Source: a virus
Length of the DNA: 64,000 nt
Strand: one strand, 5' to 3'
Virus record (IMG/VR): IMGVR_UViG_3300036766_002288
Span: 64,001 to 128,000 of that record
The translations under genes and the position numbers were made by a program. Below the pieces are notes generated by a model that saw only the letters and a list, made by a program, of their open reading frames with translations, ran no database searches and was not told the origin of the DNA. This document shows, piece by piece, positions 1-64,000 of this stretch. How positions within the stretch are numbered: position 1 is the stretch's first letter; each line of letters begins with the position of its first letter.

Positions 1-876
1 AATCTCTAAAGTGCCTGGCTTTTTTTCCTGAATACTCTTCCTAATGTCAATCAAGTCCGTCGTATTAGCAGCTGTGTTCAACCTGACAAAATTTTTCTCA
101 ATATCAAAGTTAGCGATATTGTCATCATCTGCGATTAAATGTTTTGGACTGAAATTATTTACAACGTACTCCTTTTTGCCAGAAGCTGGGTCGTAAATAA
201 TGATGTGCTTTTCTTGAAAAGCTTCGCTAAAAGTTAATTGTAATGGCGACCCAATATATTCGACATTGCCTAGCTTCTGTTCTCCATGATAATGCCCTAA
301 AAACACCTGCTCCCAATGTGTGAATAATTCAGGCCCAACTTTAACCATGTCCCCATCATGCTCTAAAATAACATCAGCCAAACTACTAAAAAGACCATGT
401 AGCTCAGCACCATGTACCGCTAAATGACCTACTAATAATTTGTTTTGATTTTTTTCTAGAGTTTTTAAATGTTCGATTGGATTGCGAACGAATGGGAGAA
501 AATCAATGATATTCCCAGCAATTTCTATTGAACATGCTTTGTCAATAATGGTTACTTTTGGCAACGCCGAAAAAGGCAAAACACTATTAATGTCCCATTT
601 GTCTTGGAACCAAAGATCGTGATTGCCTAGAAGTAACCAAAGATTTATGCTGCCATCACAGTATTTTGACAATATGTCAAATGTTAAACAATAGGTGTGA
701 ATATCTATTTTTTGGCGATCTTGAAGCAAATCGCCAGCAAAAACAATGTCCTTGATACCCCTGGTCTTAGCAGTTTCAAACACCCACTCTAAAGCTTTCA
801 GACAATCTTGGAGTCGTTCAAAACTCCTCTTGTGCGTGTAAATGTGTGAATCTGCAAAAAGTAATATTTCACTCAT
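1..876 (-). CDS. Mre11/SbcD-like metallophosphoesterase (T4 gp47-like recombination nuclease subunit), runs off the window edge
   Basis: Not in ORF track (no stop in window). Manual translation from ATG at 876: MSEILLFADSH...FAGDLLQDR...LLGNHD...LVGHL...FLGHYH...YIGSPLQLTFSE, the five phosphoesterase motifs. Confidence 0.9.
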   Translation of the reverse strand, partial: MSEILLFADSHIYTHKRSFERLQDCLKALEWVFETAKTRGIKDIVFAGDLLQDRQKIDIHTYCLTFDILSKYCDGSINLWLLLGNHDLWFQDKWDINSVLPFSALPKVTIIDKACSIEIAGNIIDFLPFVRNPIEHLKTLEKNQNKLLVGHLAVHGAELHGLFSSLADVILEHDGDMVKVGPELFTHWEQVFLGHYHGEQKLGNVEYIGSPLQLTFSEAFQEKHIIIYDPASGKKEYVVNNFSPKHLIADDDNIANFDIEKNFVRLNTAANTTDLIDIRKSIQEKKPGTLEI

Positions 877-911
877 ACCAAGGATTATAGCAATGTATCC
901 GAAAATAACAA

Positions 912-1247
912 TTACTTTTTGGTTTCGTTACCTGATAGTAACTTCTCAAGTATCTTCCAAACATTGATTTCAGGCATTTTGAAAATAGGTTGCATTCCTG
1001 CGGCTCCACCTGCACCGCCGCCTGGTGGTGGCATACCGCCCCCTGGACCCCCTCCTAAACCACCTAATGAAGGTGGTGGACCACCTCCTAATGGTGGCAT
1101 ACCGCCCCCTGGACCTCCCAATGGCCCTGCGCCTGGTGGTAATGAAGCTGGACCTCCTCCTGGTGGACCGCCTGCTGGGGCGGGTGGTGGCCCTGGTGGG
1201 GCTTCATTCAAAATAACTTCACTTAGGAACTTTTTAAAAGTTTTCAC
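912..1247 (-). CDS. Pro/Gly-rich small protein with T4 capsid-targeting-like N-terminus
   Basis: MKTFKKFLSE start, PPGGG low-complexity core, TATATA 4 nt upstream of the GTG. Confidence 0.7.
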   Translation of the reverse strand: MKTFKKFLSEVILNEAPPGPPPAPAGGPPGGGPASLPPGAGPLGGPGGGMPPLGGGPPPSLGGLGGGPGGGMPPPGGGAGGAAGMQPIFKMPEINVWKILEKLLSGNETKK

Positions 1248-1289
1248 TTAATATATAGTATGGTTACTAAAATAAGCAAGGGGTTAGCT

Positions 1290-2147
1290 ATGCATAATTT
1301 AGAAATTGGCCCATTATCCTTAACTTTCATGAGAACGGTTCGCGTTAAAGAAGTCGATACTTCTAATCTTCCGCCTGGTATGGGCTGCATGGATATTTAC
1401 AAAGTTTCTGATTATGGTGAAAATTGTCCCAATTCCTGGGATAGAGATGCTTATTTCATAGCAATGCACGACATTGAAGCCATGTGGATGAATTTTCAGT
1501 GCTGCACTCCTGTCGCCATATTAATCAGCGCAGGTAACATCAACGCTATTTCTGGAGAAGAATTTGAAAACAAACTAGCCAAGGACAATTATTTAATAGC
1601 CCCACCACAACCTTGGCTAGATGGTTGGAAAAGCAACGATGGTAGTGTTTATCAATTCGTTTCAACCACGGCAGGCGAAGGATTAAGTGTCGGAGAACAG
1701 ATTTCAAAAACTAAAGATCATGCAATGCAAATTTCAGTATTTGAACCAAAAGACCCAGAAAAATTACGTAATACATTGAATACACCAAGAACAACTTGGG
1801 GTATGTCTGATGACGATGAATGTATTGCTAGTGATTATGACTTTTGCAAATGTGGGTCATTAAAAATGTGCGCAAGTGAAATGGCAGTCGGAAAAGGTGG
1901 AAAAATAATACAAAAAATATACGAAGACCCACATGGAATTGAAGAGTGGAAAGAAAATCCTACAAAAACTGTAAAGGTTTACTTAATTAATGCTGCACAG
2001 TTTGCAGAAATTACAAATAAGGAAATGCCACCAACGCCAGTCAGTAATCAAGAATACCAAGGTATGTGGTATGGACTAGACGACAACCACCTTAATGGCA
2101 CAACTGGTTCGGCAATTTTCAATAATTTAAAAAGTGTAGGAACCTAA
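1290..2147 (+). CDS. Conserved uncharacterised protein (RTxR..LPPGxG / QPWLDG / QF family)
   Basis: Motifs FMRTVRV..LPPGMG, AMWMNF, INAISGE, PQPWLDGW, QFV..GEG.SVGEQ recalled from a widespread hypothetical family. Confidence 0.7.
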   Translation: MHNLEIGPLSLTFMRTVRVKEVDTSNLPPGMGCMDIYKVSDYGENCPNSWDRDAYFIAMHDIEAMWMNFQCCTPVAILISAGNINAISGEEFENKLAKDNYLIAPPQPWLDGWKSNDGSVYQFVSTTAGEGLSVGEQISKTKDHAMQISVFEPKDPEKLRNTLNTPRTTWGMSDDDECIASDYDFCKCGSLKMCASEMAVGKGGKIIQKIYEDPHGIEEWKENPTKTVKVYLINAAQFAEITNKEMPPTPVSNQEYQGMWYGLDDNHLNGTTGSAIFNNLKSVGT

Positions 2148-2149
2148 TC

Positions 2150-2470
2150 ATGAAGACAATTTTTGCTCTAATTTTCGGACTAACCTTGTTTCTAACAACA
2201 GTTATGGCCGATGCGCAAGTAATAGTGACAAGACGAGAATCAAAAATTTATTATCCTGTTGCTATACAAAATAGCCAGTGGCGAACTTTTTTTGTCGCAC
2301 CACATGGCTTTTACTACGATAATCGTGGTCACTTAACACCAGTTGGTTTTCGTTTCCATACCACGTTTAGACGTGGCGACCATGTATATGGCAGGGTAGT
2401 AAGACTACGTGTAGTAGCTACTCCAGTAGTAACTTTTGGTGCATGGACGTATACTCCAGAATGGCGATAA
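2150..2470 (+). CDS. Secreted/membrane hypothetical protein
   Basis: N-terminal signal peptide (MKTIFALIFGLTLFLTTVMADA). Confidence 0.65.
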   Translation: MKTIFALIFGLTLFLTTVMADAQVIVTRRESKIYYPVAIQNSQWRTFFVAPHGFYYDNRGHLTPVGFRFHTTFRRGDHVYGRVVRLRVVATPVVTFGAWTYTPEWR

Positions 2471-2477
2471 AAAGTTC

Positions 2478-2505
2478 TTGACAAGTCAGAAATTCATGCT
2501 AAGAT
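2478..2505 (+). promoter_or_regulatory. Sigma70-type promoter for the leader/tRNA operon
   Basis: TTGACA (2478-2483), 16 nt, TAAGAT (2500-2505) with upstream TG; the same architecture recurs at 14344 and 28118. Confidence 0.7.
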
Positions 2506-2570
2506 AACAGTGTAAGATTTTTATCTAGAAAAATTTGGGTCCGTTGCATATATTAAGTAAGGAATTTAAA

Positions 2571-2648
2571 ATGTTTAATTTATCCGTAAGTTTGCTGTCC
2601 AGTTTATCATCGTTACTCTATAGTAACGCGGGAAGAGGGACCGAGTAA
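2571..2648 (+). CDS. Attenuator leader peptide, 25 aa, Ser/Leu-rich (MFNLSVSLLSSLSSLLYSNAGRGTE)
   Basis: AAGGA SD then ATG 2571; codons 4-18 = 6 Leu, 7 Ser, 1 Tyr, 1 Val; TAA at 2646-2648 lies 20 nt before a terminator. Confidence 0.85.
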   Translation: MFNLSVSLLSSLSSLLYSNAGRGTE

Positions 2649-2683
2649 GCATACGGATTTCAGGGTTAAAAACCCACCGTGAG
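2649..2683 (+). promoter_or_regulatory. Antiterminator hairpin (region 2:3)
   Basis: TACGG(2652-56):CCGTG(2677-81) and GGGTT(2663-67):AACCC(2671-75) sequester the 5' arm of the terminator. Confidence 0.7.
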
Positions 2684-2708
2684 CCGAAAGGTTTACGGTG
2701 GGTTTTTT
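2668..2708 (+). terminator. Intrinsic terminator (attenuator region 3:4)
   Basis: AACCCACCGTGAGCC-GAAA-GGTTTACGGTGGGTT, 15 bp with G.U pairs, followed by a T-tract. Confidence 0.9.
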
Positions 2709-2713
2709 GTTGG

Positions 2714-2725
2714 GTTCTTTGACAA
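2714..2725 (+). promoter_or_regulatory. boxA-like Nus antitermination element
   Basis: GTTCTTTGACAA resembles rrn boxA (GCTCTTTAACAA / GTTCTTTGAAAA), located between terminator and first tRNA. Confidence 0.6.
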
Positions 2726-2740
2726 TTTGGCTAGATTCTT

Positions 2741-2823
2741 GGTAGGTTCGGCATTGGCAAGCCAGCTTATTTCGAAAATAAGTAAACCGAAAGGTTTTGA
2801 GAATTCAACTTTCTCACCTACCG
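2741..2823 (+). tRNA. tRNA-Ser(CGA)
   Basis: GGTAGGT/ACCTACC acceptor, G73, CTTAT-TTCGAAA-ATAAG, long variable arm. Confidence 0.9.
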
Positions 2824-2852
2824 CTATACCTTAGTTGTACTGACTAAGGAAA

Positions 2853-2938
2853 GGGTGCTGTTCCACACGCTTGTCTGTAAAACAAGTGCCATTAATATGT
2901 GTGGTGGATGGCGATGGGTTCAAATCCTACGGTGCCCA
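2853..2938 (+). tRNA. Atypical D-armless tRNA-Tyr(GTA)-like RNA
   Basis: GGGTGCT/GGTGCCC acceptor (3 G.U), A73, GCTTGT-CTGTAAA-ACAAGT, TTCAAAT T-loop; only 9 nt in place of the D-arm. Confidence 0.65.
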
Positions 2939-2945
2939 CTTGAAA

Positions 2946-3030
2946 TGTAGCGTTTGGGCATTGGCAAGCCCCACTGACTGTAAATCAGCCGCCCTATGGG
3001 CATTGTAGATTCGACTCCTGCACGCTGCAC
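2946..3030 (+). tRNA. tRNA-Tyr(GTA)
   Basis: TGTAGCG/CGCTGCA acceptor, CTGA-CTGTAAA-TCAG, variable arm, TTCGACT T-loop. Confidence 0.85.
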
Positions 3031-3036
3031 TGACTT

Positions 3037-3125
3037 GGAGTAAATTGAAAGTGGCTATTCTAATCACTCCGCTAAAGTGACAGGTGGGGAAACCCGCCTT
3101 GTGAGTTCGACGCTCACTTACTCCG
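3037..3125 (+). tRNA. tRNA-Ser(GCT)
   Basis: GGAGTAA/TTACTCC, G73, TCACT-CCGCTAA-AGTGA (C at 33), long variable arm. Confidence 0.85.
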
Positions 3126-3190
3126 CTTCAATAAATTTTCCAAAAATTTATTGAACGGTTACTCTTGTATTATTATACAAGGAGTAATCT

Positions 3191-3742
3191 ATGAAAAATT
3201 TAGAAGTCGAAATTATGACATTAAGGGAAGATGGGCATTCTTACAACGCCATAGCAAAAAAACTAAATTGTTCTAAAGGCACAATTAGTTATTATTGCGG
3301 TGAAGGACAAAAACAAAAAAGTAAAACAAGGATTCAGAATAGAAGAAAAAATACTGTAATTTCGAAACGTGTTGAAAACTTTCAAATTGATAGAAAAATA
3401 AGAGACAAATCTGAAGATTTTCAACGGGAAAGAATAATTGTTAAGAGTAAAACTCGTTTAGGCAAACGGTCTTTGACATTTACTTGGAGAGATGTAATTG
3501 ATAAATTCGGATGGGAAACAATATGTTATCTAACTGGAAGGGCTATAAATTTAAGAGAGCCGAAAACTTATCAGTTTGACCATATACATCCTTACGGCAA
3601 AGGAGGAAGTTCAACTTTAGATAATTTAGGTATTCTTATTAAAGAAGTAAATCAAGCTAAGGCAGACATGACCGTTGAAGAATTTTTAAATCTATGTAAA
3701 GACGTTTTGGAATATAATGGCTATGAAGTAAAACGTTTGTAA
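3191..3742 (+). CDS. HNH homing endonuclease with N-terminal HTH
   Basis: HTH LREDGHSYNAIAKKLNCSKGTISYY; CYLTG...FDHIHP..KGG....NL......VNQAK. Confidence 0.85.
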   Translation: MKNLEVEIMTLREDGHSYNAIAKKLNCSKGTISYYCGEGQKQKSKTRIQNRRKNTVISKRVENFQIDRKIRDKSEDFQRERIIVKSKTRLGKRSLTFTWRDVIDKFGWETICYLTGRAINLREPKTYQFDHIHPYGKGGSSTLDNLGILIKEVNQAKADMTVEEFLNLCKDVLEYNGYEVKRL

Positions 3743-3760
3743 ATGGAAGCTTCCGCTTAT

Positions 3761-3834
3761 GGCACAGTAGGCAATTAGCAGACCACTTTCGCTTAAAACG
3801 AGAGATGCTGTCAGTGCAAATCTGACCTGTGCTA
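3761..3834 (+). tRNA. tRNA with Leu(TAA) anticodon, short variable loop
   Basis: GGCACAG/CTGTGCT, A73, CTTTCG-CTTAAAA-CGAGAG, T-loop TGCAAAT. Confidence 0.85.
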
Positions 3835-3838
3835 CTTT

Positions 3839-3912
3839 GGCGACGTAGGCAATTAGCAGACCACTTAGACTCAGACTCTGAGATGCTGTCAGTGCAAGTC
3901 TGACCGTCGCTA
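3839..3912 (+). tRNA. tRNA with Leu(CAG) anticodon, short variable loop
   Basis: GGCGACG/CGTCGCT, CTTAGA-CTCAGAC-TCTGAG, T-loop TGCAAGT. Confidence 0.85.
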
Positions 3913-3918
3913 CTTTTT

Positions 3919-3992
3919 GGCAACGTAGGCAATTAGCAGACCACTTTCTTTCAAACGGAGAGATGCTATGGGTGCGAGTCCCATCGTTGCTA
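3919..3992 (+). tRNA. tRNA with Leu(CAA) anticodon, short variable loop
   Basis: GGCAACG/CGTTGCT, CTTTCT-TTCAAAC-GGAGAG, T-loop TGCGAGT. Confidence 0.85.
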
Positions 3993-4175
3993 CTATGATA
4001 CCTAGACGTTTCAGAATACTATCTTCGTCCTCAATTATGACAGAATTAGGGATCAAAGACACCTATGGTGTTTTCTTTCCTGACTTTGGCACATTCATTA
4101 TAATGTCTGAAGAAAGAGGAATAGATGAGTTTGATGGTTGTCCCGAAGATGTTGAGTGGTTGGACTAGATAGTAT

Positions 4176-4922
4176 ATGGCTATTTTCCTAGAACATGTGA
4201 ATAAGCGAGATTTAAATAAAAGATTATTTGAAACTTTTGGCAAGTACAAAGTCTTCATTGTAGACGGCCAAGCCATTAGAAAACTTAATCTAACTGACCA
4301 TGAGTTTACTGATTCCGCCATCCATGCTACCTTTCCTAAATTAATACCAGATAAGGAAATATGGATAGATGATGTAATCAAACCGAATGAAAGATTTATA
4401 TTGATAAGTAATTTACTATCATTATACAAGTATTTAAGTAAAGAATCCTTGGACAAAGCTTATGATAAAGCATTGAAAAAAGAAAAGTCGATGAGGGAAA
4501 AGGTAGACAACGTAAGATTACATCCAGAAAAAACGAATGAAAGAGCGTCACCGAAGGTTTACAAGAGTCTATATGGTAAGATTGGAGATGTTAAGATTTG
4601 GTTGGTAGATGGGGAATACGTAAGAGATAAGTATAAGACAGATTATACCGAAGGTGGACACGATTACGTATACAAATGGATTCCACACAATGAAATTTGG
4701 ATTGAGTCCACAATGCATAAGTCTGAAATGCCTTTGATCGTTTTACATGAATTTGTGGAAAGAACATTGATGAAGACCAAGGGAATAGAGTATGATAAGG
4801 CACATACGATTGCATCGAAAGTGGAATTTGCAAAAGAAGATAAGTTTGATAGGAACGATGTTTTATCCATGACTGAGGATAAGGCATTGAAGATGGACGA
4901 GACGCGAGTGGTTAGCAACTGA
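4176..4922 (+). CDS. Hypothetical protein with internal domain duplication and HExxE motif
   Basis: (V/W)xVDGxxxR...IPxxEIWI occurs twice; LHEFVERTLM..H in the second copy. Confidence 0.75.
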   Translation: MAIFLEHVNKRDLNKRLFETFGKYKVFIVDGQAIRKLNLTDHEFTDSAIHATFPKLIPDKEIWIDDVIKPNERFILISNLLSLYKYLSKESLDKAYDKALKKEKSMREKVDNVRLHPEKTNERASPKVYKSLYGKIGDVKIWLVDGEYVRDKYKTDYTEGGHDYVYKWIPHNEIWIESTMHKSEMPLIVLHEFVERTLMKTKGIEYDKAHTIASKVEFAKEDKFDRNDVLSMTEDKALKMDETRVVSN

Positions 4923-4977
4923 TTTTGAAAATCAGGGGACCGAAAGGTTCTGTGGGTTCGAATCCCATCTCGATCCG
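4895..4977 (+). tRNA. tRNA-Ser(TGA), bulged acceptor stem; overlaps 3' end of upstream CDS
   Basis: GGACGAG/CTCG[A]TCC, G73, CTGAT-TTTGAAA-ATCAG, variable arm, TTCGAAT. Confidence 0.8.
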
Positions 4978-4980
4978 CTT

Positions 4981-5067
4981 GGAGCGTTGGCAGAGTGGCT
5001 GAATGCGCTAGTCTTGAAAACTAGAGTCCCCTCACGGGGACCGAGGGTTCAAATCCTTCACGCTCCG
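4981..5067 (+). tRNA. tRNA-Ser(TGA)
   Basis: Canonical: GGAGCGT/ACGCTCC, CTAGT-CTTGAAA-ACTAG, long variable arm. Confidence 0.95.
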
Positions 5068-5115
5068 TACAATAAAATTATCATAATTTTTATTGAACCC
5101 TAACTATGTTAGGGC

Positions 5116-5640
5116 ATGAAAGAACAAATATTAAAACTCCGTGCAGAAGGTTTGTCTTATAGGGAAATCTGTGCCCGATTAGACTGCTCAAAAAGTGTAG
5201 TGTCCTACCATTGTGGGGATGGACAAAAAGTAAAAACTAGGATTAGGGCACAAAAAAGACGAGGCAGGGCGGTTGTAGATAATAAAATTTATAGATTCAA
5301 AAATAAAAAAGCCTTGAGAGACAAAACGAACGATTTCCAACGAAGAGAAGGGGGCAAGCTTAAAATTAGAAAAATTATTTTTAATTATGAAGATGTAATG
5401 CAAAAATTTGGAGAAACCCCTATATGCTATTTAACGGGAAGAGAAATAAATTTAGAAGACACAAAAAACTATCACTTTGACCATATTATACCAGCAACGC
5501 GCGGCGGCTCAAACGATATAGATAATTTAGGACTAGCGTGTAAAGAAGCAAATAAAGCTAAGTCAGATATGACAATAAATGAGTTTATACAAATTTGTAA
5601 AGAAGTATTAGAGCATAATGGTTACAGGGTAATTAAGTAA
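5116..5640 (+). CDS. HNH homing endonuclease with HTH (paralog of 3191-3742)
   Basis: LRAEGLSYREICARLDCSKSVVSYH; CYLTG..FDHIIP..RGGSN...NL...CKEANKAK. Confidence 0.85.
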   Translation: MKEQILKLRAEGLSYREICARLDCSKSVVSYHCGDGQKVKTRIRAQKRRGRAVVDNKIYRFKNKKALRDKTNDFQRREGGKLKIRKIIFNYEDVMQKFGETPICYLTGREINLEDTKNYHFDHIIPATRGGSNDIDNLGLACKEANKAKSDMTINEFIQICKEVLEHNGYRVIK

Positions 5641-5642
5641 TT

Positions 5643-5729
5643 GGACGGTTTGGACATTGGCAAGTCCCCTTAGTTGGAAACTAAGTACACCCGAAAGGGT
5701 GTGTAGAGTTCGAATCTCTAACCGCTCCG
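5643..5729 (+). tRNA. tRNA-Ser(GGA), bulged acceptor stem
   Basis: GGACGGT/ACCG[C]TCC, G73, CTTAG-TTGGAAA-CTAAG, long variable arm. Confidence 0.85.
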
Positions 5730-5734
5730 CTTAT

Positions 5735-5811
5735 GGCGCAGTGATGCAACCTTCGGCAGACATTCTTGACTTAGAATCAAGATTATATGGGTTCGAATCC
5801 CATCTGCGCTA
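5735..5811 (+). tRNA. tRNA with Leu(TAG) anticodon, short variable loop
   Basis: GGCGCAG/CTGCGCT, A73, CTTGA-CTTAGAA-TCAAG, variable loop ATTAT. Confidence 0.85.
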
Positions 5812-5827
5812 GTATAATAGTGAAAAT

Positions 5828-5910
5828 GCGGTAGTGGCGGAACGGTATACGCGCTTGCTTGAGGTGCAAGTCCCTTAAGTGGGATGTGGGTTCGACTCCC
5901 ACCTACCGCA
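5828..5910 (+). tRNA. tRNA-Leu(GAG), class II
   Basis: GCGGTAG/CTACCGC, CTTGC-TTGAGGT-GCAAG, long variable arm. Confidence 0.95.
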
Positions 5911-5912
5911 CT

Positions 5913-6155
5913 ATGAAAACTACATATTATCGACAATGCAAATTGCAGAAAAAGAACACCTTCCAAACCAGCTATATTCCAGAAGAATTTGCTGTTATGA
6001 ATAAGATTATTAAACTACGTGACAACAACGTATGGGATGATGGCTGGAAGGTCATCGCAGTTAGTTCTTCACGGCACGCAGATGATAACCTGCCTGACTC
6101 TCATTCTTCAATTAAGGCACATCGTAGGGCAACTGGTGATTCACAAAGGAAATAA
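5913..6155 (+). CDS. Hypothetical protein
   Basis: ATG immediately after tRNA-Leu(GAG); the ORF-track N-terminal extension is tRNA sequence. Confidence 0.6.
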   Translation: MKTTYYRQCKLQKKNTFQTSYIPEEFAVMNKIIKLRDNNVWDDGWKVIAVSSSRHADDNLPDSHSSIKAHRRATGDSQRK

Positions 6156-6156
6156 T

Positions 6157-6441
6157 ATGTGTTTCATATATGATGAATACGCCGAACTTTACAAAGAAAA
6201 AGACGTAAAGGCAAAAAAAGAACACAAATGTTCTGAATGCGCCAGAACTATCTTTAAAAATGAGACGTATCAATATATTTTCACAATATTTCAAGGTGAT
6301 GCGACCACTACAAAGATTTGTTCAGATTGCAAGGATAAAAGACAAAAAATACATGATATAGAGATTAGTCATGGATGTAGCGAAAATGAATCTTGGCCTC
6401 CTTTAGGCGAACTAAGGGAATATTTACAACATTATGAATGA
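6157..6441 (+). CDS. Small Zn-finger protein
   Basis: KxRKxHxCxEC...CxDC pattern. Confidence 0.65.
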   Translation: MCFIYDEYAELYKEKDVKAKKEHKCSECARTIFKNETYQYIFTIFQGDATTTKICSDCKDKRQKIHDIEISHGCSENESWPPLGELREYLQHYE

Positions 6442-6462
6442 TATATACTGTAAAGGAGTATC

Positions 6463-6660
6463 ATGGACAAGCGTGAATACCGACAACTAAAAAGGACTTT
6501 AAAAAAAGAAGGCAACAAAAAGGCACGAAAAAAACTTAAAAATGACTTAAGAGACAATCCTGAAGAAACCCATTGGTCAGAGATAGATTACGGCAACTGT
6601 AAGACCGAAGATATGAAAAAATACAGCAGAGGACATGAAGATGAATATAGGTCTATTTGA
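6463..6660 (+). CDS. Small basic hypothetical protein
   Basis: GGAG SD, in operon order. Confidence 0.55.
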   Translation: MDKREYRQLKRTLKKEGNKKARKKLKNDLRDNPEETHWSEIDYGNCKTEDMKKYSRGHEDEYRSI

Positions 6661-7210
6661 TATGGACGGTAGCTTAGCTGATTATGAAGGTCAACTAAGG
6701 AAGGATTTGACCAAATGTCTTGGTGAAGAAGATTTGAAAAAGTTCGATGAGTTAGGCATGTGGAAAGCTGACGACCAAGAACCATTTAAATCACTCATTA
6801 GACTGATTAAGAATCAACCTTGTTGGTGGAAGAATCTCCCAGTAATGCAGAAAGGACTGGATATTTTCCACCTTGCTGTGCAGATTGGTTTTAAGAACCA
6901 TATTTTAACTAAGGGTCCAAAACATTATCCAAGGGCGTGGAAAGAAAAAGTTGAATGGTCTCAGCATTTATTTGGCAAGGATATTGACATTCATATAACA
7001 TCGGATAAAGGGTTAGTTTACGGCAGATTTTTATATGACGATTATCCTGATTATATGTTAAAATGGCTTGGGAGGCGTCCAAGGGGTTTGGGTATTATGC
7101 CAGTGAACAATTTCAATAAGGATTTTAACCATCCACAGGTAATTAAATGGGATGGAATAAACTATGATGAAGTGAAGGAAGCGTTGATAAAATGTTTCAA
7201 TAGGGGCTAA
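6641..7210 (+). CDS. 5'(3')-deoxyribonucleotidase (NT5C/HAD family)
   Basis: LFDMDGSLADY, WWxNLP, ILTKGP, EKVEW, DK..V.G..LYDD. Confidence 0.85.
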   Translation: MNIGLFDMDGSLADYEGQLRKDLTKCLGEEDLKKFDELGMWKADDQEPFKSLIRLIKNQPCWWKNLPVMQKGLDIFHLAVQIGFKNHILTKGPKHYPRAWKEKVEWSQHLFGKDIDIHITSDKGLVYGRFLYDDYPDYMLKWLGRRPRGLGIMPVNNFNKDFNHPQVIKWDGINYDEVKEALIKCFNRG

Positions 7211-7231
7211 GTGGCAAAACGGTATACGCAG
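7205..7231 (+). pseudogene. 5' fragment of a class II tRNA-Leu
   Basis: GGCTAAGTGGCAAAACGGTATACGCAG aligns with the 5' 27 nt of the tRNA at 7752, then diverges into A-rich spacer. Confidence 0.65.
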
Positions 7232-7266
7232 AAATAAAAATTAAAACGTGTTTACTATATTAGTTG

Positions 7267-7749
7267 ATGAGAAAAAGAAAATGGAATGACGAGCAATTAA
7301 TAGAAGCTGTTAAAACAAGCAAATCGGTGATGGAAGTATTGAAAAAAATTGGCTTAGGTTTAAGTGGTGGCTCCCATGCTTTGGTAAAAATGAGGATTAA
7401 ACATCTTAAAATTGATAATTCTCATTTTACAGGAAAAGGATGGTGCAGAGGGGAAAAGCACGAGGAATTCATTAAGCGAGTACTTCAGTATCCTTTAGAA
7501 CAAGTTTTAGTCAGAGATTCAACTTATCAGAACACACATGCCTTGAAAAAAAGACTTATAAAAGAAGGATTATTAATAAACGAATGTTGTAATTGTAAAC
7601 TAACCACATGGCTCAATGAGCCTATCAGTTTACAATTACATCATAAAGATGGAGATAGATGTAATAATTTGATTGGAAATCTATCAATACTATGTCCAAA
7701 TTGTCATAGTCAAACATCTACATTTGCAGGTAAGAGTAAAAGAAAATAA
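7267..7749 (+). CDS. HNH homing endonuclease (second subfamily)
   Basis: WNDEQLIEAV..S.S..EVLKK.GL; CCNC..W....LQLHHKDGD..NN...NL..LCPNCHSQT. Confidence 0.9.
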   Translation: MRKRKWNDEQLIEAVKTSKSVMEVLKKIGLGLSGGSHALVKMRIKHLKIDNSHFTGKGWCRGEKHEEFIKRVLQYPLEQVLVRDSTYQNTHALKKRLIKEGLLINECCNCKLTTWLNEPISLQLHHKDGDRCNNLIGNLSILCPNCHSQTSTFAGKSKRK

Positions 7750-7751
7750 AC

Positions 7752-7832
7752 GGCCAAGTGGCGGAATGGTATACGCGGCACACTCAAAATGTGTTGTCCT
7801 TGGGCATGTGGGTTCGACTCCCACCTTGGCTA
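7752..7832 (+). tRNA. tRNA-Leu(CAA), class II
   Basis: GGCCAAG/CTTGGCT, GCACA-CTCAAAA-TGTGT. Confidence 0.95.
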
Positions 7833-7993
7833 CTTATGAATACAAGTCTCAAATATCATGAAAAGATTTGGAAAGAATCCAGTTTTTTAACAAAGATTAA
7901 ATTTATTTTTTTTGGTTCGATCATATTCATGATCTTAATCGTTGGGTATTGTTGGGACAATGGAATTAAGAAGACATTGGATTTATTCAAAGA

Positions 7994-8419
7994 ATGAGCG
8001 TATTTCTATATAATTTTGAGCTTTTAACATGGATGCAATGGAAGATAAACTATCTTCCAGGCATTAGGGTTCAATGTGATTTCAGCAAGATTAATGCTAC
8101 ACCAGCGGTTCATATTGCAACTACGACAGATCAAATACGTTATCCTTGGTATGAAAATGGTGATTGGCGGGATGGGACTCCGTTGTGGTTCAAAGTTGGT
8201 GGTGGCCAGGTATTATGGCGGGGGCCTGCTGTAAGATATAAAGGTGTTTATTTAATTTTAGATGGGTGTCATAGGCTTCTTGACTTACAGCCAAGTATTG
8301 TTATAATGGATTATATTGATTTGAAGCAGGAAGAAATTTGTTATTTTAGTGACCTTTTAGGGATGTGGAACAATGACAATCCAAGAAGCGGCTGGTTTTT
8401 TGGTAAAACACCTGAATGA
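7994..8419 (+). CDS. Hypothetical protein, ParB/Srx-like motif
   Basis: YLILDGCHRL resembles the ParB-N DGHHR motif. Confidence 0.5.
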   Translation: MSVFLYNFELLTWMQWKINYLPGIRVQCDFSKINATPAVHIATTTDQIRYPWYENGDWRDGTPLWFKVGGGQVLWRGPAVRYKGVYLILDGCHRLLDLQPSIVIMDYIDLKQEEICYFSDLLGMWNNDNPRSGWFFGKTPE

Positions 8420-8561
8420 TCCAGAAACATTTATTGTTTCTGTTCGGGATAATGAAATCTTTGTAGACGTTAATTGGATTTATCGTAAGTATGAAATAGA
8501 TCAATTAGGCGGCAGTTGGAACGGGTTTCCAGTGAAAACAGGTCGCATAAGTTGTTGGTAA
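8373..8561 (+). CDS. Small hypothetical protein
   Basis: ORF in operon order. Confidence 0.5.
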   Translation: MTIQEAAGFLVKHLNDPETFIVSVRDNEIFVDVNWIYRKYEIDQLGGSWNGFPVKTGRISCW

Positions 8562-8779
8562 GCAGCAATCGTGGCGGGTAGTGAGCATAGCAGGGGCGAA
8601 AACGCAAATATTCCGCGAACGAAGGACTGGGCGAGTGAGTGGTGAGCGATCTTTCTTTATTCATGGATGAATAAGTGGCTTATTAGAGGCGAAGTTCATC
8701 TAACTATGACAACCAGAAAGAGCGGCGGATATTCTAATCGGCGGTATCAAAAGGCGTGACACCTGCATAGTCGATTGAT

Positions 8780-8861
8780 GGCCAAGTGGTGGAACGGTAT
8801 ACACAGCAGACTTAAAATCTGCCGCCCGTTGGGCTTGCGGGTTCAACTCCCGCCTTGGCCA
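8780..8861 (+). tRNA. tRNA-Leu(TAA), class II
   Basis: GGCCAAG/CTTGGCC, GCAGA-CTTAAAA-TCTGC. Confidence 0.95.
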
Positions 8862-9003
8862 CTATATGTCTTTCATAATAAATTTAACCTTTCTGCCAGT
8901 ATCAATATTTGCATACTTACTATTCCAAAAATGGTATAAACCAATTACAATTCCAGGCATACTATATCATTACATTGAAACTGGTAAATGGGGAAACTAG
9001 CCA

Positions 9004-9567
9004 ATGGAAAGAACTGAACTAACTGATGGCGGATACATATTGTATCAACCAGATTTCTATAATACAAAAATCGCAGATAATCTCTTCAACTTGTTACTAG
9101 ATGTTCCCTGGAAACAAGAGACATTTTCTTGGGGCAAATTTCCTAGACTCACATCTTATTACGCCGATGAAGGTGTAAAATATGAATATTCTGGAGTCAC
9201 CCACAAAGCTTTGGTATGGCCAGGAATTCTCTCAGCGGTAAAAGATAAAACTCAACAAGTTGTTGGTGAGAAATTTAACAGTCTATTGTTAAATTTCTAC
9301 AGGGATGGTGCGGATTCTATTGGCTGGCATTCAGATGATGAGAAAGAATTAGGAATAAATCCAATCATTGCATCTATTTCATTGGGTGCTGAAAGAACAT
9401 TCAATGTTAGGCACAAAAGAACTAAGGAAAAGTGGTCTATAGTTTTAAAGAATGGAAGTTTAATAGTTATGGGTGGTACAATGCAACATCATTGGCAGCA
9501 TTGTGTGCCAAAGACAACCAAGCCAGTTTTTGCAAGAATAAACCTTACTTTTAGGAACATTTTATGA
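9004..9567 (+). CDS. alkB: AlkB-family 2OG-Fe(II) dioxygenase (ALKBH2/3-like)
   Basis: PRLTSYY, NSLLLNFYRDGADSIGWHSDDE (HxD), HWQHCVPK, RINLTFR. Confidence 0.92.
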   Translation: MERTELTDGGYILYQPDFYNTKIADNLFNLLLDVPWKQETFSWGKFPRLTSYYADEGVKYEYSGVTHKALVWPGILSAVKDKTQQVVGEKFNSLLLNFYRDGADSIGWHSDDEKELGINPIIASISLGAERTFNVRHKRTKEKWSIVLKNGSLIVMGGTMQHHWQHCVPKTTKPVFARINLTFRNIL

Positions 9568-9962
9568 GTTCATACAAAGAAGCATGTCAAGTTACAAAAG
9601 AGACTGATAAGTTATTTACAGCATACGATTTTCATCCAAGTGATTTGGTTGTAATTGGTCATGAAGAAGGCACACAGTTAGTGTATAAAAGTGCCTTCTT
9701 AAAAGAATGGAAAGATTACATCTTCGTTTTCACAGAGCATCATGGGACTTTAGTTTACCATAAATACGATTTATCTTATTATAATCAATACACTACCAAG
9801 GAAATAGAAAAGCTAAAATTCACATTTCATAAGGATATATGTCAAGACTGCAAAATTGAATTCAAAGTTGAAGATTTAAGGTATGGCTATCATCCAGAAC
9901 GATATGAGGAAATCAGCATTCTTTGTAATGGTTGCTATGAAAAGGCTTGTGACTTACCCTGA
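9564..9962 (+). CDS. Hypothetical protein with C-terminal CxxC..CxxC
   Basis: ORF with Zn-ribbon-like cysteines. Confidence 0.6.
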   Translation: MSSYKEACQVTKETDKLFTAYDFHPSDLVVIGHEEGTQLVYKSAFLKEWKDYIFVFTEHHGTLVYHKYDLSYYNQYTTKEIEKLKFTFHKDICQDCKIEFKVEDLRYGYHPERYEEISILCNGCYEKACDLP

Positions 9963-12900
9963 TACCTTTTTAATATAAATGCCATTCGTTGCTAGCTCAA
10001 AAGTTAAATACTCAATATATTCTTTAGCTGATTTTAGATTCCAACCCAATGCTTCTCTAGCTAGTTTTATTGCTTGAATCTTATCTCCCTGTTCTATTTT
10101 GCTCTCCATGTCCATTATTGTTTTTTTGTCTAAAAACGGCTTGCCAGGCATATCATGGTAGTGCTGAACCATTATTTCATGTGCTTTTTCTTGAGATAAA
10201 GGAGAAATGGCATAAATTGTTTTAGCATCAAAATATTTTTGTATTGCTAATTCTTTTAAATAGGTTTTTTTGATATCAAACAATTGATTTGGACTATAAT
10301 TAGCACCTAATGCGGCGTTGACCTTAGTTAAAATATCTTCAATTGGATAACTAGGGTTGTAATATTTAGTAGAAATAATTGCCCTCGCTACTTTCAAATC
10401 CATTGGGAAAAGGAATGCCTTCAATGGATTAAAGCTGTTTTTCAAAGAATCAATAATTTTAGCACCTGTATCTATGGGAGCAGGAGCAGTTGCTAGTTCC
10501 ATATCATCTGCTTCGATAGCATAACTACCGCCACTAGGAAACTTAACACTATAACCATGTTCAAAATCTGATTGTGGAATTTTGTAAACAATTGTTCCAA
10601 CCATACCTTTGTGATAACCATTTATGATCTTAACTGGATCGCCATTTTTGAATTCTTTTTTAGGTTTTGAAGACAACTCAATATTCACCACCTTAATAGG
10701 TGCCTCGCCACCATCATCAAACTTAATATGCACCATGTTATCTTTGTAAGCGCCTGTATAAGTTTTAGTTATATGACCAGTCAGACCTGCATACATTCCA
10801 TCTTTGACTTTTACAAAGTCTCCGACTTTAAAATCCTTTTTAGACCCCGCCGCCACTGGTGCTACTAATTGCAGATTGCCTGCATGTACCAAATATTCAT
10901 ATCCAGCACCGCCAGACTTTATTTTATAAAGATTATCACCTACAATTTTCTCTTTAACGACGCCAGTTATTCCATTATGTTCACCGCCAGTAACTTTAAC
11001 GGTTGCCCCAATTTCAAACGTTTTTGACTGACCCTTCTTGCCTGTTATTTCGAACTGATTTGGTGCTAAAATTTGATCTTGTTTGCCACCGAAGGCAATG
11101 TCTAAAGCAATAGTATAATTTGTTCCGTGGTTCACCTTAACGGTGCCTGTAAAACCTGCAAAACTACCATCTATTACCTTAACAATGTCCCCCACTTCTG
11201 GGGTGGGCGATTTATCTAATTCGATATCATTTTTATAGAAAAGATACGGGGAATCGGATGACCCTAATGTAACCATATAATTCCCATTTTCAGTCTTGTG
11301 CTTAAATTTACCTTTTTTGCCTGTGTGCAAACCATTTTTAACTTTAATAGGATCGCCTGCCTTAAAATCTTCTTTTTCCTTAACAGAATCATCCTTCTTC
11401 AAATCCCCCTGAGAGAAATACAAATTTTGCTTTTTACTATCAAGGGGACTTTCTACGGCGACAATCCACACACCTTCAGTTGAAGTTGAGGTTACAATCT
11501 CACCTTTCTTGCCCTTGTAATCACCATTAGTTATGATTACAGGGTCGCCTACTTTATATGATGGTCTTGTTTTTTCATCCTTTTGCAAATCGTAGTTTGA
11601 ATAGGGAATTAGGTTTACAAGACCAAGATCGACTTGATAGGGATATGGGTCTTCGGCGGCTTTTATATTTTTGATAAAACCTTTCATGCCTTTATGACTT
11701 CCATATTTGATAGTAACATGGTCGCCTACTTTAAGGCCCAGAAGCGACTTGCCACCGCTAGCGGAATCGTCTTTCTTGAAGTAATCTGAGGAATACCATT
11801 GTTCATCGGCTTCCCCACCATGCGGCATCGTTACAAGAACACTCCATGAATGCCCATTATAACTTTTGAGAACACCTTTTGAGCCGTTATAAGTGCCATG
11901 AGTGATGATTACATGGTCCCCTACCTTATTCCCTTTTTCGTCTGGGAAGCTGCTGGCTTTCTTTTCAACAACTTCAAATCTATGTCTCTTAAAAGCCTTT
12001 GTAGGCTTATCTGCGAACTCGACGTTGAAATAAGGAAAATCGTATTTGTAAATCTTATCTATGACGGTTCCAGTTTGGCCAACATATCCACTAGAACCAC
12101 CTATAATCTTAACCTTGTCACCAATATCTACATCAGAAGGATGTGGGGGCTGATTAATTGGGGTTCCTGTGTATGTCGGCTGTGGAACAGGTTTACCCTT
12201 ATTAACCTTGGCCCAATATTCTTGATTAACTTGTCCCATAGAGTATGGGGCTGGTCCATAATTGCCAGTTACAGGGCTTGATACTGATTGATTTATAATA
12301 TGTTGACTAGCATATTGTTCTGGGGTAATATCTTTAGGCTTACTTTCCCAATAAGTATCATTAGGATAGTTTTTTTCATGTTCAGCTTTCTTTTTCTCAT
12401 ATTGAGATTGCTGCATCTGATTATATATCTCTGCCTTTTTCTTTAGAATTTCAGGCCAATCTTTCTCAAAGTCCAAAAAAGTTTTGCCTGTCTTGAGCTT
12501 AATACCAATTTTGGCCACTTCCCGCATTGAAGGACTAATATGCTCAAACATTTCGTGGGGAGAAACTAGATCACGTTTATGGTCAAGTGATTTCTGAATC
12601 CAATCATACTTATTATCTTTCCTATAACTTTTTAATTTAGTGAATACACTACCAGTATTATGTTGTAAGTCGTAAACATGGTCAATGTAGGCGATTATCT
12701 TATTTGGCGTTTCGGCATCATTTAGGTGTGTCCAACCATCAGCAATACCTCCCCAGGCTTTGCCACCATATGAACTACCCCATTTTGCATTATAAAATAG
12801 CCAACTGGCTAGCTTTGCCCATTCTTCATCTGTTCCACCTGCATGTTTCAGAGCTTTGTATGAAGTGGTATAACCATCATCACTGTTTTTAGCTGTAGTC

Positions 12901-13454
12901 GGTATATGGATACGATCCATTATTTCTGCTGTTTCTGGATTTTGTAAATTTCTTAAAGCGAGTGTGTAATTCCTTAGTAAACTTGCTTCTTTTGGACCGA
13001 GTTCCTTTTTCACTCTTTCAATTAAAAGTTTAGGCTTATTTCTTTCACTATCATATAAGTGTCTTAATTCGGCGGAAATAGAAAACATAACTGCTTCCAA
13101 TAGTTCCTTTTTAAGGGCTGGCAGTAGTTTATTGCCTACTTCATATAGAGCATGATAGAATTTGTCCTCTACGGTCATGGACATATCACCATAATGTCTC
13201 GTATCTGGTGGAAGTCCTTTTTCTTCTCTTTCTTTATTCTGAAGTGCATTAGCTTTTTCTGTATCTTCTCCACCAAAATCCATTGGTTTTAGATACATGT
13301 GAATACCAGGCGGAAGAAGATATTCGAGCATGTAAAAGTCGTACATTTGCTGTTGTCTATCTTCTGGGACATGGTATGTCCATGAACCAAATACACCTTC
13401 TAGTATTGGATTATAATCTTTTTTATTTAACCAATTAGCGAACTTGTCTAGCAT
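9954..13454 (-). CDS. Giant protein: unknown N-terminal domain + 9 KOW repeats + C-terminal L7/L12-CTD-like motif
   Basis: Nine (F/K)xxGDxVxIxxGxxxGxxG repeats; C-terminal GDKIQAIKLAREALGWNLKSAKEYIE; likely start MLDKFANWL with TAAATA 5 nt upstream. Confidence 0.8.
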   Translation of the reverse strand: MLDKFANWLNKKDYNPILEGVFGSWTYHVPEDRQQQMYDFYMLEYLLPPGIHMYLKPMDFGGEDTEKANALQNKEREEKGLPPDTRHYGDMSMTVEDKFYHALYEVGNKLLPALKKELLEAVMFSISAELRHLYDSERNKPKLLIERVKKELGPKEASLLRNYTLALRNLQNPETAEIMDRIHIPTTAKNSDDGYTTSYKALKHAGGTDEEWAKLASWLFYNAKWGSSYGGKAWGGIADGWTHLNDAETPNKIIAYIDHVYDLQHNTGSVFTKLKSYRKDNKYDWIQKSLDHKRDLVSPHEMFEHISPSMREVAKIGIKLKTGKTFLDFEKDWPEILKKKAEIYNQMQQSQYEKKKAEHEKNYPNDTYWESKPKDITPEQYASQHIINQSVSSPVTGNYGPAPYSMGQVNQEYWAKVNKGKPVPQPTYTGTPINQPPHPSDVDIGDKVKIIGGSSGYVGQTGTVIDKIYKYDFPYFNVEFADKPTKAFKRHRFEVVEKKASSFPDEKGNKVGDHVIITHGTYNGSKGVLKSYNGHSWSVLVTMPHGGEADEQWYSSDYFKKDDSASGGKSLLGLKVGDHVTIKYGSHKGMKGFIKNIKAAEDPYPYQVDLGLVNLIPYSNYDLQKDEKTRPSYKVGDPVIITNGDYKGKKGEIVTSTSTEGVWIVAVESPLDSKKQNLYFSQGDLKKDDSVKEKEDFKAGDPIKVKNGLHTGKKGKFKHKTENGNYMVTLGSSDSPYLFYKNDIELDKSPTPEVGDIVKVIDGSFAGFTGTVKVNHGTNYTIALDIAFGGKQDQILAPNQFEITGKKGQSKTFEIGATVKVTGGEHNGITGVVKEKIVGDNLYKIKSGGAGYEYLVHAGNLQLVAPVAAGSKKDFKVGDFVKVKDGMYAGLTGHITKTYTGAYKDNMVHIKFDDGGEAPIKVVNIELSSKPKKEFKNGDPVKIINGYHKGMVGTIVYKIPQSDFEHGYSVKFPSGGSYAIEADDMELATAPAPIDTGAKIIDSLKNSFNPLKAFLFPMDLKVARAIISTKYYNPSYPIEDILTKVNAALGANYSPNQLFDIKKTYLKELAIQKYFDAKTIYAISPLSQEKAHEIMVQHYHDMPGKPFLDKKTIMDMESKIEQGDKIQAIKLAREALGWNLKSAKEYIEYLTFELATNGIYIKKVSG

Positions 13455-13483
13455 TGTAATATTTATGTTCTTTTCTCTCAATT

Positions 13484-14347
13484 TTGTTGGTAAATACTAA
13501 AATGAGTGTGTCACTTGATGAGTTAGTTAATTGTGATGGGCAATTAGTCTATGCTATTGATGAAGAAGAGAACGTCTACATAGGTATTTTGTATTATAAA
13601 CCAGAGAACGGTGAATTTTCGGTTGAAATTTGGGAAGATTCGTGCTGCGCGATGGCAATAATGACTCCAGACGACCTTATTTACTTAATTTGTAATAATC
13701 CTAGCGGAACAGTAATAACATTCTTTGACCCAGACTTGTTTGATTTAAATACGACTTGGACAGTTCCTGATGGTATTTTTTCTGTATTTGTCGAATGCTG
13801 GGGCGCGGGTGGATATGGCAATACTAATATTAGTGGTGCATTTGGAGGTGGTGGAGGTGGTGGGGGTGCTTACGCTGCTAGTATAGTGTCAGTAATGCCT
13901 GGAGATGTTTATAGTATAACGATTACAAATACTAATTGTAATCCTAACTTCGTTTCAACCATATTTGGGTCAAATTTAGTTACTGCTGCTGCGGGGAGTT
14001 GTGCTAATGCTCTTGGCATAGGTGGGGCAGGCGGGCAAGTGGCAGATAGTATAGGCACTACTAGATTTGCTGGTGGAAATGGTGGGGATGGGGACACATC
14101 TGTTGGAGGTAGTGGCGGCGGTGGTGGGGCATGTGCAGGGCCAGGTGGACCAGGAAATGCTGGGGCAATTGTCACTGGTGGTGTCGGAGATGGTGATTTA
14201 GCAGGCAGTGGCGGGGCAGGAGCGGCATTGCCTGCAACTCCTGCCGATTTTGGTGGACTTTATGGTGGAGGTGGAGGTGGTGGAGCAAGTGGTGGAGCAA
14301 TAGAAGGAGCAAATGGACCCCCAGGAATTATTCGTTTAACATATTGA
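13484..14347 (+). CDS. Glycine-rich-domain virion-type protein
   Basis: WTVPDGIFSVFVECWGAGG..GGGGGAYA..GGGGG..G..GIIRLTY module. Confidence 0.7.
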   Translation: MLVNTKMSVSLDELVNCDGQLVYAIDEEENVYIGILYYKPENGEFSVEIWEDSCCAMAIMTPDDLIYLICNNPSGTVITFFDPDLFDLNTTWTVPDGIFSVFVECWGAGGYGNTNISGAFGGGGGGGGAYAASIVSVMPGDVYSITITNTNCNPNFVSTIFGSNLVTAAAGSCANALGIGGAGGQVADSIGTTRFAGGNGGDGDTSVGGSGGGGGACAGPGGPGNAGAIVTGGVGDGDLAGSGGAGAALPATPADFGGLYGGGGGGGASGGAIEGANGPPGIIRLTY

Positions 14348-14371
14348 CATTCTTGATTTTTGTGCTATATA
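14344..14371 (+). promoter_or_regulatory. Sigma70-type promoter upstream of HNH/tRNA block
   Basis: TTGACA-N16-TATATA with TG extension. Confidence 0.55.
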
Positions 14372-14379
14372 TTAATTAG

Positions 14380-14910
14380 ATGAAATACACCAAGGAACTA
14401 CTTGAGGCCATAGTAAAAGAAAGCTTATCAGTAGCCCAAGTTATAAAGAAATTAGGACTAAAACAAGCTGGTGGTACGCATCATTACATTTCAAAAAAGC
14501 TTAAGTGCTTTGAAATTAATGTTGAGCATTTTACTGGACGCGCAAGTAACCACGGAGACATGCATAAAGGTGGCCCAGCTAAAAGAACGTGGCAAGAAAT
14601 ACTAGTTTTAAGAGAAGATGGTAAAAGACAAAGAGCATTTGTATTAAGACGTGCATTGATTGAATCTGGAAGCAATTACGAATGCAGTATATGTAATATT
14701 AAAGAATGGTTTGGCAAGACAATAATTCTAGAAGTAGACCATCTAAATGGCGATTATTGTGATGACAGAAAAGAAAATATAAGATTTATGTGCCCGAATT
14801 GTCATAGTCAATCACCTAAATATTGTGGCAGTAAGGGTTACACAACTATAACTAGCACTGCCAAATCGCAGAAAGAAAGAAGGAAGAGAGTACAGTTGGC
14901 CAAGTGGTGA
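14380..14910 (+). CDS. HNH homing endonuclease (paralog of 7267-7749); stop lies inside the next tRNA
   Basis: YTKELLEAIV..S.S..QVIKKLGL; CSIC..W....LEVDHLNGD..D....N.RF.CPNCHSQ. Confidence 0.9.
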   Translation: MKYTKELLEAIVKESLSVAQVIKKLGLKQAGGTHHYISKKLKCFEINVEHFTGRASNHGDMHKGGPAKRTWQEILVLREDGKRQRAFVLRRALIESGSNYECSICNIKEWFGKTIILEVDHLNGDYCDDRKENIRFMCPNCHSQSPKYCGSKGYTTITSTAKSQKERRKRVQLAKW

Positions 14911-15001
14911 AATGGCATACACGCAGGTCTTATTGGTTAAACAACCAGCAATAGAAGCCTGTGCCCGTAAGGGCGTGCGGGTTCAAGTCCCGCCTTGGCC
15001 A
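14898..15001 (+). tRNA. Class II tRNA-Leu (probably TAG) with 21-nt insertion in the anticodon loop
   Basis: GGCCAAG/CTTGGCC, CAGGT/GCCTG stem enclosing a 28-nt loop CTTATTGGTTAAACAACCAGCAATAGAA. Confidence 0.8.
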
Positions 15002-15005
15002 CTTT

Positions 15006-15341
15006 ATGAGTCGATACGGATTTGATTTAGATGGAACTCTTGATGTTCCTTCCATAGCACAACTCGCCAATGATTTATATGACGCAGGACACGAAATATA
15101 CATAGTCACAGGTGGGTTTGGCGATCATGGAGAATGGACAATTTCTGAGCGCGAAAAGAAATTAGCCAGACTTGGTGTTAAATACACAGAAATCATTCGT
15201 TGTTTAAAACCCTCTTTTGAAGAAATTGGTAAAGAGAAAGGTCGTATTTGCAAAGAAAGAAAAATTTCTTTGTTATTTGACGACTCAGAAACTTATATCC
15301 AGCAATCTAAAGGGGCGGTCCAATGTCTGAAAGTGATCTAA
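15006..15341 (+). CDS. HAD-superfamily small hydrolase
   Basis: GFDLDGTL, IVTGG, KG..C......LFDDS. Confidence 0.7.
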   Translation: MSRYGFDLDGTLDVPSIAQLANDLYDAGHEIYIVTGGFGDHGEWTISEREKKLARLGVKYTEIIRCLKPSFEEIGKEKGRICKERKISLLFDDSETYIQQSKGAVQCLKVI

Positions 15342-15553
15342 AACAACTTATTCTTGAAAAAGGCGGCGTAGCTGCCATTAAACATTACCGTGAAATCAAT
15401 AAATGCAATTTAAAAGAAGCAGTCCAAGCAATAGATTCACTTGGCCCATTGCCACGTATCTTTAAATCAACTACTCCATGTCCAGATTGTGGCAAATTGC
15501 TTAGAACAGATTTAGCAAAACAATGTTTTGAATGTGGAAAGGATTGGCATTAA
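15323..15553 (+). CDS. L7/L12-CTD-like motif + Zn ribbon protein
   Basis: AAIKHYREINKCNLKEAVQAID; CPDCG..LRT..AKQCFECG. Confidence 0.6.
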   Translation: MSESDLKQLILEKGGVAAIKHYREINKCNLKEAVQAIDSLGPLPRIFKSTTPCPDCGKLLRTDLAKQCFECGKDWH

Positions 15554-15874
15554 ATGGAACTTCATGGTTCAGATTTAGTTTTTGAGAATGTGAAAGTACC
15601 AATTTCAGAAGATTTGGTTATACCTATAATCAAAACTCACTGGCCTGAGTTGGTCTACGAAGCAATGATGGAAAATGGTGATCTGCACTTGTTCATGCAC
15701 CCAAATCAACACGCTGAAGAATCTTGGGACGATGAAGGTTGGTCTGAAGAAAATGACATAACTTTGATTTACATGATTTGGGATGAATCGAAGGCTGAAC
15801 TGACTTTTGTGATTGACGATGAGAAGAAAAACAAGTATATCGTAGATGACATACAGAAAGGTCTTGGGTTCTAA
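15554..15874 (+). CDS. Acidic hypothetical protein
   Basis: ORF abutting upstream stop. Confidence 0.6.
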   Translation: MELHGSDLVFENVKVPISEDLVIPIIKTHWPELVYEAMMENGDLHLFMHPNQHAEESWDDEGWSEENDITLIYMIWDESKAELTFVIDDEKKNKYIVDDIQKGLGF

Positions 15875-15877
15875 ATC

Positions 15878-16315
15878 ATGCGATGGCTCTTACTTGCTTT
15901 ACTCTGCGTAGGTTGTGCAGAACTACCTTCTGCCAAAGAAAAAGAAGAAGAATTGCAAATACGTAAAAAAAGACACGATGCTGAGTGTGAGGAATGGCGG
16001 ACGAGAATTTTTGATGTAGTTAAGGTTTCGACGGAAGAAGATAAAAAATACACTGAGTCTATGCTGCATTGGTTGAATACTAATCTAGATGATCCTGATA
16101 TTGTTCAGTGGATTAGTAAGGAATACTCCAGATGCAAAAAGTATGGTACGTCAAAAACTGAAATTCTTGTAAAGATTAGGGTAATTGATAGTCAAGGGAT
16201 CAAAAAGATTCACGAGTATTATTTCATATTCGACTTTGACAAAATCCAAAATGCCTACCCCAGATATACTCACCCAAGAAAAATTACCATTATACCACCA
16301 CCCTACTTAGGTTAA
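15878..16315 (+). CDS. Putative lipoprotein
   Basis: MRWLLLALLCVGC lipobox. Confidence 0.65.
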   Translation: MRWLLLALLCVGCAELPSAKEKEEELQIRKKRHDAECEEWRTRIFDVVKVSTEEDKKYTESMLHWLNTNLDDPDIVQWISKEYSRCKKYGTSKTEILVKIRVIDSQGIKKIHEYYFIFDFDKIQNAYPRYTHPRKITIIPPPYLG

Positions 16316-16872
16316 CATGGTTGACTACGAAGGATTTCACCTTAATCAGGCAAGTGCTTTTCTCCAGTTTATCCGCACTGGCGAGAAGTTTGGGTATAGT
16401 AAATGTTGTGTATTTCAATTTGCATCTGACTCAATATCCGATAAATTGCCGTTTAAACTACGTGGTCTCATAAAAAGAGAAGATGGGAAAATCTACGTTC
16501 CATGTGACTCCTGTACAGGGTTAAGATTATGAAAGATGCTGTAACCATCTACTATTGTGGTCAAGGTTGTATCTATCGGTGTCCAGAGTGCCATAAGGCG
16601 GATAGATTGCCCTATGACAGGCCACCTGCTACAAAAACATGTCGTTTTTGTGAAAAAGAATTTGAACTCATACAAGTAAGTTCAATGAACGATGAATTGT
16701 ATGGAGTCATTCAAGAAATTAATGCTCCTGATGCTTATTGGGAAGATTAATATGTTTTGCTGGCTATTTGGACATACAATATACGTTGAAGATATGGGCG
16801 GCACTCTTATAGAATGCTGCGAGTGTTGTAATTGGGTTGGCAGATATGTAAATTACGATATAGAGGTTAAAC

Positions 16873-17361
16873 ATGAACGAGACCCTGATAAGGAAAGAAA
16901 AACTTCCGAAGGGACTTAGCTATCCTTTACAGACACAGGATATTGTTAATGGATTACATACTGAGTCCTTGGCCATTTTTTACCGTTATGATTGTAGTAA
17001 CCCAGGAAAAATGAACAAATGGACTGTAATAGATTTATTTGACTTACATTGTTATCCTGATAAAACTAGGACTCTCGTAGGTAATAATTTTTCTATAGGT
17101 ATCACTTCAATCGAATCTAAGTTAAGGAAAAAATTTAGAGAAATACTGTGTAAGGAAGTGTTGCCACTTGCAAAGACATGGCAGGAATTGAACAACAAGG
17201 GAAAAAATTTATCTGTTCATTATCGAGTATTTCAGGATGACTATCTAGGTTATGGCGGCATATATATGGAAGAAAACCGATATGGGCCTAAAAAGAAAAT
17301 CTTATATCGGAATGATAGCTTTAACATAGATGAAGATTTAAAGGTGATTTATGAAAAATAA
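16873..17361 (+). CDS. Hypothetical protein
   Basis: 162-aa ORF with GAGG SD. Confidence 0.6.
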   Translation: MNETLIRKEKLPKGLSYPLQTQDIVNGLHTESLAIFYRYDCSNPGKMNKWTVIDLFDLHCYPDKTRTLVGNNFSIGITSIESKLRKKFREILCKEVLPLAKTWQELNNKGKNLSVHYRVFQDDYLGYGGIYMEENRYGPKKKILYRNDSFNIDEDLKVIYEK

Positions 17362-17369
17362 CAAACTCC

Positions 17370-17708
17370 GTGGGTGCGAGAAGCATAAGTTTTTCTCACA
17401 CTACGGAGGTTTCTATGAAAAGGTGGCACGAAGAGTATAATGTCTTTCATCGTCAGTGGAAGATACATCGCAAGTCTCACGTTGAGTCTAATAAGGACTC
17501 AAGTAGAAATCGTATTGGCAAAGACCCATACGAAGTCGATTGTAGTTGCGATGAGCAGGTAGGTCGTTTCAGGAAAATGGATGCTTGGGATTGTGGCAAT
17601 CCACACTGTCAGGTGTGCCATTACAACAAATATCCTAAACGGGAATTGACAAATGGTGAAGTAAAGTCTAACATCTCTTTCAAGGAACAGTTGAAGGAAA
17701 GAGATTAG
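17370..17708 (+). CDS. Cys/His-rich hypothetical protein
   Basis: CGNPHCQVCH motif; true start probably the ATG after GGAGG. Confidence 0.55.
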   Translation: MGARSISFSHTTEVSMKRWHEEYNVFHRQWKIHRKSHVESNKDSSRNRIGKDPYEVDCSCDEQVGRFRKMDAWDCGNPHCQVCHYNKYPKRELTNGEVKSNISFKEQLKERD

Positions 17709-17713
17709 TTAGT

Positions 17714-17837
17714 GGCCGAATAGTCTAACGGTATGGCGGTAGAATTACATTACGTGGCTTTGGCTGAAAATGCCGATATTATAGTTTCCACATAATCCCT
17801 AATCTACAGATGGCGGGTTCAATTCCCTCTTCGGCCA
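17714..17837 (+). tRNA. tRNA (probably Val TAC) with 52-nt structured insertion in the anticodon loop
   Basis: GGCCGAA/TTCGGCC, A73, D-arm GTCTAACGGTATGGC, GTAGA/TCTAC stem enclosing 59 nt, T-loop TTCAATT. Confidence 0.75.
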
Positions 17838-18237
17838 ATTAGGAGAATTTATGACCCTTGAATACTTGCTATTTAGATTCTGTATGGCAACAGCCATATC
17901 TACAATATTCGTATTAACTTGTCTAATGGATAAGTTTCATGGTCCAGTGAGTGTAATTATTTTTACCTTGATAACCATAATGATGATTGTCAAGGCAGGA
18001 TTAGCTTATAATGACTTTCAAAGAAGAACTGACGTATAAAATAGAAGTATACCTTAAAGGTTGGATTACTATTAGGGAATTGAACGCTTGGCTTGCTCCA
18101 ACTGGCTGGGATATCCATTTGTGGGGCACGCCCGAGGAACAAGAGATGTGTTATTCCACTTCTCTATACATATGGGAATACAAATATTGGCCCATAAAAG
18201 AGTTTAGGGAGAAGTTAGCTAAGATAATTAACAAAAA

Positions 18238-21200
18238 TTAGGTCACGCATTTTCTAGTTATAGAAAGAATAATTTCCAAACTTACATCAGATACGCCACC
18301 TTTAAACGCCAGTCTAGTTATAGCTATAGTCTTAAACACTTGCGTTGTTCCTGCCTTAACTGATAAAACGGCATTTGGATTATCATTTATTTTAACTGAA
18401 ACGTCGTCCGTGCCATTGTTATTAATTTGGGTAAATTTAGAATACCCGCAATCTATAACAATGAAATTCGAAGCAAATGTATCAGTCGTCAAAACCATAT
18501 AGTCAGCATACACACGCTCAGGTGGTGGTTTACTTAGTATGTCCACAAACGCAATGGATGGCGGAAGTGCAAGTGTCGTAAAGTTGTCCCAATAATCACA
18601 ATCGGCAAACGTTGTATTGTCCACAGCTTCACGATTGATAAGATTAGCACCCGCATTATACATCGTTCTTTGCTTACTTGGCTGGAATATCTTACCTGTA
18701 ATCGGGTTTATGTCCAAATAACCCTGTTCTCCAACACGATTTAAATGTACATTATATAATCCACAAACAATTTCATTTGGAGTAGGCGGTGGAGGAGGTG
18801 GTGGAGAAGAAGCTGGATAAAATATCCTTACTAATCCACTGCCACCATTGCCACCATTGCCACCTCCACCACCTCCACCACCTCCACCTGCTGGAAAGCC
18901 ACTAAAACCATCTCCACCAGAGCCACTACCGCCTGGGCCACTAGGATAACCGCCACCGCTTATACCAGGACTTGTTCCTGAACCATCTCCCCCTGAACCT
19001 AATAAACCAGCACTGCCACCGCCCCCACCGCCAGCACCCGTTATACCATCGGCACCATTTCCACCACCGTTAGCTATATCTCCTATACCAGTGGGAGCGC
19101 CAGGAGCGCCAGAAGTTCCACTGGCATTACCGCCAGCTGGGGCAGTAAGTAATGGTGTAATACCATCTGTATCATAAAATACGGTAGTGCCACTTGAGGC
19201 AACAGTGATAAAATAAACTTCGCCAGGAACTACATCAATAGTAATTTGTGAAAAAGCACCACCACCGCCACCGCCACCGCCTGGACCACTTAAACCTGCA
19301 CCGCCAAGGCCACCATTGCCAGGAGTTCCGCTACCACCACCATTAGTGCCACCTGCGCCAGGAGAATCAGTAGTAGAATTACCACCGTTTCCACCAGCAC
19401 CAGCACCACCAGCGGCACCGCCACCGCCTGCACCACCACTACTGGTAGCACTACCGCCTGCACCACCACTATAATTAACATCTCCTGTACCATCAGCTGC
19501 GGAGCCACCTAGTCCCCCTGCCCCGCCGACTGCACCATTTCCCCCAAAAGCTTGGGCTAATGGAGTAATTCCGTTTGTATCAAAAAATGTAGAAGTACCG
19601 CCCGCGCCGCCTACGGTTCCGCCAGCACCTACTTGAATATTATAATCTTGGGAGCCTTCTAAGCCTACATCAAATGTCGTTGTAGCATACGCACCACCGC
19701 CACCACCGCCACCTGCTGCTCCACCACCGCCCCCACCGATAACTTCTACAGTTATGGTCCAGCTGCCAGGAGGTATAGTAACTATATTAGAGCCTGGAGT
19801 TGTAAAAGTAAAAATAATAGGTGGGTCAAACCCATCAGTATAAGAAACAATCACAATGCCAGTAGCCCCATTGCCAGAAGTTCCGCCAAAAGCAGCACCA
19901 CCGCCACCACCACCAACAACATTACCATTAGCGCCATCACTGCTACCTCCACCACTGCCAGAGCTACCAACACCGCCTGGACCAGTTCCTTGAACAATTA
20001 TGGAATTAATTCCAGGAGGAACAGTCCAAGTAGTTGAACTAACAATATTATTAAAATTTTGCGGGTTACTATTATTGGTTGTTATTTGTAATATGCCTTG
20101 TGCCCCAAGACCACCTGCCTGTATTGTGAATGGCGCGCCACCACCACCACCACCACCACCACCTGGGATGACGCCTGGAAGACCTATGGCCCCAGCAAGT
20201 CCACCACCGCCACCAGCACCAGGAATAAGACTACCGCCACCAACGGCGCTTCCGCCGTCGCCGCCAGCACCAGTATCCCCAGCGATACCAACGTTACCAC
20301 TAATGCCTGAAAACACTGAGGAATTACCTATTGAATAATATGCATTACCACCAGCACCAGGCAACGCCATTTGAGCTTGACTACCAACCGCAGCATAAAG
20401 TTTAAAATCGTTTAAAGTTATTGTTGGCAAATATGGTTCAGGAACATCAACAAATGCAGTTCCCCCAGAAGGTTGTGCAGGAACATACACTGAGTATGTT
20501 CTACCTGGGATAACAGATAGTATTGATTCAGCATAAGCTCCACCACCGCCGCCACCGCCGCCACTATTATTGTCACCACTAGCTCCACTACCACCATGAC
20601 CTATCGCTTGTATAGTAGCACCAGTTTGGTTTGCACCAGGAGTCCAAGTACGGGAACCTACCTGAGTAAACACCAATGGATTAGTAGGGTCAGCATAAGT
20701 TAATCTAATGAAACCTGGACCGCCAAGGACGCCGAGACCTGTAATACCGCCACCACCTCCACCACCGCCAAAACTATATCCATCTATATTAGCTGGGGGA
20801 AATCCGCCATTTAGACTTCCTGCTCCACCATTACCACCATTTTGGCCAGGATCGCCACCATATAAACCACCAATATTGTTAGTAGTAGTATGACCAATGC
20901 CAACTTCACCAGCAGAACCGCCACCACCTCCACCAATGCCGCCACTTTGATTAGCACCACCGCCGCCGTCGTATGTTATATCGCCTATAGAACTTGAGGC
21001 TAAACCGCCACCACCTCCTATAGTGCCAGCGGCATTAACACCAGCATCTGCTTTAACTAATTCATCAAGACCATTAGTATCATAGAAAATACTATTTGGA
21101 TTGCCACCAAACTGTCCAATATGAACAAAGTATGTTGCCCCCGAAGTTACAGCGACAGTTTTAGCAGCATAGGCACCGCCACCGCCGCCGCCACCACCAG

Positions 21201-22821
21201 AGCCGATTGTATCTCCATCGCCACCTAATCCACCTATTCCTACTGCCTCAACAACTACGGATGTGACTCCTATTGGCGCAGTCCAAGTAAAATCATAAGT
21301 ATAAAAATTGGTAAAATTTAATTGGACTATTGAAGTTGGTGGTGGAGGTGCTGGTGGGCCGTTATATAATAATTGCACAAGACCATTAGCACCTGCACCA
21401 CCTGGGAAGCCATTAGCACCCCCGCCGCCACCGCCGCCATTAGTGCCAGAATTGCCAGGCAGTCCTGCATTACCACCATTACCGCCCGTGCCAGCTAACG
21501 TACCAAAGAAAGAACCTGGATTTCCACCGAAACCACCTGTTATGTTGTTTGATGGTTGACCACCCCAAGTGCCGCCGATATATGTAGTACCACCACTGGC
21601 ACCACCGCCTGAGCCTGGAATGAATATATTACCAGTGCCACCACCGTTACCGCCTGGACTAATATAAGTGCCTGTACAATTTGCTGGTACAGCAACACAA
21701 CCACCTGTCCCACCTGTAGTAGGGTTCCCTGCTGCTGCACCGCCACCAGATTGCACTAGTGGTGTAATGCCATTAGTGTCGAAAAAAGTAGTTGAAGCAC
21801 CAGGATTACCAGGGGTTCCACCTACACCAACAGTAATATTATAAGTTAGACCTGGCGTGGTCGCTACTACTCTTTGTGAATAAGCACCACCTCCACCACC
21901 AGAGCCTCCAACACCGCCAGAACCTGTACCACCACCACCTCCACCACCAATTGTCTGTACTACTACAGAAGAAACACCTGGGGGTGCAACCCACGGAGTT
22001 GGGGGACCGCCACCACCAAAAGTTTCTGTTGTTGCGGTAGGAAAATATGTTAAACGAATAACACCTTGCGCACCACTTTCGCCAAGTGAATTAAAATGTT
22101 GACTTATTGCACCGCCGCCACCGCCACCACCATAAAAACTGCCTGGGGTTCCTGGTATGCCTGTAAGTGATCCTGGGCCACTACATGCTGGGAAAGCCCC
22201 CTCATATATTCCACCAGCGCCAGTTCCACCATCTCCACCTAAACTACCACCCTTTGAGCCGCCAGCACCGCCAATACCACCAAAATCACCCGAAACAGCG
22301 CCTCCATCTTGACCTACATGCCCTAATCCTGCATTATCTGCGGCACCACCACCGCCGCCGCCGCCTGGACCGATACAAGATGCACCACCTGTAGTGCCAC
22401 CACCACTTCCACCACTTCCACCACTTCTCCTAATATCACCTAGACAGTCTACATCAAGACCACCAGCACCAGCTGGCGGTCCTGTTCCAAAAGCATCGCC
22501 GCCACTATGACCTCCTACAGATACTACTTTAGGATTTGATGCTATGTCTGAAAAAACAGTGTAACCAAATGCCCCTGAACCACTACACCCGCCCCTGCCC
22601 GCATTTTTAAATCCATTATATACATCGCCTGGTATTACATCCACTACACTAGCACTATAAGCACCACCGCCGCCACCGCCACCGCTATTGGCACTGCTTA
22701 AATAAGAACCGCAACCACCACCACCACCAGGGCCAATACATTCAACAAAAACACTAATTACATTAGCTGGAACTGTCCACTGATCGGTTTCATCTGGAGT
22801 CGATAAAAGTAAAACTGTCAT
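18238..22821 (-). CDS. Large glycine-rich repeat protein, probable fibre/virion structural protein
   Basis: About six WTxPxGVxSVxVxxxGxGGGGG...GGGGGAY...GxVRLxY modules; TAAATA 5 nt upstream of ATG. Confidence 0.8.
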   Translation of the reverse strand: MTVLLLSTPDETDQWTVPANVISVFVECIGPGGGGGCGSYLSSANSGGGGGGGAYSASVVDVIPGDVYNGFKNAGRGGCSGSGAFGYTVFSDIASNPKVVSVGGHSGGDAFGTGPPAGAGGLDVDCLGDIRRSGGSGGSGGGTTGGASCIGPGGGGGGGAADNAGLGHVGQDGGAVSGDFGGIGGAGGSKGGSLGGDGGTGAGGIYEGAFPACSGPGSLTGIPGTPGSFYGGGGGGGAISQHFNSLGESGAQGVIRLTYFPTATTETFGGGGPPTPWVAPPGVSSVVVQTIGGGGGGGTGSGGVGGSGGGGGAYSQRVVATTPGLTYNITVGVGGTPGNPGASTTFFDTNGITPLVQSGGGAAAGNPTTGGTGGCVAVPANCTGTYISPGGNGGGTGNIFIPGSGGGASGGTTYIGGTWGGQPSNNITGGFGGNPGSFFGTLAGTGGNGGNAGLPGNSGTNGGGGGGGANGFPGGAGANGLVQLLYNGPPAPPPPTSIVQLNFTNFYTYDFTWTAPIGVTSVVVEAVGIGGLGGDGDTIGSGGGGGGGGAYAAKTVAVTSGATYFVHIGQFGGNPNSIFYDTNGLDELVKADAGVNAAGTIGGGGGLASSSIGDITYDGGGGANQSGGIGGGGGGSAGEVGIGHTTTNNIGGLYGGDPGQNGGNGGAGSLNGGFPPANIDGYSFGGGGGGGGITGLGVLGGPGFIRLTYADPTNPLVFTQVGSRTWTPGANQTGATIQAIGHGGSGASGDNNSGGGGGGGGAYAESILSVIPGRTYSVYVPAQPSGGTAFVDVPEPYLPTITLNDFKLYAAVGSQAQMALPGAGGNAYYSIGNSSVFSGISGNVGIAGDTGAGGDGGSAVGGGSLIPGAGGGGGLAGAIGLPGVIPGGGGGGGGGAPFTIQAGGLGAQGILQITTNNSNPQNFNNIVSSTTWTVPPGINSIIVQGTGPGGVGSSGSGGGSSDGANGNVVGGGGGGAAFGGTSGNGATGIVIVSYTDGFDPPIIFTFTTPGSNIVTIPPGSWTITVEVIGGGGGGAAGGGGGGGAYATTTFDVGLEGSQDYNIQVGAGGTVGGAGGTSTFFDTNGITPLAQAFGGNGAVGGAGGLGGSAADGTGDVNYSGGAGGSATSSGGAGGGGAAGGAGAGGNGGNSTTDSPGAGGTNGGGSGTPGNGGLGGAGLSGPGGGGGGGGAFSQITIDVVPGEVYFITVASSGTTVFYDTDGITPLLTAPAGGNASGTSGAPGAPTGIGDIANGGGNGADGITGAGGGGGGSAGLLGSGGDGSGTSPGISGGGYPSGPGGSGSGGDGFSGFPAGGGGGGGGGGNGGNGGSGLVRIFYPASSPPPPPPPTPNEIVCGLYNVHLNRVGEQGYLDINPITGKIFQPSKQRTMYNAGANLINREAVDNTTFADCDYWDNFTTLALPPSIAFVDILSKPPPERVYADYMVLTTDTFASNFIVIDCGYSKFTQINNNGTDDVSVKINDNPNAVLSVKAGTTQVFKTIAITRLAFKGGVSDVSLEIILSITRKCVT

Positions 22822-23056
22822 AAGGCTATTTATGGCAGCAATAACGTAAAATGGTGTTGATTTATTTTATTATTTGTGTTAACATTCAATGGGAACAAAA
22901 ATCCCAAGGCTTGGTTTCGCCACAAAAATTAATGCAAAAATTTTTGTAATCGAAAATCATAGTTTTCCAAGCAAATGACCACCAAATTCTGTATTTATCT
23001 GAATAGGCCCAGCCGAATGTCATGAATGTGAACATATATTATTTAGGTAAAATTTA

Positions 23057-23233
23057 ATGGAAATTACTCCTCAAGAAGGTGGATGTTGGTATTGTCATAA
23101 AAAAGATGAATTCCTAATATTCTCCCGCGAATTTGACACCTACCTCCACATTAAATGTTTGAAAAAAGCACTAGCTGACGATCCTAGAGATAGGGAAGCA
23201 AAGATAATGATGCGAGAGTTTGAATACGATTAA
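23057..23233 (+). CDS. Small hypothetical protein (58 aa, not in ORF track)
   Basis: MEITPQEGGCWYCH...HIKC; AGG upstream. Confidence 0.5.
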   Translation: MEITPQEGGCWYCHKKDEFLIFSREFDTYLHIKCLKKALADDPRDREAKIMMREFEYD

Positions 23234-23667
23234 CGATTGACGAAGAACGCTATATTGCCAGTCTTATCCTGGTAGAAATGAACACCACGTCCTGCACCCA
23301 TAGCATATTGCGCACTTGGTTGTAATGGTAATTCTCCAGTTTTGATTTTACGACTTATTGCTTGAACTAAGGCCGTATCTGGTAGATTTCTAAGTGTCCC
23401 ATTAGTTGGCATTCCAGGCATTTTACTTAAATAAGTCTTAATGCCAGTTTCAATGCTATTCATATCTTGATAACCTTGCTGCTGCTGCTGATATGGCTTG
23501 GCTTGTTGATTAGGCTGGCCTGCTTGGGGAGCTACATTTTTCTGTTGATTTTGGGCTTTCCAGAATCGTTGATAGGAAGGATTAGCCCACATTGCTGGGT
23601 CAACACCTTGGGGTGCTGGTTCACTTGTCATCATTTCAGCTTCTACAAAGTCTTTGAAACTTAACAT
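23230..23667 (-). CDS. Gln-rich protein with capsid-targeting-like N-terminus
   Basis: MLSFKDFVEAE; TATATA 6 nt upstream. Confidence 0.65.
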   Translation of the reverse strand: MLSFKDFVEAEMMTSEPAPQGVDPAMWANPSYQRFWKAQNQQKNVAPQAGQPNQQAKPYQQQQQGYQDMNSIETGIKTYLSKMPGMPTNGTLRNLPDTALVQAISRKIKTGELPLQPSAQYAMGAGRGVHFYQDKTGNIAFFVNR

Positions 23668-23687
23668 ATAACTTATATATATGTCAT

Positions 23688-23912
23688 ATGAGATTTTTCG
23701 AAGTATTAGATTTGATGCAAGGTGATTACCAAGTCTATGGAATAGACACTTTAGGCGGTCACAAATTCATCTGGGGTGGAAATGATATCAACCAAGCCAA
23801 GCGAATTGCGTGGGACAATAAGAACAAATATTACGACACCACGATCAAATATAGGGGTAAAGAACTCCCAAAAGCTGGCAAATTAACTCCTAAACTACCT
23901 TACAATTATTAA
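23688..23912 (+). CDS. Small hypothetical protein
   Basis: Divergent from 23667, shares the TATATA element. Confidence 0.55.
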   Translation: MRFFEVLDLMQGDYQVYGIDTLGGHKFIWGGNDINQAKRIAWDNKNKYYDTTIKYRGKELPKAGKLTPKLPYNY

Positions 23913-24555
23913 GAAAGTTAGCTACAGAACCAGTTGGCACACTATCTATACGCTTAGCTGGCGAGCCTATATAAACACCTTTTTCTGACAAATCTGCTGT
24001 CACTAAAGCATTAGCCCCAATAATTATGTTATTCCCGATAGTAATATCGTCTTTAATCACACAGCCAGCACCAAAAAAGTTTGAATTGCCTATTTTACAG
24101 TTACCACAAATAATAGCACCTGGACCGACATGATTGTACGAACCTAGCATAGTGTGGTGGCCAATTGACGCATTGCGATTGATGTAGTTAAAGTCTCCAA
24201 GATTTGCTTTGGCTGCTACGGTAGAATGTGGCCCAAAATAGTTCCCAAAACCCACTCCAACATTCATGCATACCCAAGAACGAGCATGGGTCAAATTATT
24301 AAAGTGTTTGGGTTCTTTCCCAATCTGTCCCAAAAACTTAGACTTATTTGGGTCAACGAACCCAAATATTCTTTTTTCAAATTCGTAAGAAATTGGCATA
24401 GCCAAATATTTTTTAACAGTTATTGGTTTAGAATAACCAAAATCGACTTTACTCTTTTGGTTTAGAACGATTTGTCCTAAGCTTTCTTCATTGGAGCTAA
24501 TAGCATCAATAATATCCCAAACTAAGTCTCCAGCACCAAATATGGTCCATGACAT
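23890..24555 (-). CDS. Hexapeptide-repeat sugar O/N-acetyltransferase (NeuD/PglD-like)
   Basis: IFGAG N-terminus, left-handed beta-helix repeats, GVYIGSPAK. Confidence 0.85.
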   Translation of the reverse strand: MSWTIFGAGDLVWDIIDAISSNEESLGQIVLNQKSKVDFGYSKPITVKKYLAMPISYEFEKRIFGFVDPNKSKFLGQIGKEPKHFNNLTHARSWVCMNVGVGFGNYFGPHSTVAAKANLGDFNYINRNASIGHHTMLGSYNHVGPGAIICGNCKIGNSNFFGAGCVIKDDITIGNNIIIGANALVTADLSEKGVYIGSPAKRIDSVPTGSVANFLNNCKVV

Positions 24556-25213
24556 GGATAAATACCTTATGTTTTGTGTAATAACACCTGTTTTTGATGG
24601 TTGTGCTGAATCTGTAAATCTCTTAATTCAGGATTTACTGAGACAGACCTTCCCTAATTTCCAACAAGTGTTAATTAGCAACGGTCCTTCGCCAAGAATA
24701 AAAGAATTAGTAGAAAAAGTCAATGATAATAGATTCATTTACAAAGAATATTATCCACAAGAAGATACATCAACACCGCCTAAACTAATCGAGAATATAG
24801 GTAAAAGAAGAAATCAGTGTATGAGCAGTTTTGATGCAGACAGATACTTCTTTTTCGACGCTGATTTAAAGATATTAGATGAGGATTTCTTTAACAAGAC
24901 CAGCAAAGTTCATGATAAGGCAGACATACTTATAAGTAAAATCATATGTTATGGCAGAATATTGCCAGAAATGCCTATTAAAAAAGGACACATTGACTTG
25001 GCAAATTATTCATTTTCTAGAAAAATAGCTCAAAAATATAGTTATCCAACGGTATACGAACAGGCAACTGATATCTCATTTGATTGGCGGTTCTACACAA
25101 AGATAAAAAACGAAGGGAATTACTTCACTGATATTTTGTATGCCCACAAAGACGGACATAATAGCTATCAGAACCTTAGTTTGTTATACATAAAATGGGT
25201 AAACACTAGATAG
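24554..25213 (+). CDS. Glycosyltransferase family 2-like
   Basis: VITPVFD...LLRQTFPNF..VLISNG...RNQ...FFFDAD (DxD). Confidence 0.8.
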   Translation: MDKYLMFCVITPVFDGCAESVNLLIQDLLRQTFPNFQQVLISNGPSPRIKELVEKVNDNRFIYKEYYPQEDTSTPPKLIENIGKRRNQCMSSFDADRYFFFDADLKILDEDFFNKTSKVHDKADILISKIICYGRILPEMPIKKGHIDLANYSFSRKIAQKYSYPTVYEQATDISFDWRFYTKIKNEGNYFTDILYAHKDGHNSYQNLSLLYIKWVNTR

Positions 25214-25523
25214 GCCATCTAACTAAGTAAAGATTAAACAGCCAGTCGATCATGGCTGTATAGTAAACAACTACACCCAGGAACATAATATAAACACAAT
25301 AATCACTTTCTTTATAATGATAGCAGACAATAAATGACGTGTAGACAACTACTCTACTAACCCAAACGGCGGTATATATACCAAACACTTTGATGCAATA
25401 TGACATCAATGGGAAAGTTTCATTTTCCCATTGATTTCCAATGTAACGTGTGGTAAGCTCCATGTCTATTGTGTGTATTAGGACTAAAAGTAGAAGAAAC
25501 AACCAGAAAAGAAAAGTTTTCAT
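25206..25523 (-). CDS. Small integral membrane protein
   Basis: Three hydrophobic segments; HTIDMELT..GNQWENE motif. Confidence 0.6.
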   Translation of the reverse strand: MKTFLFWLFLLLLVLIHTIDMELTTRYIGNQWENETFPLMSYCIKVFGIYTAVWVSRVVVYTSFIVCYHYKESDYCVYIMFLGVVVYYTAMIDWLFNLYLVRWPI

Positions 25524-25554
25524 CTCTACTATATAAGGAATAGGAGATAGTAAA

Positions 25555-26491
25555 ATGAATAAGAAAAACAAAAAACCAGAAGTAAATCTTGCAAATCAAG
25601 TCCCCCAATCCTGTCTTTGACAATTCTAATGAAATCATCCTAGAAATTCAGTTTGGAACAGGTGGGGAAGATAGCAAACTTTTCACCTATGACCTGTTCT
25701 CAGCATACGTAAAATACGCAGAACGAAACGGACTAAATGTAGAAATTTTAAATGACGAAAATGGCCACATCGTTGCCCAAGTTAAAGGAACCAACGCTGG
25801 TCAATATTTCAGAAATGAAACAGGTAAACATATAGTCCAACGAGTCCCACCAACAGAGTCTAAAGGACGAAGACAAACCTCCGTCATCTCTGTTGCTGTA
25901 CTACCACTACCACCTGAGAATAAATATAAACCATTACCAGATAACGAGTTAGATATAATTGCTCAATGTGGTAGTGGCCCAGGTGGGCAGCATCAGAATA
26001 AGTCGGCAACGACAATAAGGATGAAGCATTTACCAACAGGGTTATCTGTTCATATAGTAGGAAGGTCGCAATTAGCGAATAAAAAGGAAGCTTTAAAGAT
26101 ATTGACTACGAAGGTCAATGAGAAGTTCATAACTGATGAAACCGAGAAGCATAATTATCTGAGAAGAAAAACCTTGGGGGATGGTGCTAGGGGTGATAAG
26201 ATAAGGACATACAACTTTATTGATTCCAGGGCTACTGACCATAGGTTCAATATAAAAACTGGCAACATTAAAGGGGTAATGCGTGGTGATTTTACCTTGC
26301 TTTACCCTAAAGAAGAAGTTAGAATAGAGCCTAAATTCATGCACATTGCTGATGCCAGATGTTTAGAACTCAGTAAGGGTGATGCGATGACCGAGAACGA
26401 AGAAAAGCATACTGACGTATGTGATTGGTGTTTGGAGTATGTTTTGGATGGCAAAAAACCATCTCATTCTGCGCCTTCAAAAATAAATTAA
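25555..26491 (+). CDS. prfA: Class I peptide chain release factor, RF1-type (PxT), lacking domain 1; probably expressed via +1 frameshift at 25615-25621
   Basis: ILEIQFGTGG, ETGKHIVQRVPPTESKGR, GPGGQHQN (GGQ), KIRTYNF; SD-led 21-codon 0-frame segment ends CTT TGA C. Confidence 0.85.
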
Positions 26492-26509
26492 TATCCCTAA
26501 ATATCTGGT

Positions 26510-26839
26510 ATGATAAATTACTGGATAGAACGAGCAGAAGAAATCATTGAAAAGGAAGTGGTCCTAGTAAAAAACTCAGGAGAGACGAGAATGTGGTTTG
26601 ATAAAATGTTCTCGTCTCTCCCGATTATTTACCCTAACAAAAAGCCATCACGACCAGATGAATTTACGCCTCGAATAGGCTCTGCCAAACATTTAAAACT
26701 GACTCGTTTTGGCATAGAAGCAGTTTTAAAAACACATAGAAAATATCAAAGACTTAATTTCTATGTCCTTCATGATAAGATTAATCAGCCACATGAACCA
26801 TTTTGGGTAATTTTTTACAATGGACAAACTCATATTTGA
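26510..26839 (+). CDS. Hypothetical protein
   Basis: TAAATA 6 nt upstream. Confidence 0.55.
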   Translation: MINYWIERAEEIIEKEVVLVKNSGETRMWFDKMFSSLPIIYPNKKPSRPDEFTPRIGSAKHLKLTRFGIEAVLKTHRKYQRLNFYVLHDKINQPHEPFWVIFYNGQTHI

Positions 26840-27350
26840 GTGGTTACAAAGCCACCACACAAGTTTTCTCAATCAAAACATGCTGAACATTACCGCTATG
26901 GGCAGTACCACAATTTTGGTACTACTACTTCTAGCGGGGTTATCATATACTGGATTTATCTTAAAAGATTGGAAACAGGCCCTTTATGGCGGCATTTGCG
27001 TATTGCTTAGTCTTGGCACAGTGGAAATTGGCAAATATGCGATTCAAAGAGAACGACCTATCGCTCATGATAAAGTGATTAGTACGCCCAATTCTCCTAG
27101 TATGCCTAGTGGTCACTCTGCTATGTCTATGTCCGTCTTAGGTATTTTGGCCTTAATGGTGCAGAAGTCAAGATTTTGGGTTATTGTTAGTATATTGGCG
27201 TCTTTGTTGATCGGGTTTAGCAGAATATATTTAGGGGTTCATTGGTTTACGGATGTATTAGTAGGTTGGTTTATTGGCGCAGTTTATTTCTATATATTTT
27301 ACAGTTTGGCCATAAATAATAGGTATGCTAGAGTTCAAGCAATGGATTGA
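26820..27350 (+). CDS. PAP2-family membrane phosphatase
   Basis: K...RERP, SMPSGHS, SRIYLGVHWFTDV. Confidence 0.9.
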   Translation: MDKLIFEWLQSHHTSFLNQNMLNITAMGSTTILVLLLLAGLSYTGFILKDWKQALYGGICVLLSLGTVEIGKYAIQRERPIAHDKVISTPNSPSMPSGHSAMSMSVLGILALMVQKSRFWVIVSILASLLIGFSRIYLGVHWFTDVLVGWFIGAVYFYIFYSLAINNRYARVQAMD

Positions 27351-27681
27351 AGCGAATCAAACGCCTATTTGGAAGGCCAAAAAGAAAGAAATAATACCTT
27401 TCTGGAAGGCTTTGCCCAATAATCTGCCATTGATTCCTTATAATGTGGTGCCAAAGGGACACCAAGGTTCCACCCATGCTTACGATGGCATAAGAATCAC
27501 AGGAAGTCGCCAATTTGTAAATTCCGCAATATCAAAACTCAAAGATATGCTAAATTATGAAGGGGATAGGACAAAATTGTACTTGCTTTATCGCCAACAA
27601 GTTGATAAAAATAGTCAGAGTCCTTTACCTAACTCGTTCGTTTTCTATGTCCAGGTTAAAGAGAGAGCAAAGAAACAGTGA
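27325..27681 (+). CDS. Hypothetical protein with capsid-targeting-like N-terminus
   Basis: MLEFKQWIEAN. Confidence 0.6.
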   Translation: MLEFKQWIEANQTPIWKAKKKEIIPFWKALPNNLPLIPYNVVPKGHQGSTHAYDGIRITGSRQFVNSAISKLKDMLNYEGDRTKLYLLYRQQVDKNSQSPLPNSFVFYVQVKERAKKQ

Positions 27682-28117
27682 CTTACGAAAAATTGACAAA
27701 ACTTGAGAGACAGTACAAAGATTGGCTTGCTAAAAAACCATTTTTTGTAAATACCAAAGTTGAAATGTCAGAAGGCAAGAATTGGGCCATCTGGATCAAT
27801 TATAAAAAAGGTATGACCATCGCCACTAAGAAAGAAATAGCTACAGAACTAGGTGATATCCCTTTGAAATTTAACGAAATCAAGGAGTAAGTCATGCAAC
27901 TCGATGCTAAGCTTTCGTCTTATGACATGGACAATCTCATTACAGCAATCACAGCAGACCTGACCAATGGGATTATAACTGCAACCAAAGATAAATGTGC
28001 TATTAAGTACGGCGGTAGTGAAAAACTACCATCGTCCCTACAAACGGCTGTAGAAAGATTGTTGAATGCTGCCTTCAAAGAAGGCTGCAAATGTGGTAAA
28101 GGCGGTTTCTCGCCCTA

Positions 28118-28145
28118 TTGACATTCCCGAAAATCGTAGTAAGAT
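28118..28145 (+). promoter_or_regulatory. Sigma70-type promoter
   Basis: TTGACA-N16-TAAGAT, same hexamers as the 2478 promoter. Confidence 0.65.
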
Positions 28146-28184
28146 ACCAACAGTGATACTTTCCTTTTTTCTAGGAGAATTCCG

Positions 28185-28406
28185 ATGAATCCCAATTTCT
28201 ATTCGCATCTGTTGAACATGTTTGTTTATGGTTTGAGTGGTATTGCCTTGATGTTTCTAGGGTTTAAGCTACTTGATTGGTGTACTCCCTGGATGCACTT
28301 TAAGACAGAAATTGTTGAAAAGCAAAATATCGCAGTAGGCATTGTAGTCGCTGCACTTATTTTAGGCGTCTCTGCAATTGTTTCGTCAATTCTTTTAGCC
28401 CCTTGA
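28185..28406 (+). CDS. DUF350-family membrane protein
   Basis: Two TM helices, D..TP......EI..K.NIAVGIV.A. Confidence 0.8.
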   Translation: MNPNFYSHLLNMFVYGLSGIALMFLGFKLLDWCTPWMHFKTEIVEKQNIAVGIVVAALILGVSAIVSSILLAP

Positions 28407-28430
28407 GTTTAACCAAACAGGGGGATTAAA

Positions 28431-28763
28431 ATGAAAACAACTAAATCTATTGCACTAGTTCTAATTTCCTCTGCATTAGTGTTTGGGGGCTGGGGCACTC
28501 CACTTTGTTTTACAAATCGTAGTTCCCCTAGTGGCCAAGTTACTAGCAGTGGTGGAACCTATTACAGCGGCGGCGGTTCAAGCTGGCCTAGCTTCTTCTA
28601 CTTTGGTGGCTGGGGTAGCACCCATAATTATTATGGGGGCAGTAGTTCCCCAAGTAGTTATACACATACTGAAAGCCATAGCAGTAGCTCTGGTGGTGTA
28701 GTTAGCCGTGGCGGATTTGGCGGAACTGGAAGTGGAACAGGTATTGGGGGAGGTGGTGGTTAA
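28431..28763 (+). CDS. DUF1190/YgiB-like secreted Gly/Ser-rich protein
   Basis: Signal peptide, low-complexity core, C-terminal VSRGGFG. Confidence 0.7.
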   Translation: MKTTKSIALVLISSALVFGGWGTPLCFTNRSSPSGQVTSSGGTYYSGGGSSWPSFFYFGGWGSTHNYYGGSSSPSSYTHTESHSSSSGGVVSRGGFGGTGSGTGIGGGGG

Positions 28764-29170
28764 TGTTTAGTATTATACATTGTGACCAGTGTAGCAAGTC
28801 TGGCATGTTTGATATCGCAGTAAAATTCATACTGGAGATTCATTCATGTGAAAAGTGTAGCAATCATAAATCAGAAGAGTGGCAGTACTATTTCTGTAAT
28901 ACTGATTGCTTGATGCGATGGCTTAGAGAAAAAGAGATCGAAAAAGAAGGATTTCCCTGCAAAGATTGTCGTAATCGTGAAGGGGCTTCAACGGGGTGGC
29001 AGTGGGGGTTTGAGGTTAATGGTACTTGCAAGACATGTGACGGTAAAAAGAGAGTGAAAGGTCATAGAAAACAACAATGGGAACATAATCAAGAAGCAGC
29101 GGCCCGAGAAGCGCTCAATTCACTTATTGGCGGCAAAGTGGCGGACAATAGAAATGATGTGGAGATTTAA
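28763..29170 (+). CDS. Multi-Cys Zn-finger hypothetical protein
   Basis: Four CxxC-type pairs. Confidence 0.55.
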   Translation: MFSIIHCDQCSKSGMFDIAVKFILEIHSCEKCSNHKSEEWQYYFCNTDCLMRWLREKEIEKEGFPCKDCRNREGASTGWQWGFEVNGTCKTCDGKKRVKGHRKQQWEHNQEAAAREALNSLIGGKVADNRNDVEI

Positions 29171-30349
29171 ATGGACAGAATTAAGACTACTCCCCGTAAA
29201 GATTGGCAAAAAACCGTAGAGTCACAGGGACTTTACTACCACACCATTCCGAATCATCAACCTACCTTTAACCCTGCAAATCCAGAAAACACTAACCCTC
29301 AAGAAAAAGACCGTGTTTATTGGGATGAAAGTGCATATTATCAATTCTCTTCCAGAGAAGTCGATGAAATTGAAGAATGCACTTATTGGTTAAACAAAAT
29401 CTGTCTTGAAGCAGTCGATCACATCATAGAAAACAATCTTTTCGACAAAGTTGGTGTGCCCCCTGCATTCGTAGAATGGATTAAGCAAAGTTGGGAAAAC
29501 GACGAACATACCATCTATGGCAGATTCGATCTTTGGTATAACGGCAACGAACCGCCTAAGCTCTTGGAATACAATGCTGATACTCCTACAGGGCTACTTG
29601 AAGCATCAGTCGTGCAATGGCATTGGATGAAGGATACACAAGAGTTTTTCGATCAATATAACAGCATCCATGAAAAATTGATTGAAATCTTCAAGACTCT
29701 GAAGAATGAATGGGAGGGTAGGTTCTACTTTGCCGCCATTGCTCAGAATCTTGAAGATTATATGACAGTGACCTATCTCCGTGATGTAGCAATACAAGCA
29801 GGTTGGGACACTGAATATATCAACATGGAGGACTTAGGTTGGGATAAAACTCGGGAAAGATTCGTTGATGCTAAAGAACGAATGATCTTTAATTGTTTCA
29901 AGTTATATCCTTGGGAATGGATGTTAAAAGAAGAATTCGGTCAGCATTTATTGAAGAACCGTTGTCGTTGGATGGAAGCCCCTTGGAAGACTCTCTTAAG
30001 CAACAAGGGTATTTTGCCAATTCTATCAGACCTTTATCCTAAGAGTGAATACTTGTTGAAAGCTTCGTTTGAACCGCTAAACTGCAAGTATGTCAAGAAG
30101 CCAATTCATGGGAGAGAAGGTGCTAATTTAGAAGTTATTGAAAAGGATAAGACGCTCATCAAGACAGAAGGGCCTTATACTGGACCTGTTGTCTATCAAG
30201 AATATAAACAATTGCCTAATTTTGATGGCAATTATCCAGTAATTGGTAGTTGGATGGTCAATGGCTATGCGTGTGGTATAGGGATTAGGGAAGATGTTAA
30301 TCCAATAACTCAAAACACTAGTAGATTTGTCCCACATGTTTTCTCGTAA
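29171..30349 (+). CDS. ygiC: Glutathionylspermidine synthase-like ATP-grasp ligase (YgiC/YjfC)
   Basis: YW.E.A.Y.F, GRFDLWY...PKLLEYNADTPTGLLEA, FKLYPWEW, SNK.ILP, VKKP..GREG, GIREDV..IT.N.SRF.PH. Confidence 0.92.
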   Translation: MDRIKTTPRKDWQKTVESQGLYYHTIPNHQPTFNPANPENTNPQEKDRVYWDESAYYQFSSREVDEIEECTYWLNKICLEAVDHIIENNLFDKVGVPPAFVEWIKQSWENDEHTIYGRFDLWYNGNEPPKLLEYNADTPTGLLEASVVQWHWMKDTQEFFDQYNSIHEKLIEIFKTLKNEWEGRFYFAAIAQNLEDYMTVTYLRDVAIQAGWDTEYINMEDLGWDKTRERFVDAKERMIFNCFKLYPWEWMLKEEFGQHLLKNRCRWMEAPWKTLLSNKGILPILSDLYPKSEYLLKASFEPLNCKYVKKPIHGREGANLEVIEKDKTLIKTEGPYTGPVVYQEYKQLPNFDGNYPVIGSWMVNGYACGIGIREDVNPITQNTSRFVPHVFS

Positions 30350-30677
30350 AATAATAGCCATTCTCTATTTGGTAAGTGGTACTAAGTTCTATTTCGAATG
30401 GTTATTGATTACCAATCCAGTTTCCAAAAATCCAGCAATTAAGCTTTTTTGGGGTTGGGCAAAAGAATCCTATACGGCAAAAGACCCAAGTACCAGGCTT
30501 AGATTGGCTTGGGGCTTGGGTCTAGTTCATATGTGGCTAGGAGTAGGCTTTGCTGCAATAGATGGTGGTATTGAACTAACTAACTTACTTGTAAACTTTT
30601 ACCCTATTTTTGTGCAGATTTACATTGGCTATCGCTGCTGGAGTGTTATAATAAGAAAGAAAAAGCGAGTGACGTAA
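30327..30677 (-). other. No reverse-strand gene supported here (the plus-strand ORF at these coordinates is a membrane protein)
   Basis: Plus-strand 116-aa ORF has 3 hydrophobic segments and lies in operon order. Confidence 0.3.
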
Positions 30678-30697
30678 AAAAACATCACTCGCTTTTT
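30661..30697. terminator. Bidirectional-type intrinsic terminator
   Basis: AAAAGCGAGTGA...TCACTCGCTTTTT. Confidence 0.75.
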
Positions 30698-30748
30698 ATA
30701 GGAGGTTAACACTTACTTTCTAACATAGTAAAGGTTTAAAATTAAATT

Positions 30749-31432
30749 ATGATGACTTGCAAATTTACCAAAGATGGCTTTATGTCTGTAAAATGGAACC
30801 CAGCCAAAAAGAGGGAAGATGTATTCAAACCTAAGCATCCAGTAAGTCATATTAACAATATCTGTGAAATTGAAGAAGGTGTAACCCTACGTGACATAAT
30901 GAATTTAGTTGCTAATGATAAAATGCTAACTACATTCGTGTCGCTTTACTCCAGTGTAAACCACATAGAAGAGTTCCATGAAGAATTGAATGTTAAATAT
31001 AACAAAAAAGAAAAAGAATGTGATTACCTTGAAGTCCACAGAGTAGGTGATTTATTTGAAAATGAATTAAATTGTTGGACTGATATCTCTGGGGTAAATA
31101 CCAAAGAAACATGCAAGTATTGTAATGATGAAGCATGGCCAGATCACAAACATTATATATCCTATTCTTATACTCCGCTTTACAAATATGCAATGTTACC
31201 TGTTAAGTTAGACAAAAGATTCACTGTCAGGGATTTCAAAAAGGATAAAATCCTTTTAAACGTAACTCAAGATTTCGCTTTGATTGATATATTACATGCA
31301 ATTTATTTCGATATTTCATTTCATGGTGGACCTAAAGACAGGGATAAGTTCTGCAAGAGCTTGAAAAGACAAGTTAAGAATTTAGACAAAACTAAGACTT
31401 TCCCCCTCGACGACCTATTTAAAAAGGAGTGA
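30749..31432 (+). CDS. Hypothetical protein
   Basis: 227-aa ORF; LIDILHAIYFDISFHG.P motif. Confidence 0.65.
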   Translation: MMTCKFTKDGFMSVKWNPAKKREDVFKPKHPVSHINNICEIEEGVTLRDIMNLVANDKMLTTFVSLYSSVNHIEEFHEELNVKYNKKEKECDYLEVHRVGDLFENELNCWTDISGVNTKETCKYCNDEAWPDHKHYISYSYTPLYKYAMLPVKLDKRFTVRDFKKDKILLNVTQDFALIDILHAIYFDISFHGGPKDRDKFCKSLKRQVKNLDKTKTFPLDDLFKKE

Positions 31433-32166
31433 ATATGTGTATTTTTAGCGGACACGTAGATTATGTTGGTGATACAAAAATATTTGCAAGAATACAAGAT
31501 GGTATACAACATTTAGTATACCAAATGAGTATGGGAGCGTCTAAAGATGTTGCAATGATTCTCCCATTGCCTGTGTCTTCTCACAAGGAGGACGCTGTTA
31601 AATTTATCAGCCTAGAAGCCTATCCTGAATTTTTCAAAGACGTTGCCAAAAGTTTTGTAAGAGCAACTAAAAGTATTAGCAGAGGTATTGGCTGCGCAAG
31701 TCTGAGGACATTACAAGTGCATGAAGTCGGAGATTTTATTGCATCGTTTGTGCCACATAGAATGAGTTTTCATAGGTTAAATGAAGTTTTTAGATTGCCA
31801 GATAACGCTTGGAGTAATTTACCAGATTATAATGACTATGGATATGCTGTATTCCAATTAAAACCTGACCCAGCCAATGCAAAGCAAGAAGTCCATCCTA
31901 TGGCTTTTAGTTTTCCAAGTCGTTTTGAATCCAAACTGTTCTTCCCCACAGTCCATTTGCATGGTGAAAAATTTCATGAAAAAGAACATTTTGACCACAA
32001 TCTTTATTGGCAGGGTGAATTCAATGTAGGAATAGGACACAAAAGCACAGCAAAAATGGGCATGTTCGTTAATTTAGACAAATCTCAAGGTATTGTATTG
32101 GATGAAATCGGACATGAACTTAGTATGGTTGGCATCTATGAAAATAAAGATACTATAATTGGCTAA
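31429..32166 (+). CDS. Conserved hypothetical protein (AMILPLP / HPMAFSF / LFFPTVH family)
   Basis: Motifs recalled from a bacterial/giant-virus hypothetical family. Confidence 0.6.
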   Translation: MNMCIFSGHVDYVGDTKIFARIQDGIQHLVYQMSMGASKDVAMILPLPVSSHKEDAVKFISLEAYPEFFKDVAKSFVRATKSISRGIGCASLRTLQVHEVGDFIASFVPHRMSFHRLNEVFRLPDNAWSNLPDYNDYGYAVFQLKPDPANAKQEVHPMAFSFPSRFESKLFFPTVHLHGEKFHEKEHFDHNLYWQGEFNVGIGHKSTAKMGMFVNLDKSQGIVLDEIGHELSMVGIYENKDTIIG

Positions 32167-32702
32167 ACTAAAGAAGGTGCGGCCAAAGGAATGATAGTCG
32201 CTGGCCAAACTTTGTTTTGGTCATGCTGCACGCCTAATAAGATTGAAATAAGTGGCACGTTGTCATGTGCAGCGATCATCCTGCTCTTATTTTGAATCAA
32301 AGTGTTGCTGTAGACTGGTCCTACCGCTTTTGAGTGAGCAATAGTGATATGTGGTGTGCCGTTTGTAATAGGCAACGCAGGGCTTGAAGAGACAGTGACA
32401 GCGGCACAATTGTCGTCAGAAAAGAATGATAAAGTATATAATTCCACTTTTTGGCCAAAAAACTGATGTAGTGTCTGAATATCAGCGGCTTGAGGTTTGA
32501 ATTTGACGGTCATGTGATGGGCACGAAATGTCCATCCCATAGGGATATTCCTGCCATTTTGTTCCATGAATAGCTTTCTAGCCAAACCTATCAGGTGATT
32601 CTGGCTTATCTTTTCCAAAACACAACCAATGTAAGCAAACTGTCTTGCGTCAGGCAGTGCCATTTGTTGCTCCATTTCATTGAACCAAAGTGAGAACTCC
32701 AT
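32163..32702 (-). CDS. 2H phosphoesterase (tRNA-ligase CPDase-like)
   Basis: Two HxT motifs: AHHMTVKF and PHITIA...P..SN; start MEFSLWFNE with TATATA 5 nt upstream. Confidence 0.75.
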   Translation of the reverse strand: MEFSLWFNEMEQQMALPDARQFAYIGCVLEKISQNHLIGLARKLFMEQNGRNIPMGWTFRAHHMTVKFKPQAADIQTLHQFFGQKVELYTLSFFSDDNCAAVTVSSSPALPITNGTPHITIAHSKAVGPVYSNTLIQNKSRMIAAHDNVPLISILLGVQHDQNKVWPATIIPLAAPSLV

Positions 32703-32965
32703 TGCAATATATAGTAATGTCTTTATAATGTTTGTAAAGGAGAATTTTCCATGAATCCCTCTCTCAACAATATTAGGGTACGGCATAGTATGCTATTATC
32801 ATTGTATGTTTCTATGAAAAACTACCTTGAATGTCTTGAACATGGCTATATGGGGGAAATAAGCCCTTACGAAAAAACATTGGCAGATGAAATGAAAGAT
32901 ACTCTATTAAAAATGGAAAGCACTTGCTTAGATTATTTTAAAGAAGAAGGGAGAATTATAGGAGA

Positions 32966-33466
32966 ATGATTAATTTATTACCATTTTTTGCAGGAATATC
33001 TTCGTTATTGATGTTTCCTTTGGATTTTGAACTTAAAACAGAACTTAAAAATGACCAATGTTCAATAGAGACTGTCTGTAAAGTCACAAAAGCTGGAGAC
33101 ACTTACACTTATCTTTACAGTATTAGAAATACTGGTAATACCACAGTAAAGGTTAAATGGGATGCACTAGATAAAGCCTTGAATATGGGAAGAGATATTG
33201 ATATGATGTGGGAAGTGGAACCTGGGGAGAATTTGAATTTCATACTTGAGCATCCAGACCCACCTCAAGAAGTAGGTGGTAGAGTTCAATCCCATTCATT
33301 ACTTAGTAAGAAAGATTTAGACAAAATGGTAAAGGGAATGCAGGCACTCCCAAACGGAATCAAAGTTGATATTCCAGTCTCTAAGCTCTATCAGATAGAC
33401 ACACGTTACGCTAGTGGTATTTTACCAAAAGCGTTCTTAACCCCAGCATTTATGCCACGCAGATAA
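32966..33466 (+). CDS. Secreted hypothetical protein
   Basis: Hydrophobic N-terminus, YTYLYSIRN. Confidence 0.55.
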   Translation: MINLLPFFAGISSLLMFPLDFELKTELKNDQCSIETVCKVTKAGDTYTYLYSIRNTGNTTVKVKWDALDKALNMGRDIDMMWEVEPGENLNFILEHPDPPQEVGGRVQSHSLLSKKDLDKMVKGMQALPNGIKVDIPVSKLYQIDTRYASGILPKAFLTPAFMPRR

Positions 33467-33481
33467 AAAAGGAAAAAAATT

Positions 33482-33784
33482 ATGCCTTACGTTAGATTAG
33501 CTGCAAGAAATCGTCTCGATAATGGCCTACACGCCATGTTACAATACATGCCCGCTGACGCAAGCGAACTAAATTATGTCTTAACCAGGATTTGTGATAC
33601 ATTCATAAATACCAAAGGTAAGAATTATCAAAATCTCAATGAGGTTATTGGCGCGATTGAATGTATGAAGCAAGAACTTTACAGGCGTGTAATTGCTCCC
33701 TACGAAAATACAAAGATCGACGAAAATGGCGATGTATACGGCATGGTAACATCTAAGCCCAAACCACCAGAAATTCCGAGGTAA
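33482..33784 (+). CDS. Conserved phage protein (LNY..T...Y..LNEVIGAIEC.KQELYRR..APYE..K...NGDVY)
   Basis: Recognisable small phage family motif. Confidence 0.75.
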   Translation: MPYVRLAARNRLDNGLHAMLQYMPADASELNYVLTRICDTFINTKGKNYQNLNEVIGAIECMKQELYRRVIAPYENTKIDENGDVYGMVTSKPKPPEIPR

Positions 33785-33787
33785 ATT

Positions 33788-34390
33788 ATGAACAGAAGAT
33801 TTTTCGTGAAGGCCATATTTGGCATTTTAAGTCTACTAGGTTTTGGTAAAACCTTAGAGGCTAAAGAAAGTTCTATATACAAATATAACAAGATTATTCG
33901 CAAGTGCGATGAGGCTACGTTAGATGAGTTTAGAAATTTCGCATGTATTAAAGAAGATGGCACGTCTATTCCTGTGCCTATTATATGGGCATCTGATAGA
34001 CAGGTTAATGACAATCTATTACTTGTATGTCCAATTGGACATACAAGTAACCCACAATTTGAAAAAATAGAAACAGATAAGCATATGGAGGCTTTGAGAG
34101 ACAGGACTGTTAAAGTAGAAGTGCCACCTCTTTGTCCACCATTAATGAATCTTTTCTCTAGTGATATCATACCTGCGGATAAAATTGGAATTATATATAA
34201 CTTAACTATCAGAACCTTCTACAAGGAAGACATGAATCAAATTCTCGAAAGAATTATAATTAAATTCCATCCTACTTTCACTAATTCTGTGGGAACATAC
34301 ACTTTACTTGAAATGTGTAATAACGAAAATGATGAAGGTGCGGTAAAGCCAATTATATACGCTATAAGATTTAGGGTAGATTTGAAATGA
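33788..34390 (+). CDS. Mosaic ORF: RR-type leader + gp15-like tail-completion segments + PrkA-like fragment
   Basis: MNRRFFVK; CDEA..EDG..PVPIIW; IGHTS.P.F.K....MEALRDRTVKVEVP; Y.L.I.T...EDMNQILE.I..KF.P. Confidence 0.5.
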   Translation: MNRRFFVKAIFGILSLLGFGKTLEAKESSIYKYNKIIRKCDEATLDEFRNFACIKEDGTSIPVPIIWASDRQVNDNLLLVCPIGHTSNPQFEKIETDKHMEALRDRTVKVEVPPLCPPLMNLFSSDIIPADKIGIIYNLTIRTFYKEDMNQILERIIIKFHPTFTNSVGTYTLLEMCNNENDEGAVKPIIYAIRFRVDLK

Positions 34391-34988
34391 TAAATGATGA
34401 AGAAATTTTGCGTAAGCTATTAGCCCTTGGTGAGCGGTTTACGACAGAGCAGTTGGATGAAGTGTTTTTAGAAATCTGGGATAATACCTTCGATGCTAGG
34501 CTACATTGTTCTTCATTAAGAAAACGTGGCTACATTGATTATTTGTCTGATGATGAGTGGAGATTGGAGATTACTGAATTTGAAATTAATGAAAAGTTTG
34601 GCAGCAACGGTAAACAGGATAATTGAAGAATTGAGTTTCTTTTTCTTGAGAGTGCATAATTACGCACTTCCAAAAATGTGTATGGGTATGCAAGTAATTA
34701 AGTGGCCACAATCCTTTATAAGTAAAACAAACAATACGTTTAAAACATTTATATCAACCCTTCAATGTACTGGTCAAGAACGCCGCGACAATCAAATTGA
34801 AATATCAAAATACGACCCATTCATAGTAAGAGATTTTGAAAAAGTTTATGCCGTTTATGGTGGTGCAGTTTTAGAAGAATGTAACTATTTAGAATTCATG
34901 AGTGAAGAGATTCTAAAAAAAAGTGGTTGGATACATCCGACTTTAGCAACCAAGATAAGAAGATTAACAGCAACCGAAAGGAAATCAT

Positions 34989-35720
34989 ATGAGAAAAGTA
35001 GTAGTATTTAGTGGTGCAGGGTTATCAGCGGAATCTGGGATTCCAACATTCAGGGATTCGAATGGGCTATGGGAGAACCACAAAGTAGAAGATGTAGCCC
35101 ATCCTAGCGGTTGGGCAAAAGATAAAAACTTAGTCCTAGAGTTCTACCGTCAGCGTTTTGAAAGTGTAAAAAACTGTGCCCCTAATGAAGCCCACAAAAG
35201 TATTGCTCGACTTCAAGACAAATTTGAAGTTGTAAACATAACACAGAATATTGATGATTTGCTTGAGAGAGCAGGTTGTAAAGAAGTTCGTCATTTGCAT
35301 GGCAGTATTAATAAGCGAAAGTGCGAATGGCATAAGTCCTGTTGTATGTTAGATGGTGATTCAAGATATATTTGCAACTATGCAACTGACCATACAGAAG
35401 CTGTTAAACTAGGAGATTTGTGCCCGAAATGTAGTGGTCAATTACGTCCAGATGTGGTATGGTTTGATGAGCCAGTCGCCTTTGAATTTGAGACTATGCA
35501 CGAGCTAGTTCGTGAAGTCAAATACAACAATGGAGTGTTCATATGCATAGGAACATCCGCTCAAGTCCATCCCGCTGCCGCATTGATCCCATTATTTGTC
35601 CAAGTGGCTAATAAGTATATAATTGATTTGAATGCCAGACCAATTGGTAACTACACATTACTAAAAGGCAGTGCTAGCGAGAAGATGAAAGAACTGGCTG
35701 ATAAACTTTTGGAGGTATAG
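34989..35720 (+). CDS. cobB: Sir2/CobB NAD-dependent deacylase
   Basis: FSGAGLSAESGIPTFRD..GLW, ITQNIDDL.ERAG, HLHG, LRPDVVWF, IGTSA.V.PAA. Confidence 0.93.
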   Translation: MRKVVVFSGAGLSAESGIPTFRDSNGLWENHKVEDVAHPSGWAKDKNLVLEFYRQRFESVKNCAPNEAHKSIARLQDKFEVVNITQNIDDLLERAGCKEVRHLHGSINKRKCEWHKSCCMLDGDSRYICNYATDHTEAVKLGDLCPKCSGQLRPDVVWFDEPVAFEFETMHELVREVKYNNGVFICIGTSAQVHPAAALIPLFVQVANKYIIDLNARPIGNYTLLKGSASEKMKELADKLLEV

Positions 35721-36102
35721 TGGGAGTTATATTTTGCGATGGTTGGTCAATACCAATTTCAGAATCAGCCGAAGAAAAAGCCGATGCGAAAAAAAGAGAA
35801 ATTGAATTCCTGGCAAAATGGTATAAGCCTGGCGGCGGTTGTTTTATTGAGACTCTTATGCAACATGGTTGTCAATGTGGCGAGTTTCAAAAAGAGATGA
35901 GATGGAAAAATGGAAATAATAATTAAAAAACGAAAGCCACTTCCTAAGCATTGGTATAGGCAACATATCGCGGAATGTCCAGTTTGTGGTGCTGACCATA
36001 GTTCCAGAGAAAGGGTATTTGGAGAAAAGCCAAAAGACCCTAAAGAAATATATAGCTACTCTGTGGCCTATGACTGGTGTGATATTGATGGAAGATATTA
36101 AA

Positions 36103-36546
36103 ATGAGTATCTCAGACTATTATCCAGAAGAAAAAGCGGTCGGGCCACATAAAAAATTCATGATGTTTTTCACCGACAATCTAGTACCTTGGGTCGGTGG
36201 TAATGTTGAATTTGGTGTGGATTTCTTCGGTTGTCTCATACTTTGTTCGACCTATAAACACATGAAGAGAGTGTTGTCAGGTCGGCCAGAAGTTGAAGAA
36301 TTTAGACAAAAATGGAATAAAGAAATCACTCCAGTAGAGTTAGATGCATTTATCAATTGGGTACTAAGACCAGATTCAGAAGAGGGTTTAAGTGCTTATC
36401 AAAACTTATTTGCGGCAATTGTTTTAGCCCTGGAACCTTTCTATAAGACAGATGAATATGCAAAATTATACATAGACAACTCAGCAAAAACAGGTGGTAT
36501 TGTAGGATTCCTAGCTAGGGAAATACAAGAGAGAAACTTGGCGTAA
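36103..36546 (+). CDS. Hypothetical protein
   Basis: 147-aa ORF in operon order. Confidence 0.55.
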   Translation: MSISDYYPEEKAVGPHKKFMMFFTDNLVPWVGGNVEFGVDFFGCLILCSTYKHMKRVLSGRPEVEEFRQKWNKEITPVELDAFINWVLRPDSEEGLSAYQNLFAAIVLALEPFYKTDEYAKLYIDNSAKTGGIVGFLAREIQERNLA

Positions 36547-36588
36547 TTTTTCTATGGATTTAGAAACCACCTTACTCTCTAATAAGAT

Positions 36589-37407
36589 ATGAGATACAGA
36601 TTAACCGATGAACAAAATTTAGATATTGCAAAGGCTTTCAGTAATGGGGACTCGATAGATGTGTTAGCCACAAAATACAATAAACATAAAGCTTCTATTC
36701 GAAGAATACTATTTAAATTTGATATATTTTCTAAAAACACTAAAAGCAAAACTAAGGGTGGTTTTTCATATAAAGATAAGCTAAAAATTATAAATTTATA
36801 TACCATTGAAAAAAGAGGCAAATCTTACATAGGTAAACTTTTTAATGTGTCAGATTTCAATATCAATTATTGGCTCAAAAAGTGGGGTGTAAAGTCCATT
36901 TCCCGTTCTGATATTTCTACTAAAATACGTGAGATTTATGGTCCTACTAAAGGATTTGGAGGTCGTAAGCATAAAGTAGATTCGAAAATTAAAATATCAA
37001 ATAGTCTTTATGCTTCCTGGGAAGACGATAGAGAGCCAATGATAGGTAAATCACGTACTTATGATACTATAATTGGTAAAGTATTGGGGACGTGGGAAGT
37101 GGCATATTTACAAAAGTTGAAAACCAACAATGAACAATTACCTACACTTTGTCATAAAAGATATAAAACTCCTTATGGAAGTTATAAACCTGACTTTGAG
37201 TTCAACGATAGGTTTATAGAAATTAAAAGCGAGTTCACTTTAAAAGTGGCAAAAGGTAAATATAAAAGTCATGGTAAATATTCGAATAATCAGTTTAAAA
37301 AAATAAAATATGTCAATGACAATATTAAGAAGATTGAAATTATAGTGCTGGACAAGGATGAAGCTATTTCCTATTTTAAAATGGCAAAAAAAGGAATATT
37401 GAAATGA
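36589..37407 (+). CDS. Putative homing endonuclease (HTH repeats + NUMOD3-like + PD-(D/E)xK)
   Basis: GRKHKVDSKIKIS; YKPDFEFNDRFIEIKS. Confidence 0.65.
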   Translation: MRYRLTDEQNLDIAKAFSNGDSIDVLATKYNKHKASIRRILFKFDIFSKNTKSKTKGGFSYKDKLKIINLYTIEKRGKSYIGKLFNVSDFNINYWLKKWGVKSISRSDISTKIREIYGPTKGFGGRKHKVDSKIKISNSLYASWEDDREPMIGKSRTYDTIIGKVLGTWEVAYLQKLKTNNEQLPTLCHKRYKTPYGSYKPDFEFNDRFIEIKSEFTLKVAKGKYKSHGKYSNNQFKKIKYVNDNIKKIEIIVLDKDEAISYFKMAKKGILK

Positions 37408-38009
37408 AATACGTGAGCGTAGACATAGAAACAACAGGTTTAAATCATGAGAAATGCACCATACTTGAATTCGCAGCCGTAGTTGATGACTTAAATTTGC
37501 AAGAGCCAATTGAAAAATTACCTAAGTTTCAGACTTATGTAAGACAAGAATACTACAGTGGTGAACCATATGCTCTTGCGATGCACTGTGAAAAATTTCA
37601 AAAGATATCTAATTGGCGTGCAAATGGAATTGACGTTTGTTATCCTGAGACACTCATCAAGAAATTTCATACTTTCTTGATAACATTCGGTTATCAAGAA
37701 ACTGGCAGAACTCATTCATCTTTAAAAGATGGTTATATTAAAATAAATGTTGCTGGTAAAAACTTCGCTAATTTTGACAACAGATTTATAGAGAAACTAC
37801 CAGATTATGATAAAATGATTAAAGTTGGACATAGGATTTTAGACCCTGTAATGCTCTATTTTGATCCTAAGAAAGATATTGACCATCTGCCAAGTATGGC
37901 TGAATGCATGGAACGTGCAGGAATCAGTGGTGAAGTTCCACATTCAGCATTAGAAGATGCTGTTTTGGTTGTTAGATTACTAAGACATAAATTTCCTATT
38001 AAAGAGTAA
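37404..38009 (+). CDS. DEDDh 3'-5' exonuclease
   Basis: VSVDIETTGL, GKNFANFD..F, HSALEDA. Confidence 0.88.
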   Translation: MKYVSVDIETTGLNHEKCTILEFAAVVDDLNLQEPIEKLPKFQTYVRQEYYSGEPYALAMHCEKFQKISNWRANGIDVCYPETLIKKFHTFLITFGYQETGRTHSSLKDGYIKINVAGKNFANFDNRFIEKLPDYDKMIKVGHRILDPVMLYFDPKKDIDHLPSMAECMERAGISGEVPHSALEDAVLVVRLLRHKFPIKE

Positions 38010-38016
38010 ATAACAC

Positions 38017-39306
38017 ATGATTACAGACCGTTGGCATGGTATTACTCGTCCTTATAATATAGATCAGATCAGAAGACTCCAAGGTTCTTTTGTCGAAGAA
38101 CACAGCTTGGCAACATTGACTGCCGAAAAACTTTGGGAAAGACTAAATGATAAGCCTTACCTTCATGCATTAGGAGCGGTTACAGGTAATCAGGCCATGC
38201 AAATGGCTAAAGCTGGCTTACCTGCGATCTATTGTTCTGGCTGGCAAGTTGCTGCTGATAATAATGATTCAATGCAAATGTATCCTGACCAATCCTTATA
38301 CGCTGTAAATAGCGTCCCTAATTTAGTTCGCAGAATCAATAATTGTTTAAGACGAGCCGACCAAATTCAGTGGATGGAAATATGTGCAGGGGGCAAATGC
38401 ACCACTGATTATTGGGTTCCTATTGTCGCTGACTGTGAAGCAGGCTTCGGTGGTCCACTCAACGCTTTTGAATTAACAAAAGCAATGATTGAGGCAGGTG
38501 CAGCTGGAATTCATTTTGAAGACCAGTTATCTTCAGCTAAGAAGTGTGGCCATCTAGGTGGTAAGGTTCTGATTCCAGCGTCCCACTTTATCAAGACCCT
38601 GATTGCGGCACGGTTAGCTGCCGATGTTTGCAATGTCCCAACAGTTATCATTGCGCGAACAGATGCAGATAGTGCTAAATTACTAACTTCAGACATAGAT
38701 GCATTAGATGCACCTTTCATAAAGCGTAAAGATGTTTCACTTGTGGGTAATTTTGGTGATACATTAACAAAGTGGGAAGTGTGTAGGACTTCCGAAGGAT
38801 ACTATGAAATAACTGGTGGTATAAACATGGCCATAGCTAGAGGATTGGCCTACGCACCATATGCTGATCTATTGTGGTGTGAAACCTCTCATCCTGACAT
38901 AAATGAAGCAAAAACTTTCGCAGAGGCTATTCATGCCAAATATCCTGGTAAGTTACTGGCTTATAATTGCTCACCCAGCTTCAACTGGAAAAAGCATCTA
39001 AATGAGAGACAGATTGCTGATTTCCAGAAGGAATTGGGACAAATGGGCTATAAATTCCAATTTATTACTCTCGCAGGCTTCCATGCTCTAAATCAAAGTA
39101 TGTTTGATTTAGCACTAGAATATGGCAAGAGAGATATGGAAGCTTACGTAGACTTGCAAGAAAGAGAATTTGATCTACAACACTTTGGTTATACAGCAAC
39201 CAAACACCAGAGAGAGGTCGGTGTTGGTTACTTTGATTTAGTTGCAGAAACTCTTGGCTCCCAATTAACCGCTTTGGACGAATCTACTGAGAAGGAGCAA
39301 TTCTAA
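38017..39306 (+). CDS. aceA: Isocitrate lyase
   Basis: [73 protein letters not shown]. Confidence 0.97.
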
Positions 39307-39782
39307 TGATAGAAGTATTCGCAGATGGCAAAACATTGTCCAACGGAATTTATGTTCAAAGAAAAATTTATTGGGCGGACTGTGAAGTGGCAGGTTGGCC
39401 ACTCGACAAGCCTTGGTTGGCCACAATTAACGTTGGTTCATGGCATTATTCCTCTAGAGGAAACGCAACCAAAGAGGAAGCAATAAAAGATTTATTCGAA
39501 TATATGCAGGAACAAATTAAAGCTCATAAAGACCAGTTAGAATTCCAAAATAATAGGCTCAAAGAACTAACCGAATTTCTAGAGAAGTATAATACTAATT
39601 AGGGTCTGAATCCGCCAACCTTTTCAAAGCCTTGCGAAGCATTTTTGCTATCCATTGAGCGTGTTTCTTGGAATCCCTTTCAAACGATTGAAGGGTAAAT
39701 CCTTGGTGGTCAATTGAAAATTCTACTGTCCAAGCCTTCTCAGAGTGCCAAGCAGGTTTGACTCTTACCTTCCATTTCGATT

Positions 39783-40910
39783 TCATGACGCATCCCTAAT
39801 TTTAAATTCCTTCTCCAAGGAATCAAGAGCATCTACAATACCAGTGTACGCCAATTCTGCCTTAGATGCCATGTTAATTCCAAAGAAGCCCTGTCTCCTG
39901 AACTCTTCTGCCTTCTGAGCAATCTTCAGTCTGGTTGCATCCCATACTGTGTTAGCAAAAATATCGACATGTTCAGAGAGTTTGCCCTGCCCATTTAATG
40001 AAAATGCTATACAGGACACAATAGGCAAACAATATGCCCCAGCTACTGGTGAATTGATTGGCATGGGCATTATAGGCATATTATGCGACCCGCGAGCATC
40101 ACCAGTTACATAATGTCCTAATAAATAAGGCTCAATAACCTCTTCTGGTGCTGGGAACATGCCTTGTGTCCTAATAATGGCCACAGGATCGTCCTTGCCA
40201 GTGTATTTGCCAGCAATATTGTGCAATCTAGTTGCGGAAACCGCAACTGTTTGCTCATCTGGCTTATATCTAGAATGAATTTGTTCGACACCGAATTTAT
40301 CAATATCCCTGAGAAGGACTGCAACATCCCATATGCGTTCTGGAACATCCAACTCAATTAACTTATCCCCATCCTTATTATCCATGTCCATAATGGTGAA
40401 CTTAAATCCCTTCTTCATTTTGGGATTCAATAATAGACCACCATCATGCATTGGATCACAAAAAACTTGATAAAGTGGCAGATTATAAGCCCCTGGCCCA
40501 CATTTATCAGCAGCAAATACTAAGAAAGACTCAGCAGGCCGCTCTTTGGTCAGAAGCTCAAATTCAATCTCAGCCACCGCTGGCCCTGCGCCTCTTACGT
40601 TACCTGAAGGTGCGTCCACAAGAAGGTCTTGGCCAGCCCCATACAAACCTTCAACACTTGCTATTTTGGTGGCGTCTTTGAATGTTTGCCATGCAAAATT
40701 ATGGACTTCTGTATTTAATTTACCCTTATCATGTACCATTATTAAACATATATCATCGCCCGTATGAGTGACTCTGCCATCAATCAGGAGTTTATTCAGC
40801 ATGGCGGTACCAATTGCAGAATGACATTGGTTCATCATCATGCTAGATGGCTCAGTATGCCCGCCAATAGAGCCAACGTCAGCTTTGATTACAGAGATAG
40901 TGACTTTCAT
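39783..40910 (-). CDS. fbp: Fructose-1,6-bisphosphate aldolase/phosphatase (class V FBPase)
   Basis: ISVIKADVGSIGGH, GDDI.LIM.H, GLYGAGQDLL, SGNVRG.GP, DKCGPGAYN, GKYTGKDDPV, GDARGSH. Confidence 0.95.
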   Translation of the reverse strand: MKVTISVIKADVGSIGGHTEPSSMMMNQCHSAIGTAMLNKLLIDGRVTHTGDDICLIMVHDKGKLNTEVHNFAWQTFKDATKIASVEGLYGAGQDLLVDAPSGNVRGAGPAVAEIEFELLTKERPAESFLVFAADKCGPGAYNLPLYQVFCDPMHDGGLLLNPKMKKGFKFTIMDMDNKDGDKLIELDVPERIWDVAVLLRDIDKFGVEQIHSRYKPDEQTVAVSATRLHNIAGKYTGKDDPVAIIRTQGMFPAPEEVIEPYLLGHYVTGDARGSHNMPIMPMPINSPVAGAYCLPIVSCIAFSLNGQGKLSEHVDIFANTVWDATRLKIAQKAEEFRRQGFFGINMASKAELAYTGIVDALDSLEKEFKIRDAS

Positions 40911-40964
40911 GAATTGTTCTCGCTAAAGGAAGTTATTTAATGATACTGAAATGATTGTTGGAAA

Positions 40965-41684
40965 TCAACTGGAAATTGTAATTTTCATCGCATCTTTATT
41001 GTAGTTAGCTCGTTTTTTCATACTGGCCAAGCCTGGAGTCTCAGTAGTAATGTAAGGAATGGCATATTCAAGATAAAGCTTATCCTCAATAGTGTTCTTA
41101 GCTGATTCAGGATCAGGAATTAGTCCTTCATAGGTTTTATCTCCCCAACACTCGGATTTCCCAAATATTGGAAAATACTTTCTGGCCAATTCCCTTAAAT
41201 CCTCAGCCACTTGCTTGTGTTCAGTATAATAACAGTACCAACTCTTTATCCTTGGGTCTTCGTGTAAAGTGTGTAATAGAGAAATATTCTCATGCTTAAT
41301 ACCTTCCCAGATGATTTTACAATCCCCTTTTAATTCATCATCCATAAAATGGCGATTCATATCAAAACCATCGGCACAAAATCTCTGATTTCTCTTAAAT
41401 CCATAAGGATTGGCCAAAGGGATTATAACTACTTTCTTGCTTTTTGGGATGTGAACTTTGTTTTTAATGAATTCTAGAACGCCATAAGGACCACCCTTTT
41501 CATTGCCATGTAGCCCTGCGATAAAACATATAGTCTTTTTGGCGTATGGATTCAGAACTAGCTTGAACACACTTTCTCCGTCACTTTCACCTATCTCGGT
41601 AAGCTGGCCATAGCCCTTGCACGCTTCAACAAGGTCTTTGTTAAATTTGAATGTTTCTTTTTTATTAACAAACTCATTGAACAT
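40965..41684 (-). CDS. M14-family Zn carboxypeptidase/deacylase
   Basis: AGLHGNE, NPYG..R....DMNR, LHED, C-terminal E. Confidence 0.8.
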   Translation of the reverse strand: MFNEFVNKKETFKFNKDLVEACKGYGQLTEIGESDGESVFKLVLNPYAKKTICFIAGLHGNEKGGPYGVLEFIKNKVHIPKSKKVVIIPLANPYGFKRNQRFCADGFDMNRHFMDDELKGDCKIIWEGIKHENISLLHTLHEDPRIKSWYCYYTEHKQVAEDLRELARKYFPIFGKSECWGDKTYEGLIPDPESAKNTIEDKLYLEYAIPYITTETPGLASMKKRANYNKDAMKITISS

Positions 41685-41749
41685 ATAATGTATTTAGCCG
41701 CCCTAAATACAATATGGACAAAAGTTCGGGAGTTTGGTAGAATTCTGAT

Positions 41750-43183
41750 ATGAACACGATACTAAAAATTAATAACGATTTTAGCTACTTGATAACTTCA
41801 GATACGGTTTTTCGAAACAAATTGTGGGAAAAAATGAGGTTCCGTCAAAGGAACTACTTCCACACGCGGGCCTATCAGCAAGGTATTTGGGATGGTTACA
41901 TCAATTTTCTAGACAAAAAAACAGGTAGATTCCTTACTGGTCTAGTGCCAGAAGTGGAACTTGCCCTTAATAAATACTTCAACATACCATATGATATCAT
42001 TGACGAAAGAAAGCATGTCAAGTTCGCCTACGATTCCATTGATAAGGATTTTCTAAAGCAATGGACTCCTAAAGGAAAACCTCCAGTAGAACTATATGAC
42101 TATCAGGTGGACCTAACTAATCAGGCTATAAAACATGGTAGGGGTATAGTAAAATCACCCACTGCTTCTGGGAAGACGAATATTTTAATAGCTATATTGA
42201 AAGCTCTGCCACCGAACACTCCCACTTTGTTTCTAGTAAATAGAAAGACTTTGGTTTCTCAGAATTATAAAGAAATGATAAAGTGGGGGTTGAAGAATGT
42301 AGGTCGTTTCAACAGTGATTATCATGAACCAAATCTTATAACTTGTGCCAACGTTCAATCTCTACATCACTTAGACCGTCTATTGCCAAAATTCAAGATT
42401 TTAGTAACAGACGAAGTTCATACGATGACCAATAATAGTGGCATCAGGGCTTTCAAAAAGCTTACTGGCACAACAATCAGGATTGCTGTAAGTGCTACAC
42501 CATTTAAATTCGGGGGAAAGGATTTAGTACAGAAATATACTGCGAAGGGTTATTTTGGACCAGTGTTTGAAGTGGCTAGTGGCGAGGATGGAAAATTAAC
42601 TACCTCCTTCTTACAAAAAAGAGGAACTTTATCTAAGTCTTTATGTAGGTTCTACCCTATTGATGAACCACAAATACCTTATGATATATGGATCGACGCC
42701 GTTACTAACGGAATCGCCAATAACTTCCATTTTCACAAGATAGTGGCAAAACTATCTGCTAAACTAGCAGGCAGAACACTTATTCTTGTGGACAGAATCG
42801 CACATGGAGATGCACTGAACAACTTAATCCCTGACTCTTTGTGGGTACGCGGCCAAGATGATGAAAAGACCAGGGATTATGTAATTGAAAGACTAACAAG
42901 TGAAAAAAACAAGGTCGTAGCTATTGCCACAAGACAGATTTTCGACACAGGTATAAACTTCTTCTTACACAATGTCATAAATGCTACAGACGTGTCATCA
43001 GAGCATGGTATTGTTCAGTTGATGGGTCGTGGATTAAGAACCGCTGCCGATAAAGAAATTCTAAATTATTATGACTTTGTTTATAGGATTAATCCCTATT
43101 TAGAAAAACATTCTCTCAATAGAATCAAAACTTTAAGAAAAGAAAAACATGAAGTTGTTATTATGGATAAGATAGACTTTTAA
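41750..43183 (+). CDS. uvsW: UvsW-like superfamily 2 DNA helicase
   Basis: LYDYQ, SPTASGKT, DEVH, SATP, IFDTGIN, QLMGRGLR. Confidence 0.85.
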   Translation: MNTILKINNDFSYLITSDTVFRNKLWEKMRFRQRNYFHTRAYQQGIWDGYINFLDKKTGRFLTGLVPEVELALNKYFNIPYDIIDERKHVKFAYDSIDKDFLKQWTPKGKPPVELYDYQVDLTNQAIKHGRGIVKSPTASGKTNILIAILKALPPNTPTLFLVNRKTLVSQNYKEMIKWGLKNVGRFNSDYHEPNLITCANVQSLHHLDRLLPKFKILVTDEVHTMTNNSGIRAFKKLTGTTIRIAVSATPFKFGGKDLVQKYTAKGYFGPVFEVASGEDGKLTTSFLQKRGTLSKSLCRFYPIDEPQIPYDIWIDAVTNGIANNFHFHKIVAKLSAKLAGRTLILVDRIAHGDALNNLIPDSLWVRGQDDEKTRDYVIERLTSEKNKVVAIATRQIFDTGINFFLHNVINATDVSSEHGIVQLMGRGLRTAADKEILNYYDFVYRINPYLEKHSLNRIKTLRKEKHEVVIMDKIDF

Positions 43184-43679
43184 GAACATTGTTCAAATTA
43201 TACAGATTGTATTTTAGAAGGGTTTCAACCTGTTCTTTATTTGTGGAGATGAATTCTATATTCTCTGATATTTTAGTAATTTCTTGGCCTGCATTGGTGC
43301 CGTAATTACCAATTATTTCCTCTCCAGCCATTATATCTCTTGTAAACTTGTATATGATTTGTCCCGCATGTTGACTTCGCTTATTTAAGCCTTTTTCATA
43401 TACAAGTTTACAATTACTTAATTCGTCACTATGGTTGACCATACCGCCATAGCCCATTGGCACAATCTTGGCATCAAGTTTATCACTTCCTGCAAACTTA
43501 TACCGTTTTGCGTATTGAGTGCATTGGTCAGCTAGACCATTAGTTTTTACATAAACACCAATGACCTCAAGCCAATCATTCTTTTTGAGTGGTATTTTAG
43601 CAAAACAACCATTACCAGCATTTGGTATGGTTGATGGGGCGATATAGAATCGTTCATCAGTTTCTTCTACAAATATCAT
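43161..43679 (-). CDS. SET-domain methyltransferase
   Basis: STIPNAGNGCFAK..LKK, GGMVNHS, F.RDI.AGEEI..NYG. Confidence 0.85.
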   Translation of the reverse strand: MIFVEETDERFYIAPSTIPNAGNGCFAKIPLKKNDWLEVIGVYVKTNGLADQCTQYAKRYKFAGSDKLDAKIVPMGYGGMVNHSDELSNCKLVYEKGLNKRSQHAGQIIYKFTRDIMAGEEIIGNYGTNAGQEITKISENIEFISTNKEQVETLLKYNLYNLNNVLKSLSYP

Positions 43680-44206
43680 TTGTTATGGTCAAGGAAATCA
43701 TTAATCCACTCTACAGCTTCTTCACCTTCTTGATGATCTTTTACATTCTGCACAGTCCGAACCTTAATGAGTTGAACCACTTCCTCTAACTTATCTCGTT
43801 TCGTCCGCTCAGAAGAAATCCACTTACCTAGTTCAGGCTGTGTCCATTCTTCTTCAATACCAACAATGTTAAAGATGCCAGTGACATATTCTGGATTCGA
43901 CTGACCTTTAGCAAAATTTTCATTAACCTTAACTTCAGGCTTGTCAAGCTTGTCTAAAGGCTTATACAATTTGCCTTGTTTCCTACATTCATAATATCTT
44001 GAGCAATTTACCATCATCAACTCTTTACTTGGCAATTCGGGGTCGGCACCAATCTTCTCAGGAAGCATACCATACAAATACATCTGGTCATCTAACCAGC
44101 AGTTTTCATCACCTTTTTGGTCTCTATGTGTCCTAATTCCAGACCGAAGTTTCATTGTTTCTTGTTGCAACTCTTCCACAGTCATATTTTTTATGTCTTC
44201 GTCCAT
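43676..44206 (-). CDS. Hypothetical protein
   Basis: IRTHRDQKGDENCWLDD..LY..LPE motif. Confidence 0.6.
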   Translation of the reverse strand: MDEDIKNMTVEELQQETMKLRSGIRTHRDQKGDENCWLDDQMYLYGMLPEKIGADPELPSKELMMVNCSRYYECRKQGKLYKPLDKLDKPEVKVNENFAKGQSNPEYVTGIFNIVGIEEEWTQPELGKWISSERTKRDKLEEVVQLIKVRTVQNVKDHQEGEEAVEWINDFLDHNK

Positions 44207-44655
44207 TAGATGTAACCCCTTTCTATAGCTTCATTTATGTCTTGAAGGCTAACTTTTCTACCTAAAAACTCGGGAAAAACAATTGGTAAAATGGGATAAT
44301 ATATTACCAATGTAAGTTTCTTTCATCATTGGATCATTATTAATTTGTAATTGGACTTTTTTAACTTGGTCGGGTTCAATGTACCAGTCAAAGGCTTCAT
44401 TGTCTACGACAATATAGTTTATGCCTTCCAAATTAAAAATTTTGATTTCTTGTTTTGACATGCGTATCTCACGAGAGCATAATGAGACATTTTTTTACCA
44501 ATATTCGCATCATTTTCTTTAGCTAGATCGACCATATTTTTAGCATAATCTAGTTTTTCAGCATCTGTGAGATGTAGATTTAGATTTTTCAATACGGTCA
44601 TTGCCATGATAGCGTAATTTTTTCGATTTAGCCAATGATTTTTCATAATATAAAA

Positions 44656-44690
44656 TAGTAAAGGCTAGTGAATAACACTAGCCTTTACTA
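44656..44690 (-). terminator. Perfect 15-bp hairpin downstream of the 44708-45727 gene
   Basis: TAGTAAAGGCTAGTG-AATAA-CACTAGCCTTTACTA, T-rich tail on the minus strand. Confidence 0.7.
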
Positions 44691-44707
44691 TGGGATTTAT
44701 GTCTTAA

Positions 44708-45727
44708 TTAGGAGTTAAGATCAACGCCAAACTCAGTGGTGTTAATGTCAGCAGGTAGCCACGTTGCTACAGTTGCTGGGTTTTGTTCCCAAATAATACT
44801 GAATTCCTTGAATGCAGTATCATTAATTGTAGTGGCTGAGGATAAGTAATCCACGCCGCCAATACGAAGTTGAGATTTAATAGTATGTGTAGTTGAATCG
44901 GTGTTTCTTGACCAGTAATTGCAAGAAACGCCTGCAATACTACCAGTAATAAAGTTAAGTGCTGAACATTCAAATGTGTCTTGTTGTCCAGCAGTATTAG
45001 ACTGAGTATATAGACCATCGTTCAATACTTGAACTGCTTCAAAGTTTGGAACATTTGGAACATTAACACCCCACTGAGCATAAGTTCCAGCCTTAATAAC
45101 ATTGACTGCTTCTACCTTCATATCACCGAGGAAAGTAGTATTCAAAGCTGTAGAACCATCATTAATGTACAAATCGTCAATCTGATATGAACCACCCAAG
45201 CCTATGGCGGTTGGGCCACGGAAGCCTATATTGTTTGCAAAATTATTTGCAGAAGTCTGAGTATTGCCTGTGAATGTTGAATCGGCAGTAGTATTAACAT
45301 GAATATCTACTGTACCCACTGCTGGGTCGATAAAACCCTTGATTTCAATATAATACCATGCACCAGTAGTAATTGCGAAAGTTCCAGTGCATAGAACTGT
45401 TGCACCCCTTATTGCACTGAATATTCTTGTGCTTGGATTAAATGTCAATGTAACTTGTGCAGTAGTAGCATCTCGTATATCTACTAAAGGCATCTGAACG
45501 TTAGATGCGGCTATGTTTACATTTTTAAATGCAAATCCAACTGTCCATGTAGCATGATTGGAAAAAGTTGGCGTTACGAACTGTGTTCCATTGACTTGCA
45601 GCGCATTACCAATAGCGCGTCCTGGTTGGAAGGATGCACTTGGGACGTTGAAAATCGGATACCTGAACTGTAAAAAGCTTACTAAGTTAGAATATGATTC
45701 AAATCCTTCTACCCATTTTAATGCCAT
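44708..45727 (-). CDS. Beta-rich (LamG/lectin-like) virion structural protein
   Basis: MALKWVEGFE; WYYIEIK; IDDLYIND; TATATA element and AGGAG upstream. Confidence 0.65.
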   Translation of the reverse strand: MALKWVEGFESYSNLVSFLQFRYPIFNVPSASFQPGRAIGNALQVNGTQFVTPTFSNHATWTVGFAFKNVNIAASNVQMPLVDIRDATTAQVTLTFNPSTRIFSAIRGATVLCTGTFAITTGAWYYIEIKGFIDPAVGTVDIHVNTTADSTFTGNTQTSANNFANNIGFRGPTAIGLGGSYQIDDLYINDGSTALNTTFLGDMKVEAVNVIKAGTYAQWGVNVPNVPNFEAVQVLNDGLYTQSNTAGQQDTFECSALNFITGSIAGVSCNYWSRNTDSTTHTIKSQLRIGGVDYLSSATTINDTAFKEFSIIWEQNPATVATWLPADINTTEFGVDLNS

Positions 45728-45794
45728 TTTTTATTCTCCTAAATCTTGGAATCTTCATTATATATATGGTAGTCTAGAATATTTTAGGAGAAAA

Positions 45795-46025
45795 ATGGCT
45801 CAAGCTTTTATAGATCATTTCGAGGTAGAAACCCTTGGTGTTACGGCAAACTTAAAAGCGGCTAATATGGCCCATATTGTCATGGAAGTTTTAGGCTATT
45901 TTAAGTTCGGTACTATAGATATCCAACTTATAGTCACAGAAGTTCTAGGCAAAACACCTAATCAAAGCCTGACTTTTATAGACCATTTTACGGCAGAAAC
46001 GATTGGGCAGTGGGCAGGCTTTTAG
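45795..46025 (+). CDS. Small hypothetical protein
   Basis: AGGAG SD; ETLG/EVLG repeat. Confidence 0.55.
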   Translation: MAQAFIDHFEVETLGVTANLKAANMAHIVMEVLGYFKFGTIDIQLIVTEVLGKTPNQSLTFIDHFTAETIGQWAGF

Positions 46026-46083
46026 AAAGCATTTTCATTACCAATTATTTCATAAAACTTACTATATAATTATAGGAGGCTTT

Positions 46084-47154
46084 ATGAAGTTTAAAGAATT
46101 AAATATAGAAGAGTTCAAGACATATTACGTTGCCAATCAAAGCAAAGAGGTTGCTATCAAGTATGGGATTGCTCCTTCTACAGTAGCGGGGTGGGCAAGA
46201 AAATTAGACTTGCCAAGAAAATCCTTTACTTATCTAAATGAAAATATTAAATTTACCGACCGCCAATTAGATGTATTGACTGGTTCGTTATTAGGCGATG
46301 GTTCGCTTAATAAAATTAAACCTAACACTAATTGTCAATCACATTATGAAGAGGGACACAGCGAAGATCAATTAGGTTGGCTGACTTGGAAACATGATAT
46401 GTTATCACCTTTATCTAATGACATATTTTATAAAAAACGTAAAGGTTTAATAAATTTACCGAATGGCAAAATATTATCTGATCCTAAGAGAAGCCATAAT
46501 AGCTATGGCTTCAACACAATTAAACACCCGACTCTAACAGAGATGGAAAGGCGGTGGTATAAGAGAAATGAAAATGGTAAGTATGTTTACAAAATATCCA
46601 AAAGTAAAAAATATAGAATAAAAATAGTGCCAGAAATTGAGCTAACACCATTTATTTTGTCTGTATGGTATATTGATGATGGCTCAAAAGATGTTAGGAC
46701 TAAAAGATGTAAACTATCAACGCAGGGATTTACTAAAACAGCAGTGGAATCACTAGTGACTAAAATAAAAAAATTAGGAATTCATGATTGCTATATTGGA
46801 AAACATACTGGATATGTGATATACATTGGAACTTACTCATATTTTGATTTCATAAACATGGTCAAGAACCAATTGCCAGACTTACCACAAGATGTTCAAT
46901 ACAAAATTGATTTATCTGGATACAATCCAGCTACCAAGTGGAGCGATAACAAAACAGGCATACCTTTTTTCAGACTTGAAAAAGGAAAATATTGTGGAAC
47001 GGTTATGATAAATTATAAATCAATTTATCTAGGGTCTTATGATTTTAAAACAGCACAAAAGGTTTCAAAAGAAGTAGAATACTTAGTTAGGCATAAATGT
47101 AAAGAACCAGATAAGTATATCGAAATTAAAAACAAATATACCAACTCACGTTGA
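46084..47154 (+). CDS. LAGLIDADG homing endonuclease with C-terminal AP2-like domain
   Basis: LTGSLLGDGSL and LSVWYIDDGS; LSTQGFT; IYLGSY. Confidence 0.85.
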   Translation: MKFKELNIEEFKTYYVANQSKEVAIKYGIAPSTVAGWARKLDLPRKSFTYLNENIKFTDRQLDVLTGSLLGDGSLNKIKPNTNCQSHYEEGHSEDQLGWLTWKHDMLSPLSNDIFYKKRKGLINLPNGKILSDPKRSHNSYGFNTIKHPTLTEMERRWYKRNENGKYVYKISKSKKYRIKIVPEIELTPFILSVWYIDDGSKDVRTKRCKLSTQGFTKTAVESLVTKIKKLGIHDCYIGKHTGYVIYIGTYSYFDFINMVKNQLPDLPQDVQYKIDLSGYNPATKWSDNKTGIPFFRLEKGKYCGTVMINYKSIYLGSYDFKTAQKVSKEVEYLVRHKCKEPDKYIEIKNKYTNSR

Positions 47155-48039
47155 TAGGAAATCCATCAATACTCGTTCCACGTCTTTTTCCCAATATGGA
47201 ATGATTAACAATTTTTTGTTATTAGTTTTACACCAATCAACTTTGATTTTATCTTTACTTTGTTGTTTAACGAAATTACTTCCACCATCATGCTTACCCC
47301 ATTTTACTGGCTTATAATGTTGTTGACCTTGAAATTCAATTAGAAATTCTTCATCATTAACAATAACGCTAAAATCAAATGGTAATGGAAGTATATTGCG
47401 GCATTCTGAGAATCTCCGCTCTTTTGTAAAAATAATACCTTTTCTTTTTAAGATTGATTCTATTAGAGATTCACCATAAGAAGCTCCAACACAACCGCAG
47501 GATTTGGTCCACCCAAATTTCAATTTAGCGGCAACAACTTCAGTTGAGTTTCCGCAATCACACTGACACAGCCAAATCCATTGCGATTTATTTTTTCGTA
47601 ATGGTTTTATCGCAATCAAAAGACCAAATCTTTGTCCTGAAATTTTTAGTCTTAACCGTGTGGACATTCTATCCTTGTGGTAGCAACTACACGATTGCGT
47701 CTTGCCAGATTTTAGCTGTGGTCCTTTGACGAATACGATATTGCCACAATCGCATTGACACTCCCATAGTTGTTGATTCCAACGATCAACTCCAGCTGAT
47801 GAAATCACCATCAGCCTGCCGTATCTATTACCGACCAAATAATCCCTTTCACGTTTACTTACACATTCGCTCTTATAGCAACCACACGAAGTAGTGTCAC
47901 CCCTACGAAGCATACTTCCAAGTGCTTTATGAATGTTTCCACAATCACATTGACACTCCCATAACCTATTACCGATATACTTAATTACAACCAATCTCCC
48001 AAATCTCTTACCAGTCATTTCTGTTCGTTTTCTACCCAT
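47146..48039 (-). CDS. Endonuclease with three GxRFGRL..WxCxCDCG..SCGC repeats and C-terminal PD-(D/E)xK domain
   Basis: Three Cys repeats; LPFDF..LIEFQGQQHY. Confidence 0.8.
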   Translation of the reverse strand: MGRKRTEMTGKRFGRLVVIKYIGNRLWECQCDCGNIHKALGSMLRRGDTTSCGCYKSECVSKRERDYLVGNRYGRLMVISSAGVDRWNQQLWECQCDCGNIVFVKGPQLKSGKTQSCSCYHKDRMSTRLRLKISGQRFGLLIAIKPLRKNKSQWIWLCQCDCGNSTEVVAAKLKFGWTKSCGCVGASYGESLIESILKRKGIIFTKERRFSECRNILPLPFDFSVIVNDEEFLIEFQGQQHYKPVKWGKHDGGSNFVKQQSKDKIKVDWCKTNNKKLLIIPYWEKDVERVLMDFLST

Positions 48040-48042
48040 TTT

Positions 48043-48792
48043 TTACTCAGTGACAAAAGCCTCATCTTTTAAAACAAATATATATTCCGTATAACCCAAC
48101 AGATATTGAAGTCCAATACATGTTAGGCATAGTAAAGATTGTTTGTAAACGTTTTCAATATATTTTTTATGGCAACCATAATCTCTAAATCCTTCTATAG
48201 GACGTTCATGTCCTTCTGGGACAATTCCACCTATACCATAATCTACCAAATTAGTATATTTCTTTTTTTGTTTACTAAATTCAATCTCGTTTGTACAAAT
48301 TCTTATCAAATCCGTATGTTCAAAATCAAGTAAACCACCAATAATAATACAAGCAGATGTTGGACATCGTTCTGAAATTGTTATACCTTCATCTGGCATA
48401 ACAATTTTCCCATAAATGAAATCAGAACTTTTGATACAAAAAGCAAGGGGTCTGCGATTGTTACAAATAGTTGAATCATGTGATGGTGCAAATACAATTT
48501 TATTTTTTTCAATCAACTCAGCAATAGGTCCAGTAAATTCAATTTGAAAAATTGCATTACTGTCATTAACTCCGTTAATTGCTCGTATTGCTTCATTCAG
48601 ATCACATTGCTTAAGATTATATTCAATAAACCTATTTTGTTTGACAAATTCATCAAGCAACTTGTCACTATATCTTCTGTGATTACCCAAATGACTATCT
48701 GGCTTAAGTTTCCCACACCTATCCCAATTCCGTAAAGTGCTTTCACTGACCTTAAGCATTTCCGCGACCTCTGAAATTGTAAAATTTAACAT
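48043..48792 (-). CDS. MerR-type HTH protein
   Basis: TISEVAEMLKVSESTLRNWDRCGKL....GNHRRY. Confidence 0.7.
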   Translation of the reverse strand: MLNFTISEVAEMLKVSESTLRNWDRCGKLKPDSHLGNHRRYSDKLLDEFVKQNRFIEYNLKQCDLNEAIRAINGVNDSNAIFQIEFTGPIAELIEKNKIVFAPSHDSTICNNRRPLAFCIKSSDFIYGKIVMPDEGITISERCPTSACIIIGGLLDFEHTDLIRICTNEIEFSKQKKKYTNLVDYGIGGIVPEGHERPIEGFRDYGCHKKYIENVYKQSLLCLTCIGLQYLLGYTEYIFVLKDEAFVTE

Positions 48793-48875
48793 AAATCTCC
48801 TTTTGGTTACACTTATATAGTGTGTTGCCAGCAGAATTGCGGGATAAATTTTGTTAATTCTACAAAATATATTCA

Positions 48876-49169
48876 TTATTCTGGTGGGTATTTCCCAATA
48901 GGTCCACTTTTTAATTCTGTTGCGTCCATAGAACGATATTTGCCACCTGCCAGTCCAGAAACAAATATAGCAGTTTCTTTCCTATCAAGAAATCGCCCCT
49001 TGTTAGTTAGAAAACCACTGATCCACTCTTTACCATATTCACTATCTGGAATTACACTAGAAAGATGAACAGGCCCAGATGGATAAATCTTCCCGTCAAT
49101 ACTAAAGGCCGCTTGAACAATTTTCTCAATATCGGCACTTTCTATCCATTGTTTAAATCTGATTATCAT
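48876..49169 (-). CDS. Small protein with capsid-targeting-like N-terminus
   Basis: MIIRFKQWIES; GFLTNKGRFLDR.E motif. Confidence 0.6.
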   Translation of the reverse strand: MIIRFKQWIESADIEKIVQAAFSIDGKIYPSGPVHLSSVIPDSEYGKEWISGFLTNKGRFLDRKETAIFVSGLAGGKYRSMDATELKSGPIGKYPPE

Positions 49170-49171
49170 AT

Positions 49172-49561
49172 TTACACCACACTACCAGGCCCCTGTATAC
49201 CTTGTGCTTGTTGTCTTTGCATATTGTTCATAGGATGTGGAACCTGGCCTTGACCAGGCGGTAATTGAGCAGGAGTGCTATCACTCGTATCTTGTTGGTC
49301 AAAATCCCCAAAATTTATCTGATTAATAAGGTTTGTTAAACTGTCTTGCTTGTGCGACATTGCCCAACTTGTCAATTCTTGCTTCTTCTCATCGTCTATT
49401 GGAAGGCTACTAAGAGCATCTGATAACCTTTGTGGCGGGATTTCATCTATTCCTATATTTTTGTCAAGGGCCTCCTTAGTCAAACCTAGTCTTTCTAGCA
49501 ATTTAGATATAAACTCTCTTTTTTGCCTTAATTCTTCCATCCATACCATAAACGTCTTCAT
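49172..49561 (-). CDS. Small protein with capsid-targeting-like N-terminus
   Basis: MKTFMVWMEE; TATATA 5 nt upstream. Confidence 0.6.
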   Translation of the reverse strand: MKTFMVWMEELRQKREFISKLLERLGLTKEALDKNIGIDEIPPQRLSDALSSLPIDDEKKQELTSWAMSHKQDSLTNLINQINFGDFDQQDTSDSTPAQLPPGQGQVPHPMNNMQRQQAQGIQGPGSVV

Positions 49562-49579
49562 GTTAATATATACTTAGTA

Positions 49580-50371
49580 ATGCAATATAAATTTAAAAAT
49601 TGGCTAGAGTATGCGGACTTCGGCTTAGACGTAACTAAAACCCCAAAAGAGAAATCCCCTGTCGAGCAGTATGATACGCCTATTGATAAATTAAATGTCA
49701 ATTACATCATAAACTCTTTAAAAAACCATAAATTCGGTGAAAAGTCCGCAAAATTAAACGACTTTTTTGGAGAACAGCAATGGGGTGATACTGATGGTGC
49801 TTTGCAGGTAGCATTTAGTCCATTTGGCGGCATGAGAGCCACATTAAGAAAACTTATTCACGACCAAGAAGGGCATCCGACTTGGATTTGCAAGAAAGTA
49901 ATAGAGGTTAGACACCTTTTTGATGAGCATCCAGATAGTCTAAGTTTCCTATTACAAGATAATTTAAACGAAATGGATCATCAAGGAATCGACGCAACTT
50001 CAAACGATTACAAAGGACTTGAGAGATTGGTTTTGAACTTAGCAAGTGTCCTTCGTAGAAAAACCACACAGAAAATATTCATCTACGAAGGGATTCGTAT
50101 ATTGAAAGAAAACGAACAATACTTGATTCATTTTGGCTGCACAGGGTATGGTAGACAACGACCAGGCCAAAAAAGATTGGATCAGTTTGCAATACATTGC
50201 ACTTACCACCCAAAGACTGGAACTATTTTAATTACTGGAACTGAATTAGGTGATAAATTGGATCAGTATCGTTGGATTTATGATCCTTCTACTTTTATGG
50301 AATATTTTGTGCCGACTCAACATGAAGATGAAATTACAAAGGCAGTCCTTGCAATGTTAAATTCTTATTGA
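49580..50371 (+). CDS. Hypothetical protein with capsid-targeting-like N-terminus
   Basis: MQYKFKNWLEY; shares the divergent TATATA element. Confidence 0.65.
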   Translation: MQYKFKNWLEYADFGLDVTKTPKEKSPVEQYDTPIDKLNVNYIINSLKNHKFGEKSAKLNDFFGEQQWGDTDGALQVAFSPFGGMRATLRKLIHDQEGHPTWICKKVIEVRHLFDEHPDSLSFLLQDNLNEMDHQGIDATSNDYKGLERLVLNLASVLRRKTTQKIFIYEGIRILKENEQYLIHFGCTGYGRQRPGQKRLDQFAIHCTYHPKTGTILITGTELGDKLDQYRWIYDPSTFMEYFVPTQHEDEITKAVLAMLNSY

Positions 50372-50384
50372 TATACTGAGAGGT

Positions 50385-51260
50385 ATGATAATGAATTTTC
50401 TATCTATTGATGATTTGTCCAATATAAACATTACCAATATATTTGAACTTGCCACAAATGCGTCAAGGTGCCCGCCGACTAGACTTAATAATAAAATAAT
50501 TGCGACTGCTTTTTTTGAACCTTCAACAAGAACCAAACTATCCTTCCATTCTGCAATCCTGCGCATGGGTGGCACGTATATTGACCTGCCAGACAATTCT
50601 TCTTTGAAAAAAGGAGAAAGTGAAGAAGACACAGTGAGAACTTTGTCTCAATATGCCGACTGCATCATCATTCGTCATCCGAAAGACGTTAGAAATTTAG
50701 CACATTATTCTAACGTCCCTGTCATTAATGCTGGAGATGGTAGTAATGAACATCCAACACAGGCTTTATTGGACATGTTCACAATAATAGAAAATGTCCA
50801 ATGGCCAAATTTAAAAATAATGTTCACAGGAGACTTGTATCATAGTAGGACTATTAATTCTTTAGTAAGAGCTTTAGATAAGTATATTACGCACGCAAAC
50901 TGTGCCCCAGGAAATGTCGAATTTATATTCACTAACGATATAAACTCTGAATTAAAAAGATATCCACATACAATGATAGATGAAAAAGATATACCATATT
51001 GTATTGATACAGTGGACGTTCTTTATATGACTCGTCCACAAATAGAAAGACATAACCCCTTAGACAAGGCTACACATAGCGATTTTGTATTGACAAATGA
51101 GTTGGCTAACAAAATGAAAAAGGATGCAGTTATTATGCATCCCCTTCCACGTACAAAAGAGTTATTGCCAGAAGTTGACAGCAATCCCCGTGCTAAATAT
51201 TTCGACCAAGTAAAGAATGGAGTTTATATCAGGATGGCACTTCTTTACTGGTTACTTTAA
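50385..51260 (+). CDS. pyrB: Aspartate carbamoyltransferase catalytic subunit
   Basis: FFEPSTRT..SF, KKGES.EDT, RH, INAGDGSNEHPTQALLD, GDL.HSRT, MHPLPR. Confidence 0.95.
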   Translation: MIMNFLSIDDLSNINITNIFELATNASRCPPTRLNNKIIATAFFEPSTRTKLSFHSAILRMGGTYIDLPDNSSLKKGESEEDTVRTLSQYADCIIIRHPKDVRNLAHYSNVPVINAGDGSNEHPTQALLDMFTIIENVQWPNLKIMFTGDLYHSRTINSLVRALDKYITHANCAPGNVEFIFTNDINSELKRYPHTMIDEKDIPYCIDTVDVLYMTRPQIERHNPLDKATHSDFVLTNELANKMKKDAVIMHPLPRTKELLPEVDSNPRAKYFDQVKNGVYIRMALLYWLL

Positions 51261-52942
51261 CGCCCGTGACAAATCGGCAATCTACGACCAATTCCAAATG
51301 CAATAGGCGTGATCTTAATGCCAGGAGCGGCCTGTCTACGCTTAAACTCATTGATGTTGATTAAACGAATCATTCGCTTATATTTTTCTTCAGCATCCTT
51401 GCTATCAATCCAATCTTGTATAGGAATGTGGCGACTATTGTTGTAATACTCTCTGAAAGCTTTAAAATCCCCAATAAATTCTTCAACATAAGCTTCCACA
51501 ATCGCATCCAAAATTGGATAGGGTAACAGACTAGCTTCGTCAGTTTGCCCTGGAGCAAGTTCAGCAGATGGGGCTTTAGTTAAGATATTCTCAGGAATGT
51601 AGTATTTACGTGTTCTGCCCGATCTTCCATCTTGATTATAAAAATGTGCCATGTCATAAACCTGCATTTTATACAGGTCATTAATCGGACAGAAGCCACC
51701 ATTCATATCGCCATACAAAGTGCAGTAACCAAGTGCTAATTCAGTCTTATTACCAGTTGATAACAACAAAGCATCGAATGCATTGGAATAATACATAAGA
51801 ATCATACCGCGAAGGCGGGCTTGAATGTTTTCATCTGCAATTGGCTTAGGGTCTATTCCCATCTTTAAATTAGCCAATATATGACCAATGAAAGGATTAT
51901 GAGCAATAGGAATAATATGATCGTGACAACCTAAATTATTATGTAATAGTTCAGCATCATTCTTAGAATGTTCACTACTAATTGTAGTAGGCATACGAAT
52001 GCCGTGAACATTTTCAGGGCCAATAGCATCACAGGCTAACGATAAGACTAATGCACTATCAATACCACCACTAGACCCGACAACAACTTGTTTAAAACCA
52101 CTTTTAGTGATATAATCCTTTAGCCCTAGCTTAATCATATCATAAGGTTCATCTCGTAAAATAGAACCCCATTGATCTGCTCTATTGGCATCGTCATAAA
52201 ACTGATATGGTTCCATTCCAGCTACAGCCTTTACTAAACCTTTTTCTACAATAAAACTATTGCCATCAAACACTAATTCGTCCTGTCCACCAAGCTGATT
52301 ACAATAGATTATAGTGCCAATTTTGTCTGTGCTTTGCTTGACCATTTCGATACGCTTCTTGGGCTTGCCCCGAACGAAAGGAGAGCTATTAATACTAATA
52401 ATGTTATAAATACCCCTAGTCCGATATGCTTCTAATGGATTGAATTGGTAATTATAATCATCGCTACCTTTGTCATTCCATAAATCTTCGCAGATACAAA
52501 TACCCCATTTCTGCCCACAAATTTCAACTACAGTTAATTCTGTGCCAGGTGCAAAATATCTTCCTTCATCAAAAACGTCGTAGAATGGCAAAAGGTGTTT
52601 TTGATAAGTGGCGATTAAGCGAGGCCCTTTAAATACCGCCGCCATGTTACGGAACGGTTTACCACAACCACTATAGTTGCGGTCGATATAACCAATTACA
52701 ATATGTGGTTCATAACCAGCAGGAAGATATGAAGGAAGGGCCTGTAAACAATCTAAATTTTTTCCTATAAAATCTTTGCGAAACATCATATCTTTACAAA
52801 GATAACCAGGAATAGCTAACTCTGGGAATACAATTAAGTCAGCGTTATTTCTCCTACCTTCAGCTATGCCAACTACAATTTGTTCATAATTCCTTACGAA
52901 ATCATTAGGTATTGTATTGATTTGACAGATAAGGGTTTTCAT
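51257..52942 (-). CDS. nadE: Glutamine-dependent NAD+ synthetase
   Basis: Nitrilase domain (FPEL, K..LP.Y.VFDE.RYF, ICEDLW) + SSGGIDSAL, NIQARLRG, TGNKTELALGYCTLYGD, KAPSAEL, EFKRRQ. Confidence 0.95.
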   Translation of the reverse strand: MKTLICQINTIPNDFVRNYEQIVVGIAEGRRNNADLIVFPELAIPGYLCKDMMFRKDFIGKNLDCLQALPSYLPAGYEPHIVIGYIDRNYSGCGKPFRNMAAVFKGPRLIATYQKHLLPFYDVFDEGRYFAPGTELTVVEICGQKWGICICEDLWNDKGSDDYNYQFNPLEAYRTRGIYNIISINSSPFVRGKPKKRIEMVKQSTDKIGTIIYCNQLGGQDELVFDGNSFIVEKGLVKAVAGMEPYQFYDDANRADQWGSILRDEPYDMIKLGLKDYITKSGFKQVVVGSSGGIDSALVLSLACDAIGPENVHGIRMPTTISSEHSKNDAELLHNNLGCHDHIIPIAHNPFIGHILANLKMGIDPKPIADENIQARLRGMILMYYSNAFDALLLSTGNKTELALGYCTLYGDMNGGFCPINDLYKMQVYDMAHFYNQDGRSGRTRKYYIPENILTKAPSAELAPGQTDEASLLPYPILDAIVEAYVEEFIGDFKAFREYYNNSRHIPIQDWIDSKDAEEKYKRMIRLININEFKRRQAAPGIKITPIAFGIGRRLPICHGR

Positions 52943-53369
52943 TTTAACTCCAATCAATGTTCATATTCGCCTAACGCACTTAAGAATATGTCATTATCCA
53001 AAGCTTTACGAAAAATATCTTCTACGGTTTTGATACTCATGCCTAGTGTTTCTAAAAAGAACACTCTTTCCTCGTTGTTCATTTCGCGTGTAGTCTCACG
53101 AAGACGTTTATTATATTCTAGAACTTCATCAAGGATTTCATTACGTCGTTCGATTCTTAACATCACTATGTTTCCAATTTTGGTAAAATTTAAGACAGGT
53201 TGGCTCTAAAATGGGTGTTAATGGTTTGGCAGGTTCATCAAACATCGGTACTTCACATTTTTTAGCGATACCCGAAGCAACCAGCCAATCTAATAGTTCT
53301 TTCCAGTCAGCTTCAGCTTCGATAGTAAATGTATTAGGAACGTAAGCCATTAAAACTCCTTTGCCATAA

Positions 53370-54002
53370 TTACCCCATATAACCTGCTGAATGTTTTGGG
53401 TCTGGCAGATTTTGTTGAAGGATTCGGCGTAATTCAAAACTTGGATATTTCCCTTGAACTACTTTTATAATTTCTCCGTCCTCAACTTCTACTACTGTCT
53501 TTTTATCGCAAACAAACGTGGCAATGCCAGCACACATTCGATCCCCGCCATCCCCTGTATGTGCGGCATCTAGCCATTTGACACCTTCCCAAATAGTTTT
53601 ATATTTCAATTGCCATTCATATAAGTTGTCTTCTTTTGCCTTCCACGTTTCAATTGTGAATTCAGTTGGCTGATTTTTATGGTTGTGTTCCTTGAGAGTC
53701 TTAGAATCAACGGTTCCAGCAACCCATTGAAGTAAATCGCAACATTGACCAAGACTGCCCTCTAATACATTATGATAGGGCACATCTTCAAGTGACCTAA
53801 ACATCATAGGGTCAACAACTTTATAACCTTCATAAATATTAGCATTAAGAATTACATTCACACCTACACTAGAATCTTCTGGACCACCTGATAGTCCACT
53901 CAATTTACCTGCCAGACCAGTTACAAAACTATAATGATTGACAAAAGCTCGCAGAAGATGAACTTCTGTTTTATGGTTTGGATTTACCCTATTTGATCTC
54001 AT
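53370..54002 (-). CDS. Hypothetical protein
   Basis: 210-aa ORF in operon order. Confidence 0.55.
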   Translation of the reverse strand: MRSNRVNPNHKTEVHLLRAFVNHYSFVTGLAGKLSGLSGGPEDSSVGVNVILNANIYEGYKVVDPMMFRSLEDVPYHNVLEGSLGQCCDLLQWVAGTVDSKTLKEHNHKNQPTEFTIETWKAKEDNLYEWQLKYKTIWEGVKWLDAAHTGDGGDRMCAGIATFVCDKKTVVEVEDGEIIKVVQGKYPSFELRRILQQNLPDPKHSAGYMG

Positions 54003-54003
54003 G

Positions 54004-54732
54004 TTATAATTCCCGTAAAAATAAATCTCTGAAACAGTTTTCCACCTCTACAGTTATATTAGCACAAAAATGTGAAATGTCAATTTCCTTCATGTCACAG
54101 TGGCGTTTTACCCACGGAGATAACGCAGCATAGAAACCAGAAACTTTACCAACAGAAATCCAGCACCCTATATCTTTTGCCATTTCTTTAAATTGCTCCT
54201 CATCTTTAATTTTAGAATCCAGGAGTTTTTTAGTTTGTTTCAACTCATTTTGGATTGTTAGAAAATCAACTTTGTCCAGACCCACTTCTTTCAGGGTCTT
54301 CACTTTTTCAATATTGTCGAATTTCTTTTTCCAAATTTTCCACCGAACCCAAGCCTTGTCTCCAATTAAGCACCAAGTAGATATCAATGGATGGGTGTTA
54401 CCAATTTCCACAGCTTTTAACATTTGAAGTTGAGCCATGACATACAATTTATAATCTTTAGGGTCGATTAATCCCCTTGTTTCCTTCTGCAATTTGTAGC
54501 AATATTTAAACAAAGTGCTATTGCGTGGATCACCCTTTTTAGGGTAACTAGTCTTAGTCTTGCAATCAGGGAAAACTTTTTGAGAAGATTCTATCCACAT
54601 GAGTCCAATTTTGTATGCAAGAGCCTGTTCGTCGGTCATACTATATTCAATGATTGGTTCAAGGTTGTAAGCTTCGTCCATAAGAGTCTCCGATGAAAAA
54701 GATTTATATTCCATCAAATCTAGATTTGCCAA
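54004..54732 (-). CDS. Hypothetical protein (replication-region)
   Basis: 242-aa ORF; overlaps the divergent gene start, so the true start is probably downstream. Confidence 0.6.
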   Translation of the reverse strand: MANLDLMEYKSFSSETLMDEAYNLEPIIEYSMTDEQALAYKIGLMWIESSQKVFPDCKTKTSYPKKGDPRNSTLFKYCYKLQKETRGLIDPKDYKLYVMAQLQMLKAVEIGNTHPLISTWCLIGDKAWVRWKIWKKKFDNIEKVKTLKEVGLDKVDFLTIQNELKQTKKLLDSKIKDEEQFKEMAKDIGCWISVGKVSGFYAALSPWVKRHCDMKEIDISHFCANITVEVENCFRDLFLREL

Positions 54733-55868
54733 AAATACTCAAAGACCAATATTCTGATACGGATTTAGACAAATTCCACTATTTTATCCATTTGATCTAT
54801 GAACAACGAATACTATACAAAAATCCAGAAGAATATATCCCACTAAAGGCAGAATATCTGAGAGCAATCATAGTAAGGGATTACAACCGTTATCGCAACA
54901 TCCTAATCGACAAAAACATTATTGACTGTGACGGCAGATATATCAAGGGACAAAAATCTTTAGGTTACAAATTATTACCACCATACTCAGAAGTTAAGCA
55001 TAAGCAAATCATCCTCAAAAATAAACTAATTCTAAAAAACATTGAAAAATGGAAGGCTAAAAGACTTCCTAAAACCAAAGTGCATCAACACTTATATAAA
55101 TTCTTGGATAAGTTAATGATTGATAGTGATGGGGCTTTAGAATCTATTAAGGATTTAAATGTAGTTGAGTATAATTTTTGTGAGTTAGCTATAAACAAGC
55201 TATTGGATAAAGATTTTTTCCTTATTTCTGATGATTACGGTAGAGTTCATACAAATATTACTAGTTTAAAATCATCTCTTAGAAAATTTATCACTTATGA
55301 AGGTAAAGAACTTTACAACGTTGATATTGTCAATTCTCAACCTCTTATTTTGCTTTTAATTCCCTTCCTCTCTAATACCATACGCTGTACATTTTCAGAC
55401 TTTCTTGAAACAGACAAATTAGACATTTTCAAATACAAGGAATTGGTGGAGAAGGGAGAATTATACGAATATTTGATGAACAATTCCAATTTTGATGATT
55501 ATTTGATAGAACAGAACAAAGAATATGACAGAGAGCCGTTTAAAGAGACCTTTTTCAGGGAAGTTTTCTTTGGAAAGAAGGTTAGTGGCTATTTCTGGGA
55601 TTTATTCCCATCTGTGGCAAATATTATAGCTCAAGTCAAAAAAGATGATTACAGAAGTTTGGCTTGGATGATGCAAAGAGCAGAATCAGATTTGATAATA
55701 AACAAGATATGCGGTAGAATCATGGAAGAATATCCAAAATGTTTCATTTCGACAATCCATGACTCCATTCTGACTACCGCAGAGCATGTGGATAAGATAA
55801 AAAGCATTATGTTGGAAGAATTTAAGAAACTAGGGCTATTGCCTTCGATTAGAATAGAACCTGCATGA
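54693..55868 (+). CDS. Family A polymerase-fold protein (minimal)
   Basis: YGRVHT, motif A-like VDIVNSQP, motif B-like REPFK..F..VFFG, Q.AES, motif C-like TIHDSI. Confidence 0.65.
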   Translation: MKKIYIPSNLDLPKILKDQYSDTDLDKFHYFIHLIYEQRILYKNPEEYIPLKAEYLRAIIVRDYNRYRNILIDKNIIDCDGRYIKGQKSLGYKLLPPYSEVKHKQIILKNKLILKNIEKWKAKRLPKTKVHQHLYKFLDKLMIDSDGALESIKDLNVVEYNFCELAINKLLDKDFFLISDDYGRVHTNITSLKSSLRKFITYEGKELYNVDIVNSQPLILLLIPFLSNTIRCTFSDFLETDKLDIFKYKELVEKGELYEYLMNNSNFDDYLIEQNKEYDREPFKETFFREVFFGKKVSGYFWDLFPSVANIIAQVKKDDYRSLAWMMQRAESDLIINKICGRIMEEYPKCFISTIHDSILTTAEHVDKIKSIMLEEFKKLGLLPSIRIEPA

Positions 55869-57142
55869 ATCTTATTCCAATAGCTGTAAAACTTGAGAGT
55901 TTACTACAAGCTGGTGCTTATGTTTTTATAAGCATAGAACCTGCTATCGTAGACTTTACGCGCAATAACATTTCTTTTAAATTCAAAATACTTACTGAAC
56001 TAGGGGACATGACCCTTGAAATGAAGGATGATTTTCTTGAAATCTTAGAGTTTGCCAAAACAGCGATTTTCAATAATAAGGAAATTATGATTATTGGCTG
56101 GGACTTGAAGAATTTGTTTAGTACGGTTTTGTTTAAGACAGGTAGTCAATTTGAAATTGAGAATAAGTTTCTAGATTTGAAGGTTGCGGAACATTTCATA
56201 GGCATTAGAGAGAAGCCACCTACTGACTTTTCCGAGATGAAGGCACGGGTTAAAGTTCTCTTTGCAGATTCATCTTGGCCTAAGTTCAAGCAGATTTACC
56301 AAAAGATTTACTTACCGTTAATTACTGAAGTCATACCTTCCATAGAGTGTGAAGGTATGCTTGATTCCAAAGACCGAAAGATGCTTTATCCTTACTATGA
56401 AATCGAAGGACAGGTGAATGGCAGGCTGTCCTGTAATTTGGCTTATGAAAACTGCATTAACCCACATTCAATGTCTCAAGAACAGAAGGCAATATTATTG
56501 CCAAAAGGTAGGGATTGTTCGTTTTTAAGCTTTGACTTTAATTCAATGGAGGTTTGTACACTTGCTTGGTTGAGTGGGGATGAAGAGTTGAAGGCGATGG
56601 TCAATGGAGATTTTTATAGGTCTTTGTTTAAACTGATTTCTGGCGCGGAGTGTGATACGGATGAGAAAAGAGGATTTTGTAAAAAGATATTCCTGCCTGT
56701 ATTTTATGGAGAATCTGCTAAGGAATTGGCAAAGAACCTTAATTTTAGTGTGGAAACAGCGTATAAAGTAATTGGTAAATTAAAGGCATTATTCCCAAGG
56801 GTATTTTCTTGGGTTGATGAGTATGTTCACGAAAATGAATGTGTGGACTATTATGGGAGAAAAAGAAGATTTTCTTTTGAAGAGAGTTATAAATACAGAA
56901 ATTTCATAATTCAGTCACCTGCTGCTATAGTTTGCCTGGATAGGTTGGTAAGACTGCATCGCAACCTTGGCAGTTATGGTAAGTTGGTGGCTCATATTCA
57001 TGATGGTTACGTAGTAAAAGTCAGTGATGGTTATATAGAAATTGCTAAATCATTATGTCTTGATTCGTTACAATCAGATAGTTCGATATGTCCAGGGCTA
57101 AGTTTGAAGTCTAATTTCAAATTTGGTAAGACTTTAGCTTGA
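55865..57142 (+). CDS. Family A DNA polymerase-like protein with degenerate exonuclease domain
   Basis: GRLS, FDFNSME...A.LSGD..L, R..CK..F.P.FYG, NF.IQS.AA, HIHDG. Confidence 0.8.
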   Translation: MNLIPIAVKLESLLQAGAYVFISIEPAIVDFTRNNISFKFKILTELGDMTLEMKDDFLEILEFAKTAIFNNKEIMIIGWDLKNLFSTVLFKTGSQFEIENKFLDLKVAEHFIGIREKPPTDFSEMKARVKVLFADSSWPKFKQIYQKIYLPLITEVIPSIECEGMLDSKDRKMLYPYYEIEGQVNGRLSCNLAYENCINPHSMSQEQKAILLPKGRDCSFLSFDFNSMEVCTLAWLSGDEELKAMVNGDFYRSLFKLISGAECDTDEKRGFCKKIFLPVFYGESAKELAKNLNFSVETAYKVIGKLKALFPRVFSWVDEYVHENECVDYYGRKRRFSFEESYKYRNFIIQSPAAIVCLDRLVRLHRNLGSYGKLVAHIHDGYVVKVSDGYIEIAKSLCLDSLQSDSSICPGLSLKSNFKFGKTLA

Positions 57143-57198
57143 TTTAACAAATTTTTATAGTATTATATTTGGTTAGGCAAAATTTCTTTGGAGGTAGA

Positions 57199-57762
57199 GT
57201 GAACAACGGTATTTCTGATAGTTTTCCGATTTCTAATGAAGAATACATGAATTTGGATAAGGATTTTGGCAAGTTAGCTAAGAAACAGGCATGGGAGTTA
57301 TTGAGGAAAAACACAAAAAACAATCATACAGACGATTTTGAAGACGTTAATCAAGAAGTAATTATGGCATTGCTGAGAGCAGGTTCATATTACAAAAGGC
57401 AAATTTACATAGAAAATTGTTTAGAAGTGGCAAAATTATATGTTAAAGATGAGTTCATTGCAAAGATTGTTGAAGAATTAGGTAAGCTTTGGGAAAATAG
57501 AAAGCGTCACGGTGCAAATAGACAAAAATTTGGTCAACCACAAGAACAATTGCTAAGTAGGGTAATGAAGAAATTTGTGCCACCTTCTGCTCGTCCTGAC
57601 AAAAATGCTCCATTAAAAATAGACGAAAAGTTTGCAACTTATTGTAAAGCCATTACTTGGAATGCTCAAAAGAGCATGGGCAGAAAAATCACTAAGGAAA
57701 AAGTTCTTAGAACTGGTATGGCTAGTTTATCGGATTTTGATTATCTTGGGAACGAGGAGTAA
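57199..57762 (+). CDS. Divergent sigma-factor region-2-like protein (no region 4)
   Basis: FGKLAKK.AW..L...DFEDVNQEVIMALLRA ... KFATYC..I.WN; GGAGG SD. Confidence 0.55.
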   Translation: MNNGISDSFPISNEEYMNLDKDFGKLAKKQAWELLRKNTKNNHTDDFEDVNQEVIMALLRAGSYYKRQIYIENCLEVAKLYVKDEFIAKIVEELGKLWENRKRHGANRQKFGQPQEQLLSRVMKKFVPPSARPDKNAPLKIDEKFATYCKAITWNAQKSMGRKITKEKVLRTGMASLSDFDYLGNEE

Positions 57763-57769
57763 AATTAAC

Positions 57770-58012
57770 ATGAAATGGGATGATTATTTCGTATTTGGTG
57801 CATCAACTTTATTTTCTGGATGTGTTTCTGGGATTTTATCAGCAGCGAATCGGTATTTACCACTTTCTTGGGTCGCTGTTGGATTGGGTGCAGTAGCCGT
57901 TTTAGCTGTTTGGGTTGGGGTTTACGAGAAAAAGAGGCAAGAGAAAGCCTCGGCTGAGGAAGCGGCGGCTTTCAAAATTAGGATGGAGAAAATTGATGAA
58001 GAAGCGGTATGA
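57770..58012 (+). CDS. Small membrane protein
   Basis: Two TM segments, GAGGAG SD. Confidence 0.55.
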   Translation: MKWDDYFVFGASTLFSGCVSGILSAANRYLPLSWVAVGLGAVAVLAVWVGVYEKKRQEKASAEEAAAFKIRMEKIDEEAV

Positions 58013-58227
58013 TAGAGCGGAATACAAGAATAGAAAACTTCTAACTCCATACGATCATTGGGAAGATGTTTGGTCTGTATTTCAGGAAACCATTGATAGG
58101 GCTGGACTTGATAATTCAATGGGCGATTCTAATTACCTGATTGGCAGATACATATACGAAAAAACAAAGTACGACAAAAAAGAATTTATTGCTACTATTG
58201 AACAATATCTTAAAGAGAATGAAGCAC

Positions 58228-58785
58228 ATGATTGAATATGTGGTAGTGTATGCGTATACAGTGAAACCTGGGAAGACCTATGTTCCACTGATTCTGAAAA
58301 AGAAGCCACCGCATTTGGAAGGTATGCTTAATCTTCCTGGGGGCAAGATAAATCTAGGTGAAGACCCTGTTGCTGCGGCATTAAGGGAGCTTAAGGAAGA
58401 AACTGGCCTGGAAGAAGTACAAGAATATGACCCAATGGTATATTGTCCATCTGAGTATATGGGCGTAATTAATGGTGGTACTTGCAATATTCATGCGGTC
58501 AAAGTTCCAGTTGTATTTCAAGATTTGAAACCAGGCCCAGATGAGATTGAAGAAGTTGGCTGGTTCCCCATTCCTGAATTGTATGAATTGCCTAATCTTA
58601 TGCCTAATCTTAGGGTTATGATGCCTTTGATTGAAAATGGTGTCAAGGGCTGGGTAATTTCAGATTTAGATGGCGGGTGGCGAGATTCAAGCCATCATAC
58701 GGTCAGACTTTTTATGGAGCATCTTGATAATCCTTGGGATATTGAAGTCAAGTCCGTTGGATATTTTAAGGGAGAACGAAAATGA
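58228..58785 (+). CDS. Nudix hydrolase
   Basis: PGGKINLGEDPVAAALRELKEETGL Nudix box. Confidence 0.92.
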   Translation: MIEYVVVYAYTVKPGKTYVPLILKKKPPHLEGMLNLPGGKINLGEDPVAAALRELKEETGLEEVQEYDPMVYCPSEYMGVINGGTCNIHAVKVPVVFQDLKPGPDEIEEVGWFPIPELYELPNLMPNLRVMMPLIENGVKGWVISDLDGGWRDSSHHTVRLFMEHLDNPWDIEVKSVGYFKGERK

Positions 58786-59852
58786 AATTTGATAATTTAA
58801 TTGCTGACTACGTTTTCCCTTTAAGGGATGCTCTTGAGACCATTATTGTTGGACAAAAGCACGTTATCAAACGTGTTGTTATGGCATTATTTGCCGTAGG
58901 TCAAAGAGACTTTTTTGCTGATGGCACTAAGTTTCTTGGCACTGGTCACGTCCTATGTGAAGGGGGCACAGGTACGGGCAAGACTGTAATGTGTAAAGCA
59001 TTGGCAAGGTTATTGGCTGGTAATAACAAACGTGTTAGCGGTATGCCTGATGCACTTGCTAGTGATATAACTGGTTGTGAAATTATTCTTCTAAACGGCA
59101 ATACTAAGACTGTTAGAGGTCCGCTTTTCTGCAATGTTATTTTAGCTGACGAAATCAATCGTTTCCCACCAAAGGCGCAAAACGCTTTTATTGAAGCCCT
59201 GGCAGAAGGGTCAGTTACGATTAGCAACGACACTTATCGTTTGGAGCAACCATTTTTCTGTTTAGCAACGCAAAATCCAACAGAACAAAAGGGTACTAGT
59301 CGTATTCAAGAAGCTCTTGCTGACCGATTTATGTTTAAGTTGGTAATGAGAGAGACTACGGAAGCGGAAAAAGTAGAGATTGCACGGAAGACCCACAATT
59401 TTGATTTGTCTGCATTGAAGCAGATTGTTGATAGTGATACGGTTTGTAAGATTAGAAATGAATTATTTGAACACACGTATGTCAGTGACCCGACACGTAA
59501 GTATTGTGCAAGGTTATTGCACGCTATTAATCATCCTGAACTATTTGGATTATTCACGGATGAACTTAAGACTTTGGGGACTGATCCATTGTTCAAGCAG
59601 CGTCCTGCTTTGAATGACCGTGCCATGTTGCATTTAGAAGGTGCGGCGATGATGGAAGCGGTCATGAATGGTAGGGATTATGTAACACCGTATGATGTGG
59701 TATCGGTTGCACCTGATGTATTTAGAGTTAGGTTGATCGTGTTTGATTCCTCGCTCCACCTTTTGACTTCGACATATCCAGAGAGGTATTTGGCTGAGAC
59801 TAAGTTGATTGACTACTTAATCAATGAGACTTTGAATAAGGTGGGAATGTGA
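58782..59852 (+). CDS. moxR: MoxR-family AAA+ ATPase
   Basis: IVGQ, HVL.EG.TGTGKT, ILADEINR.PPK.Q.A..EA..EG.VT, ATQNP.EQ.GT..I.EA..DRF. Confidence 0.92.
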   Translation: MKFDNLIADYVFPLRDALETIIVGQKHVIKRVVMALFAVGQRDFFADGTKFLGTGHVLCEGGTGTGKTVMCKALARLLAGNNKRVSGMPDALASDITGCEIILLNGNTKTVRGPLFCNVILADEINRFPPKAQNAFIEALAEGSVTISNDTYRLEQPFFCLATQNPTEQKGTSRIQEALADRFMFKLVMRETTEAEKVEIARKTHNFDLSALKQIVDSDTVCKIRNELFEHTYVSDPTRKYCARLLHAINHPELFGLFTDELKTLGTDPLFKQRPALNDRAMLHLEGAAMMEAVMNGRDYVTPYDVVSVAPDVFRVRLIVFDSSLHLLTSTYPERYLAETKLIDYLINETLNKVGM

Positions 59853-60027
59853 TTAAGTATGCTTGGAAATATGATGATGGTTCTTATTATGCTTGGTGTA
59901 GTTCTTGGGGATTCCATTGTCGTAGTATAGAGGCAGCACACCTTACCGACACTATTGAGGAGTGGGCTAGCTGTACAGCTGAGGGTAAGCCAGTTATGAT
60001 TGATGTGTTTGGTGAACTTAAATATCC

Positions 60028-60756
60028 GTGGAATCCGACCCGCAGAGAAATAATATGACACTGAATAATGGACAAGAAGTTAGAATCGCACTGAAATCAA
60101 GACCCCCTGACAACAAATGGGGTCTTTATGGAAGTGTTTATTGTGAAGAAGCAAAAACTTATCGCAAACGTCGTCTAATACTTCCTAAAGATTTTGTAAA
60201 AGGTCTATTCTACATGGAAGCTGGATGTGGAATGGACGGTTGGATGGGTGCAACAAGATTTCAAATTGATGAAGTAATAGGCGATGAAGCTAAGATTTCT
60301 GTTTATTCATTAGGAAATAAAAGCAGGGGAAAAAAAGATAAAATTATTCAAGTTGCGTGGCCGCACGAATTTATAGCCGATGAACAGTCAGATGAAGTTC
60401 TGTATGAACTTTATAAAAAAGGCGTTTTTGTAAAAGGTTATGCCCACAAAGAAGTTTCTTATTTCACAGAAAAGATGAAGGAACAAGACAAAATTACTAC
60501 TGACAAATATAGGCCACAAGTTGAGCAGGCTATTAAGGATGGTAAAGCCAAAATAGAATTTGAAATTTGTGAGGTTAGAGAAGGTATTGAATACTATCGT
60601 GCAAAATGTTATGTAGATGGTTTACATGTGCCGCCTGCATTTGGGTTTACTCGTAAAGACTCCATGTATGAGTCATATTGGGATGAATGTGTTATGTTGT
60701 TAGCCAGAGAATTAGGGTTTGTGCCAAAGAATGAGAGAGGATATTTTGTAGAATGA
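60028..60756 (+). CDS. Hypothetical protein
   Basis: 242-aa ORF between moxR and DUF58. Confidence 0.6.
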   Translation: MESDPQRNNMTLNNGQEVRIALKSRPPDNKWGLYGSVYCEEAKTYRKRRLILPKDFVKGLFYMEAGCGMDGWMGATRFQIDEVIGDEAKISVYSLGNKSRGKKDKIIQVAWPHEFIADEQSDEVLYELYKKGVFVKGYAHKEVSYFTEKMKEQDKITTDKYRPQVEQAIKDGKAKIEFEICEVREGIEYYRAKCYVDGLHVPPAFGFTRKDSMYESYWDECVMLLARELGFVPKNERGYFVE

Positions 60757-61127
60757 ATCATGAATGGCAGTTATTCGTCACGACTGAAAATTATGACTAT
60801 GGTGGGGTAGATTTCTATCATTGGTGCAAATGGTGTGGTTCTATGAAGAAAGTGCCTGGCAGAGTGGATAAGCAAACTATATTCTATCTTCCAGGGCGTA
60901 AATCCATACCAAATTGTGAGGAATGTGTGGGGGATATAAATGAGTGATTATTTAATCATTACAATGAAGGTCGTTCCTTACGATAACGTTTCCCCTGATA
61001 GTATTGAAAAGGAAATTGGAAACCAAACCACAAATTTACCCTGCAACAATCTTTTGTCTTGGGGTGGGTTGGGACCATTAGGAAAAATTTATGACGTGAA
61101 AGTTAGCCGTTCTCCTAAAGAATCATT

Positions 61128-61958
61128 ATGAAGAAGAATTTTCGTTCATTAGAACTGATAGCTAAAAAGTATTTAGATACTTTTTCTTCTGGTATTCACG
61201 GCACGCTTCTGAAGGATAGTCTCATCGAAGTAGATGTTATAAGGGAATATCAGCCTGGAGATAAAAGATTAGATTCTAAATCCAGTTTGAAAACTGGCAA
61301 AACAATGTCCAGGGTGTTCAATCCTGAACGGTCTCTTAATTTATTTATAATGTTGGATGTTAGTTCCTCCCAATATACGAAATTAGAGTCAGCGGTAATT
61401 ACCGCTCTCTACATGTCTTATTTGGGAGATATTTGTAACGAGAAGATAGGGTTATGTGTTTTTTCAGACCATGTTACTTCGGTTGTTGATGTAACAGACG
61501 ATTATTCTTCGGTTGTAGGCACAATAGAAAAGTCCTTGCAATCTTTGAAGATGGACTCGGTTACAAGCGTCAATGATGCCGTAAATAAAGTATCTAATTT
61601 GTTTTTATCAAATTCTTTGATTGTGCTTATATCTGATTTTTGTTATCCTTTGAATGATAAACTTTTGAATGATGTAAAAAAGATGGCATTATTGCCCACG
61701 AATAACTTTGTTAGTGTTGTGTTGCACAATCCTAATGATTGGATGTTATCGGTATCGGAATCTTTTAACATTACTTTGAAGGATGCTGAGAGTGGACAAG
61801 TTTCAAATTTTAATTTGAAATCAGCACAGGCTCAATATGATAAATGGCAAGCTAATTTGAAAACCAAGTTAGCTCGTTGTAATAGTGATGTTGTGTTTTT
61901 GAATGTCAAGGAAGAGAGATTTTTACTGCCATTGATAAAATATTTAATGAGGACTTGA
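61128..61958 (+). CDS. DUF58-family (VWA-like) MoxR partner
   Basis: REYQPGD..LD.KSS.KTG....F..ER......LDVSSS, IVLISDF. Confidence 0.88.
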   Translation: MKKNFRSLELIAKKYLDTFSSGIHGTLLKDSLIEVDVIREYQPGDKRLDSKSSLKTGKTMSRVFNPERSLNLFIMLDVSSSQYTKLESAVITALYMSYLGDICNEKIGLCVFSDHVTSVVDVTDDYSSVVGTIEKSLQSLKMDSVTSVNDAVNKVSNLFLSNSLIVLISDFCYPLNDKLLNDVKKMALLPTNNFVSVVLHNPNDWMLSVSESFNITLKDAESGQVSNFNLKSAQAQYDKWQANLKTKLARCNSDVVFLNVKEERFLLPLIKYLMRT

Positions 61959-61959
61959 T

Positions 61960-63483
61960 ATGAATTTTCTTGTATTGTTTACGTTGCTGTCTTTTATACC
62001 GCCTGATGATCCAATTATCGAACCTGCGCCTCCGAATCTTATTGCAGTACCGCCTGTAAAGGTGGTGCCGCGAGCGATGTTTAGTTTGGAAGATTTCCAT
62101 ATTTATGATGAAAAGCACAATCTACATGGATTGCCATTGACTCAAAAGATTTATGTAAGTGCCCCAAGTGACGAAGAAAAGAGACTTTTTATCAAGTTTG
62201 GTGAGAAACTTCCAGGCTTTACGGAGTTTTCGGTTATTGCCAACGGCATGAATAAGGACTTTAAGGGTTTGGTGCTTTTGTTCGACGAGAGGGGCAATGC
62301 TCTTAAGGCTTTAAATACTTGTTTGAAAGAAGGATATAGAGCCTTTCCTGTAGTAATTTATGACGATGTTGAGATGATTGTTCCTAATCAAGTAGTGGTC
62401 AGTATTCGGCCTAGTACTAGAAAGAGTGATTATTTTAAAAGATTGAATAAGGTGGCCGAAGGCAAGTTTGAAATTACAGAAATAGACAACAAAACTTTTT
62501 CTATTACTGCTAAAGAGATTGTCAATCCATCAAATATTTTAGTGTTATCGAATTTGATTTCACAAGATACTTTCTGGGTTAGTTGGGCATTGCCTGCTTT
62601 CGTACCATTGAATGGATATATTTGGGCTACAGCAACAATTGAAACACCGTCTTATACTAACCTTGGGCAGGAACGCATTCTGAAGGTGGATATTAGTGTA
62701 TTCGATCCTAAAATTGTTGTTAAGCTCGATTTGTTGCCACAAATGGGGCCAAGTTTGTATCCGTTTCCAAATGCTGGTGAAAATTGGCTTGATGTTAAAC
62801 CACCTCAAATCACAGAGACTGTTACTGCGACCAAGCGAGTAATTAGTATTTCATATCCATTTAGATATTTGCAGTTTGGCAATTTTGTATTTCAGCCAAT
62901 TGCGATATCCTATGAGAAGAATGGCAAGTTGATGCAAATAGGAACAAATACATGTCGGTTTGTCACTAAGAGTGTGATATTTGGCACTAATATCGAAGAC
63001 TTACAACCAGAGTCTTATTCTCCCAATTTAGCTATGTTGCCCGCTGTTAAGCCAGTACAGACTCAAAAAGAATATTTAGGCGTGTTGGCTGGCGATGCCA
63101 AGTTGATTGTAACAGGCTCGTTTGGTGTGGTTGGTGGAGTGTTGGTATTATTTTGGGCAGCTAGTTTACTTCCTATGTTGACTAGTATATTTAATAATAA
63201 TCCTGGTGAACATTTATGGGAGCAATTGGATGCATGTCTGGATTTAGACCTAGAGGAAGATTGGCATCATGCTTATACTGCGATATCTTCTAGTTTGAAT
63301 GCTGTGTTGGTCCGAGACTTTGGCGTATCCCTTTATTCTTTGACTCCTGAACACTGTACAGCGAATTTTTCAGAGTTGCTCGCTGAGTTGAACAAGTTGT
63401 ATATGTGCGAGGAACATGTAGAGCCAGACTTTAGTGTATTGGAACACTCATTGATAGAGTTCTGCCGAAAACGTGAAATATGA
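61960..63483 (+). CDS. Membrane-anchored protein, BatD-like position in the MoxR operon
   Basis: Signal peptide, C-terminal TM helix, context. Confidence 0.55.
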   Translation: MNFLVLFTLLSFIPPDDPIIEPAPPNLIAVPPVKVVPRAMFSLEDFHIYDEKHNLHGLPLTQKIYVSAPSDEEKRLFIKFGEKLPGFTEFSVIANGMNKDFKGLVLLFDERGNALKALNTCLKEGYRAFPVVIYDDVEMIVPNQVVVSIRPSTRKSDYFKRLNKVAEGKFEITEIDNKTFSITAKEIVNPSNILVLSNLISQDTFWVSWALPAFVPLNGYIWATATIETPSYTNLGQERILKVDISVFDPKIVVKLDLLPQMGPSLYPFPNAGENWLDVKPPQITETVTATKRVISISYPFRYLQFGNFVFQPIAISYEKNGKLMQIGTNTCRFVTKSVIFGTNIEDLQPESYSPNLAMLPAVKPVQTQKEYLGVLAGDAKLIVTGSFGVVGGVLVLFWAASLLPMLTSIFNNNPGEHLWEQLDACLDLDLEEDWHHAYTAISSSLNAVLVRDFGVSLYSLTPEHCTANFSELLAELNKLYMCEEHVEPDFSVLEHSLIEFCRKREI

Positions 63484-64000
63484 TTGATAATCCTTATTTC
63501 CTGCTGCTTTTCCTAGTATTTCTGGCGTATTTATACTTCTGGAAATCTAGGAAATTCTATTTCCGTCATCCTTGTATGGAAAATCTCTCAACTTATAATC
63601 CAAGATTATGGTTGAGATGGGAATTTTTCATGCTAATGGGTGCTGCGTTTCTGGTGATGGGAGCGTGTAATTTCGTCTGGAAGACCAAAGAGAGTTTTAG
63701 GGTTAGTTTAGTCCATAAGTATGTTTTGATTAATGATGGCAGTGGCTCAATGGTGGATTATAACAAGCCAAATGGCATCGGCAAAGAACTGACTTCTGTT
63801 TTATCAGGCAATGCCAAGTTATTTGAGTTCTTAGGCAAGCGGCAAGATGGTAGTAAGGACTTGGTTGGTGCCGTCGTATTTTCTAGTGACTCGTATGTAG
63901 TTTCATTCTTATCAGATGATCCAGAGTTTGTGCATAAGAAACTAAAAAGGGTGGATTATAGGCTTCCGCCTATGAATCAGGGGACATATGTAGGAATTGG
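63480..64000 (+). CDS. BatA-like membrane VWA protein, runs off the window edge
   Basis: Not in ORF track. MIDNPYFLLL (BatA N-terminus), TM, INDGSGSM (MIDAS DxSxS), DLVGAVVFS. Confidence 0.8.
   Translation, partial: MIDNPYFLLLFLVFLAYLYFWKSRKFYFRHPCMENLSTYNPRLWLRWEFFMLMGAAFLVMGACNFVWKTKESFRVSLVHKYVLINDGSGSMVDYNKPNGIGKELTSVLSGNAKLFEFLGKRQDGSKDLVGAVVFSSDSYVVSFLSDDPEFVHKKLKRVDYRLPPMNQGTYVGI

Follow-up and report, generated by a model that had tools for sequence, protein, structure and literature searches.

A probable leader-peptide attenuator ahead of a Ser/Tyr/Leu tRNA array in a large uncultured phage

Control of tRNA genes is generally described in terms of promoter strength together with growth-rate or stringent control, and we know of no case in which the speed of translation on a leader sets tRNA transcription. 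The locus described here, in which a promoter, a short open reading frame and a terminator stand directly ahead of an array of phage tRNA genes, raises the question of whether translation of a leader peptide could govern read-through into such genes. It lies within the window, i.e. the whole 64,000-nucleotide stretch of DNA that was analysed, which corresponds to bases 64001-128000 of a 187-kb IMG/VR record. The CheckV completeness of this record is 37%, which at such a length marks it as a fragment of a very large, uncultured phage; the window DNA was found also in sediment metagenome runs. All features are on the forward (+) strand and positions are those of the window. An initial annotation had interpreted the locus as an attenuator of the leader-peptide type that precedes an operon of phage tRNA genes and is sensitive to the individual codons that the downstream tRNAs read. 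Comparison with related phages and RNA folding lent support to the attenuator, whereas tuning at the level of single isoacceptors could not be demonstrated. Judged from sequence and modelled folds, it is probable that a ribosome-mediated leader-peptide transcription attenuator controls read-through from the promoter, P1, into the Ser/Tyr/Leu tRNA array.

The tRNA array and its leader

The array extends from 2741 to 8862 and was delineated with ARAGORN, at default and relaxed settings, and with Rfam. It comprises Ser tRNAs with anticodons CGA, GCT, TGA and GGA, a Tyr tRNA with anticodon GTA, and Leu tRNAs with anticodons TAA, CAG, CAA, TAG and GAG, then CAA and TAA again; the first gene is Ser-CGA, which starts at 2741. 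Interspersed with the tRNA genes are HNH homing-endonuclease genes, identified by PHROG and Pfam matches, and other ORFs. ARAGORN at default settings returned Ser and Leu tRNAs only. Tyr-GTA (2947-3030) and a short-armed Leu-TAG (5738-5810) were detected only by relaxed ARAGORN and Rfam, and a second Ser-TGA-like gene (4893-4978) has a cloverleaf fold. The probable Val-TAC tRNA listed in the initial annotation was not found by these searches, the only Val candidate being a weak Val-AAC match at 7856-7934 in the relaxed ARAGORN output.

Upstream of the array, a sigma-70-type promoter, P1, is predicted at 2478-2505 (10 of 12 matches in a promoter scan). It comprises TTGACA at 2478-2483, a 16-nt spacer and TAAGAT at 2500-2505, with TG ahead of the -10 hexamer, and its transcript would be expected to start near 2512. 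A Shine-Dalgarno sequence, AAGGA (2559-2563), can be read 7 nt ahead of the ATG at 2571, from which a leader ORF of 25 codons plus a TAA stop (2646-2648) occupies 2571-2648. Promoter, Shine-Dalgarno and leader ORF are all located where the initial annotation had put them. An intrinsic terminator is predicted between the leader and the tRNA genes (2668-2708), its stem ending 33 nt before the array.

The composition of the leader is markedly skewed. Codons 4-18 are made up of six Leu, seven Ser, one Tyr and one Val codon, as had been reported, and Ser, Leu and Tyr together account for 14 of the 24 leader codons after the start, versus 18.3% in the long ORFs of the phage (binomial P = 1.5e-5). 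Among 1314 small ORFs in the 187-kb record, three reach this fraction, and the leader is probably one of the three. The initial annotation held, further, that every leader codon has a cognate tRNA downstream. For Val this was not upheld, no Val-TAC tRNA having been found; moreover, since few Ser or Leu codons are without a matching tRNA in the array, a codon-anticodon match is close to automatic, and the correspondence is therefore informative only at the level of the amino-acid family. The Val codon itself, which lies in a conserved helix of the leader RNA (1:2, described below) and varies between Val and Ala among homologs, looks structural rather than sensory from these sequences. Tracking of individual isoacceptors, such that a CTA codon in the leader would accompany a Leu-TAG tRNA, was considered and rejected: the window has a Leu-TAG candidate, yet the leader is without CTA.

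Conservation of the cassette in related phages

A distant DNA search matched a single record, LR756511.1, a 595-kb uncultured phage. The match is confined to the leader and terminator (73.6% identity), with the flanking DNA unmatched, and the LR756511.1 cassette has the same promoter, a GTG-started leader of 27 codons, a terminator and a Ser/Leu/Tyr array. It follows a gene of 292 aa that is 54% identical to the gene upstream of the leader cassette in the window (ORF 1260-2147, 295 aa). Using this neighbour gene as a handle, scans of IMG/VR and of metagenomes yielded six further distinct cassettes (L013, L015, L017, L028, L029 and L031). The seven homologs comprise LR756511.1, three distinct IMG/VR contigs, two of which were recovered twice, and three metagenome contigs. 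All seven lie downstream of a neighbour gene of the 295-aa type and directly before a Ser/Leu/Tyr array, of which the L028 contig includes the first tRNA only.

All 8 homologous cassettes keep a promoter-proximal small ORF that has a ribosome-binding site and precedes the tRNA genes. The -35 hexamer of P1 is invariant in the homologs and the -10 is kept as TAnnnT, while the Shine-Dalgarno sequence is AAGGA or AAAGGAA, 7-9 nt before an ATG or GTG start, in 8/8. The Ser/Leu/Tyr content of related leaders, which the initial annotation had singled out for comparison, is kept as well, at 54-62% in the homologs. The distance from the start codon to a motif in region 2 of the leader RNA (defined below) is 72, 78, 78, 84, 84, 84, 87 and 87 nt in the 8 cassettes, all multiples of 3, and the stop codon falls 0-3 nt before the same motif in seven of them, the eighth having a gap of 6 nt. 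We infer from the sequences that the leader ORF is translated.

One relative at a greater distance, L022, was also encountered. Its leader includes additional Ile, Thr, Lys and Asn codons and precedes Ser-GCT and Ile-TAT tRNAs, after which the contig ends; no relative that continues the L022 array was found. When the other tRNA regions of LR756511.1 were scanned, no convincing leaders emerged, most of the tRNAs being without a detectable leader.

Alternative pairings of the leader RNA

Folded from its predicted start to the U-tract, the leader RNA has a free energy of -66.6 kcal/mol, versus -42.2 ± 3.9 kcal/mol for shuffled sequences (z = -6.2; 0 of 200 shuffles equally good). From an alignment of 8 sequences (that of the window and 7 homologs), RNAalifold predicts two structures, namely a 1:2 hairpin and the terminator. 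The former is a long, imperfect hairpin at 2582-2658 (-29.5 kcal/mol), present in the minimum-free-energy fold of the window also, in which region 1 (2582-2600, leader codons 4-10) pairs with region 2 (2638-2658), the latter extending across the stop codon. The pairing of 2582-2588 with 2652-2658 proposed in the initial annotation is part of this fold. A second proposed pairing, 2613-2618 with 2643-2648, is not: the fold instead gives 2644-2650 with 2590-2596, and 2611-2617 pairs with 2622-2628 as an apical hairpin within the leader ORF (2611-2628; 7 bp, 4-nt loop). One column pair of this apical hairpin (72/81) alternates between A-U, C-G and G-U among the homologs. Two exact-pattern matches to the apical hairpin in IMG/VR were dismissed as chance, lying in unrelated coding regions with no tRNAs nearby.

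The terminator, 3:4, is predicted to have an 18-bp stem (2668-2685 paired with 2690-2707; -29.6 kcal/mol), a GAAA loop at 2686-2689 and a U-tract, and so agrees with the GAAA-capped stem and T-tract described at the outset except in length, which had been given as 15 bp. In the 8-sequence alignment, 96.5% of pairs are standard and 13 of 36 change on both sides, with 0 of 500 column shuffles as good and slid controls only 37-48% paired, statistics that overstate independence because the 8 sequences are related. The covariation signal comes mostly from the terminator, in which all cells are paired across the 8 homologous cassettes and 8 of 13 pairs have double-sided changes, versus 3 of 14 in the 1:2 helices, which overlap the coding region and have ~95% of cells paired. 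An Rfam cmscan of window positions 1-12000 (E <= 1) returned only tRNAs and two weak unrelated matches, none of them in 2478-2725; the element likewise has no match at E <= 1 to an Rfam leader (Leu, His, Thr, Trp) or T-box covariance model.

Constrained folds revealed a candidate antiterminator, 2:3, at 2649-2684 (-11.2 kcal/mol), which would sequester most of the 5' arm of the terminator. Its pairs are 2649-2650 with 2683-2684, 2652-2656 with 2677-2681 and 2663-2667 with 2671-2675; the last two sets had been proposed previously, and they form once region 1 is masked. A 2:3 equivalent can form in 8/8 homologous cassettes with shifts in register (in L029 and L031 the terminator arm differs and region 2 pairs one position over), and its energy is weakly better than that of shuffles, with 7 to 97 of 300 shuffles folding as well. 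The search for covariation advocated in the initial annotation had, accordingly, a divided outcome, with compensatory changes in the 1:2 structure and the terminator but no fixed-register covariation for 2:3.

Extensive pairing of this kind could also be taken to mean that the ORF is not translated and that the element is a structured RNA only, such as a stability, processing or pause element joined to a terminator, with the Ser/Leu richness a by-product of the hairpin. The coding region is, indeed, nearly all base-paired, and the sequence is well conserved at the nucleotide level (LR756511.1 is 73.6% identical here, next to flanks that are unmatched). Nevertheless, we consider this explanation highly improbable, since the start codon, the Shine-Dalgarno sequence, the position of the stop and the reading frame, in which indels are frame-preserving, are all kept, paired positions have undergone synonymous changes on either side, for instance in the apical hairpin, and in the unrelated phage contig G001, described below, the same role is filled by leaders with a very different codon make-up.

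For the leader-peptide attenuator, the effect of a ribosome on these pairings was modelled by setting a 29-nt footprint on successive A-site codons and folding the transcript up to the terminator loop, the model being one of a single ribosome at equilibrium. A ribosome stalled within the first half of the leader (codons 3-8 and 11-14 in the window) freed region 2, which paired with the 5' arm of the terminator. In the ribosome-free transcript, and likewise for a stall at codons 15-21, the 1:2 hairpin formed. With a ribosome at the last codons or the stop, region 2 was masked and neither alternative formed; masking was full in the stop-codon fold, the stop being placed such that a terminating ribosome would block region 2. 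These are the three states expected of an attenuator, obtained by the kind of folding, with and without a ribosome footprint, that the initial annotation had advised, and they were reproduced in all 8 homologous cassettes. The switch itself, and its direction, we infer from these models.

Under the mechanism proposed, host RNA polymerase would start near 2512 and a ribosome would load on the leader ORF. Were Ser, Leu and Tyr codons decoded rapidly, the ribosome would reach the TAA at 2646-2648 and its footprint would cover region 2 where it follows directly on the stop (2649-2658), in which case no antiterminator would form, the 18-bp terminator would fold and a transcript of ~195 nt would be released. 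Slow decoding would result in a stall in the Ser/Leu-rich first half of the leader (codons 4-14) with region 1 covered, whereupon region 2 would take up the terminator's 5' arm in the 2:3 pairing, so that polymerase would continue into the tRNA genes. In the event of no translation, the 1:2 hairpin would form and transcription would terminate. The net effect would be negative feedback, with tRNA supply rising when codon-decoding capacity is low and falling once it is restored. A stall brought on by amino-acid starvation, however, would not be relieved by extra tRNA, which counts against the attenuator reading. Ser/Leu/Tyr codons are, in addition, not significantly concentrated at the stalls that give antitermination in the fold model (62% inside versus 51% outside; Fisher P = 0.14), an earlier and looser metric for the sensing positions having been uninformative. 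Leader codons 15-18, including the sole Tyr codon, fall where the model predicts termination; that queued ribosomes extend the sensing range is conjecture.

Sequence beyond the terminator bears on how far the array depends on P1. A conserved motif, TCTTTGA(C/A)AATT(T/C)GG (2716-2730), follows the terminator and precedes the first tRNA gene in all of the homologs, and is kept even in those with ~40 nt inserted after the terminator. A related motif core, TCTTTGACAA, also precedes the leaderless related array L024 and the Trp-led tRNA block of the unrelated phage. The motif includes a -35-like TTGACA (2719-2724), with no consistent -10 after it; if it is a promoter, then the array may be partly transcribed independently of the attenuator. 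It is conceivable that the cassette stands on its own, as a gene for a small peptide or for a small RNA, and is insulated by its terminator, with the array transcribed from the TTGACA motif at 2719-2724 or elsewhere. The likeness of the motif to a -35 sequence, its being kept apart from the terminator and the occurrence of its core before the leaderless L024 array would all suit such an arrangement, as would the disparity between a very strong terminator (-29.6 kcal/mol) and a weak antiterminator (-11.2 kcal/mol). However, besides the inconsistent -10, a transcript initiated from the motif would start inside the first tRNA. Conservation at the C-terminus of the peptide is accounted for by RNA pairing (GGAC with GTCC) and not by peptide function, and such an arrangement would give the stop codon no reason to lie against region 2. 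A free-standing peptide, moreover, is not expected to vary in composition with the downstream tRNAs in the manner observed in G001. A self-contained unit is accordingly regarded as improbable.

Leaders of an unrelated phage and the purpose of the switch

A pattern search based on the terminator junction identified G001, an 82.6-kb phage contig with four tRNA blocks; the other three of the four pattern matches were in unrelated coding DNA and were discarded. G001 and the phage represented by the window have no proteins in common apart from one HNH match and one small ORF. Block 1 of G001, which consists of Leu-TAA, Cys, Leu-TAG, Leu-CAA, Ser-GCT, Ser-GGA, a weak Ser candidate and Tyr, is preceded by a TTGACA promoter, a 23-codon leader and a terminator, and 14 of the 22 codons of this leader are for Leu, Cys, Ser or Tyr, including two for Cys. 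Block 4 consists of Trp, Met, Ile-TAT, Lys, Arg-CCG, Val, Thr, Ile-GAT and Gly. Its leader, of 24 codons, draws 19 of 23 from Trp, Met, Ile, Lys, Arg, Val, Thr and Gly, with ATA, CGG and TGG among them, and the stop codon lies directly against a hairpin that shares 3 nt with the terminator. The second and third blocks (B and C) have no leader, which, like the leaderless tRNA regions of LR756511.1, counts against the attenuator reading.

The two G001 leaders match their own blocks at 64% and 83%, versus 13-23% for the wrong block. They mirror two different tRNA blocks, in keeping with the idea, raised in the initial annotation, that leader codons change with array content, and enrichment in codons that report on the regulated genes is common to the window leader and both G001 leaders. 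At the junction of terminator and tRNA, the Trp-led block has almost the same sequence as the window locus, with 21 of the positions fixed by the search pattern. Similarity searches of phage collections with the G001 leaders, at near-identity and at greater distance, gave only tRNA-Trp matches or nothing.

Because the junctions of the window and of the Trp-led G001 block are near-identical, and the Cys codons of the G001 leader track the Cys tRNA of its block, a broader reading is suggested, which we put forward tentatively and as a possibility rather than an expectation. Large phages might meter each tRNA block against real-time decoding capacity by means of modular leader attenuators, the leaders being rewritten with block content and the cassettes possibly being mobile between unrelated phages. 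In that case the leaders would amount to natural sensors of several tRNAs at once, and possibly alarms for tRNA-cleaving defences.

Whether such alarms are the purpose of the switch is a separate matter. The same attenuator could serve in counter-defence, as the initial annotation had proposed, remaining closed while the host is healthy, opening when an anticodon nuclease cleaves host Ser, Leu or Tyr tRNAs and thereby inducing the phage replacements. Stalling would report cleaved as well as scarce tRNAs, and the literature describes phage tRNAs as able to rescue infection from tRNA-cleaving defences. The array in the window is, furthermore, limited to tRNA families with a long variable arm, with several isoacceptors, some of them duplicated and some with unusual short-arm bodies. 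This purpose is nonetheless thought unlikely. No defence or anti-defence gene was tied to the locus, no sequence feature separates counter-defence from plain supply feedback, and G001 applies the design to eight other amino-acid families, as would befit a general tuning device and not an answer to one nuclease. Ordinary supply-demand feedback is the simpler account because a stall reports slow decoding whatever its cause, and a counter-defence purpose is no better supported than plain supply feedback.

Comparison with known attenuators

No description of tRNA genes under leader-peptide attenuation emerged from full-text searches of the literature. Two potential precedents were examined and set aside, the small ORFs in the tRNA region of phage T5 having no terminator and no match in composition, and E. 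coli pheV having a plain promoter without a leader. If confirmed, the attenuator would mean that codon decoding feeds back directly on the supply of tRNAs and would imply that the phage measures its need instead of expressing tRNAs blindly. It would bear on why phages carry tRNAs, i.e. on codon compensation versus escape from tRNA-targeting defence, would furnish a sequence signature for delimiting tRNA operons in uncultured phages, and would represent a compact natural sensor of the availability of a specific tRNA set, usable as a reporter.

T-box riboswitches resemble the phage element in that transcription attenuation is coupled to the reading of tRNA status, in their case for the regulation of tRNA-charging genes. 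In T-boxes, however, uncharged tRNA is bound by the RNA itself, by means of a specifier loop and the T-box sequence and with no translation involved, whereas the phage element has an ORF and a Shine-Dalgarno sequence and no Rfam T-box match. The leaders of pheST (pheM) and similar synthetase operons are alike in attenuating a component of the translation machinery in response to charged tRNA; in these the regulated product is a protein enzyme for one amino acid, whereas the phage element would control a tRNA-gene array for three.

The trp, his, leu and ilv attenuators follow the classical three-state logic of ribosome-mediated control. The leaders of ilvGMEDA (Ile/Leu/Val) and thr (Thr/Ile) share with the phage element a promoter-proximal short ORF rich in more than one regulatory amino acid, 1:2 and 3:4 pairings, a terminator before the genes and a stop codon beside region 2, the pairings in the phage being predicted; their 2:3 pairing, mutually exclusive with the other two, has a candidate counterpart in the phage. 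No sequence or Rfam relationship was found between the phage element and these leaders, and the phage leader varies the synonymous codons of three amino acids rather than repeating one codon. The phage element would, moreover, control tRNAs and not biosynthetic enzymes, so that the quantity sensed, decoding capacity, would be closely tied to the product; the interest of the locus is high in that what it would regulate is the very set of tRNAs.

Sequence elements ahead of the tRNA genes

All of the related phages keep the motif TCTTTGA(C/A)AATT(T/C)GG immediately 5' of the array's first tRNA. The motif, or its core, lies at positions 2716-2730 of the window, and at 6130-6145 of L001, about 7420-7435 of L024 and 16086-16097 of L008, the last three being DNA records compared with the window. 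The core, TCTTTGACAA, was found additionally upstream of the array that lacks a leader (that of L024) and upstream of one tRNA block in an unrelated phage. The motif contains a -35-like core, with no consistent -10 element accompanying it at the loci compared.

A second word, TGCATATATTA, is located in the leader 5' UTR (window 2546-2556) and at the equivalent place in the homologs, being common, with one variant, to the five cassettes compared in alignment A2. Judged from sequence, this word is a candidate that might represent either the -10 region of a second promoter or a binding site. The leader 5' UTR also has an A-rich word, ending AATTTG, that resembles the motif ahead of the first tRNA.

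In L064, another of the compared records, a tRNA block (Ser, Tyr, Trp, Cys, Ser) is directly preceded by a 27-codon ORF (about 260-345), which follows a TTGACG promoter, has a high Ser and Leu content and includes Cys, Tyr and Trp codons. Since this ORF has neither a Shine-Dalgarno site nor a terminator, its placement may reflect a different arrangement, or coincidence.

Atypical tRNA and tRNA-like genes

Four tRNAs of the window with Leu anticodons (TAA, CAG, CAA and TAG; 3761-3993 and 5735-5811; 73-77 nt each) have class I bodies, since their variable loop comprises just 5 nt. Canonical long-arm Leu-CAA (7752-7833) and Leu-TAA (8780-8862) tRNAs are present besides these. Two extra tRNA-like genes, at 2848-2942 and 4893-4978, are missed by ARAGORN at default settings. 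The first is a Tyr-GTA-like RNA whose D region is aberrant and whose fold is weak (z = -0.6). The second, situated directly 5' of the annotated Ser-TGA gene, forms a clean long-arm cloverleaf and carries a Ser-TGA anticodon loop. Rfam tRNA matches of 104 and 124 nt, at 14898-15002 and 17713-17838, are read by ARAGORN as tRNAs interrupted by an intron, the anticodon being TCA or ACA in one and TCT in the other.

More distant relatives of the phage group carry amber-suppressor-type tRNAs with a CTA anticodon, labelled Pyl by ARAGORN (L020 and L036, near 2988; L044, near 74), a hint of TAG reassignment or suppression in those relatives.

Protein genes in and beside the tRNA region

Three HNH homing-endonuclease genes (3191-3742, 5116-5640 and 7264-7749), two of which have N-terminal helix-turn-helix domains, are interspersed between the tRNA genes and would be co-transcribed with them upon read-through. 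At its far end, the tRNA region has a 1175-aa ORF on the minus strand (9954-13481) that encodes several copies of the KOW motif (Pfam KOW, E = 1.3e-18; Spt5 KOW families also match), together with a weak match to the ribosomal L7/L12 C-terminal domain. By analogy with NusG, where KOW domains connect the polymerase to the ribosome, a role for this protein in transcription-translation coupling is conceivable.

Follow-up and report, generated by a model that had tools for sequence, protein, structure and literature searches.

A leader-preceded array of Ser, Leu and Tyr tRNA genes in a large phage includes Leu tRNAs without the long variable arm

Gene content of the leader region and tRNA array

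The window analysed here is a 64,000-nucleotide stretch of the virus record IMGVR_UViG_3300036766_002288 (positions 64,001 to 128,000), in which one block holds 16 tRNA-like genes, all on the plus strand: five for Ser, eight for Leu, two for Tyr and one class I gene with a 52-nt insert. ARAGORN called 10 tRNAs in the block, each of them Ser or Leu, while Rfam models added those at 2947–3029, 5735–5811, 14898–15001 and 17714–17837, as well as 4895–4976 through the tRNA-Sec model. A D-armless Tyr(GTA)-like gene at 2853–2938, part of which is recovered by the mitochondrial mode of ARAGORN, was added by reading the sequence. The anticodons are CGA, GCT, TGA (two genes) and GGA for Ser, TAA (two), CAG, CAA (two), TAG (two) and GAG for Leu, and GTA (two) for Tyr; the operon decodes 6/6 Leu, 6/6 Ser and 2/2 Tyr codons. 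Every synonymous codon of these three amino acids is used, and jointly they account for 18% of codons. CCA is not encoded in the tRNA genes of the array. A 17th candidate, 'Val AAC' at 7856–7934, was rejected as a false positive with 24% GC and mismatched stems, lying within an ORF and having no Rfam hit.

All features described below are on the plus strand. Upstream of the leader, a promoter-like site (2478–2505; TTGACA and TAAGAT separated by 16 nt, with a TG) is a consensus match only; the region holds no more sites of this kind than expected by chance, and others like it within the block could bypass the leader. The leader is an ORF of 25 codons, MFNLSVSLLSSLSSLLYSNAGRGTE (2571–2648), of which 14 specify Ser, Leu or Tyr and sample nine of the 10 array anticodons. 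Between the leader and the first tRNA lies a strong intrinsic terminator (2673–2710) with a 13-bp stem and a T-run. It is the sole strong plus-strand terminator in positions 1–20000 of the window, and no strong plus-strand terminator was found inside the array. A conserved motif, CTTTGACAATTTGG (2717–2730), stands immediately upstream of the first tRNA.

The array opens with tRNA-Ser(CGA) (2741–2823), which has a long arm and G73 and is 84% identical to its orthologue in the relative G1. The Tyr(GTA)-like gene that follows (2853–2938), whose D-arm is degenerate and whose variable region is long, was found in this phage only, orthologues above 67% identity being absent among the relatives compared, and it may be a decaying duplicate. 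Next come a tRNA-Tyr(GTA) with a long arm and A73 (2947–3029; 75–77% identical to its orthologues in G2 and W01) and a long-arm tRNA-Ser(GCT) (3037–3125). An ORF for an HTH-HNH homing-type endonuclease (3191–3742; HNH_4, HTH_38) ends 19 nt upstream of a tandem of three 74-nt arm-less Leu tRNAs (3761–3992), with the anticodons TAA (3761–3834), CAG (3839–3912) and CAA (3919–3992). Two tRNA-Ser(TGA) genes follow, one of phage type (4895–4977; 32.6 bits with the tRNA-Sec model) whose 3' acceptor strand bears a one-base bulge, and one of bacterial type (4981–5067) with 91% identity to its G2 orthologue. Another HTH-HNH endonuclease ORF (5116–5640; HNH_5, E = 8e-9) ends 3 nt upstream of tRNA-Ser(GGA) (5643–5729), which has a long arm and the same acceptor bulge as the gene at 4895. 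The 77-nt Leu(TAG) gene (5735–5811; 51.5 bits), with a short variable region and a CCTTCGG mini-hairpin in its D-loop, brings the arm-less Leu set to four. Beyond it lie long-arm Leu tRNAs with the anticodons GAG (5828–5910), CAA (7752–7832; 93% identical to its G1 orthologue) and TAA (8780–8861), an HNH endonuclease ORF (7264–7749) ending 3 nt upstream of the CAA gene. An AlkB-like 2OG-Fe(II) oxygenase gene (9004–9567; E = 2.6e-35) is kept at the array edge in relatives.

Fourteen of the 16 genes thus fall within 2741–8861, and the two outliers lie past a minus-strand gene. One is a long-arm tRNA-Leu(TAG) (14898–15001), whose 5' end is overlapped by an HNH endonuclease ORF (14380–14910; phrog_10822, E = 1e-48) and which carries a 21-nt hairpin insert after U33; its G1 orthologue is 88% identical and lacks the insert. 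In all, four tRNA genes have an HNH homing endonuclease gene just ahead of them, an arrangement also known from the tRNA regions of other phages. The other outlier is the class I tRNA (17714–17837), with a structured insert in the anticodon loop whose core is the same in the G1 and G2 orthologues. By comparison with its orthologues, this gene is most likely Arg(YCU): Arg(YCT) fits all three orthologues, Val(TAC) is readable in only two of the three, and ARAGORN also calls it Arg. The initial annotation had listed the count, the Ser, Leu and Tyr numbers and the anticodons exactly, and had put the sixteenth gene down as a probable Val.

Separation of class II from class I tRNA genes

For whole-genome comparison we used a complete relative, LR756511.1 (595 kb), which has ~65 tRNAs covering all 20 amino acids. 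Here 12 consecutive Leu/Ser/Tyr genes occupy the homologous place (427.7–437.5 kb), and the class I genes, ~50 in number and covering the other 17 amino acids, are found at 233–291 kb, 136–204 kb from the class II array. This class sorting has a permutation p of ~2e-10, and not one of 1e6 permutations of the 65 tRNAs gave 12 class II genes in a row, so that the restriction to class II that the initial annotation had noticed goes far beyond chance. It had also asked whether other amino acids sit in separate arrays with their own leaders; in the complete relative the separate region exists, but without a comparable leader–terminator. A finder whose positive control worked detected no terminator in the 200 nt preceding any class I tRNA of LR756511.1. 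The further idea that the phage replaces only one class of tRNAs is not supported, given the full set of this relative. Since our contig is ~37% complete, a claim that its genome holds only class II tRNAs is not safe, and its class I region is predicted from one relative; such a region was not seen in two further fragments (42% and 68% complete).

A strict class II array of only Ser, Leu and Tyr genes behind the conserved leader is common to five phage lineages, and G1, G2 and L028 are among those with strictly class II arrays. Gene order is shuffled, but membership stays strict across lineages whose flanking proteins are just 55–78% identical. The genes are orthologous by anticodon across phages (80–93% identity) and are therefore not recent paralogues. 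The block is accordingly coherent and conserved, as its earlier description as a functional module implied. In the more distant relatives L034 and L035 the sorting is leaky, and arrays are mixed in most of the other large phages that share these arm-less Leu tRNAs; class sorting is thus specific to this clade and not a general requirement. The array of Gravdalen, an ordinary T4-like phage, has its Tyr, Ser and Leu genes at positions 1, 8 and 16 of 17.

Conservation of the leader and of the arm-less Leu tRNAs

The leader ORF is kept in G1, G2, W01 and L028 with different codons and the same amino-acid bias, and four relatives retain the terminator with compensatory changes. Each phage has one exact copy of CTTTGACAATTTGG, each time upstream of the class II array, and the motif is absent from those class I regions that were retrieved. 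Five lineages conserve the leader ORF, the terminator and this motif, and do so only at the class II array. In co-transcriptional folds with the early codons masked, 9–12 of the 14 bases of the terminator 5' arm were paired, compared with 5–7 when unmasked, in all five lineages. Equilibrium folding retained the terminator whatever was masked, so the argument for an attenuation switch is purely kinetic.

Four Leu-anticodon genes of the block (3761, 3839, 3919 and 5735) have a class II anticodon and no long arm. In this arm-less family 169 of 170 stem cells are paired, 13 of 17 pairs have changed in a compensatory way and A73 never varies. Besides this Leu identity element the family retains U8-A14 and A15-U48, which are also Leu identity elements, together with a Leu-type D-loop. 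The arm-less Leu tRNAs are under structural selection. The complete set, with four or five anticodons, is conserved in ~30 large phage contigs, and the family is widespread in large phages. CAG is found only in arm-less form in four lineages, and the arm-less CAG copy (G0) is 96% identical to the G1 TAG copy. Among distinct genes in ~40 phage loci, short forms made up 73 of the 108 Leu tRNAs and none of the 53 for Ser or the 16 for Tyr. The loci were chosen for containing short Leu tRNAs, which biases this count; only the lack of short Ser and Tyr tRNAs is unbiased. The proposal that each codon is covered by different architectures fits Leu TAA, CAA and TAG, Ser TGA and Tyr, but not Leu CAG and GAG or Ser CGA, GGA and GCT. 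As for charging, A. aeolicus LeuRS charges an arm-deleted tRNA-Leu (PMC2377443), and the type I tRNA-Leu of Streptomyces is charged by Streptomyces LeuRS but not by E. coli LeuRS (PMC6614811); because of the latter failure, charging of the arm-less Leu tRNAs by the phage's host is not assured.

A proposed class II tRNA supply operon, its alternatives and known systems

The reading to which we lean is a separately regulated class II tRNA supply operon inside a near-complete phage tRNA set, with a leader–terminator that couples supply to demand. The block would be the long-variable-arm tRNA operon of a huge phage (genome roughly 500–600 kb), from a lineage in which a near-complete tRNA set has its Leu, Ser and Tyr genes grouped in a single co-oriented unit. 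Transcription would begin upstream of the 25-codon leader, with its mainly Ser, Leu and Tyr codons, and would have to read through the strong terminator before reaching the tRNA genes. With slow Ser, Leu or Tyr decoding, a ribosome would stall early in the leader and block pairing of the leader 5' half with the segment just past the stop codon; the freed segment could then capture the terminator 5' arm and polymerase would continue into the tRNA genes, and such stall-controlled read-through would therefore couple class II tRNA supply to demand. Maturation would probably depend on host enzymes and on the PolyA_pol-family (CCA-adding-type) nucleotidyltransferase present in relatives, and charging probably on host synthetases; a search for LeuRS, SerRS and TyrRS found none encoded. 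The block also holds a second, conserved Leu tRNA set without the long arm. We infer the attenuation switch, the charging by host LeuRS and the reason for separate class II handling.

It is possible, though we think it unlikely, that a host weapon recognises the long variable arm and that the phage counters it by overproducing class II tRNAs under self-regulation and by making arm-less Leu escape versions, these being limited to the family whose synthetase tolerates arm loss. Bacteria do have long-arm-dependent toxins: MenT3 requires the long variable loop of tRNA-Ser (PMC11162799), and class II tRNAs are likely preferred by the abortive-infection toxin AbiEii (bioRxiv 10.64898/2026.01.19.700257). 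These are better precedents than the nucleases first cited for this block, which are weak analogues: the one bacterial Schlafen characterised cleaves class I tRNAs (PMC13056530), a point against this reading. Phage tRNAs are known to neutralise tRNA-directed defences (PMC10264068, PMC11555353, PMC11464382), the clade encodes RNA ligases of Rnl1 and Rnl2 type, and a leader sensing only Ser/Leu/Tyr decoding implies that this pool varies independently. The abundance of short Leu genes beside the lack of short Ser and Tyr genes is what one would see if the arm were dropped in every case where charging permits it; however, the biased choice of loci bears on this count, and the synthetase constraint alone would explain the absent short Ser and Tyr genes. 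Class sorting is missing in most phages with arm-less Leu tRNAs, extra substrate in bulk would be a weak answer to a catalytic toxin, and the analysis turned up neither a host nor a defence system.

That the block was merely inherited, its class II genes having arisen by local duplication and anticodon change behind an ordinary regulatory region, seems improbable to us. The near-identical G0 CAG and G1 TAG copies do show anticodon switching, Ser and Tyr genes have D-arms in common, the short Leu genes are in tandem, sorting leaks in distant relatives and gives way to mixed arrays in other phages, and HNH endonucleases could shift tRNA genes as cassettes (PMC2330249). Such a history nevertheless accords poorly with strict membership despite shuffled order and diverged flanking proteins, with orthology by anticodon across phages, and with a leader bias that fits the downstream genes and is kept via different codons in five lineages. 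We give very little credence to recoding, in which the arm-less Leu-anticodon tRNAs would carry a non-leucine amino acid and give Leu codons of phage genes a new meaning. Because the anticodon is not read by LeuRS, Leu identity depends on the tRNA body; a type I tRNA-Leu was not accepted by E. coli LeuRS (PMC6614811), and four lineages supply CAG solely in arm-less form. But the body retains the Leu-type D-loop and the three identity elements, G3:U70 and other obvious foreign identity marks are absent, coexisting long and short copies with the same anticodon would make decoding ambiguous, and the A. aeolicus (PMC2377443) and Streptomyces (PMC6614811) enzymes charge arm-deleted and type I tRNA-Leu, respectively.

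The supply operon that we favour resembles the tRNA arrays of large phages (T4, T5, KVP40-type and huge phages with up to ~65 tRNAs), which are likewise co-oriented, contain small ORFs and homing endonucleases, such as SegB within the T4 tRNA cluster (PMC2330249), and supplement or replace host tRNAs. Structural class is not mentioned in a 2019 survey of viral tRNA clusters (PMC6409571). Those arrays mix isotypes, whereas here the genes are class-sorted into separate regions, the class II region having its own leader, and a Ser/Leu/Tyr block separate from the other tRNAs appears to be an undescribed layout.

In the attenuators of amino-acid operons (trp, leu, his, ilv), a short ORF rich in regulatory codons precedes an intrinsic terminator, and an upstream segment can likewise compete for the terminator 5' arm according to ribosome position. 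Attenuators control biosynthetic enzymes, whereas the genes here are tRNAs, the leader samples three amino acids whose tRNAs have a common architecture, and the switch is predicted but unseen in the equilibrium fold. The T5 tRNAs that act against PARIS, retron Eco7 and anticodon nucleases (PMC10264068, PMC11555353, PMC11464382) are likewise structurally unlike the host copies, but they are single isoacceptors differing in the anticodon loop, whereas the present case involves an entire structural class, grouped together, and a change that consists in losing the variable arm. MenT3 and AbiEii, bacterial DUF1814 nucleotidyltransferase toxins, one of them an abortive-infection system, select tRNAs by the long arm; both belong to the host and act by lengthening the CCA end, MenT3 being largely Ser-specific, no toxin of this type was found encoded in these phages, and their link to this operon is conjecture. 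Human SLFN11 is a class-selective antiviral protein that cleaves type II tRNAs. It is eukaryotic, however, and the one bacterial Schlafen that has been characterised makes its cut in the anticodon arm of class I tRNAs (PMC13056530). Finally, the type I tRNA-Leu of Streptomyces coelicolor and animal mitochondria (PMC6614811) likewise has a short variable loop and coexists with type II under one LeuRS; the Streptomyces tRNA is a single isoacceptor of a bacterium, whereas the phage set comprises four or five anticodons with a Leu-type D-loop and A73.

Content and surroundings of the tRNA array

The tRNA array in the window, as resolved by ARAGORN, Rfam and reading of the sequence, consists of 14 genes within 6.1 kb and 2 outliers, all on the + strand; clustered, co-oriented and carried by a virus record with phage-type genes, they constitute a phage tRNA gene array. 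ARAGORN identified 10 genes between 2741 and 8862 (+), each Ser or Leu, Rfam covariance models contributed those at 2947-3029, 5735-5811, 14898-15001 and 17714-17837, and the tRNA-Sec model contributed 4895-4976. Isotypes of the Rfam-only genes were assigned from their folds and anticodon loops, which gave tRNA-Tyr(GTA) at 2947-3029, tRNA-Leu(TAG) at 5735-5811, tRNA-Ser(TGA) at 4895-4977 and, at 14898-15001, a tRNA-Leu(TAG) with 21 extra anticodon-loop bases (all +), whose loop reads CTTAGAA when the insert is removed. Reading of the sequence further revealed a Tyr(GTA)-like gene at 2853-2938 (+), with a 7-bp acceptor stem, a Tyr(GTA) anticodon arm, a T-arm and a long variable region and without a proper D-arm, which was overlooked by default ARAGORN and Rfam and partly recovered by the mitochondrial mode of ARAGORN. 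The tRNA count and anticodon list of the initial annotation agreed exactly with this inventory. A "Val AAC" call at 7856-7934 from a relaxed scan was discarded as a false positive (24% GC, bad pairing, position within a small ORF, no Rfam match).

By anticodon, 15 of the 16 genes are Leu, Ser or Tyr, the isotypes that form class II (long variable arm) in bacteria, with the insert-bearing gene at 17714 as the one exception. A variable arm of >10 nt forming a stem-loop was found in 11 of the 16 (5 Ser, 2 Tyr and 4 long Leu) and is missing from the arm-less Leu genes at 3761, 3839, 3919 and 5735 and from the Arg-like gene at 17714. The earlier claim that each codon is covered by different architectures holds for Ser(TGA), Tyr and Leu TAA, CAA and TAG and fails for Leu CAG and GAG and Ser CGA, GGA and GCT, which are not duplicated with different bodies. 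The duplicated Ser(TGA) combines a phage-type and a bacterial-type body, a pair kept in the relative G2, and the D-armless Tyr, which has no orthologue, may be decaying. In the Ser tRNAs at 4895-4977 and 5643-5729 alike, a single base bulges from the 3' acceptor strand between pairs 3:70 and 4:69; because 5643-5729 is the sole GGA isoacceptor of the array, such a bulge may not be a defect but a tolerated feature. An exact 24-mer of the bacterial-type Ser tRNA in two Planctomycetota MAG tRNA-Ser genes was set aside as a pointer to the host, since the overall identity, just 74-76%, is too weak.

None of the array tRNA genes encodes CCA and C-T follows every one of them; a PolyA_pol-family (CCA-adding-type) nucleotidyltransferase is encoded in relatives. 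LeuRS-, SerRS- and TyrRS-type enzymes (PF00133, PF00587, PF00579) were found in none of the four phages searched, the complete one included, so that host synthetases would have to charge these tRNAs. Leu, Ser and Tyr account for 18% of codons with all their synonymous codons in use, indicating that the full decoding set is not a remedy for a few rare codons. Each of four HNH endonuclease ORFs stops no more than 20 nt short of a tRNA 5' end or runs into it, recalling T4 SegB (PMC2330249). At the 3' side, an ATG very often lies 2-4 nt past the tRNA end (…N73 C T ATG; e.g. at 3993, 5911, 7833 and 8862, and also in loci L013 and L014 of other phages), so ORFs begin almost at those ends, an arrangement that resembles mitochondrial tRNA punctuation and would yield nearly leaderless mRNAs.

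Among the neighbouring genes, an AlkB-like 2OG-Fe(II) oxygenase at 9004-9567 (+; E = 2.6e-35), kept at the class II array edge in related phages, might act as a demethylase of RNA or tRNA. Located between the main array and the two outlying tRNAs is the gene of a 1175-aa protein (9954-13481, -) that has numerous KOW/SH3-like repeats and weakly matches the C-terminal domain of ribosomal L7/L12. Very glycine-rich repeat proteins with a weak Gly_rich_2 match flank the outlying tRNAs (18238-22821, -, 1527 aa; 13484-14347, +, 287 aa), and a local rise of GC to 0.47-0.49 coincides with the larger of these ORFs. Pfam and PHROGs scans of the ORFs at 4176-4922, 7994-8419, 9564-9962 and 1260-2147 returned no match.

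Class sorting in related phages

The window belongs to a single 187,011-bp virus record with a tmRNA near 178.8 kb. No tRNA was found outside the block on this 187-kb contig, which has no terminal repeats and a CheckV completeness of 37%; therefore, it cannot be claimed that the phage has only class II tRNAs, and we rejected the lack of other tRNAs in the genome as evidence. We turned to the nearest complete genome reached, the 595-kb LR756511.1 from an uncultured phage, on whose accession the literature search returned no paper and in which ARAGORN made 65 tRNA calls. The region homologous to the window (427.7-437.5 kb) contains 12 consecutive tRNAs, six Leu, two Tyr and four Ser, and nothing else, while about 50 class I tRNAs for the other 17 amino acids lie at 233-291 kb and a single long-arm Leu(TAA) stands apart at 6.3 kb. 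With 13 long-arm genes in a total of 65, none of a million permutations placed 12 of them in a row (analytical p ~2e-10); by comparison, the Tyr, Ser and Leu genes of an ordinary T4-like array occupy positions 1, 8 and 16 of 17. The initial annotation had raised the question of whether other amino acids sit in separate arrays, and the complete genome answers it in favour of class sorting. Its broader proposal, a functional module replacing one structural class of host tRNAs, survives in part: the class II operon is conserved and separately led, but the lineage carries tRNAs for all amino acids and not for one class.

Some further tRNAs of LR756511.1 are unusual. At the end of its class I region (290614-291073), two short tRNAs (75-76 nt) have the ARAGORN anticodons Ser GGA and CGA; in contrast to the other tRNA genes, CCA is encoded at the 3' end of the short CGA tRNA and of the sequence-similar Thr(TGT) at 288341-288415. 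In addition, a tRNA with a CTA (amber-suppressor-like) anticodon is located at 179588-179661.

Further relatives were retrieved from IMG/VR with the AlkB-like protein at the array edge and the protein just upstream of it as queries. The closest, G1 (a 210-kb contig, flanking-protein identity 69-78%), has a class II array together with an Arg-like gene; in G2 (341 kb, 56-61%) Ser, Leu and Tyr make up 19 of the 21 contig tRNAs, and in L028 (39 kb, 55%) all 14 of 14. For most tRNAs of the window, other lineages possess an orthologue with the same anticodon and 80-93% identity, despite differing gene order, which argues that the set is old and not a recent duplication burst. Sorting is leaky in more distant relatives: in L035 (45% identity) twelve class II genes are joined by one Phe and two long "Cys GCA" genes, and L034 (40% identity) contains two Gln genes and a Lys gene. 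Strict class sorting is specific to this clade. The two Cys (GCA) genes, 80-83 nt long (L035 13967-14049 and 14268-14347) and situated inside a mostly class II array, may be long-arm tRNAs with a non-class-II anticodon.

Arm-less and insert-bearing tRNAs

Three tandem 74-nt genes (TAA, CAG and CAA) and the 77-nt TAG gene have Leu anticodons without the long arm. Across 10 members from 3 phages, 169 of 170 stem cells are paired and 13 of 17 pairs show compensatory changes, as counted with structure-anchored coordinates because the MAFFT alignment displaced the anticodon arm by one column. With regard to the LeuRS identity elements previously reported (A73, U8-A14, A15-U48, G18-U55 and G19-C56; PMC2377443), A73 is found in 10 of 10 members, T8, A14, A15 and T48 are present, and the Leu-type D-loop is retained; the elbow is GG/TTC in G1 and G2, and in the window copies G18>A covaries with U55>G. 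Judged by sequence and predicted fold, these appear to be working tRNAs derived from tRNA-Leu. In IMG/VR, about 30 contigs, many of them 100-340 kb long, contain a D-arm signature of this family, and 44 of 44 matches fall in Leu-anticodon tRNAs of 75-78 nt. In our collection of distinct genes, 73 of 108 Leu genes are 80 nt or shorter (35 are longer), a count biased by the choice of loci, compared with 0 of 53 Ser and 0 of 16 Tyr genes, zeros that are unbiased. The CAG isoacceptor is solely arm-less in four lineages. The arm-less Leu set is a general feature of large phages and not a local hedge.

Precedents for charging of the arm-less set by a host LeuRS conflict. A. aeolicus LeuRS charges arm-deleted tRNA-Leu at lower affinity (PMC2377443), and in Streptomyces coelicolor a natural type I tRNA-Leu is accepted by the single LeuRS of that species, whereas E. 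coli LeuRS rejects the Streptomyces tRNA (PMC6614811). The arm-less Leu tRNAs represent a natural experiment on the purpose of the long arm, and provide ready substrates with which to probe how LeuRS, MenT/AbiE toxins and tRNA-modifying enzymes choose their targets.

At 17714-17837, a tRNA gene with a class I body has an anticodon loop enlarged by 52 bases. The GGCTGAAAATGCC core of this insert is constant in 3 phages (window 17714-17837; L013 15755-15878 in G1; L020, at 84482-84605 of contig G002, in G2), and its closing helix covaries with compensatory changes among the three orthologues. The initial annotation had taken this gene for a probable Val. However, the 5' part of the loop, the source of TAC, is unconserved, a YCT anticodon can be read in 3 of 3 orthologues, and the ARAGORN call is Arg(TCT). 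The three-orthologue comparison thus supports Arg(YCU) over Val(TAC), and the gene is probably Arg; AGA and AGG make up 62% of Arg codons in this phage.

Inserts of 21-53 nt interrupt 4 further tRNAs of LR756511.1, and AGCATACAAACA is common to two of them. In the window, the Leu(TAG) gene at 14898-15001 carries a 21-23 nt hairpin insert (ATTGGTTARACARCCA...GCAA) after U33, directly downstream of an HNH gene. Its G1 orthologue has no such insert (L013 9705-9811 and 14039-14122 compared), and a very similar hairpin interrupts Leu(TAA) of G1, whose orthologue in the window is uninterrupted. Because its host gene differs between this phage and G1, the hairpin seems to move between Leu tRNA genes. 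Group I introns, which have about 200 nt or more and a conserved core, were rejected as an explanation, since the inserts have just 21 and 52 nt and match no Rfam intron family. Rnl1- and Rnl2-type RNA ligases are encoded in the clade, where a search for RtcB as a splicing ligase found none. T4 Rnl1-type ligase genes neighbour stray tRNAs at a distance of no more than a few kb, at 9009-9617 in LR756511.1 near the Leu(TAA) at 6.3 kb and at G002 287153-287566 near Glu and Tyr tRNAs at 289.3 kb. Right after the insert-bearing Leu tRNA, a small ORF (~15006-15341, +) with a DLDGT motif and a weak polynucleotide kinase/phosphatase match (phrog_415, E = 3.6e-4) may encode an RNA end-healing enzyme.

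The leader and possible roles of the array

Upstream of the first tRNA by 90 nt lies a predicted leader ORF (2571-2648), preceded by a purine-rich AAGGAA, in which 14 of 25 codons are Ser, Leu or Tyr. Between it and the tRNAs, a 13-bp GC-rich stem with a T-run (2673-2710) forms an intrinsic terminator, the sole strong one on the + strand of the first 20 kb, followed by a 14-nt motif at 2717-2730 that occurs once per phage and only at the class II array. ORF, terminator and motif are kept in five lineages, with varying codons, a constant amino-acid bias and compensatory changes in the terminator. A crude screen of LR756511.1, run with a terminator finder that succeeds on each of four class II leaders, detected no terminator in the 200 nt preceding any of its class I tRNAs.

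The consensus fold places the 5' coding portion of the leader in a helix with bases that directly follow the stop codon. When folding was followed co-transcriptionally up to the 5' arm of the terminator, masking of the early codons left 9-12 of 14 arm bases paired compared with 5-7 unmasked, in 5 of 5 lineages. In G1, G2, W01 and L028 this arm pairs with those bases behind the stop codon, and in the window copy its partner is found further upstream. At equilibrium, the terminator is retained whichever part is masked; a riboswitch-like equilibrium model was therefore rejected, and only the co-transcriptional model works. As modelled, the leader would fit classical attenuation.

The best explanation, which we favour with restrained confidence, is that a Ser/Leu/Tyr-codon attenuator couples the supply of long-arm tRNAs to demand. 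Counter-defence against toxins directed at the long arm is plausible, if only tentatively so: such toxins have literature precedent, and MenT3 needs the long variable loop of tRNA-Ser (PMC11162799). A phage-borne AbiEii-type toxin was looked for in these phages and not found, and a bacterial Schlafen was rejected as the class II nuclease, since the sole characterised enzyme cleaves class I tRNAs (PMC13056530). Below demand-coupled supply and counter-defence rank two less likely readings, passive inheritance of the block, which we regard as rather improbable, and recoding of Leu codons, which is very improbable.

A bolder extension of counter-defence, which we consider doubtful, would treat long-arm tRNAs as a separately attacked host pool. 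The dedicated operon would sense Ser/Leu/Tyr decoding and re-supply the class hit by AbiEii/MenT-like toxins, and large phages would have shed the tRNA-Leu arm to escape, since among class II tRNAs just this one would have a synthetase able to dispense with the arm. If true, this would be the first axis of defence and counter-defence set by tRNA architecture and not by anticodon.

In our literature search, neither the sorting of phage tRNA arrays by class nor phage Leu tRNAs without the long arm turned up in any paper. Phage tRNA arrays have so far been explained by codon supply and, lately, by escape from anticodon nucleases, both acting isoacceptor by isoacceptor, whereas in the present lineage the tRNA genes are arranged, and apparently also regulated, according to structural class. 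This class-wise organisation suggests that tRNA architecture itself is a physiological or immunological variable in infection, and a leader peptide that gates tRNA genes would carry classical attenuation to a new kind of target.

What the first reader, a model, noticed from the sequence alone, without database searches (positions are those of the whole stretch)
2829..2938. D-armless tRNA-Tyr-like RNA whose variable loop can pair with the D-replacement strand
Acceptor (7 bp, three G.U, G1-C72, A73), anticodon arm (GTA) and T-loop are present, but only GTTCCACAC (2860-68) links acceptor and anticodon stems. The variable arm (GCCATT/GATGGC) has a 13-nt loop containing GTGTGG (2899-2904), perfectly complementary to CCACAC (2863-68). 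That could give a pseudoknot replacing the D-stem. A separate 7-bp hairpin (2829-2849) precedes it, and a normal tRNA-Tyr follows. D-armless tRNAs are established for animal mitochondria, not typical for bacteria or phages. It may be a nuclease-resistant tRNA, a decoy, or a tRNA-like regulator.
Basis: partly seen in the sequence, partly recalled or inferred. Interest (0 to 1): 0.75.

Follow-up and report, generated by a model that had tools for sequence, protein, structure and literature searches.

The report
Knotted tyrosine tRNA without D hairpin
This 86-base gene in a huge phage's tRNA cluster is an intact member of a large, overlooked family of tyrosine tRNAs that are not cloverleaves: the D hairpin is missing, and its helix is rebuilt by pairing six bases before the anticodon arm with six bases inside the variable arm.

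Summary
Window 2853-2938 (+) has an acceptor stem, a GTA anticodon arm, a T arm, A73 and no D hairpin. CCACAC (2863-68) is the exact complement of GTGTGG (2899-2904) in the variable loop.

The proposed pairing is real. I collected 110 distinct genes of this design from phage contigs, cultured Pseudomonas phages and bacterial tRNA arrays, using a pattern that left the pairing bases free.
- The six-pair helix is kept in 97.7% of cells, through 41 sequence combinations.
- The three unconstrained pairs show 4-6 pair types each. Slid registers pair only 22-60%.
- The variable stem also covaries, so the fold is a true pseudoknot.
- Covariation also shows an 8-bp acceptor and a 4-bp T stem.

It most likely works as a tyrosine tRNA.
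- A73 occurs in 109/110 genes, G1-C72 in 107/110 and an encoded CCA in 77/110.
- In 23 of 24 near-complete tRNA arrays it is the only Tyr gene. The same holds for the annotated crAss001 array, which carries a 7/5 variant.

ARAGORN and Rfam miss it. I found no paper describing it. Earlier notes of this scan report the same family on other DNA. Expression, charging and any anti-defence role are untested.

The parts
2853..2860 (+). Acceptor stem, 5' strand (GGGTGCTG, 8 nt), paired with 2930-2937
   Evidence: Sequence. All 8 pairs covary in the family. The 8th pair is paired in 87/87 rows (GC 57, UG 15, AU 8, UA 5, CG 2). This copy has 3 G.U pairs, which is rare in the family (2 of 110 genes have three).
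2861..2862 (+). UU linker between the acceptor stem and helix S1
   Evidence: TT in 86 of 87 members, but the search pattern itself required TT. L007, found without that pattern, has AT.
2863..2868 (+). S1a, CCACAC: 5' strand of the long-range helix. It runs straight into the anticodon stem, like the 3' strand of a D stem.
   Evidence: Pairs with 2899-2904. The family helix is 97.7% paired, and the three middle pairs have 4-6 pair types each. There are 41 distinct S1a/S1b combinations.
2869..2887 (+). Anticodon arm: G.U pair (2869.2887) plus 5 bp, with loop CTGTAAA and anticodon GTA at 2877-2879
   Evidence: Sequence. Five of six pairs show double changes in the family. The top pair is G.U in 82 and A.C in 12 of 110 members.
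2888..2891 (+). S2a, GCCA: 5' strand of the variable-arm stem (this copy can extend to 2893)
   Evidence: Pairs with 2909-2912. With S2b anchored 2-3 nt before the T stem, 109/110 members have at least 3 bp, in 13 pair-type combinations. The null gives 25%.
2892..2898 (+). L2, an A/U-rich loop (TTAATAT) between S2a and S1b
   Evidence: S1b starts 10-12 nt after the anticodon stem in 94 of 110 members. A natural variant lacks one base here at 2897 (L066).
2899..2904 (+). S1b, GTGTGG: 3' strand of the long-range helix, inside the variable-arm loop
   Evidence: Exact complement of 2863-2868. Covariation as for S1a. L007 has CCATAC/GTATGG, SCYZ1 CCTCAC/GTGAGG, Rembedalsseter CCCCAC/GTGGGG and Lyrsu03 CCTGTC/GACAGG.
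2905..2907 (+). UGG directly after S1b, a candidate stand-in for the D-loop G18-G19 that docks on the T loop (inference)
   Evidence: YGG follows S1b in 94 of 110 members: TGG 71, CGG 23. The tertiary role is inferred, not tested.
2909..2912 (+). S2b, TGGC: 3' strand of the variable-arm stem (this copy can extend back to 2907)
   Evidence: A natural variant has 2909 T>C, which gives an A.C at the fourth pair (L066; run X6). Only the outer 3 bp are therefore firmly kept.
2915..2929 (+). T arm: 4-bp stem TGGG/CCTA with loop TTCAAAT
   Evidence: Sequence. G-C at the two loop-proximal pairs in 87/87 rows, and the outer two pairs vary with double changes.
2930..2937 (+). Acceptor stem, 3' strand (CGGTGCCC)
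2938..2938 (+). Discriminator A73. No CCA is encoded (CTT follows).
   Evidence: A73 in 109/110 members. CCA is encoded in 77/110 but not here, nor in L007 or L066.
2829..2849 (+). Spacer hairpin upstream: real, but not part of the gene
   Evidence: Folds as 8 bp. The spacer after tRNA-Ser(CGA) in L007 keeps most of it although no such gene follows. It is retained in the natural form that skips 2853-2943.

Best explanation
Window 2853-2938 encodes a tyrosine tRNA (anticodon GUA) with a non-cloverleaf, pseudoknotted core.

Shown by sequence and covariation:
- An 8-bp acceptor stem stacked on a 4-bp T stem, the usual 12-bp arm.
- A UU linker.
- A six-base strand (CCACAC) that runs directly into a 6-pair anticodon stem. 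It pairs with six bases (GUGUGG) lying inside the loop of a short variable-arm stem.

Inferred: this long-range helix sits where the D stem of an ordinary tRNA sits, stacked on the anticodon stem. The conserved YGG that follows its 3' strand plays the part of D-loop G18-G19 at the elbow.

Also inferred: the RNA is cut out of the array transcript by RNase P and 3' nucleases. It then receives CCA from the host enzyme, because this copy encodes none. It is charged by bacterial TyrRS through A73, G1-C72, G34-U35 and the long variable region, and reads UAY codons.

In this phage it stands beside a cloverleaf Tyr gene. In most arrays that carry the design it is the only Tyr gene.
For: Structure:
- 110 distinct genes share the design. 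They were found with a pattern that left the middle of S1a, all of S1b and the acceptor stem free.
- S1 is 97.7% paired. Its three unconstrained pairs have 4-6 pair types each, with 23, 51 and 27 double changes.
- For the whole four-helix structure, 0 of 500 shuffles reach the observed percentage paired, double-change cell count, pair-type count or covariation score; 2 of 500 reach the count of pairs with a double change.
- The S1 middle pairs are 97% paired in register and 22-60% when slid.
- The variable stem S2 has at least 3 bp in 109/110 members, in 13 pair-type combinations, against 25% for the null.
- The 8th acceptor pair is paired in 87/87 rows.

Function:
- A73 in 109/110, G1-C72 in 107/110, CCA encoded in 77/110. 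A73, G34 and U35 are the listed bacterial Tyr determinants, with G1-C72 the bacterial form of the first pair (PMC9976931).
- In 24 loci whose arrays cover at least 15 amino acids, 23 have no cloverleaf Tyr, so the rewired gene fills that slot.
- crAss001's 23 annotated tRNAs lack Tyr. A 7/5 variant of the design lies unannotated at 4141-4235.

This copy:
- It carries every invariant and near-invariant column of the family.
- Contigs from three other studies show no difference in 2853-2938, while the adjacent Tyr gene differs at about ten places.
- All three acceptor wobbles still pair.
Against: - There is no expression, processing, CCA-addition or charging evidence for this copy or any family member. 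No RNA run holding the sequence was listed.
- This copy has three G.U pairs in its acceptor stem, which is rare in the family, and no encoded CCA.
- The gene is dispensable at this site. A natural variant lacks exactly 2853-2943, and relative L007 has nothing here.
- A cloverleaf Tyr gene lies 8 nt downstream, so the phage may not depend on this one.
- The bacterial genomes I checked also have a cloverleaf Tyr elsewhere. No organism is shown to live on this design alone.
- Whether S1 and S2 form at the same time was not modelled. L007 has only one base between S1b and S2b.
- The outer three S1 pairs were fixed by my search pattern.
Confidence: 0.8

Rival explanations
1. It is a tRNA mimic rather than a decoder. 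It is made and perhaps charged, but it acts as a decoy or inhibitor for a host tRNA-Tyr-targeting nuclease or another tRNA-binding defence protein.
For: - Phage tRNA-Tyr supply is known to defeat the tRNA-Tyr-degrading retron-Eco7 effector (PMC11555353).
- This phage already has a cloverleaf Tyr gene next door.
- The whole array here is limited to Ser, Leu and Tyr.
Against: - In 23 of 24 near-complete arrays the design is the only Tyr gene. That fits a decoder better than an accessory decoy.
- Anticodon loop, A73, G1-C72, the 12-bp acceptor/T arm and often CCA are all conserved as in a translating tRNA.
Confidence: 0.1
2. The window's copy is a decaying duplicate (pseudogene) of a family that works elsewhere.
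For: - Three G.U pairs in the acceptor stem, and no CCA.
- The gene is absent from this site in L007 and in one natural variant.
- A cloverleaf Tyr gene is adjacent.
Against: - No helix is broken, and all family invariants are present.
- All three acceptor changes keep pairing.
- The sequence is identical in contigs of three other studies while the neighbouring gene diverges.
- L066, from a much more distant phage, keeps the same sequence with compensated T-stem changes.
- It is the adjacent cloverleaf Tyr that carries a defect in this assembly: A at 3009 breaks G53-C61.
Confidence: 0.05
3. The long-range helix is real but the fold is not a pseudoknot. S1 simply lengthens the anticodon helix to 12 bp with a 3'-side bulge, and the variable stem S2 forms only as an alternative state.
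For: - The minimum-energy fold uses exactly this nested form.
- In L007 only one base separates S1b from S2b, which looks tight for both helices at once.
- The fourth S2 pair is mismatched in L066.
Against: - S2 covaries across the family: 13 pair-type combinations, and 109/110 with at least 3 bp. It is therefore under selection.
- In most members L3 is 4-5 nt and L2 is 6-8 nt.
Confidence: 0.15

Closest known systems
Canonical bacterial and phage class II tRNA-Tyr(GUA), the Rfam RF00005 cloverleaf (e.g. window 2947-3029; Pseudomonas phage KPP10 tRNA-Tyr, L139)
   Same: GUA anticodon in a CUGUAAA loop, A73, G1-C72, a long variable region, a TTCRANN T loop, a 12-bp acceptor/T arm, and a place inside tRNA arrays.
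   Different: - No D hairpin.
- The helix next to the anticodon stem is made of two strands separated by the whole anticodon arm (a pseudoknot).
- 8/4 instead of 7/5.
- RF00005 scores 12.9 bits against a gathering score of 29, and ARAGORN does not call it.
(8/4) allo-tRNAs and tRNA-Sec-like tRNAs (Mukai et al. 2017, PMC5389517)
   Same: An 8-bp acceptor with a 4-bp T stem, a lengthened anticodon stem, a long variable arm, and occurrence in bacteria and their phages. The long D helix also matches: six pairs here, a long stem there.
   Different: Those tRNAs keep a contiguous D stem-loop (a long stem with a tetraloop), and the paper reports Ser, His, Cys and Sec types. Here the helix is split around the anticodon arm and the identity is Tyr. 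The Rfam search of 2840-2950 at E up to 10 listed only the weak RF00005 match; overlapping same-clan matches such as tRNA-Sec are suppressed in that output.
D-armless mitochondrial tRNAs of animals (e.g. mt tRNA-Ser(AGY); nematode and mite minimal tRNAs, PMC4394434, PMC2797822)
   Same: No D hairpin, with a short strand linking the acceptor and anticodon stems.
   Different: - Mitochondrial forms are short and replace the arm with an unpaired loop.
- Here the replacement strand is base-paired to the variable loop with strong covariation.
- The RNA is 79-95 nt and keeps a normal T arm and a long variable region.
Tyrosine-accepting tRNA-like structure of bromoviruses (BMV TLS-Tyr; reviewed in PMC9976931)
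   Same: A viral RNA that presents tyrosine identity elements (A73 and anticodon-like bases).
   Different: The TLS is the 3' end of a plant RNA virus genome, has C1-G72, is not an L-shaped decoder and does not take part in translation. This is a free-standing gene in a DNA phage's tRNA array with a standard anticodon loop.

Membership tests
Pseudoknotted tRNA-Tyr without D hairpin (family defined here from 110 sequences; unpublished as far as I could search) | 8-bp acceptor stem plus 4-bp T stem | tested here: met
   GGGTGCTG/CGGTGCCC and TGGG/CCTA. In the family, the 8th pair is paired in 87/87 rows.
Pseudoknotted tRNA-Tyr without D hairpin (family defined here from 110 sequences; unpublished as far as I could search) | Six-base strand directly 5' of the anticodon stem, paired with six bases inside the variable-arm loop (S1) | tested here: met
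   CCACAC 2863-68 with GTGTGG 2899-2904, 6/6 Watson-Crick pairs. Family covariation.
Pseudoknotted tRNA-Tyr without D hairpin (family defined here from 110 sequences; unpublished as far as I could search) | Short variable-arm stem (S2) enclosing S1b, followed by 2-3 nt and then the T stem | tested here: met
   GCCA 2888-91 with TGGC 2909-12, then GA, then TGGG.
Pseudoknotted tRNA-Tyr without D hairpin (family defined here from 110 sequences; unpublished as far as I could search) | YGG directly after S1b; G.U or A.C at the top of the anticodon stem; A73; G1-C72; CUGUAAN loop | tested here: met
   TGG at 2905-07, G2869.U2887, A2938, G2853-C2937 and CTGTAAA.
Canonical cloverleaf tRNA (Rfam RF00005) | D stem-loop between positions 10 and 25 | tested here: not met
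   Only 8 nt lie between the 8-bp acceptor stem and the anticodon stem. The cmscan alignment deletes the D arm.
Canonical cloverleaf tRNA (Rfam RF00005) | Score at or above the curated gathering threshold (29 bits) | tested here: not met
   12.9 bits, E = 2.9 in a 111-nt search. No hit in the wider searches. ARAGORN makes no call.
Functional bacterial tRNA-Tyr (by identity and use) | A73, G34, U35 and G1-C72 (PMC9976931) | tested here: met
   All are present in the sequence.
Functional bacterial tRNA-Tyr (by identity and use) | Processed, CCA-tailed, tyrosylated and used on the ribosome | not testable with these tools
   No RNA run was listed. There is only indirect support: it is the sole Tyr gene in 23 of 24 near-complete arrays.
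Animal-mitochondrial type D-armless tRNA | D arm replaced by an unpaired loop in a shortened tRNA | tested here: not met
   The replacement strand is paired. The length is 86 nt, with a long variable region.
(8/4) allo-tRNA / tRNA-Sec-like fold | 8/4 acceptor/T arrangement with a long variable arm and a lengthened anticodon stem | tested here: met
   Description of the fold in PMC5389517.
(8/4) allo-tRNA / tRNA-Sec-like fold | Contiguous long D stem with a tetraloop | tested here: not met
   There is no hairpin between the acceptor and anticodon stems.

The most novel reading that the evidence does not exclude
The rewired core is an adaptation, not an accident. Removing the D hairpin and changing the elbow and variable-arm surface would make a fully working tRNA-Tyr that host tRNA-targeting defence nucleases cannot recognise. 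Candidates include tRNA-Tyr-degrading retron effectors and anticodon or class-II-specific nucleases. That would explain why the design spreads through phage and mobile tRNA arrays, and why it often replaces the cloverleaf Tyr there.
Probability: 0.3. Interest if true: 0.9.

Novelty: new variant of a known kind. Interest (0 to 1): 0.82.

Why it matters
- The cloverleaf is treated as universal for cytosolic, bacterial and phage tRNAs. Known exceptions are degenerate mitochondrial tRNAs.
- Here a large family from phages, a cultured crAss-like phage and bacterial tRNA arrays keeps the outer shape elements of a tRNA but wires the core as a pseudoknot. In most near-complete arrays it is the only tyrosine gene.
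- If it decodes, then RNase P, CCA-adding enzyme, TyrRS, EF-Tu and the ribosome all accept a topologically different tRNA. That gives a natural test case for which parts of the tRNA core are truly required.
- Standard gene finders miss it: ARAGORN of 127 loci and Rfam scores it below threshold. Phage tRNA complements, and codon-usage or anti-defence analyses built on them, therefore under-count Tyr.
- It also gives a concrete candidate for nuclease-evading phage tRNAs.

Tried and rejected
- An exact search of the T-arm/acceptor 3' half in viral contigs found nothing.
- A pattern from the upstream leader region gave four chance hits in coding DNA.
- The first family pattern (GGGTG...GGGTTCRAATCCT...) was too strict. 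It returned only the cloverleaf 'Tyr-1' of relatives and one unrelated Tyr.
- The pattern CTGTAANNNNNGTGCC...GGTTCAA returned ordinary Tyr genes plus L007 only.
The closest relatives by neighbouring protein (77% and 71% identity) could therefore not be fetched. The metagenome loci at 69-72% identity are too short to reach the array.
- Model R1, built from three sequences, found no further member in 0.88 Mb of related loci or in the rest of the 187-kb record.
- Blast hits to Dulem virus 36 and Clostridium phages are chance matches beside endonuclease genes.
- KPP10-type tRNA-Tyr is an ordinary cloverleaf.
- The commonest IMG/VR type has no match in GenBank phages at E <= 0.001.
- No RNA holder was listed for the region, so expression could not be examined.
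- No TyrRS (PF00579) or CCA-adding enzyme (PF01743) is in the record, which is only 37% complete, so this says little.
- Thermodynamic folding alone does not single out the RNA (z = -1.1 and -1.7).
- MAFFT misaligned S1b in the three-sequence alignment and shifted it by one column in four rows of the 87-sequence alignment. Those rows are 6/6 paired when S1b is located directly.
- A strict-geometry scan for the same design with other anticodons in 3.0 Mb of fetched loci found 95 GTA and one GCA. I did not test the Arg and Ile versions reported in earlier notes.

Full report
**What is there.** CCACAC (2863-68) and GTGTGG (2899-2904) are exact complements. ARAGORN finds ten tRNAs in the window but not this one. 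Rfam's tRNA model does not reach it in the whole-window or 3.8-kb searches. In a 111-nt search it scores 12.9 bits against a threshold of 29, with the D arm deleted from the alignment. Energy folding is not distinctive (z = -1.1 and -1.7). It prefers a nested form in which the 6-bp helix stacks on the anticodon stem.

**Setting.** The window is bases 64001-128000 of a 187-kb IMG/VR virus record that CheckV rates 37% complete. Its only GenBank phage match is a 595-kb uncultured phage, LR756511.1. The gene lies in an array that holds only Ser, Leu and Tyr anticodons, interspersed with HNH endonuclease genes. It follows tRNA-Ser(CGA) and a spacer hairpin, and it precedes a cloverleaf tRNA-Tyr by 8 nt. 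Relatives found through the conserved upstream protein have the same kind of array.

The closest relative with an array, L007 (69% protein identity), has only a 32-nt spacer at this site. That spacer keeps most of the hairpin. More distant relatives (L009, L011, L018, LR756511) carry a different, cloverleaf-like Tyr gene in the slot just 5' of the conserved Tyr.

**Close homologs.** A scan of the fetched loci found two more genes of the same build.
- L066 comes from a phage whose flanking protein is only 44% identical. Its gene is nearly identical in the 5' half and has compensated T-stem changes.
- L007 carries its copy 1 kb further down its array. Its anticodon stem has changed at four of six pairs, all compensated, and it reads CCATAC/GTATGG where the window has CCACAC/GTGTGG.

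This was the first compensatory change in the proposed pairing. A model built from the three genes scores them at 93-109 bits and everything else at 35 bits or less.

**Distant homologs.** Blastn of the 86-mer against GenBank phages hit an unannotated stretch of Pseudomonas phage SCYZ1. A second blast added Rembedalsseter and the Lyrsu phages. All have the same layout, and all encode CCA. Their long-range pairs are CCTCAC/GTGAGG, CCCCAC/GTGGGG and CCTGTC/GACAGG.

I then scanned IMG/VR and the GTDB genome collection with TTCCNNNCNNNNNNCTGTAAN{30,55}GGTTCRA. This pattern fixes the anticodon and three outer S1a bases. After filtering for acceptor, anticodon and T stems only, 110 distinct genes remain: 81 from viral contigs, 23 from bacterial genomes or MAGs, five from the loci fetched earlier (L007, L066 and the three Pseudomonas phages), and the window's own.

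**Covariation.** The figures below come from an 87-sequence MAFFT alignment.
- The four helices are 96.2% paired, against 72% after shuffling. No shuffle of 500 reaches the observed percentage paired, double-change cell count, pair-type count or covariation score.
- S1 is 97.7% paired. Its three unconstrained pairs show CG/UA/AU/UG/GC, UA/CG/GC/AU/GU/UG and AU/UA/GC/UG/CG/GU. They have 23, 51 and 27 double changes.
- The few unpaired cells include MAFFT one-column shifts in four rows. Direct location of S1b gives 6/6 pairs in 86 of 87 sequences.
- When S1b is slid by 1-4 columns, pairing of the middle three pairs drops from 97% to 22-60%.
- There are 41 distinct S1a/S1b combinations.
- The variable-arm stem S2, anchored 2-3 nt before the T stem, has at least 3 bp in 109/110 genes. 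It occurs in 13 combinations, including GCC/GGC, GTC/GAC, GGC/GCC, GAC/GTC, GCG/CGC, GCT/AGC and GCA/TGC. When S2a is taken from another member the figure is 25%.

S1b lies inside the S2 loop and both helices covary. The fold is therefore a pseudoknot, unless the two helices alternate in time.

**Consensus design.**
- The 8th acceptor pair is paired in 87/87 sequences (GC, UG, AU, UA, CG). The acceptor/T arm is therefore 8/4, which removes the apparent 49.65 mismatch.
- After a UU linker comes S1a, then the anticodon arm. The top pair of that arm is G.U in 82 genes and A.C in 12.
- Next come S2a, an A/U-rich L2, S1b, YGG (94/110), S2b, 2-3 nt and the T arm.
- A73 is present in 109/110 genes.

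The window's copy has every invariant and near-invariant column.

My reading of the geometry is an inference. S1a continues into the anticodon stem exactly as the 3' strand of a D stem does. S1b is followed by GG as the 5' strand of a D stem is followed by the D loop. The D helix is therefore rebuilt from two strands placed on either side of the anticodon arm. The 8/4 arm, six-pair anticodon stem, long D-position helix and long variable arm recall tRNA-Sec and the 8/4 allo-tRNAs (PMC5389517). Those keep a contiguous D hairpin.

**Function.**
- The bacterial tyrosine determinants are all kept: A73, G34 and U35, with G1-C72 as the bacterial form of the first pair (PMC9976931). CCA is encoded in 77/110 genes.
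- ARAGORN, run on 127 member loci, calls the gene in only two. Of 24 loci whose arrays cover at least 15 amino acids, 23 contain no cloverleaf Tyr.
- For example, L274 has 31 other tRNAs, and L146 has 22 with the rewired gene exactly in the gap between Asn and Trp.
Its 23 annotated tRNAs lack Tyr. The unannotated gap holds a 95-nt gene at 4141-4235 with a 7-bp acceptor, ACATCA/TGATGT as S1 and a GTA anticodon. This is a 7/5 variant of the same idea.
- Five bacterial genomes with the gene also have a cloverleaf Tyr elsewhere, so there the gene is accessory.

Nothing here shows expression or charging. No RNA run was listed.

**This copy in nature.**
- Contigs of three other sediment or freshwater studies cover 2853-2938 without a single difference. 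The cloverleaf Tyr next to it differs at about ten positions in two of them.
- A fourth run carries the L066-type variant (2909 T>C, and one base less at 2897).
- One run also holds a form that skips exactly 2853-2943, so the gene is a presence/absence cassette.
- The copy is unusual in having three G.U pairs in the acceptor stem and no encoded CCA. No helix is broken.

I put a decaying pseudogene at about 5%.

**Literature and earlier notes.** Seven full-text searches found D-armless tRNAs only for mitochondria. They found 8/4 cloverleaves and phage tRNA-Tyr used against retron-Eco7, but no pseudoknotted or D-hairpin-less tRNA of bacteria or phages. Earlier AI notes of this scan describe the same Tyr design on several other genomes, and similar Arg and Ile designs. 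A later check of the related Arg claim, made on other DNA, found that part of it fell. I used the notes as leads and re-derived the structure, the 8/4 arm, the spread and the 'only Tyr in the array' point from my own searches. I did not test the Arg and Ile claims.

**Verdict.** The most likely function is a working tRNA-Tyr with a non-cloverleaf core (about 0.8). A decoy role, a nested non-knotted fold and a pseudogene are the lesser alternatives. An anti-defence advantage is attractive but untested.

Noticed in passing
window 2478-2740: A promoter (TTGACA at 2478) is followed by a small ORF at 2572-2649, MFNLSVSLLSSLSSLLYSNAGRGTE, made almost only of varied Ser, Leu and Tyr codons. Then come a strong stem-loop with a T run (2676-2710) and a second TTGACA just before the Ser/Leu/Tyr tRNA array. 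The same layout is in LR756511.1 (L002 5975-6140). It looks like a leader-peptide attenuator for a tRNA operon.
   Followed up: partly
window 2947-3029, position 3009: The adjacent cloverleaf tRNA-Tyr has A at 3009, which turns the normally invariant G53-C61 pair into A.C (marked as a non-pair in the Rfam alignment). All contigs from other runs that cover the site read G. This is either an assembly error or a damaging variant in this strain.
   Followed up: partly
window 2853-2943: One public sediment run contains both the form with the gene and a form that joins 2852 directly to 2944. The 86-nt gene plus 5 nt thus behaves as a precise presence/absence cassette.
   Followed up: partly
L009:11857-11939, L011:12044-12126, L018:11582-11664, L002:7430-7511: Relatives carry another odd Tyr gene in the slot just 5' of the conserved cloverleaf Tyr. 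It begins GGGTG and has a conserved CTGTGGGAAGC in place of a proper D arm (only 2-3 possible D-stem pairs), a 6-bp anticodon stem and a 4-bp T stem with a C.A at the 8th acceptor position. ARAGORN calls it Tyr. It has no S1-type complement.
   Followed up: partly
L002:6255-6345 and L007:12556-12640: A conserved stretch of about 90 nt (GCGGTTCACGCATGAG.AATAGAGCGTGGATGGCTGGG...) lies between tRNA genes in two huge phages. In L007 it sits directly upstream of the rewired Tyr gene. It has no Rfam match and is absent from this window.
   Followed up: partly
L172:8433-8520: One gene of the same 8/4 pseudoknotted build has anticodon GCA and discriminator U73. That would be the expected pair of changes for a switch from Tyr to Cys identity. 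It is a single example.
   Followed up: no
L389 (Bacteroides phage crAss001, MH675552.1) 4141-4235: An unannotated 95-nt Tyr(GTA) gene lies in the gap between tRNA-Lys and tRNA-Phe. It has a 7-bp acceptor, a 5-bp T stem, and ACATCA/TGATGT as the long-range helix. It is the only Tyr gene in the annotated 23-tRNA array of this cultured phage.
   Followed up: yes
window 4895-4976: A tRNA-Sec-like match (Rfam RF01852, 32.6 bits, below its threshold of 47) with a UGA (Ser-reading) anticodon lies directly before tRNA-Ser(TGA). ARAGORN does not call it. It may be an 8/4-type Ser tRNA.
   Followed up: no
L288, L320, L274, L308 (Planctomycetota and Alphaproteobacteria genomes): The rewired Tyr gene also sits in long tRNA arrays on large bacterial contigs (up to 3.45 Mb for the Planctomycetota contig and a 5.6-Mb alphaproteobacterial chromosome). 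Each of these genomes has a cloverleaf Tyr elsewhere.
   Followed up: partly
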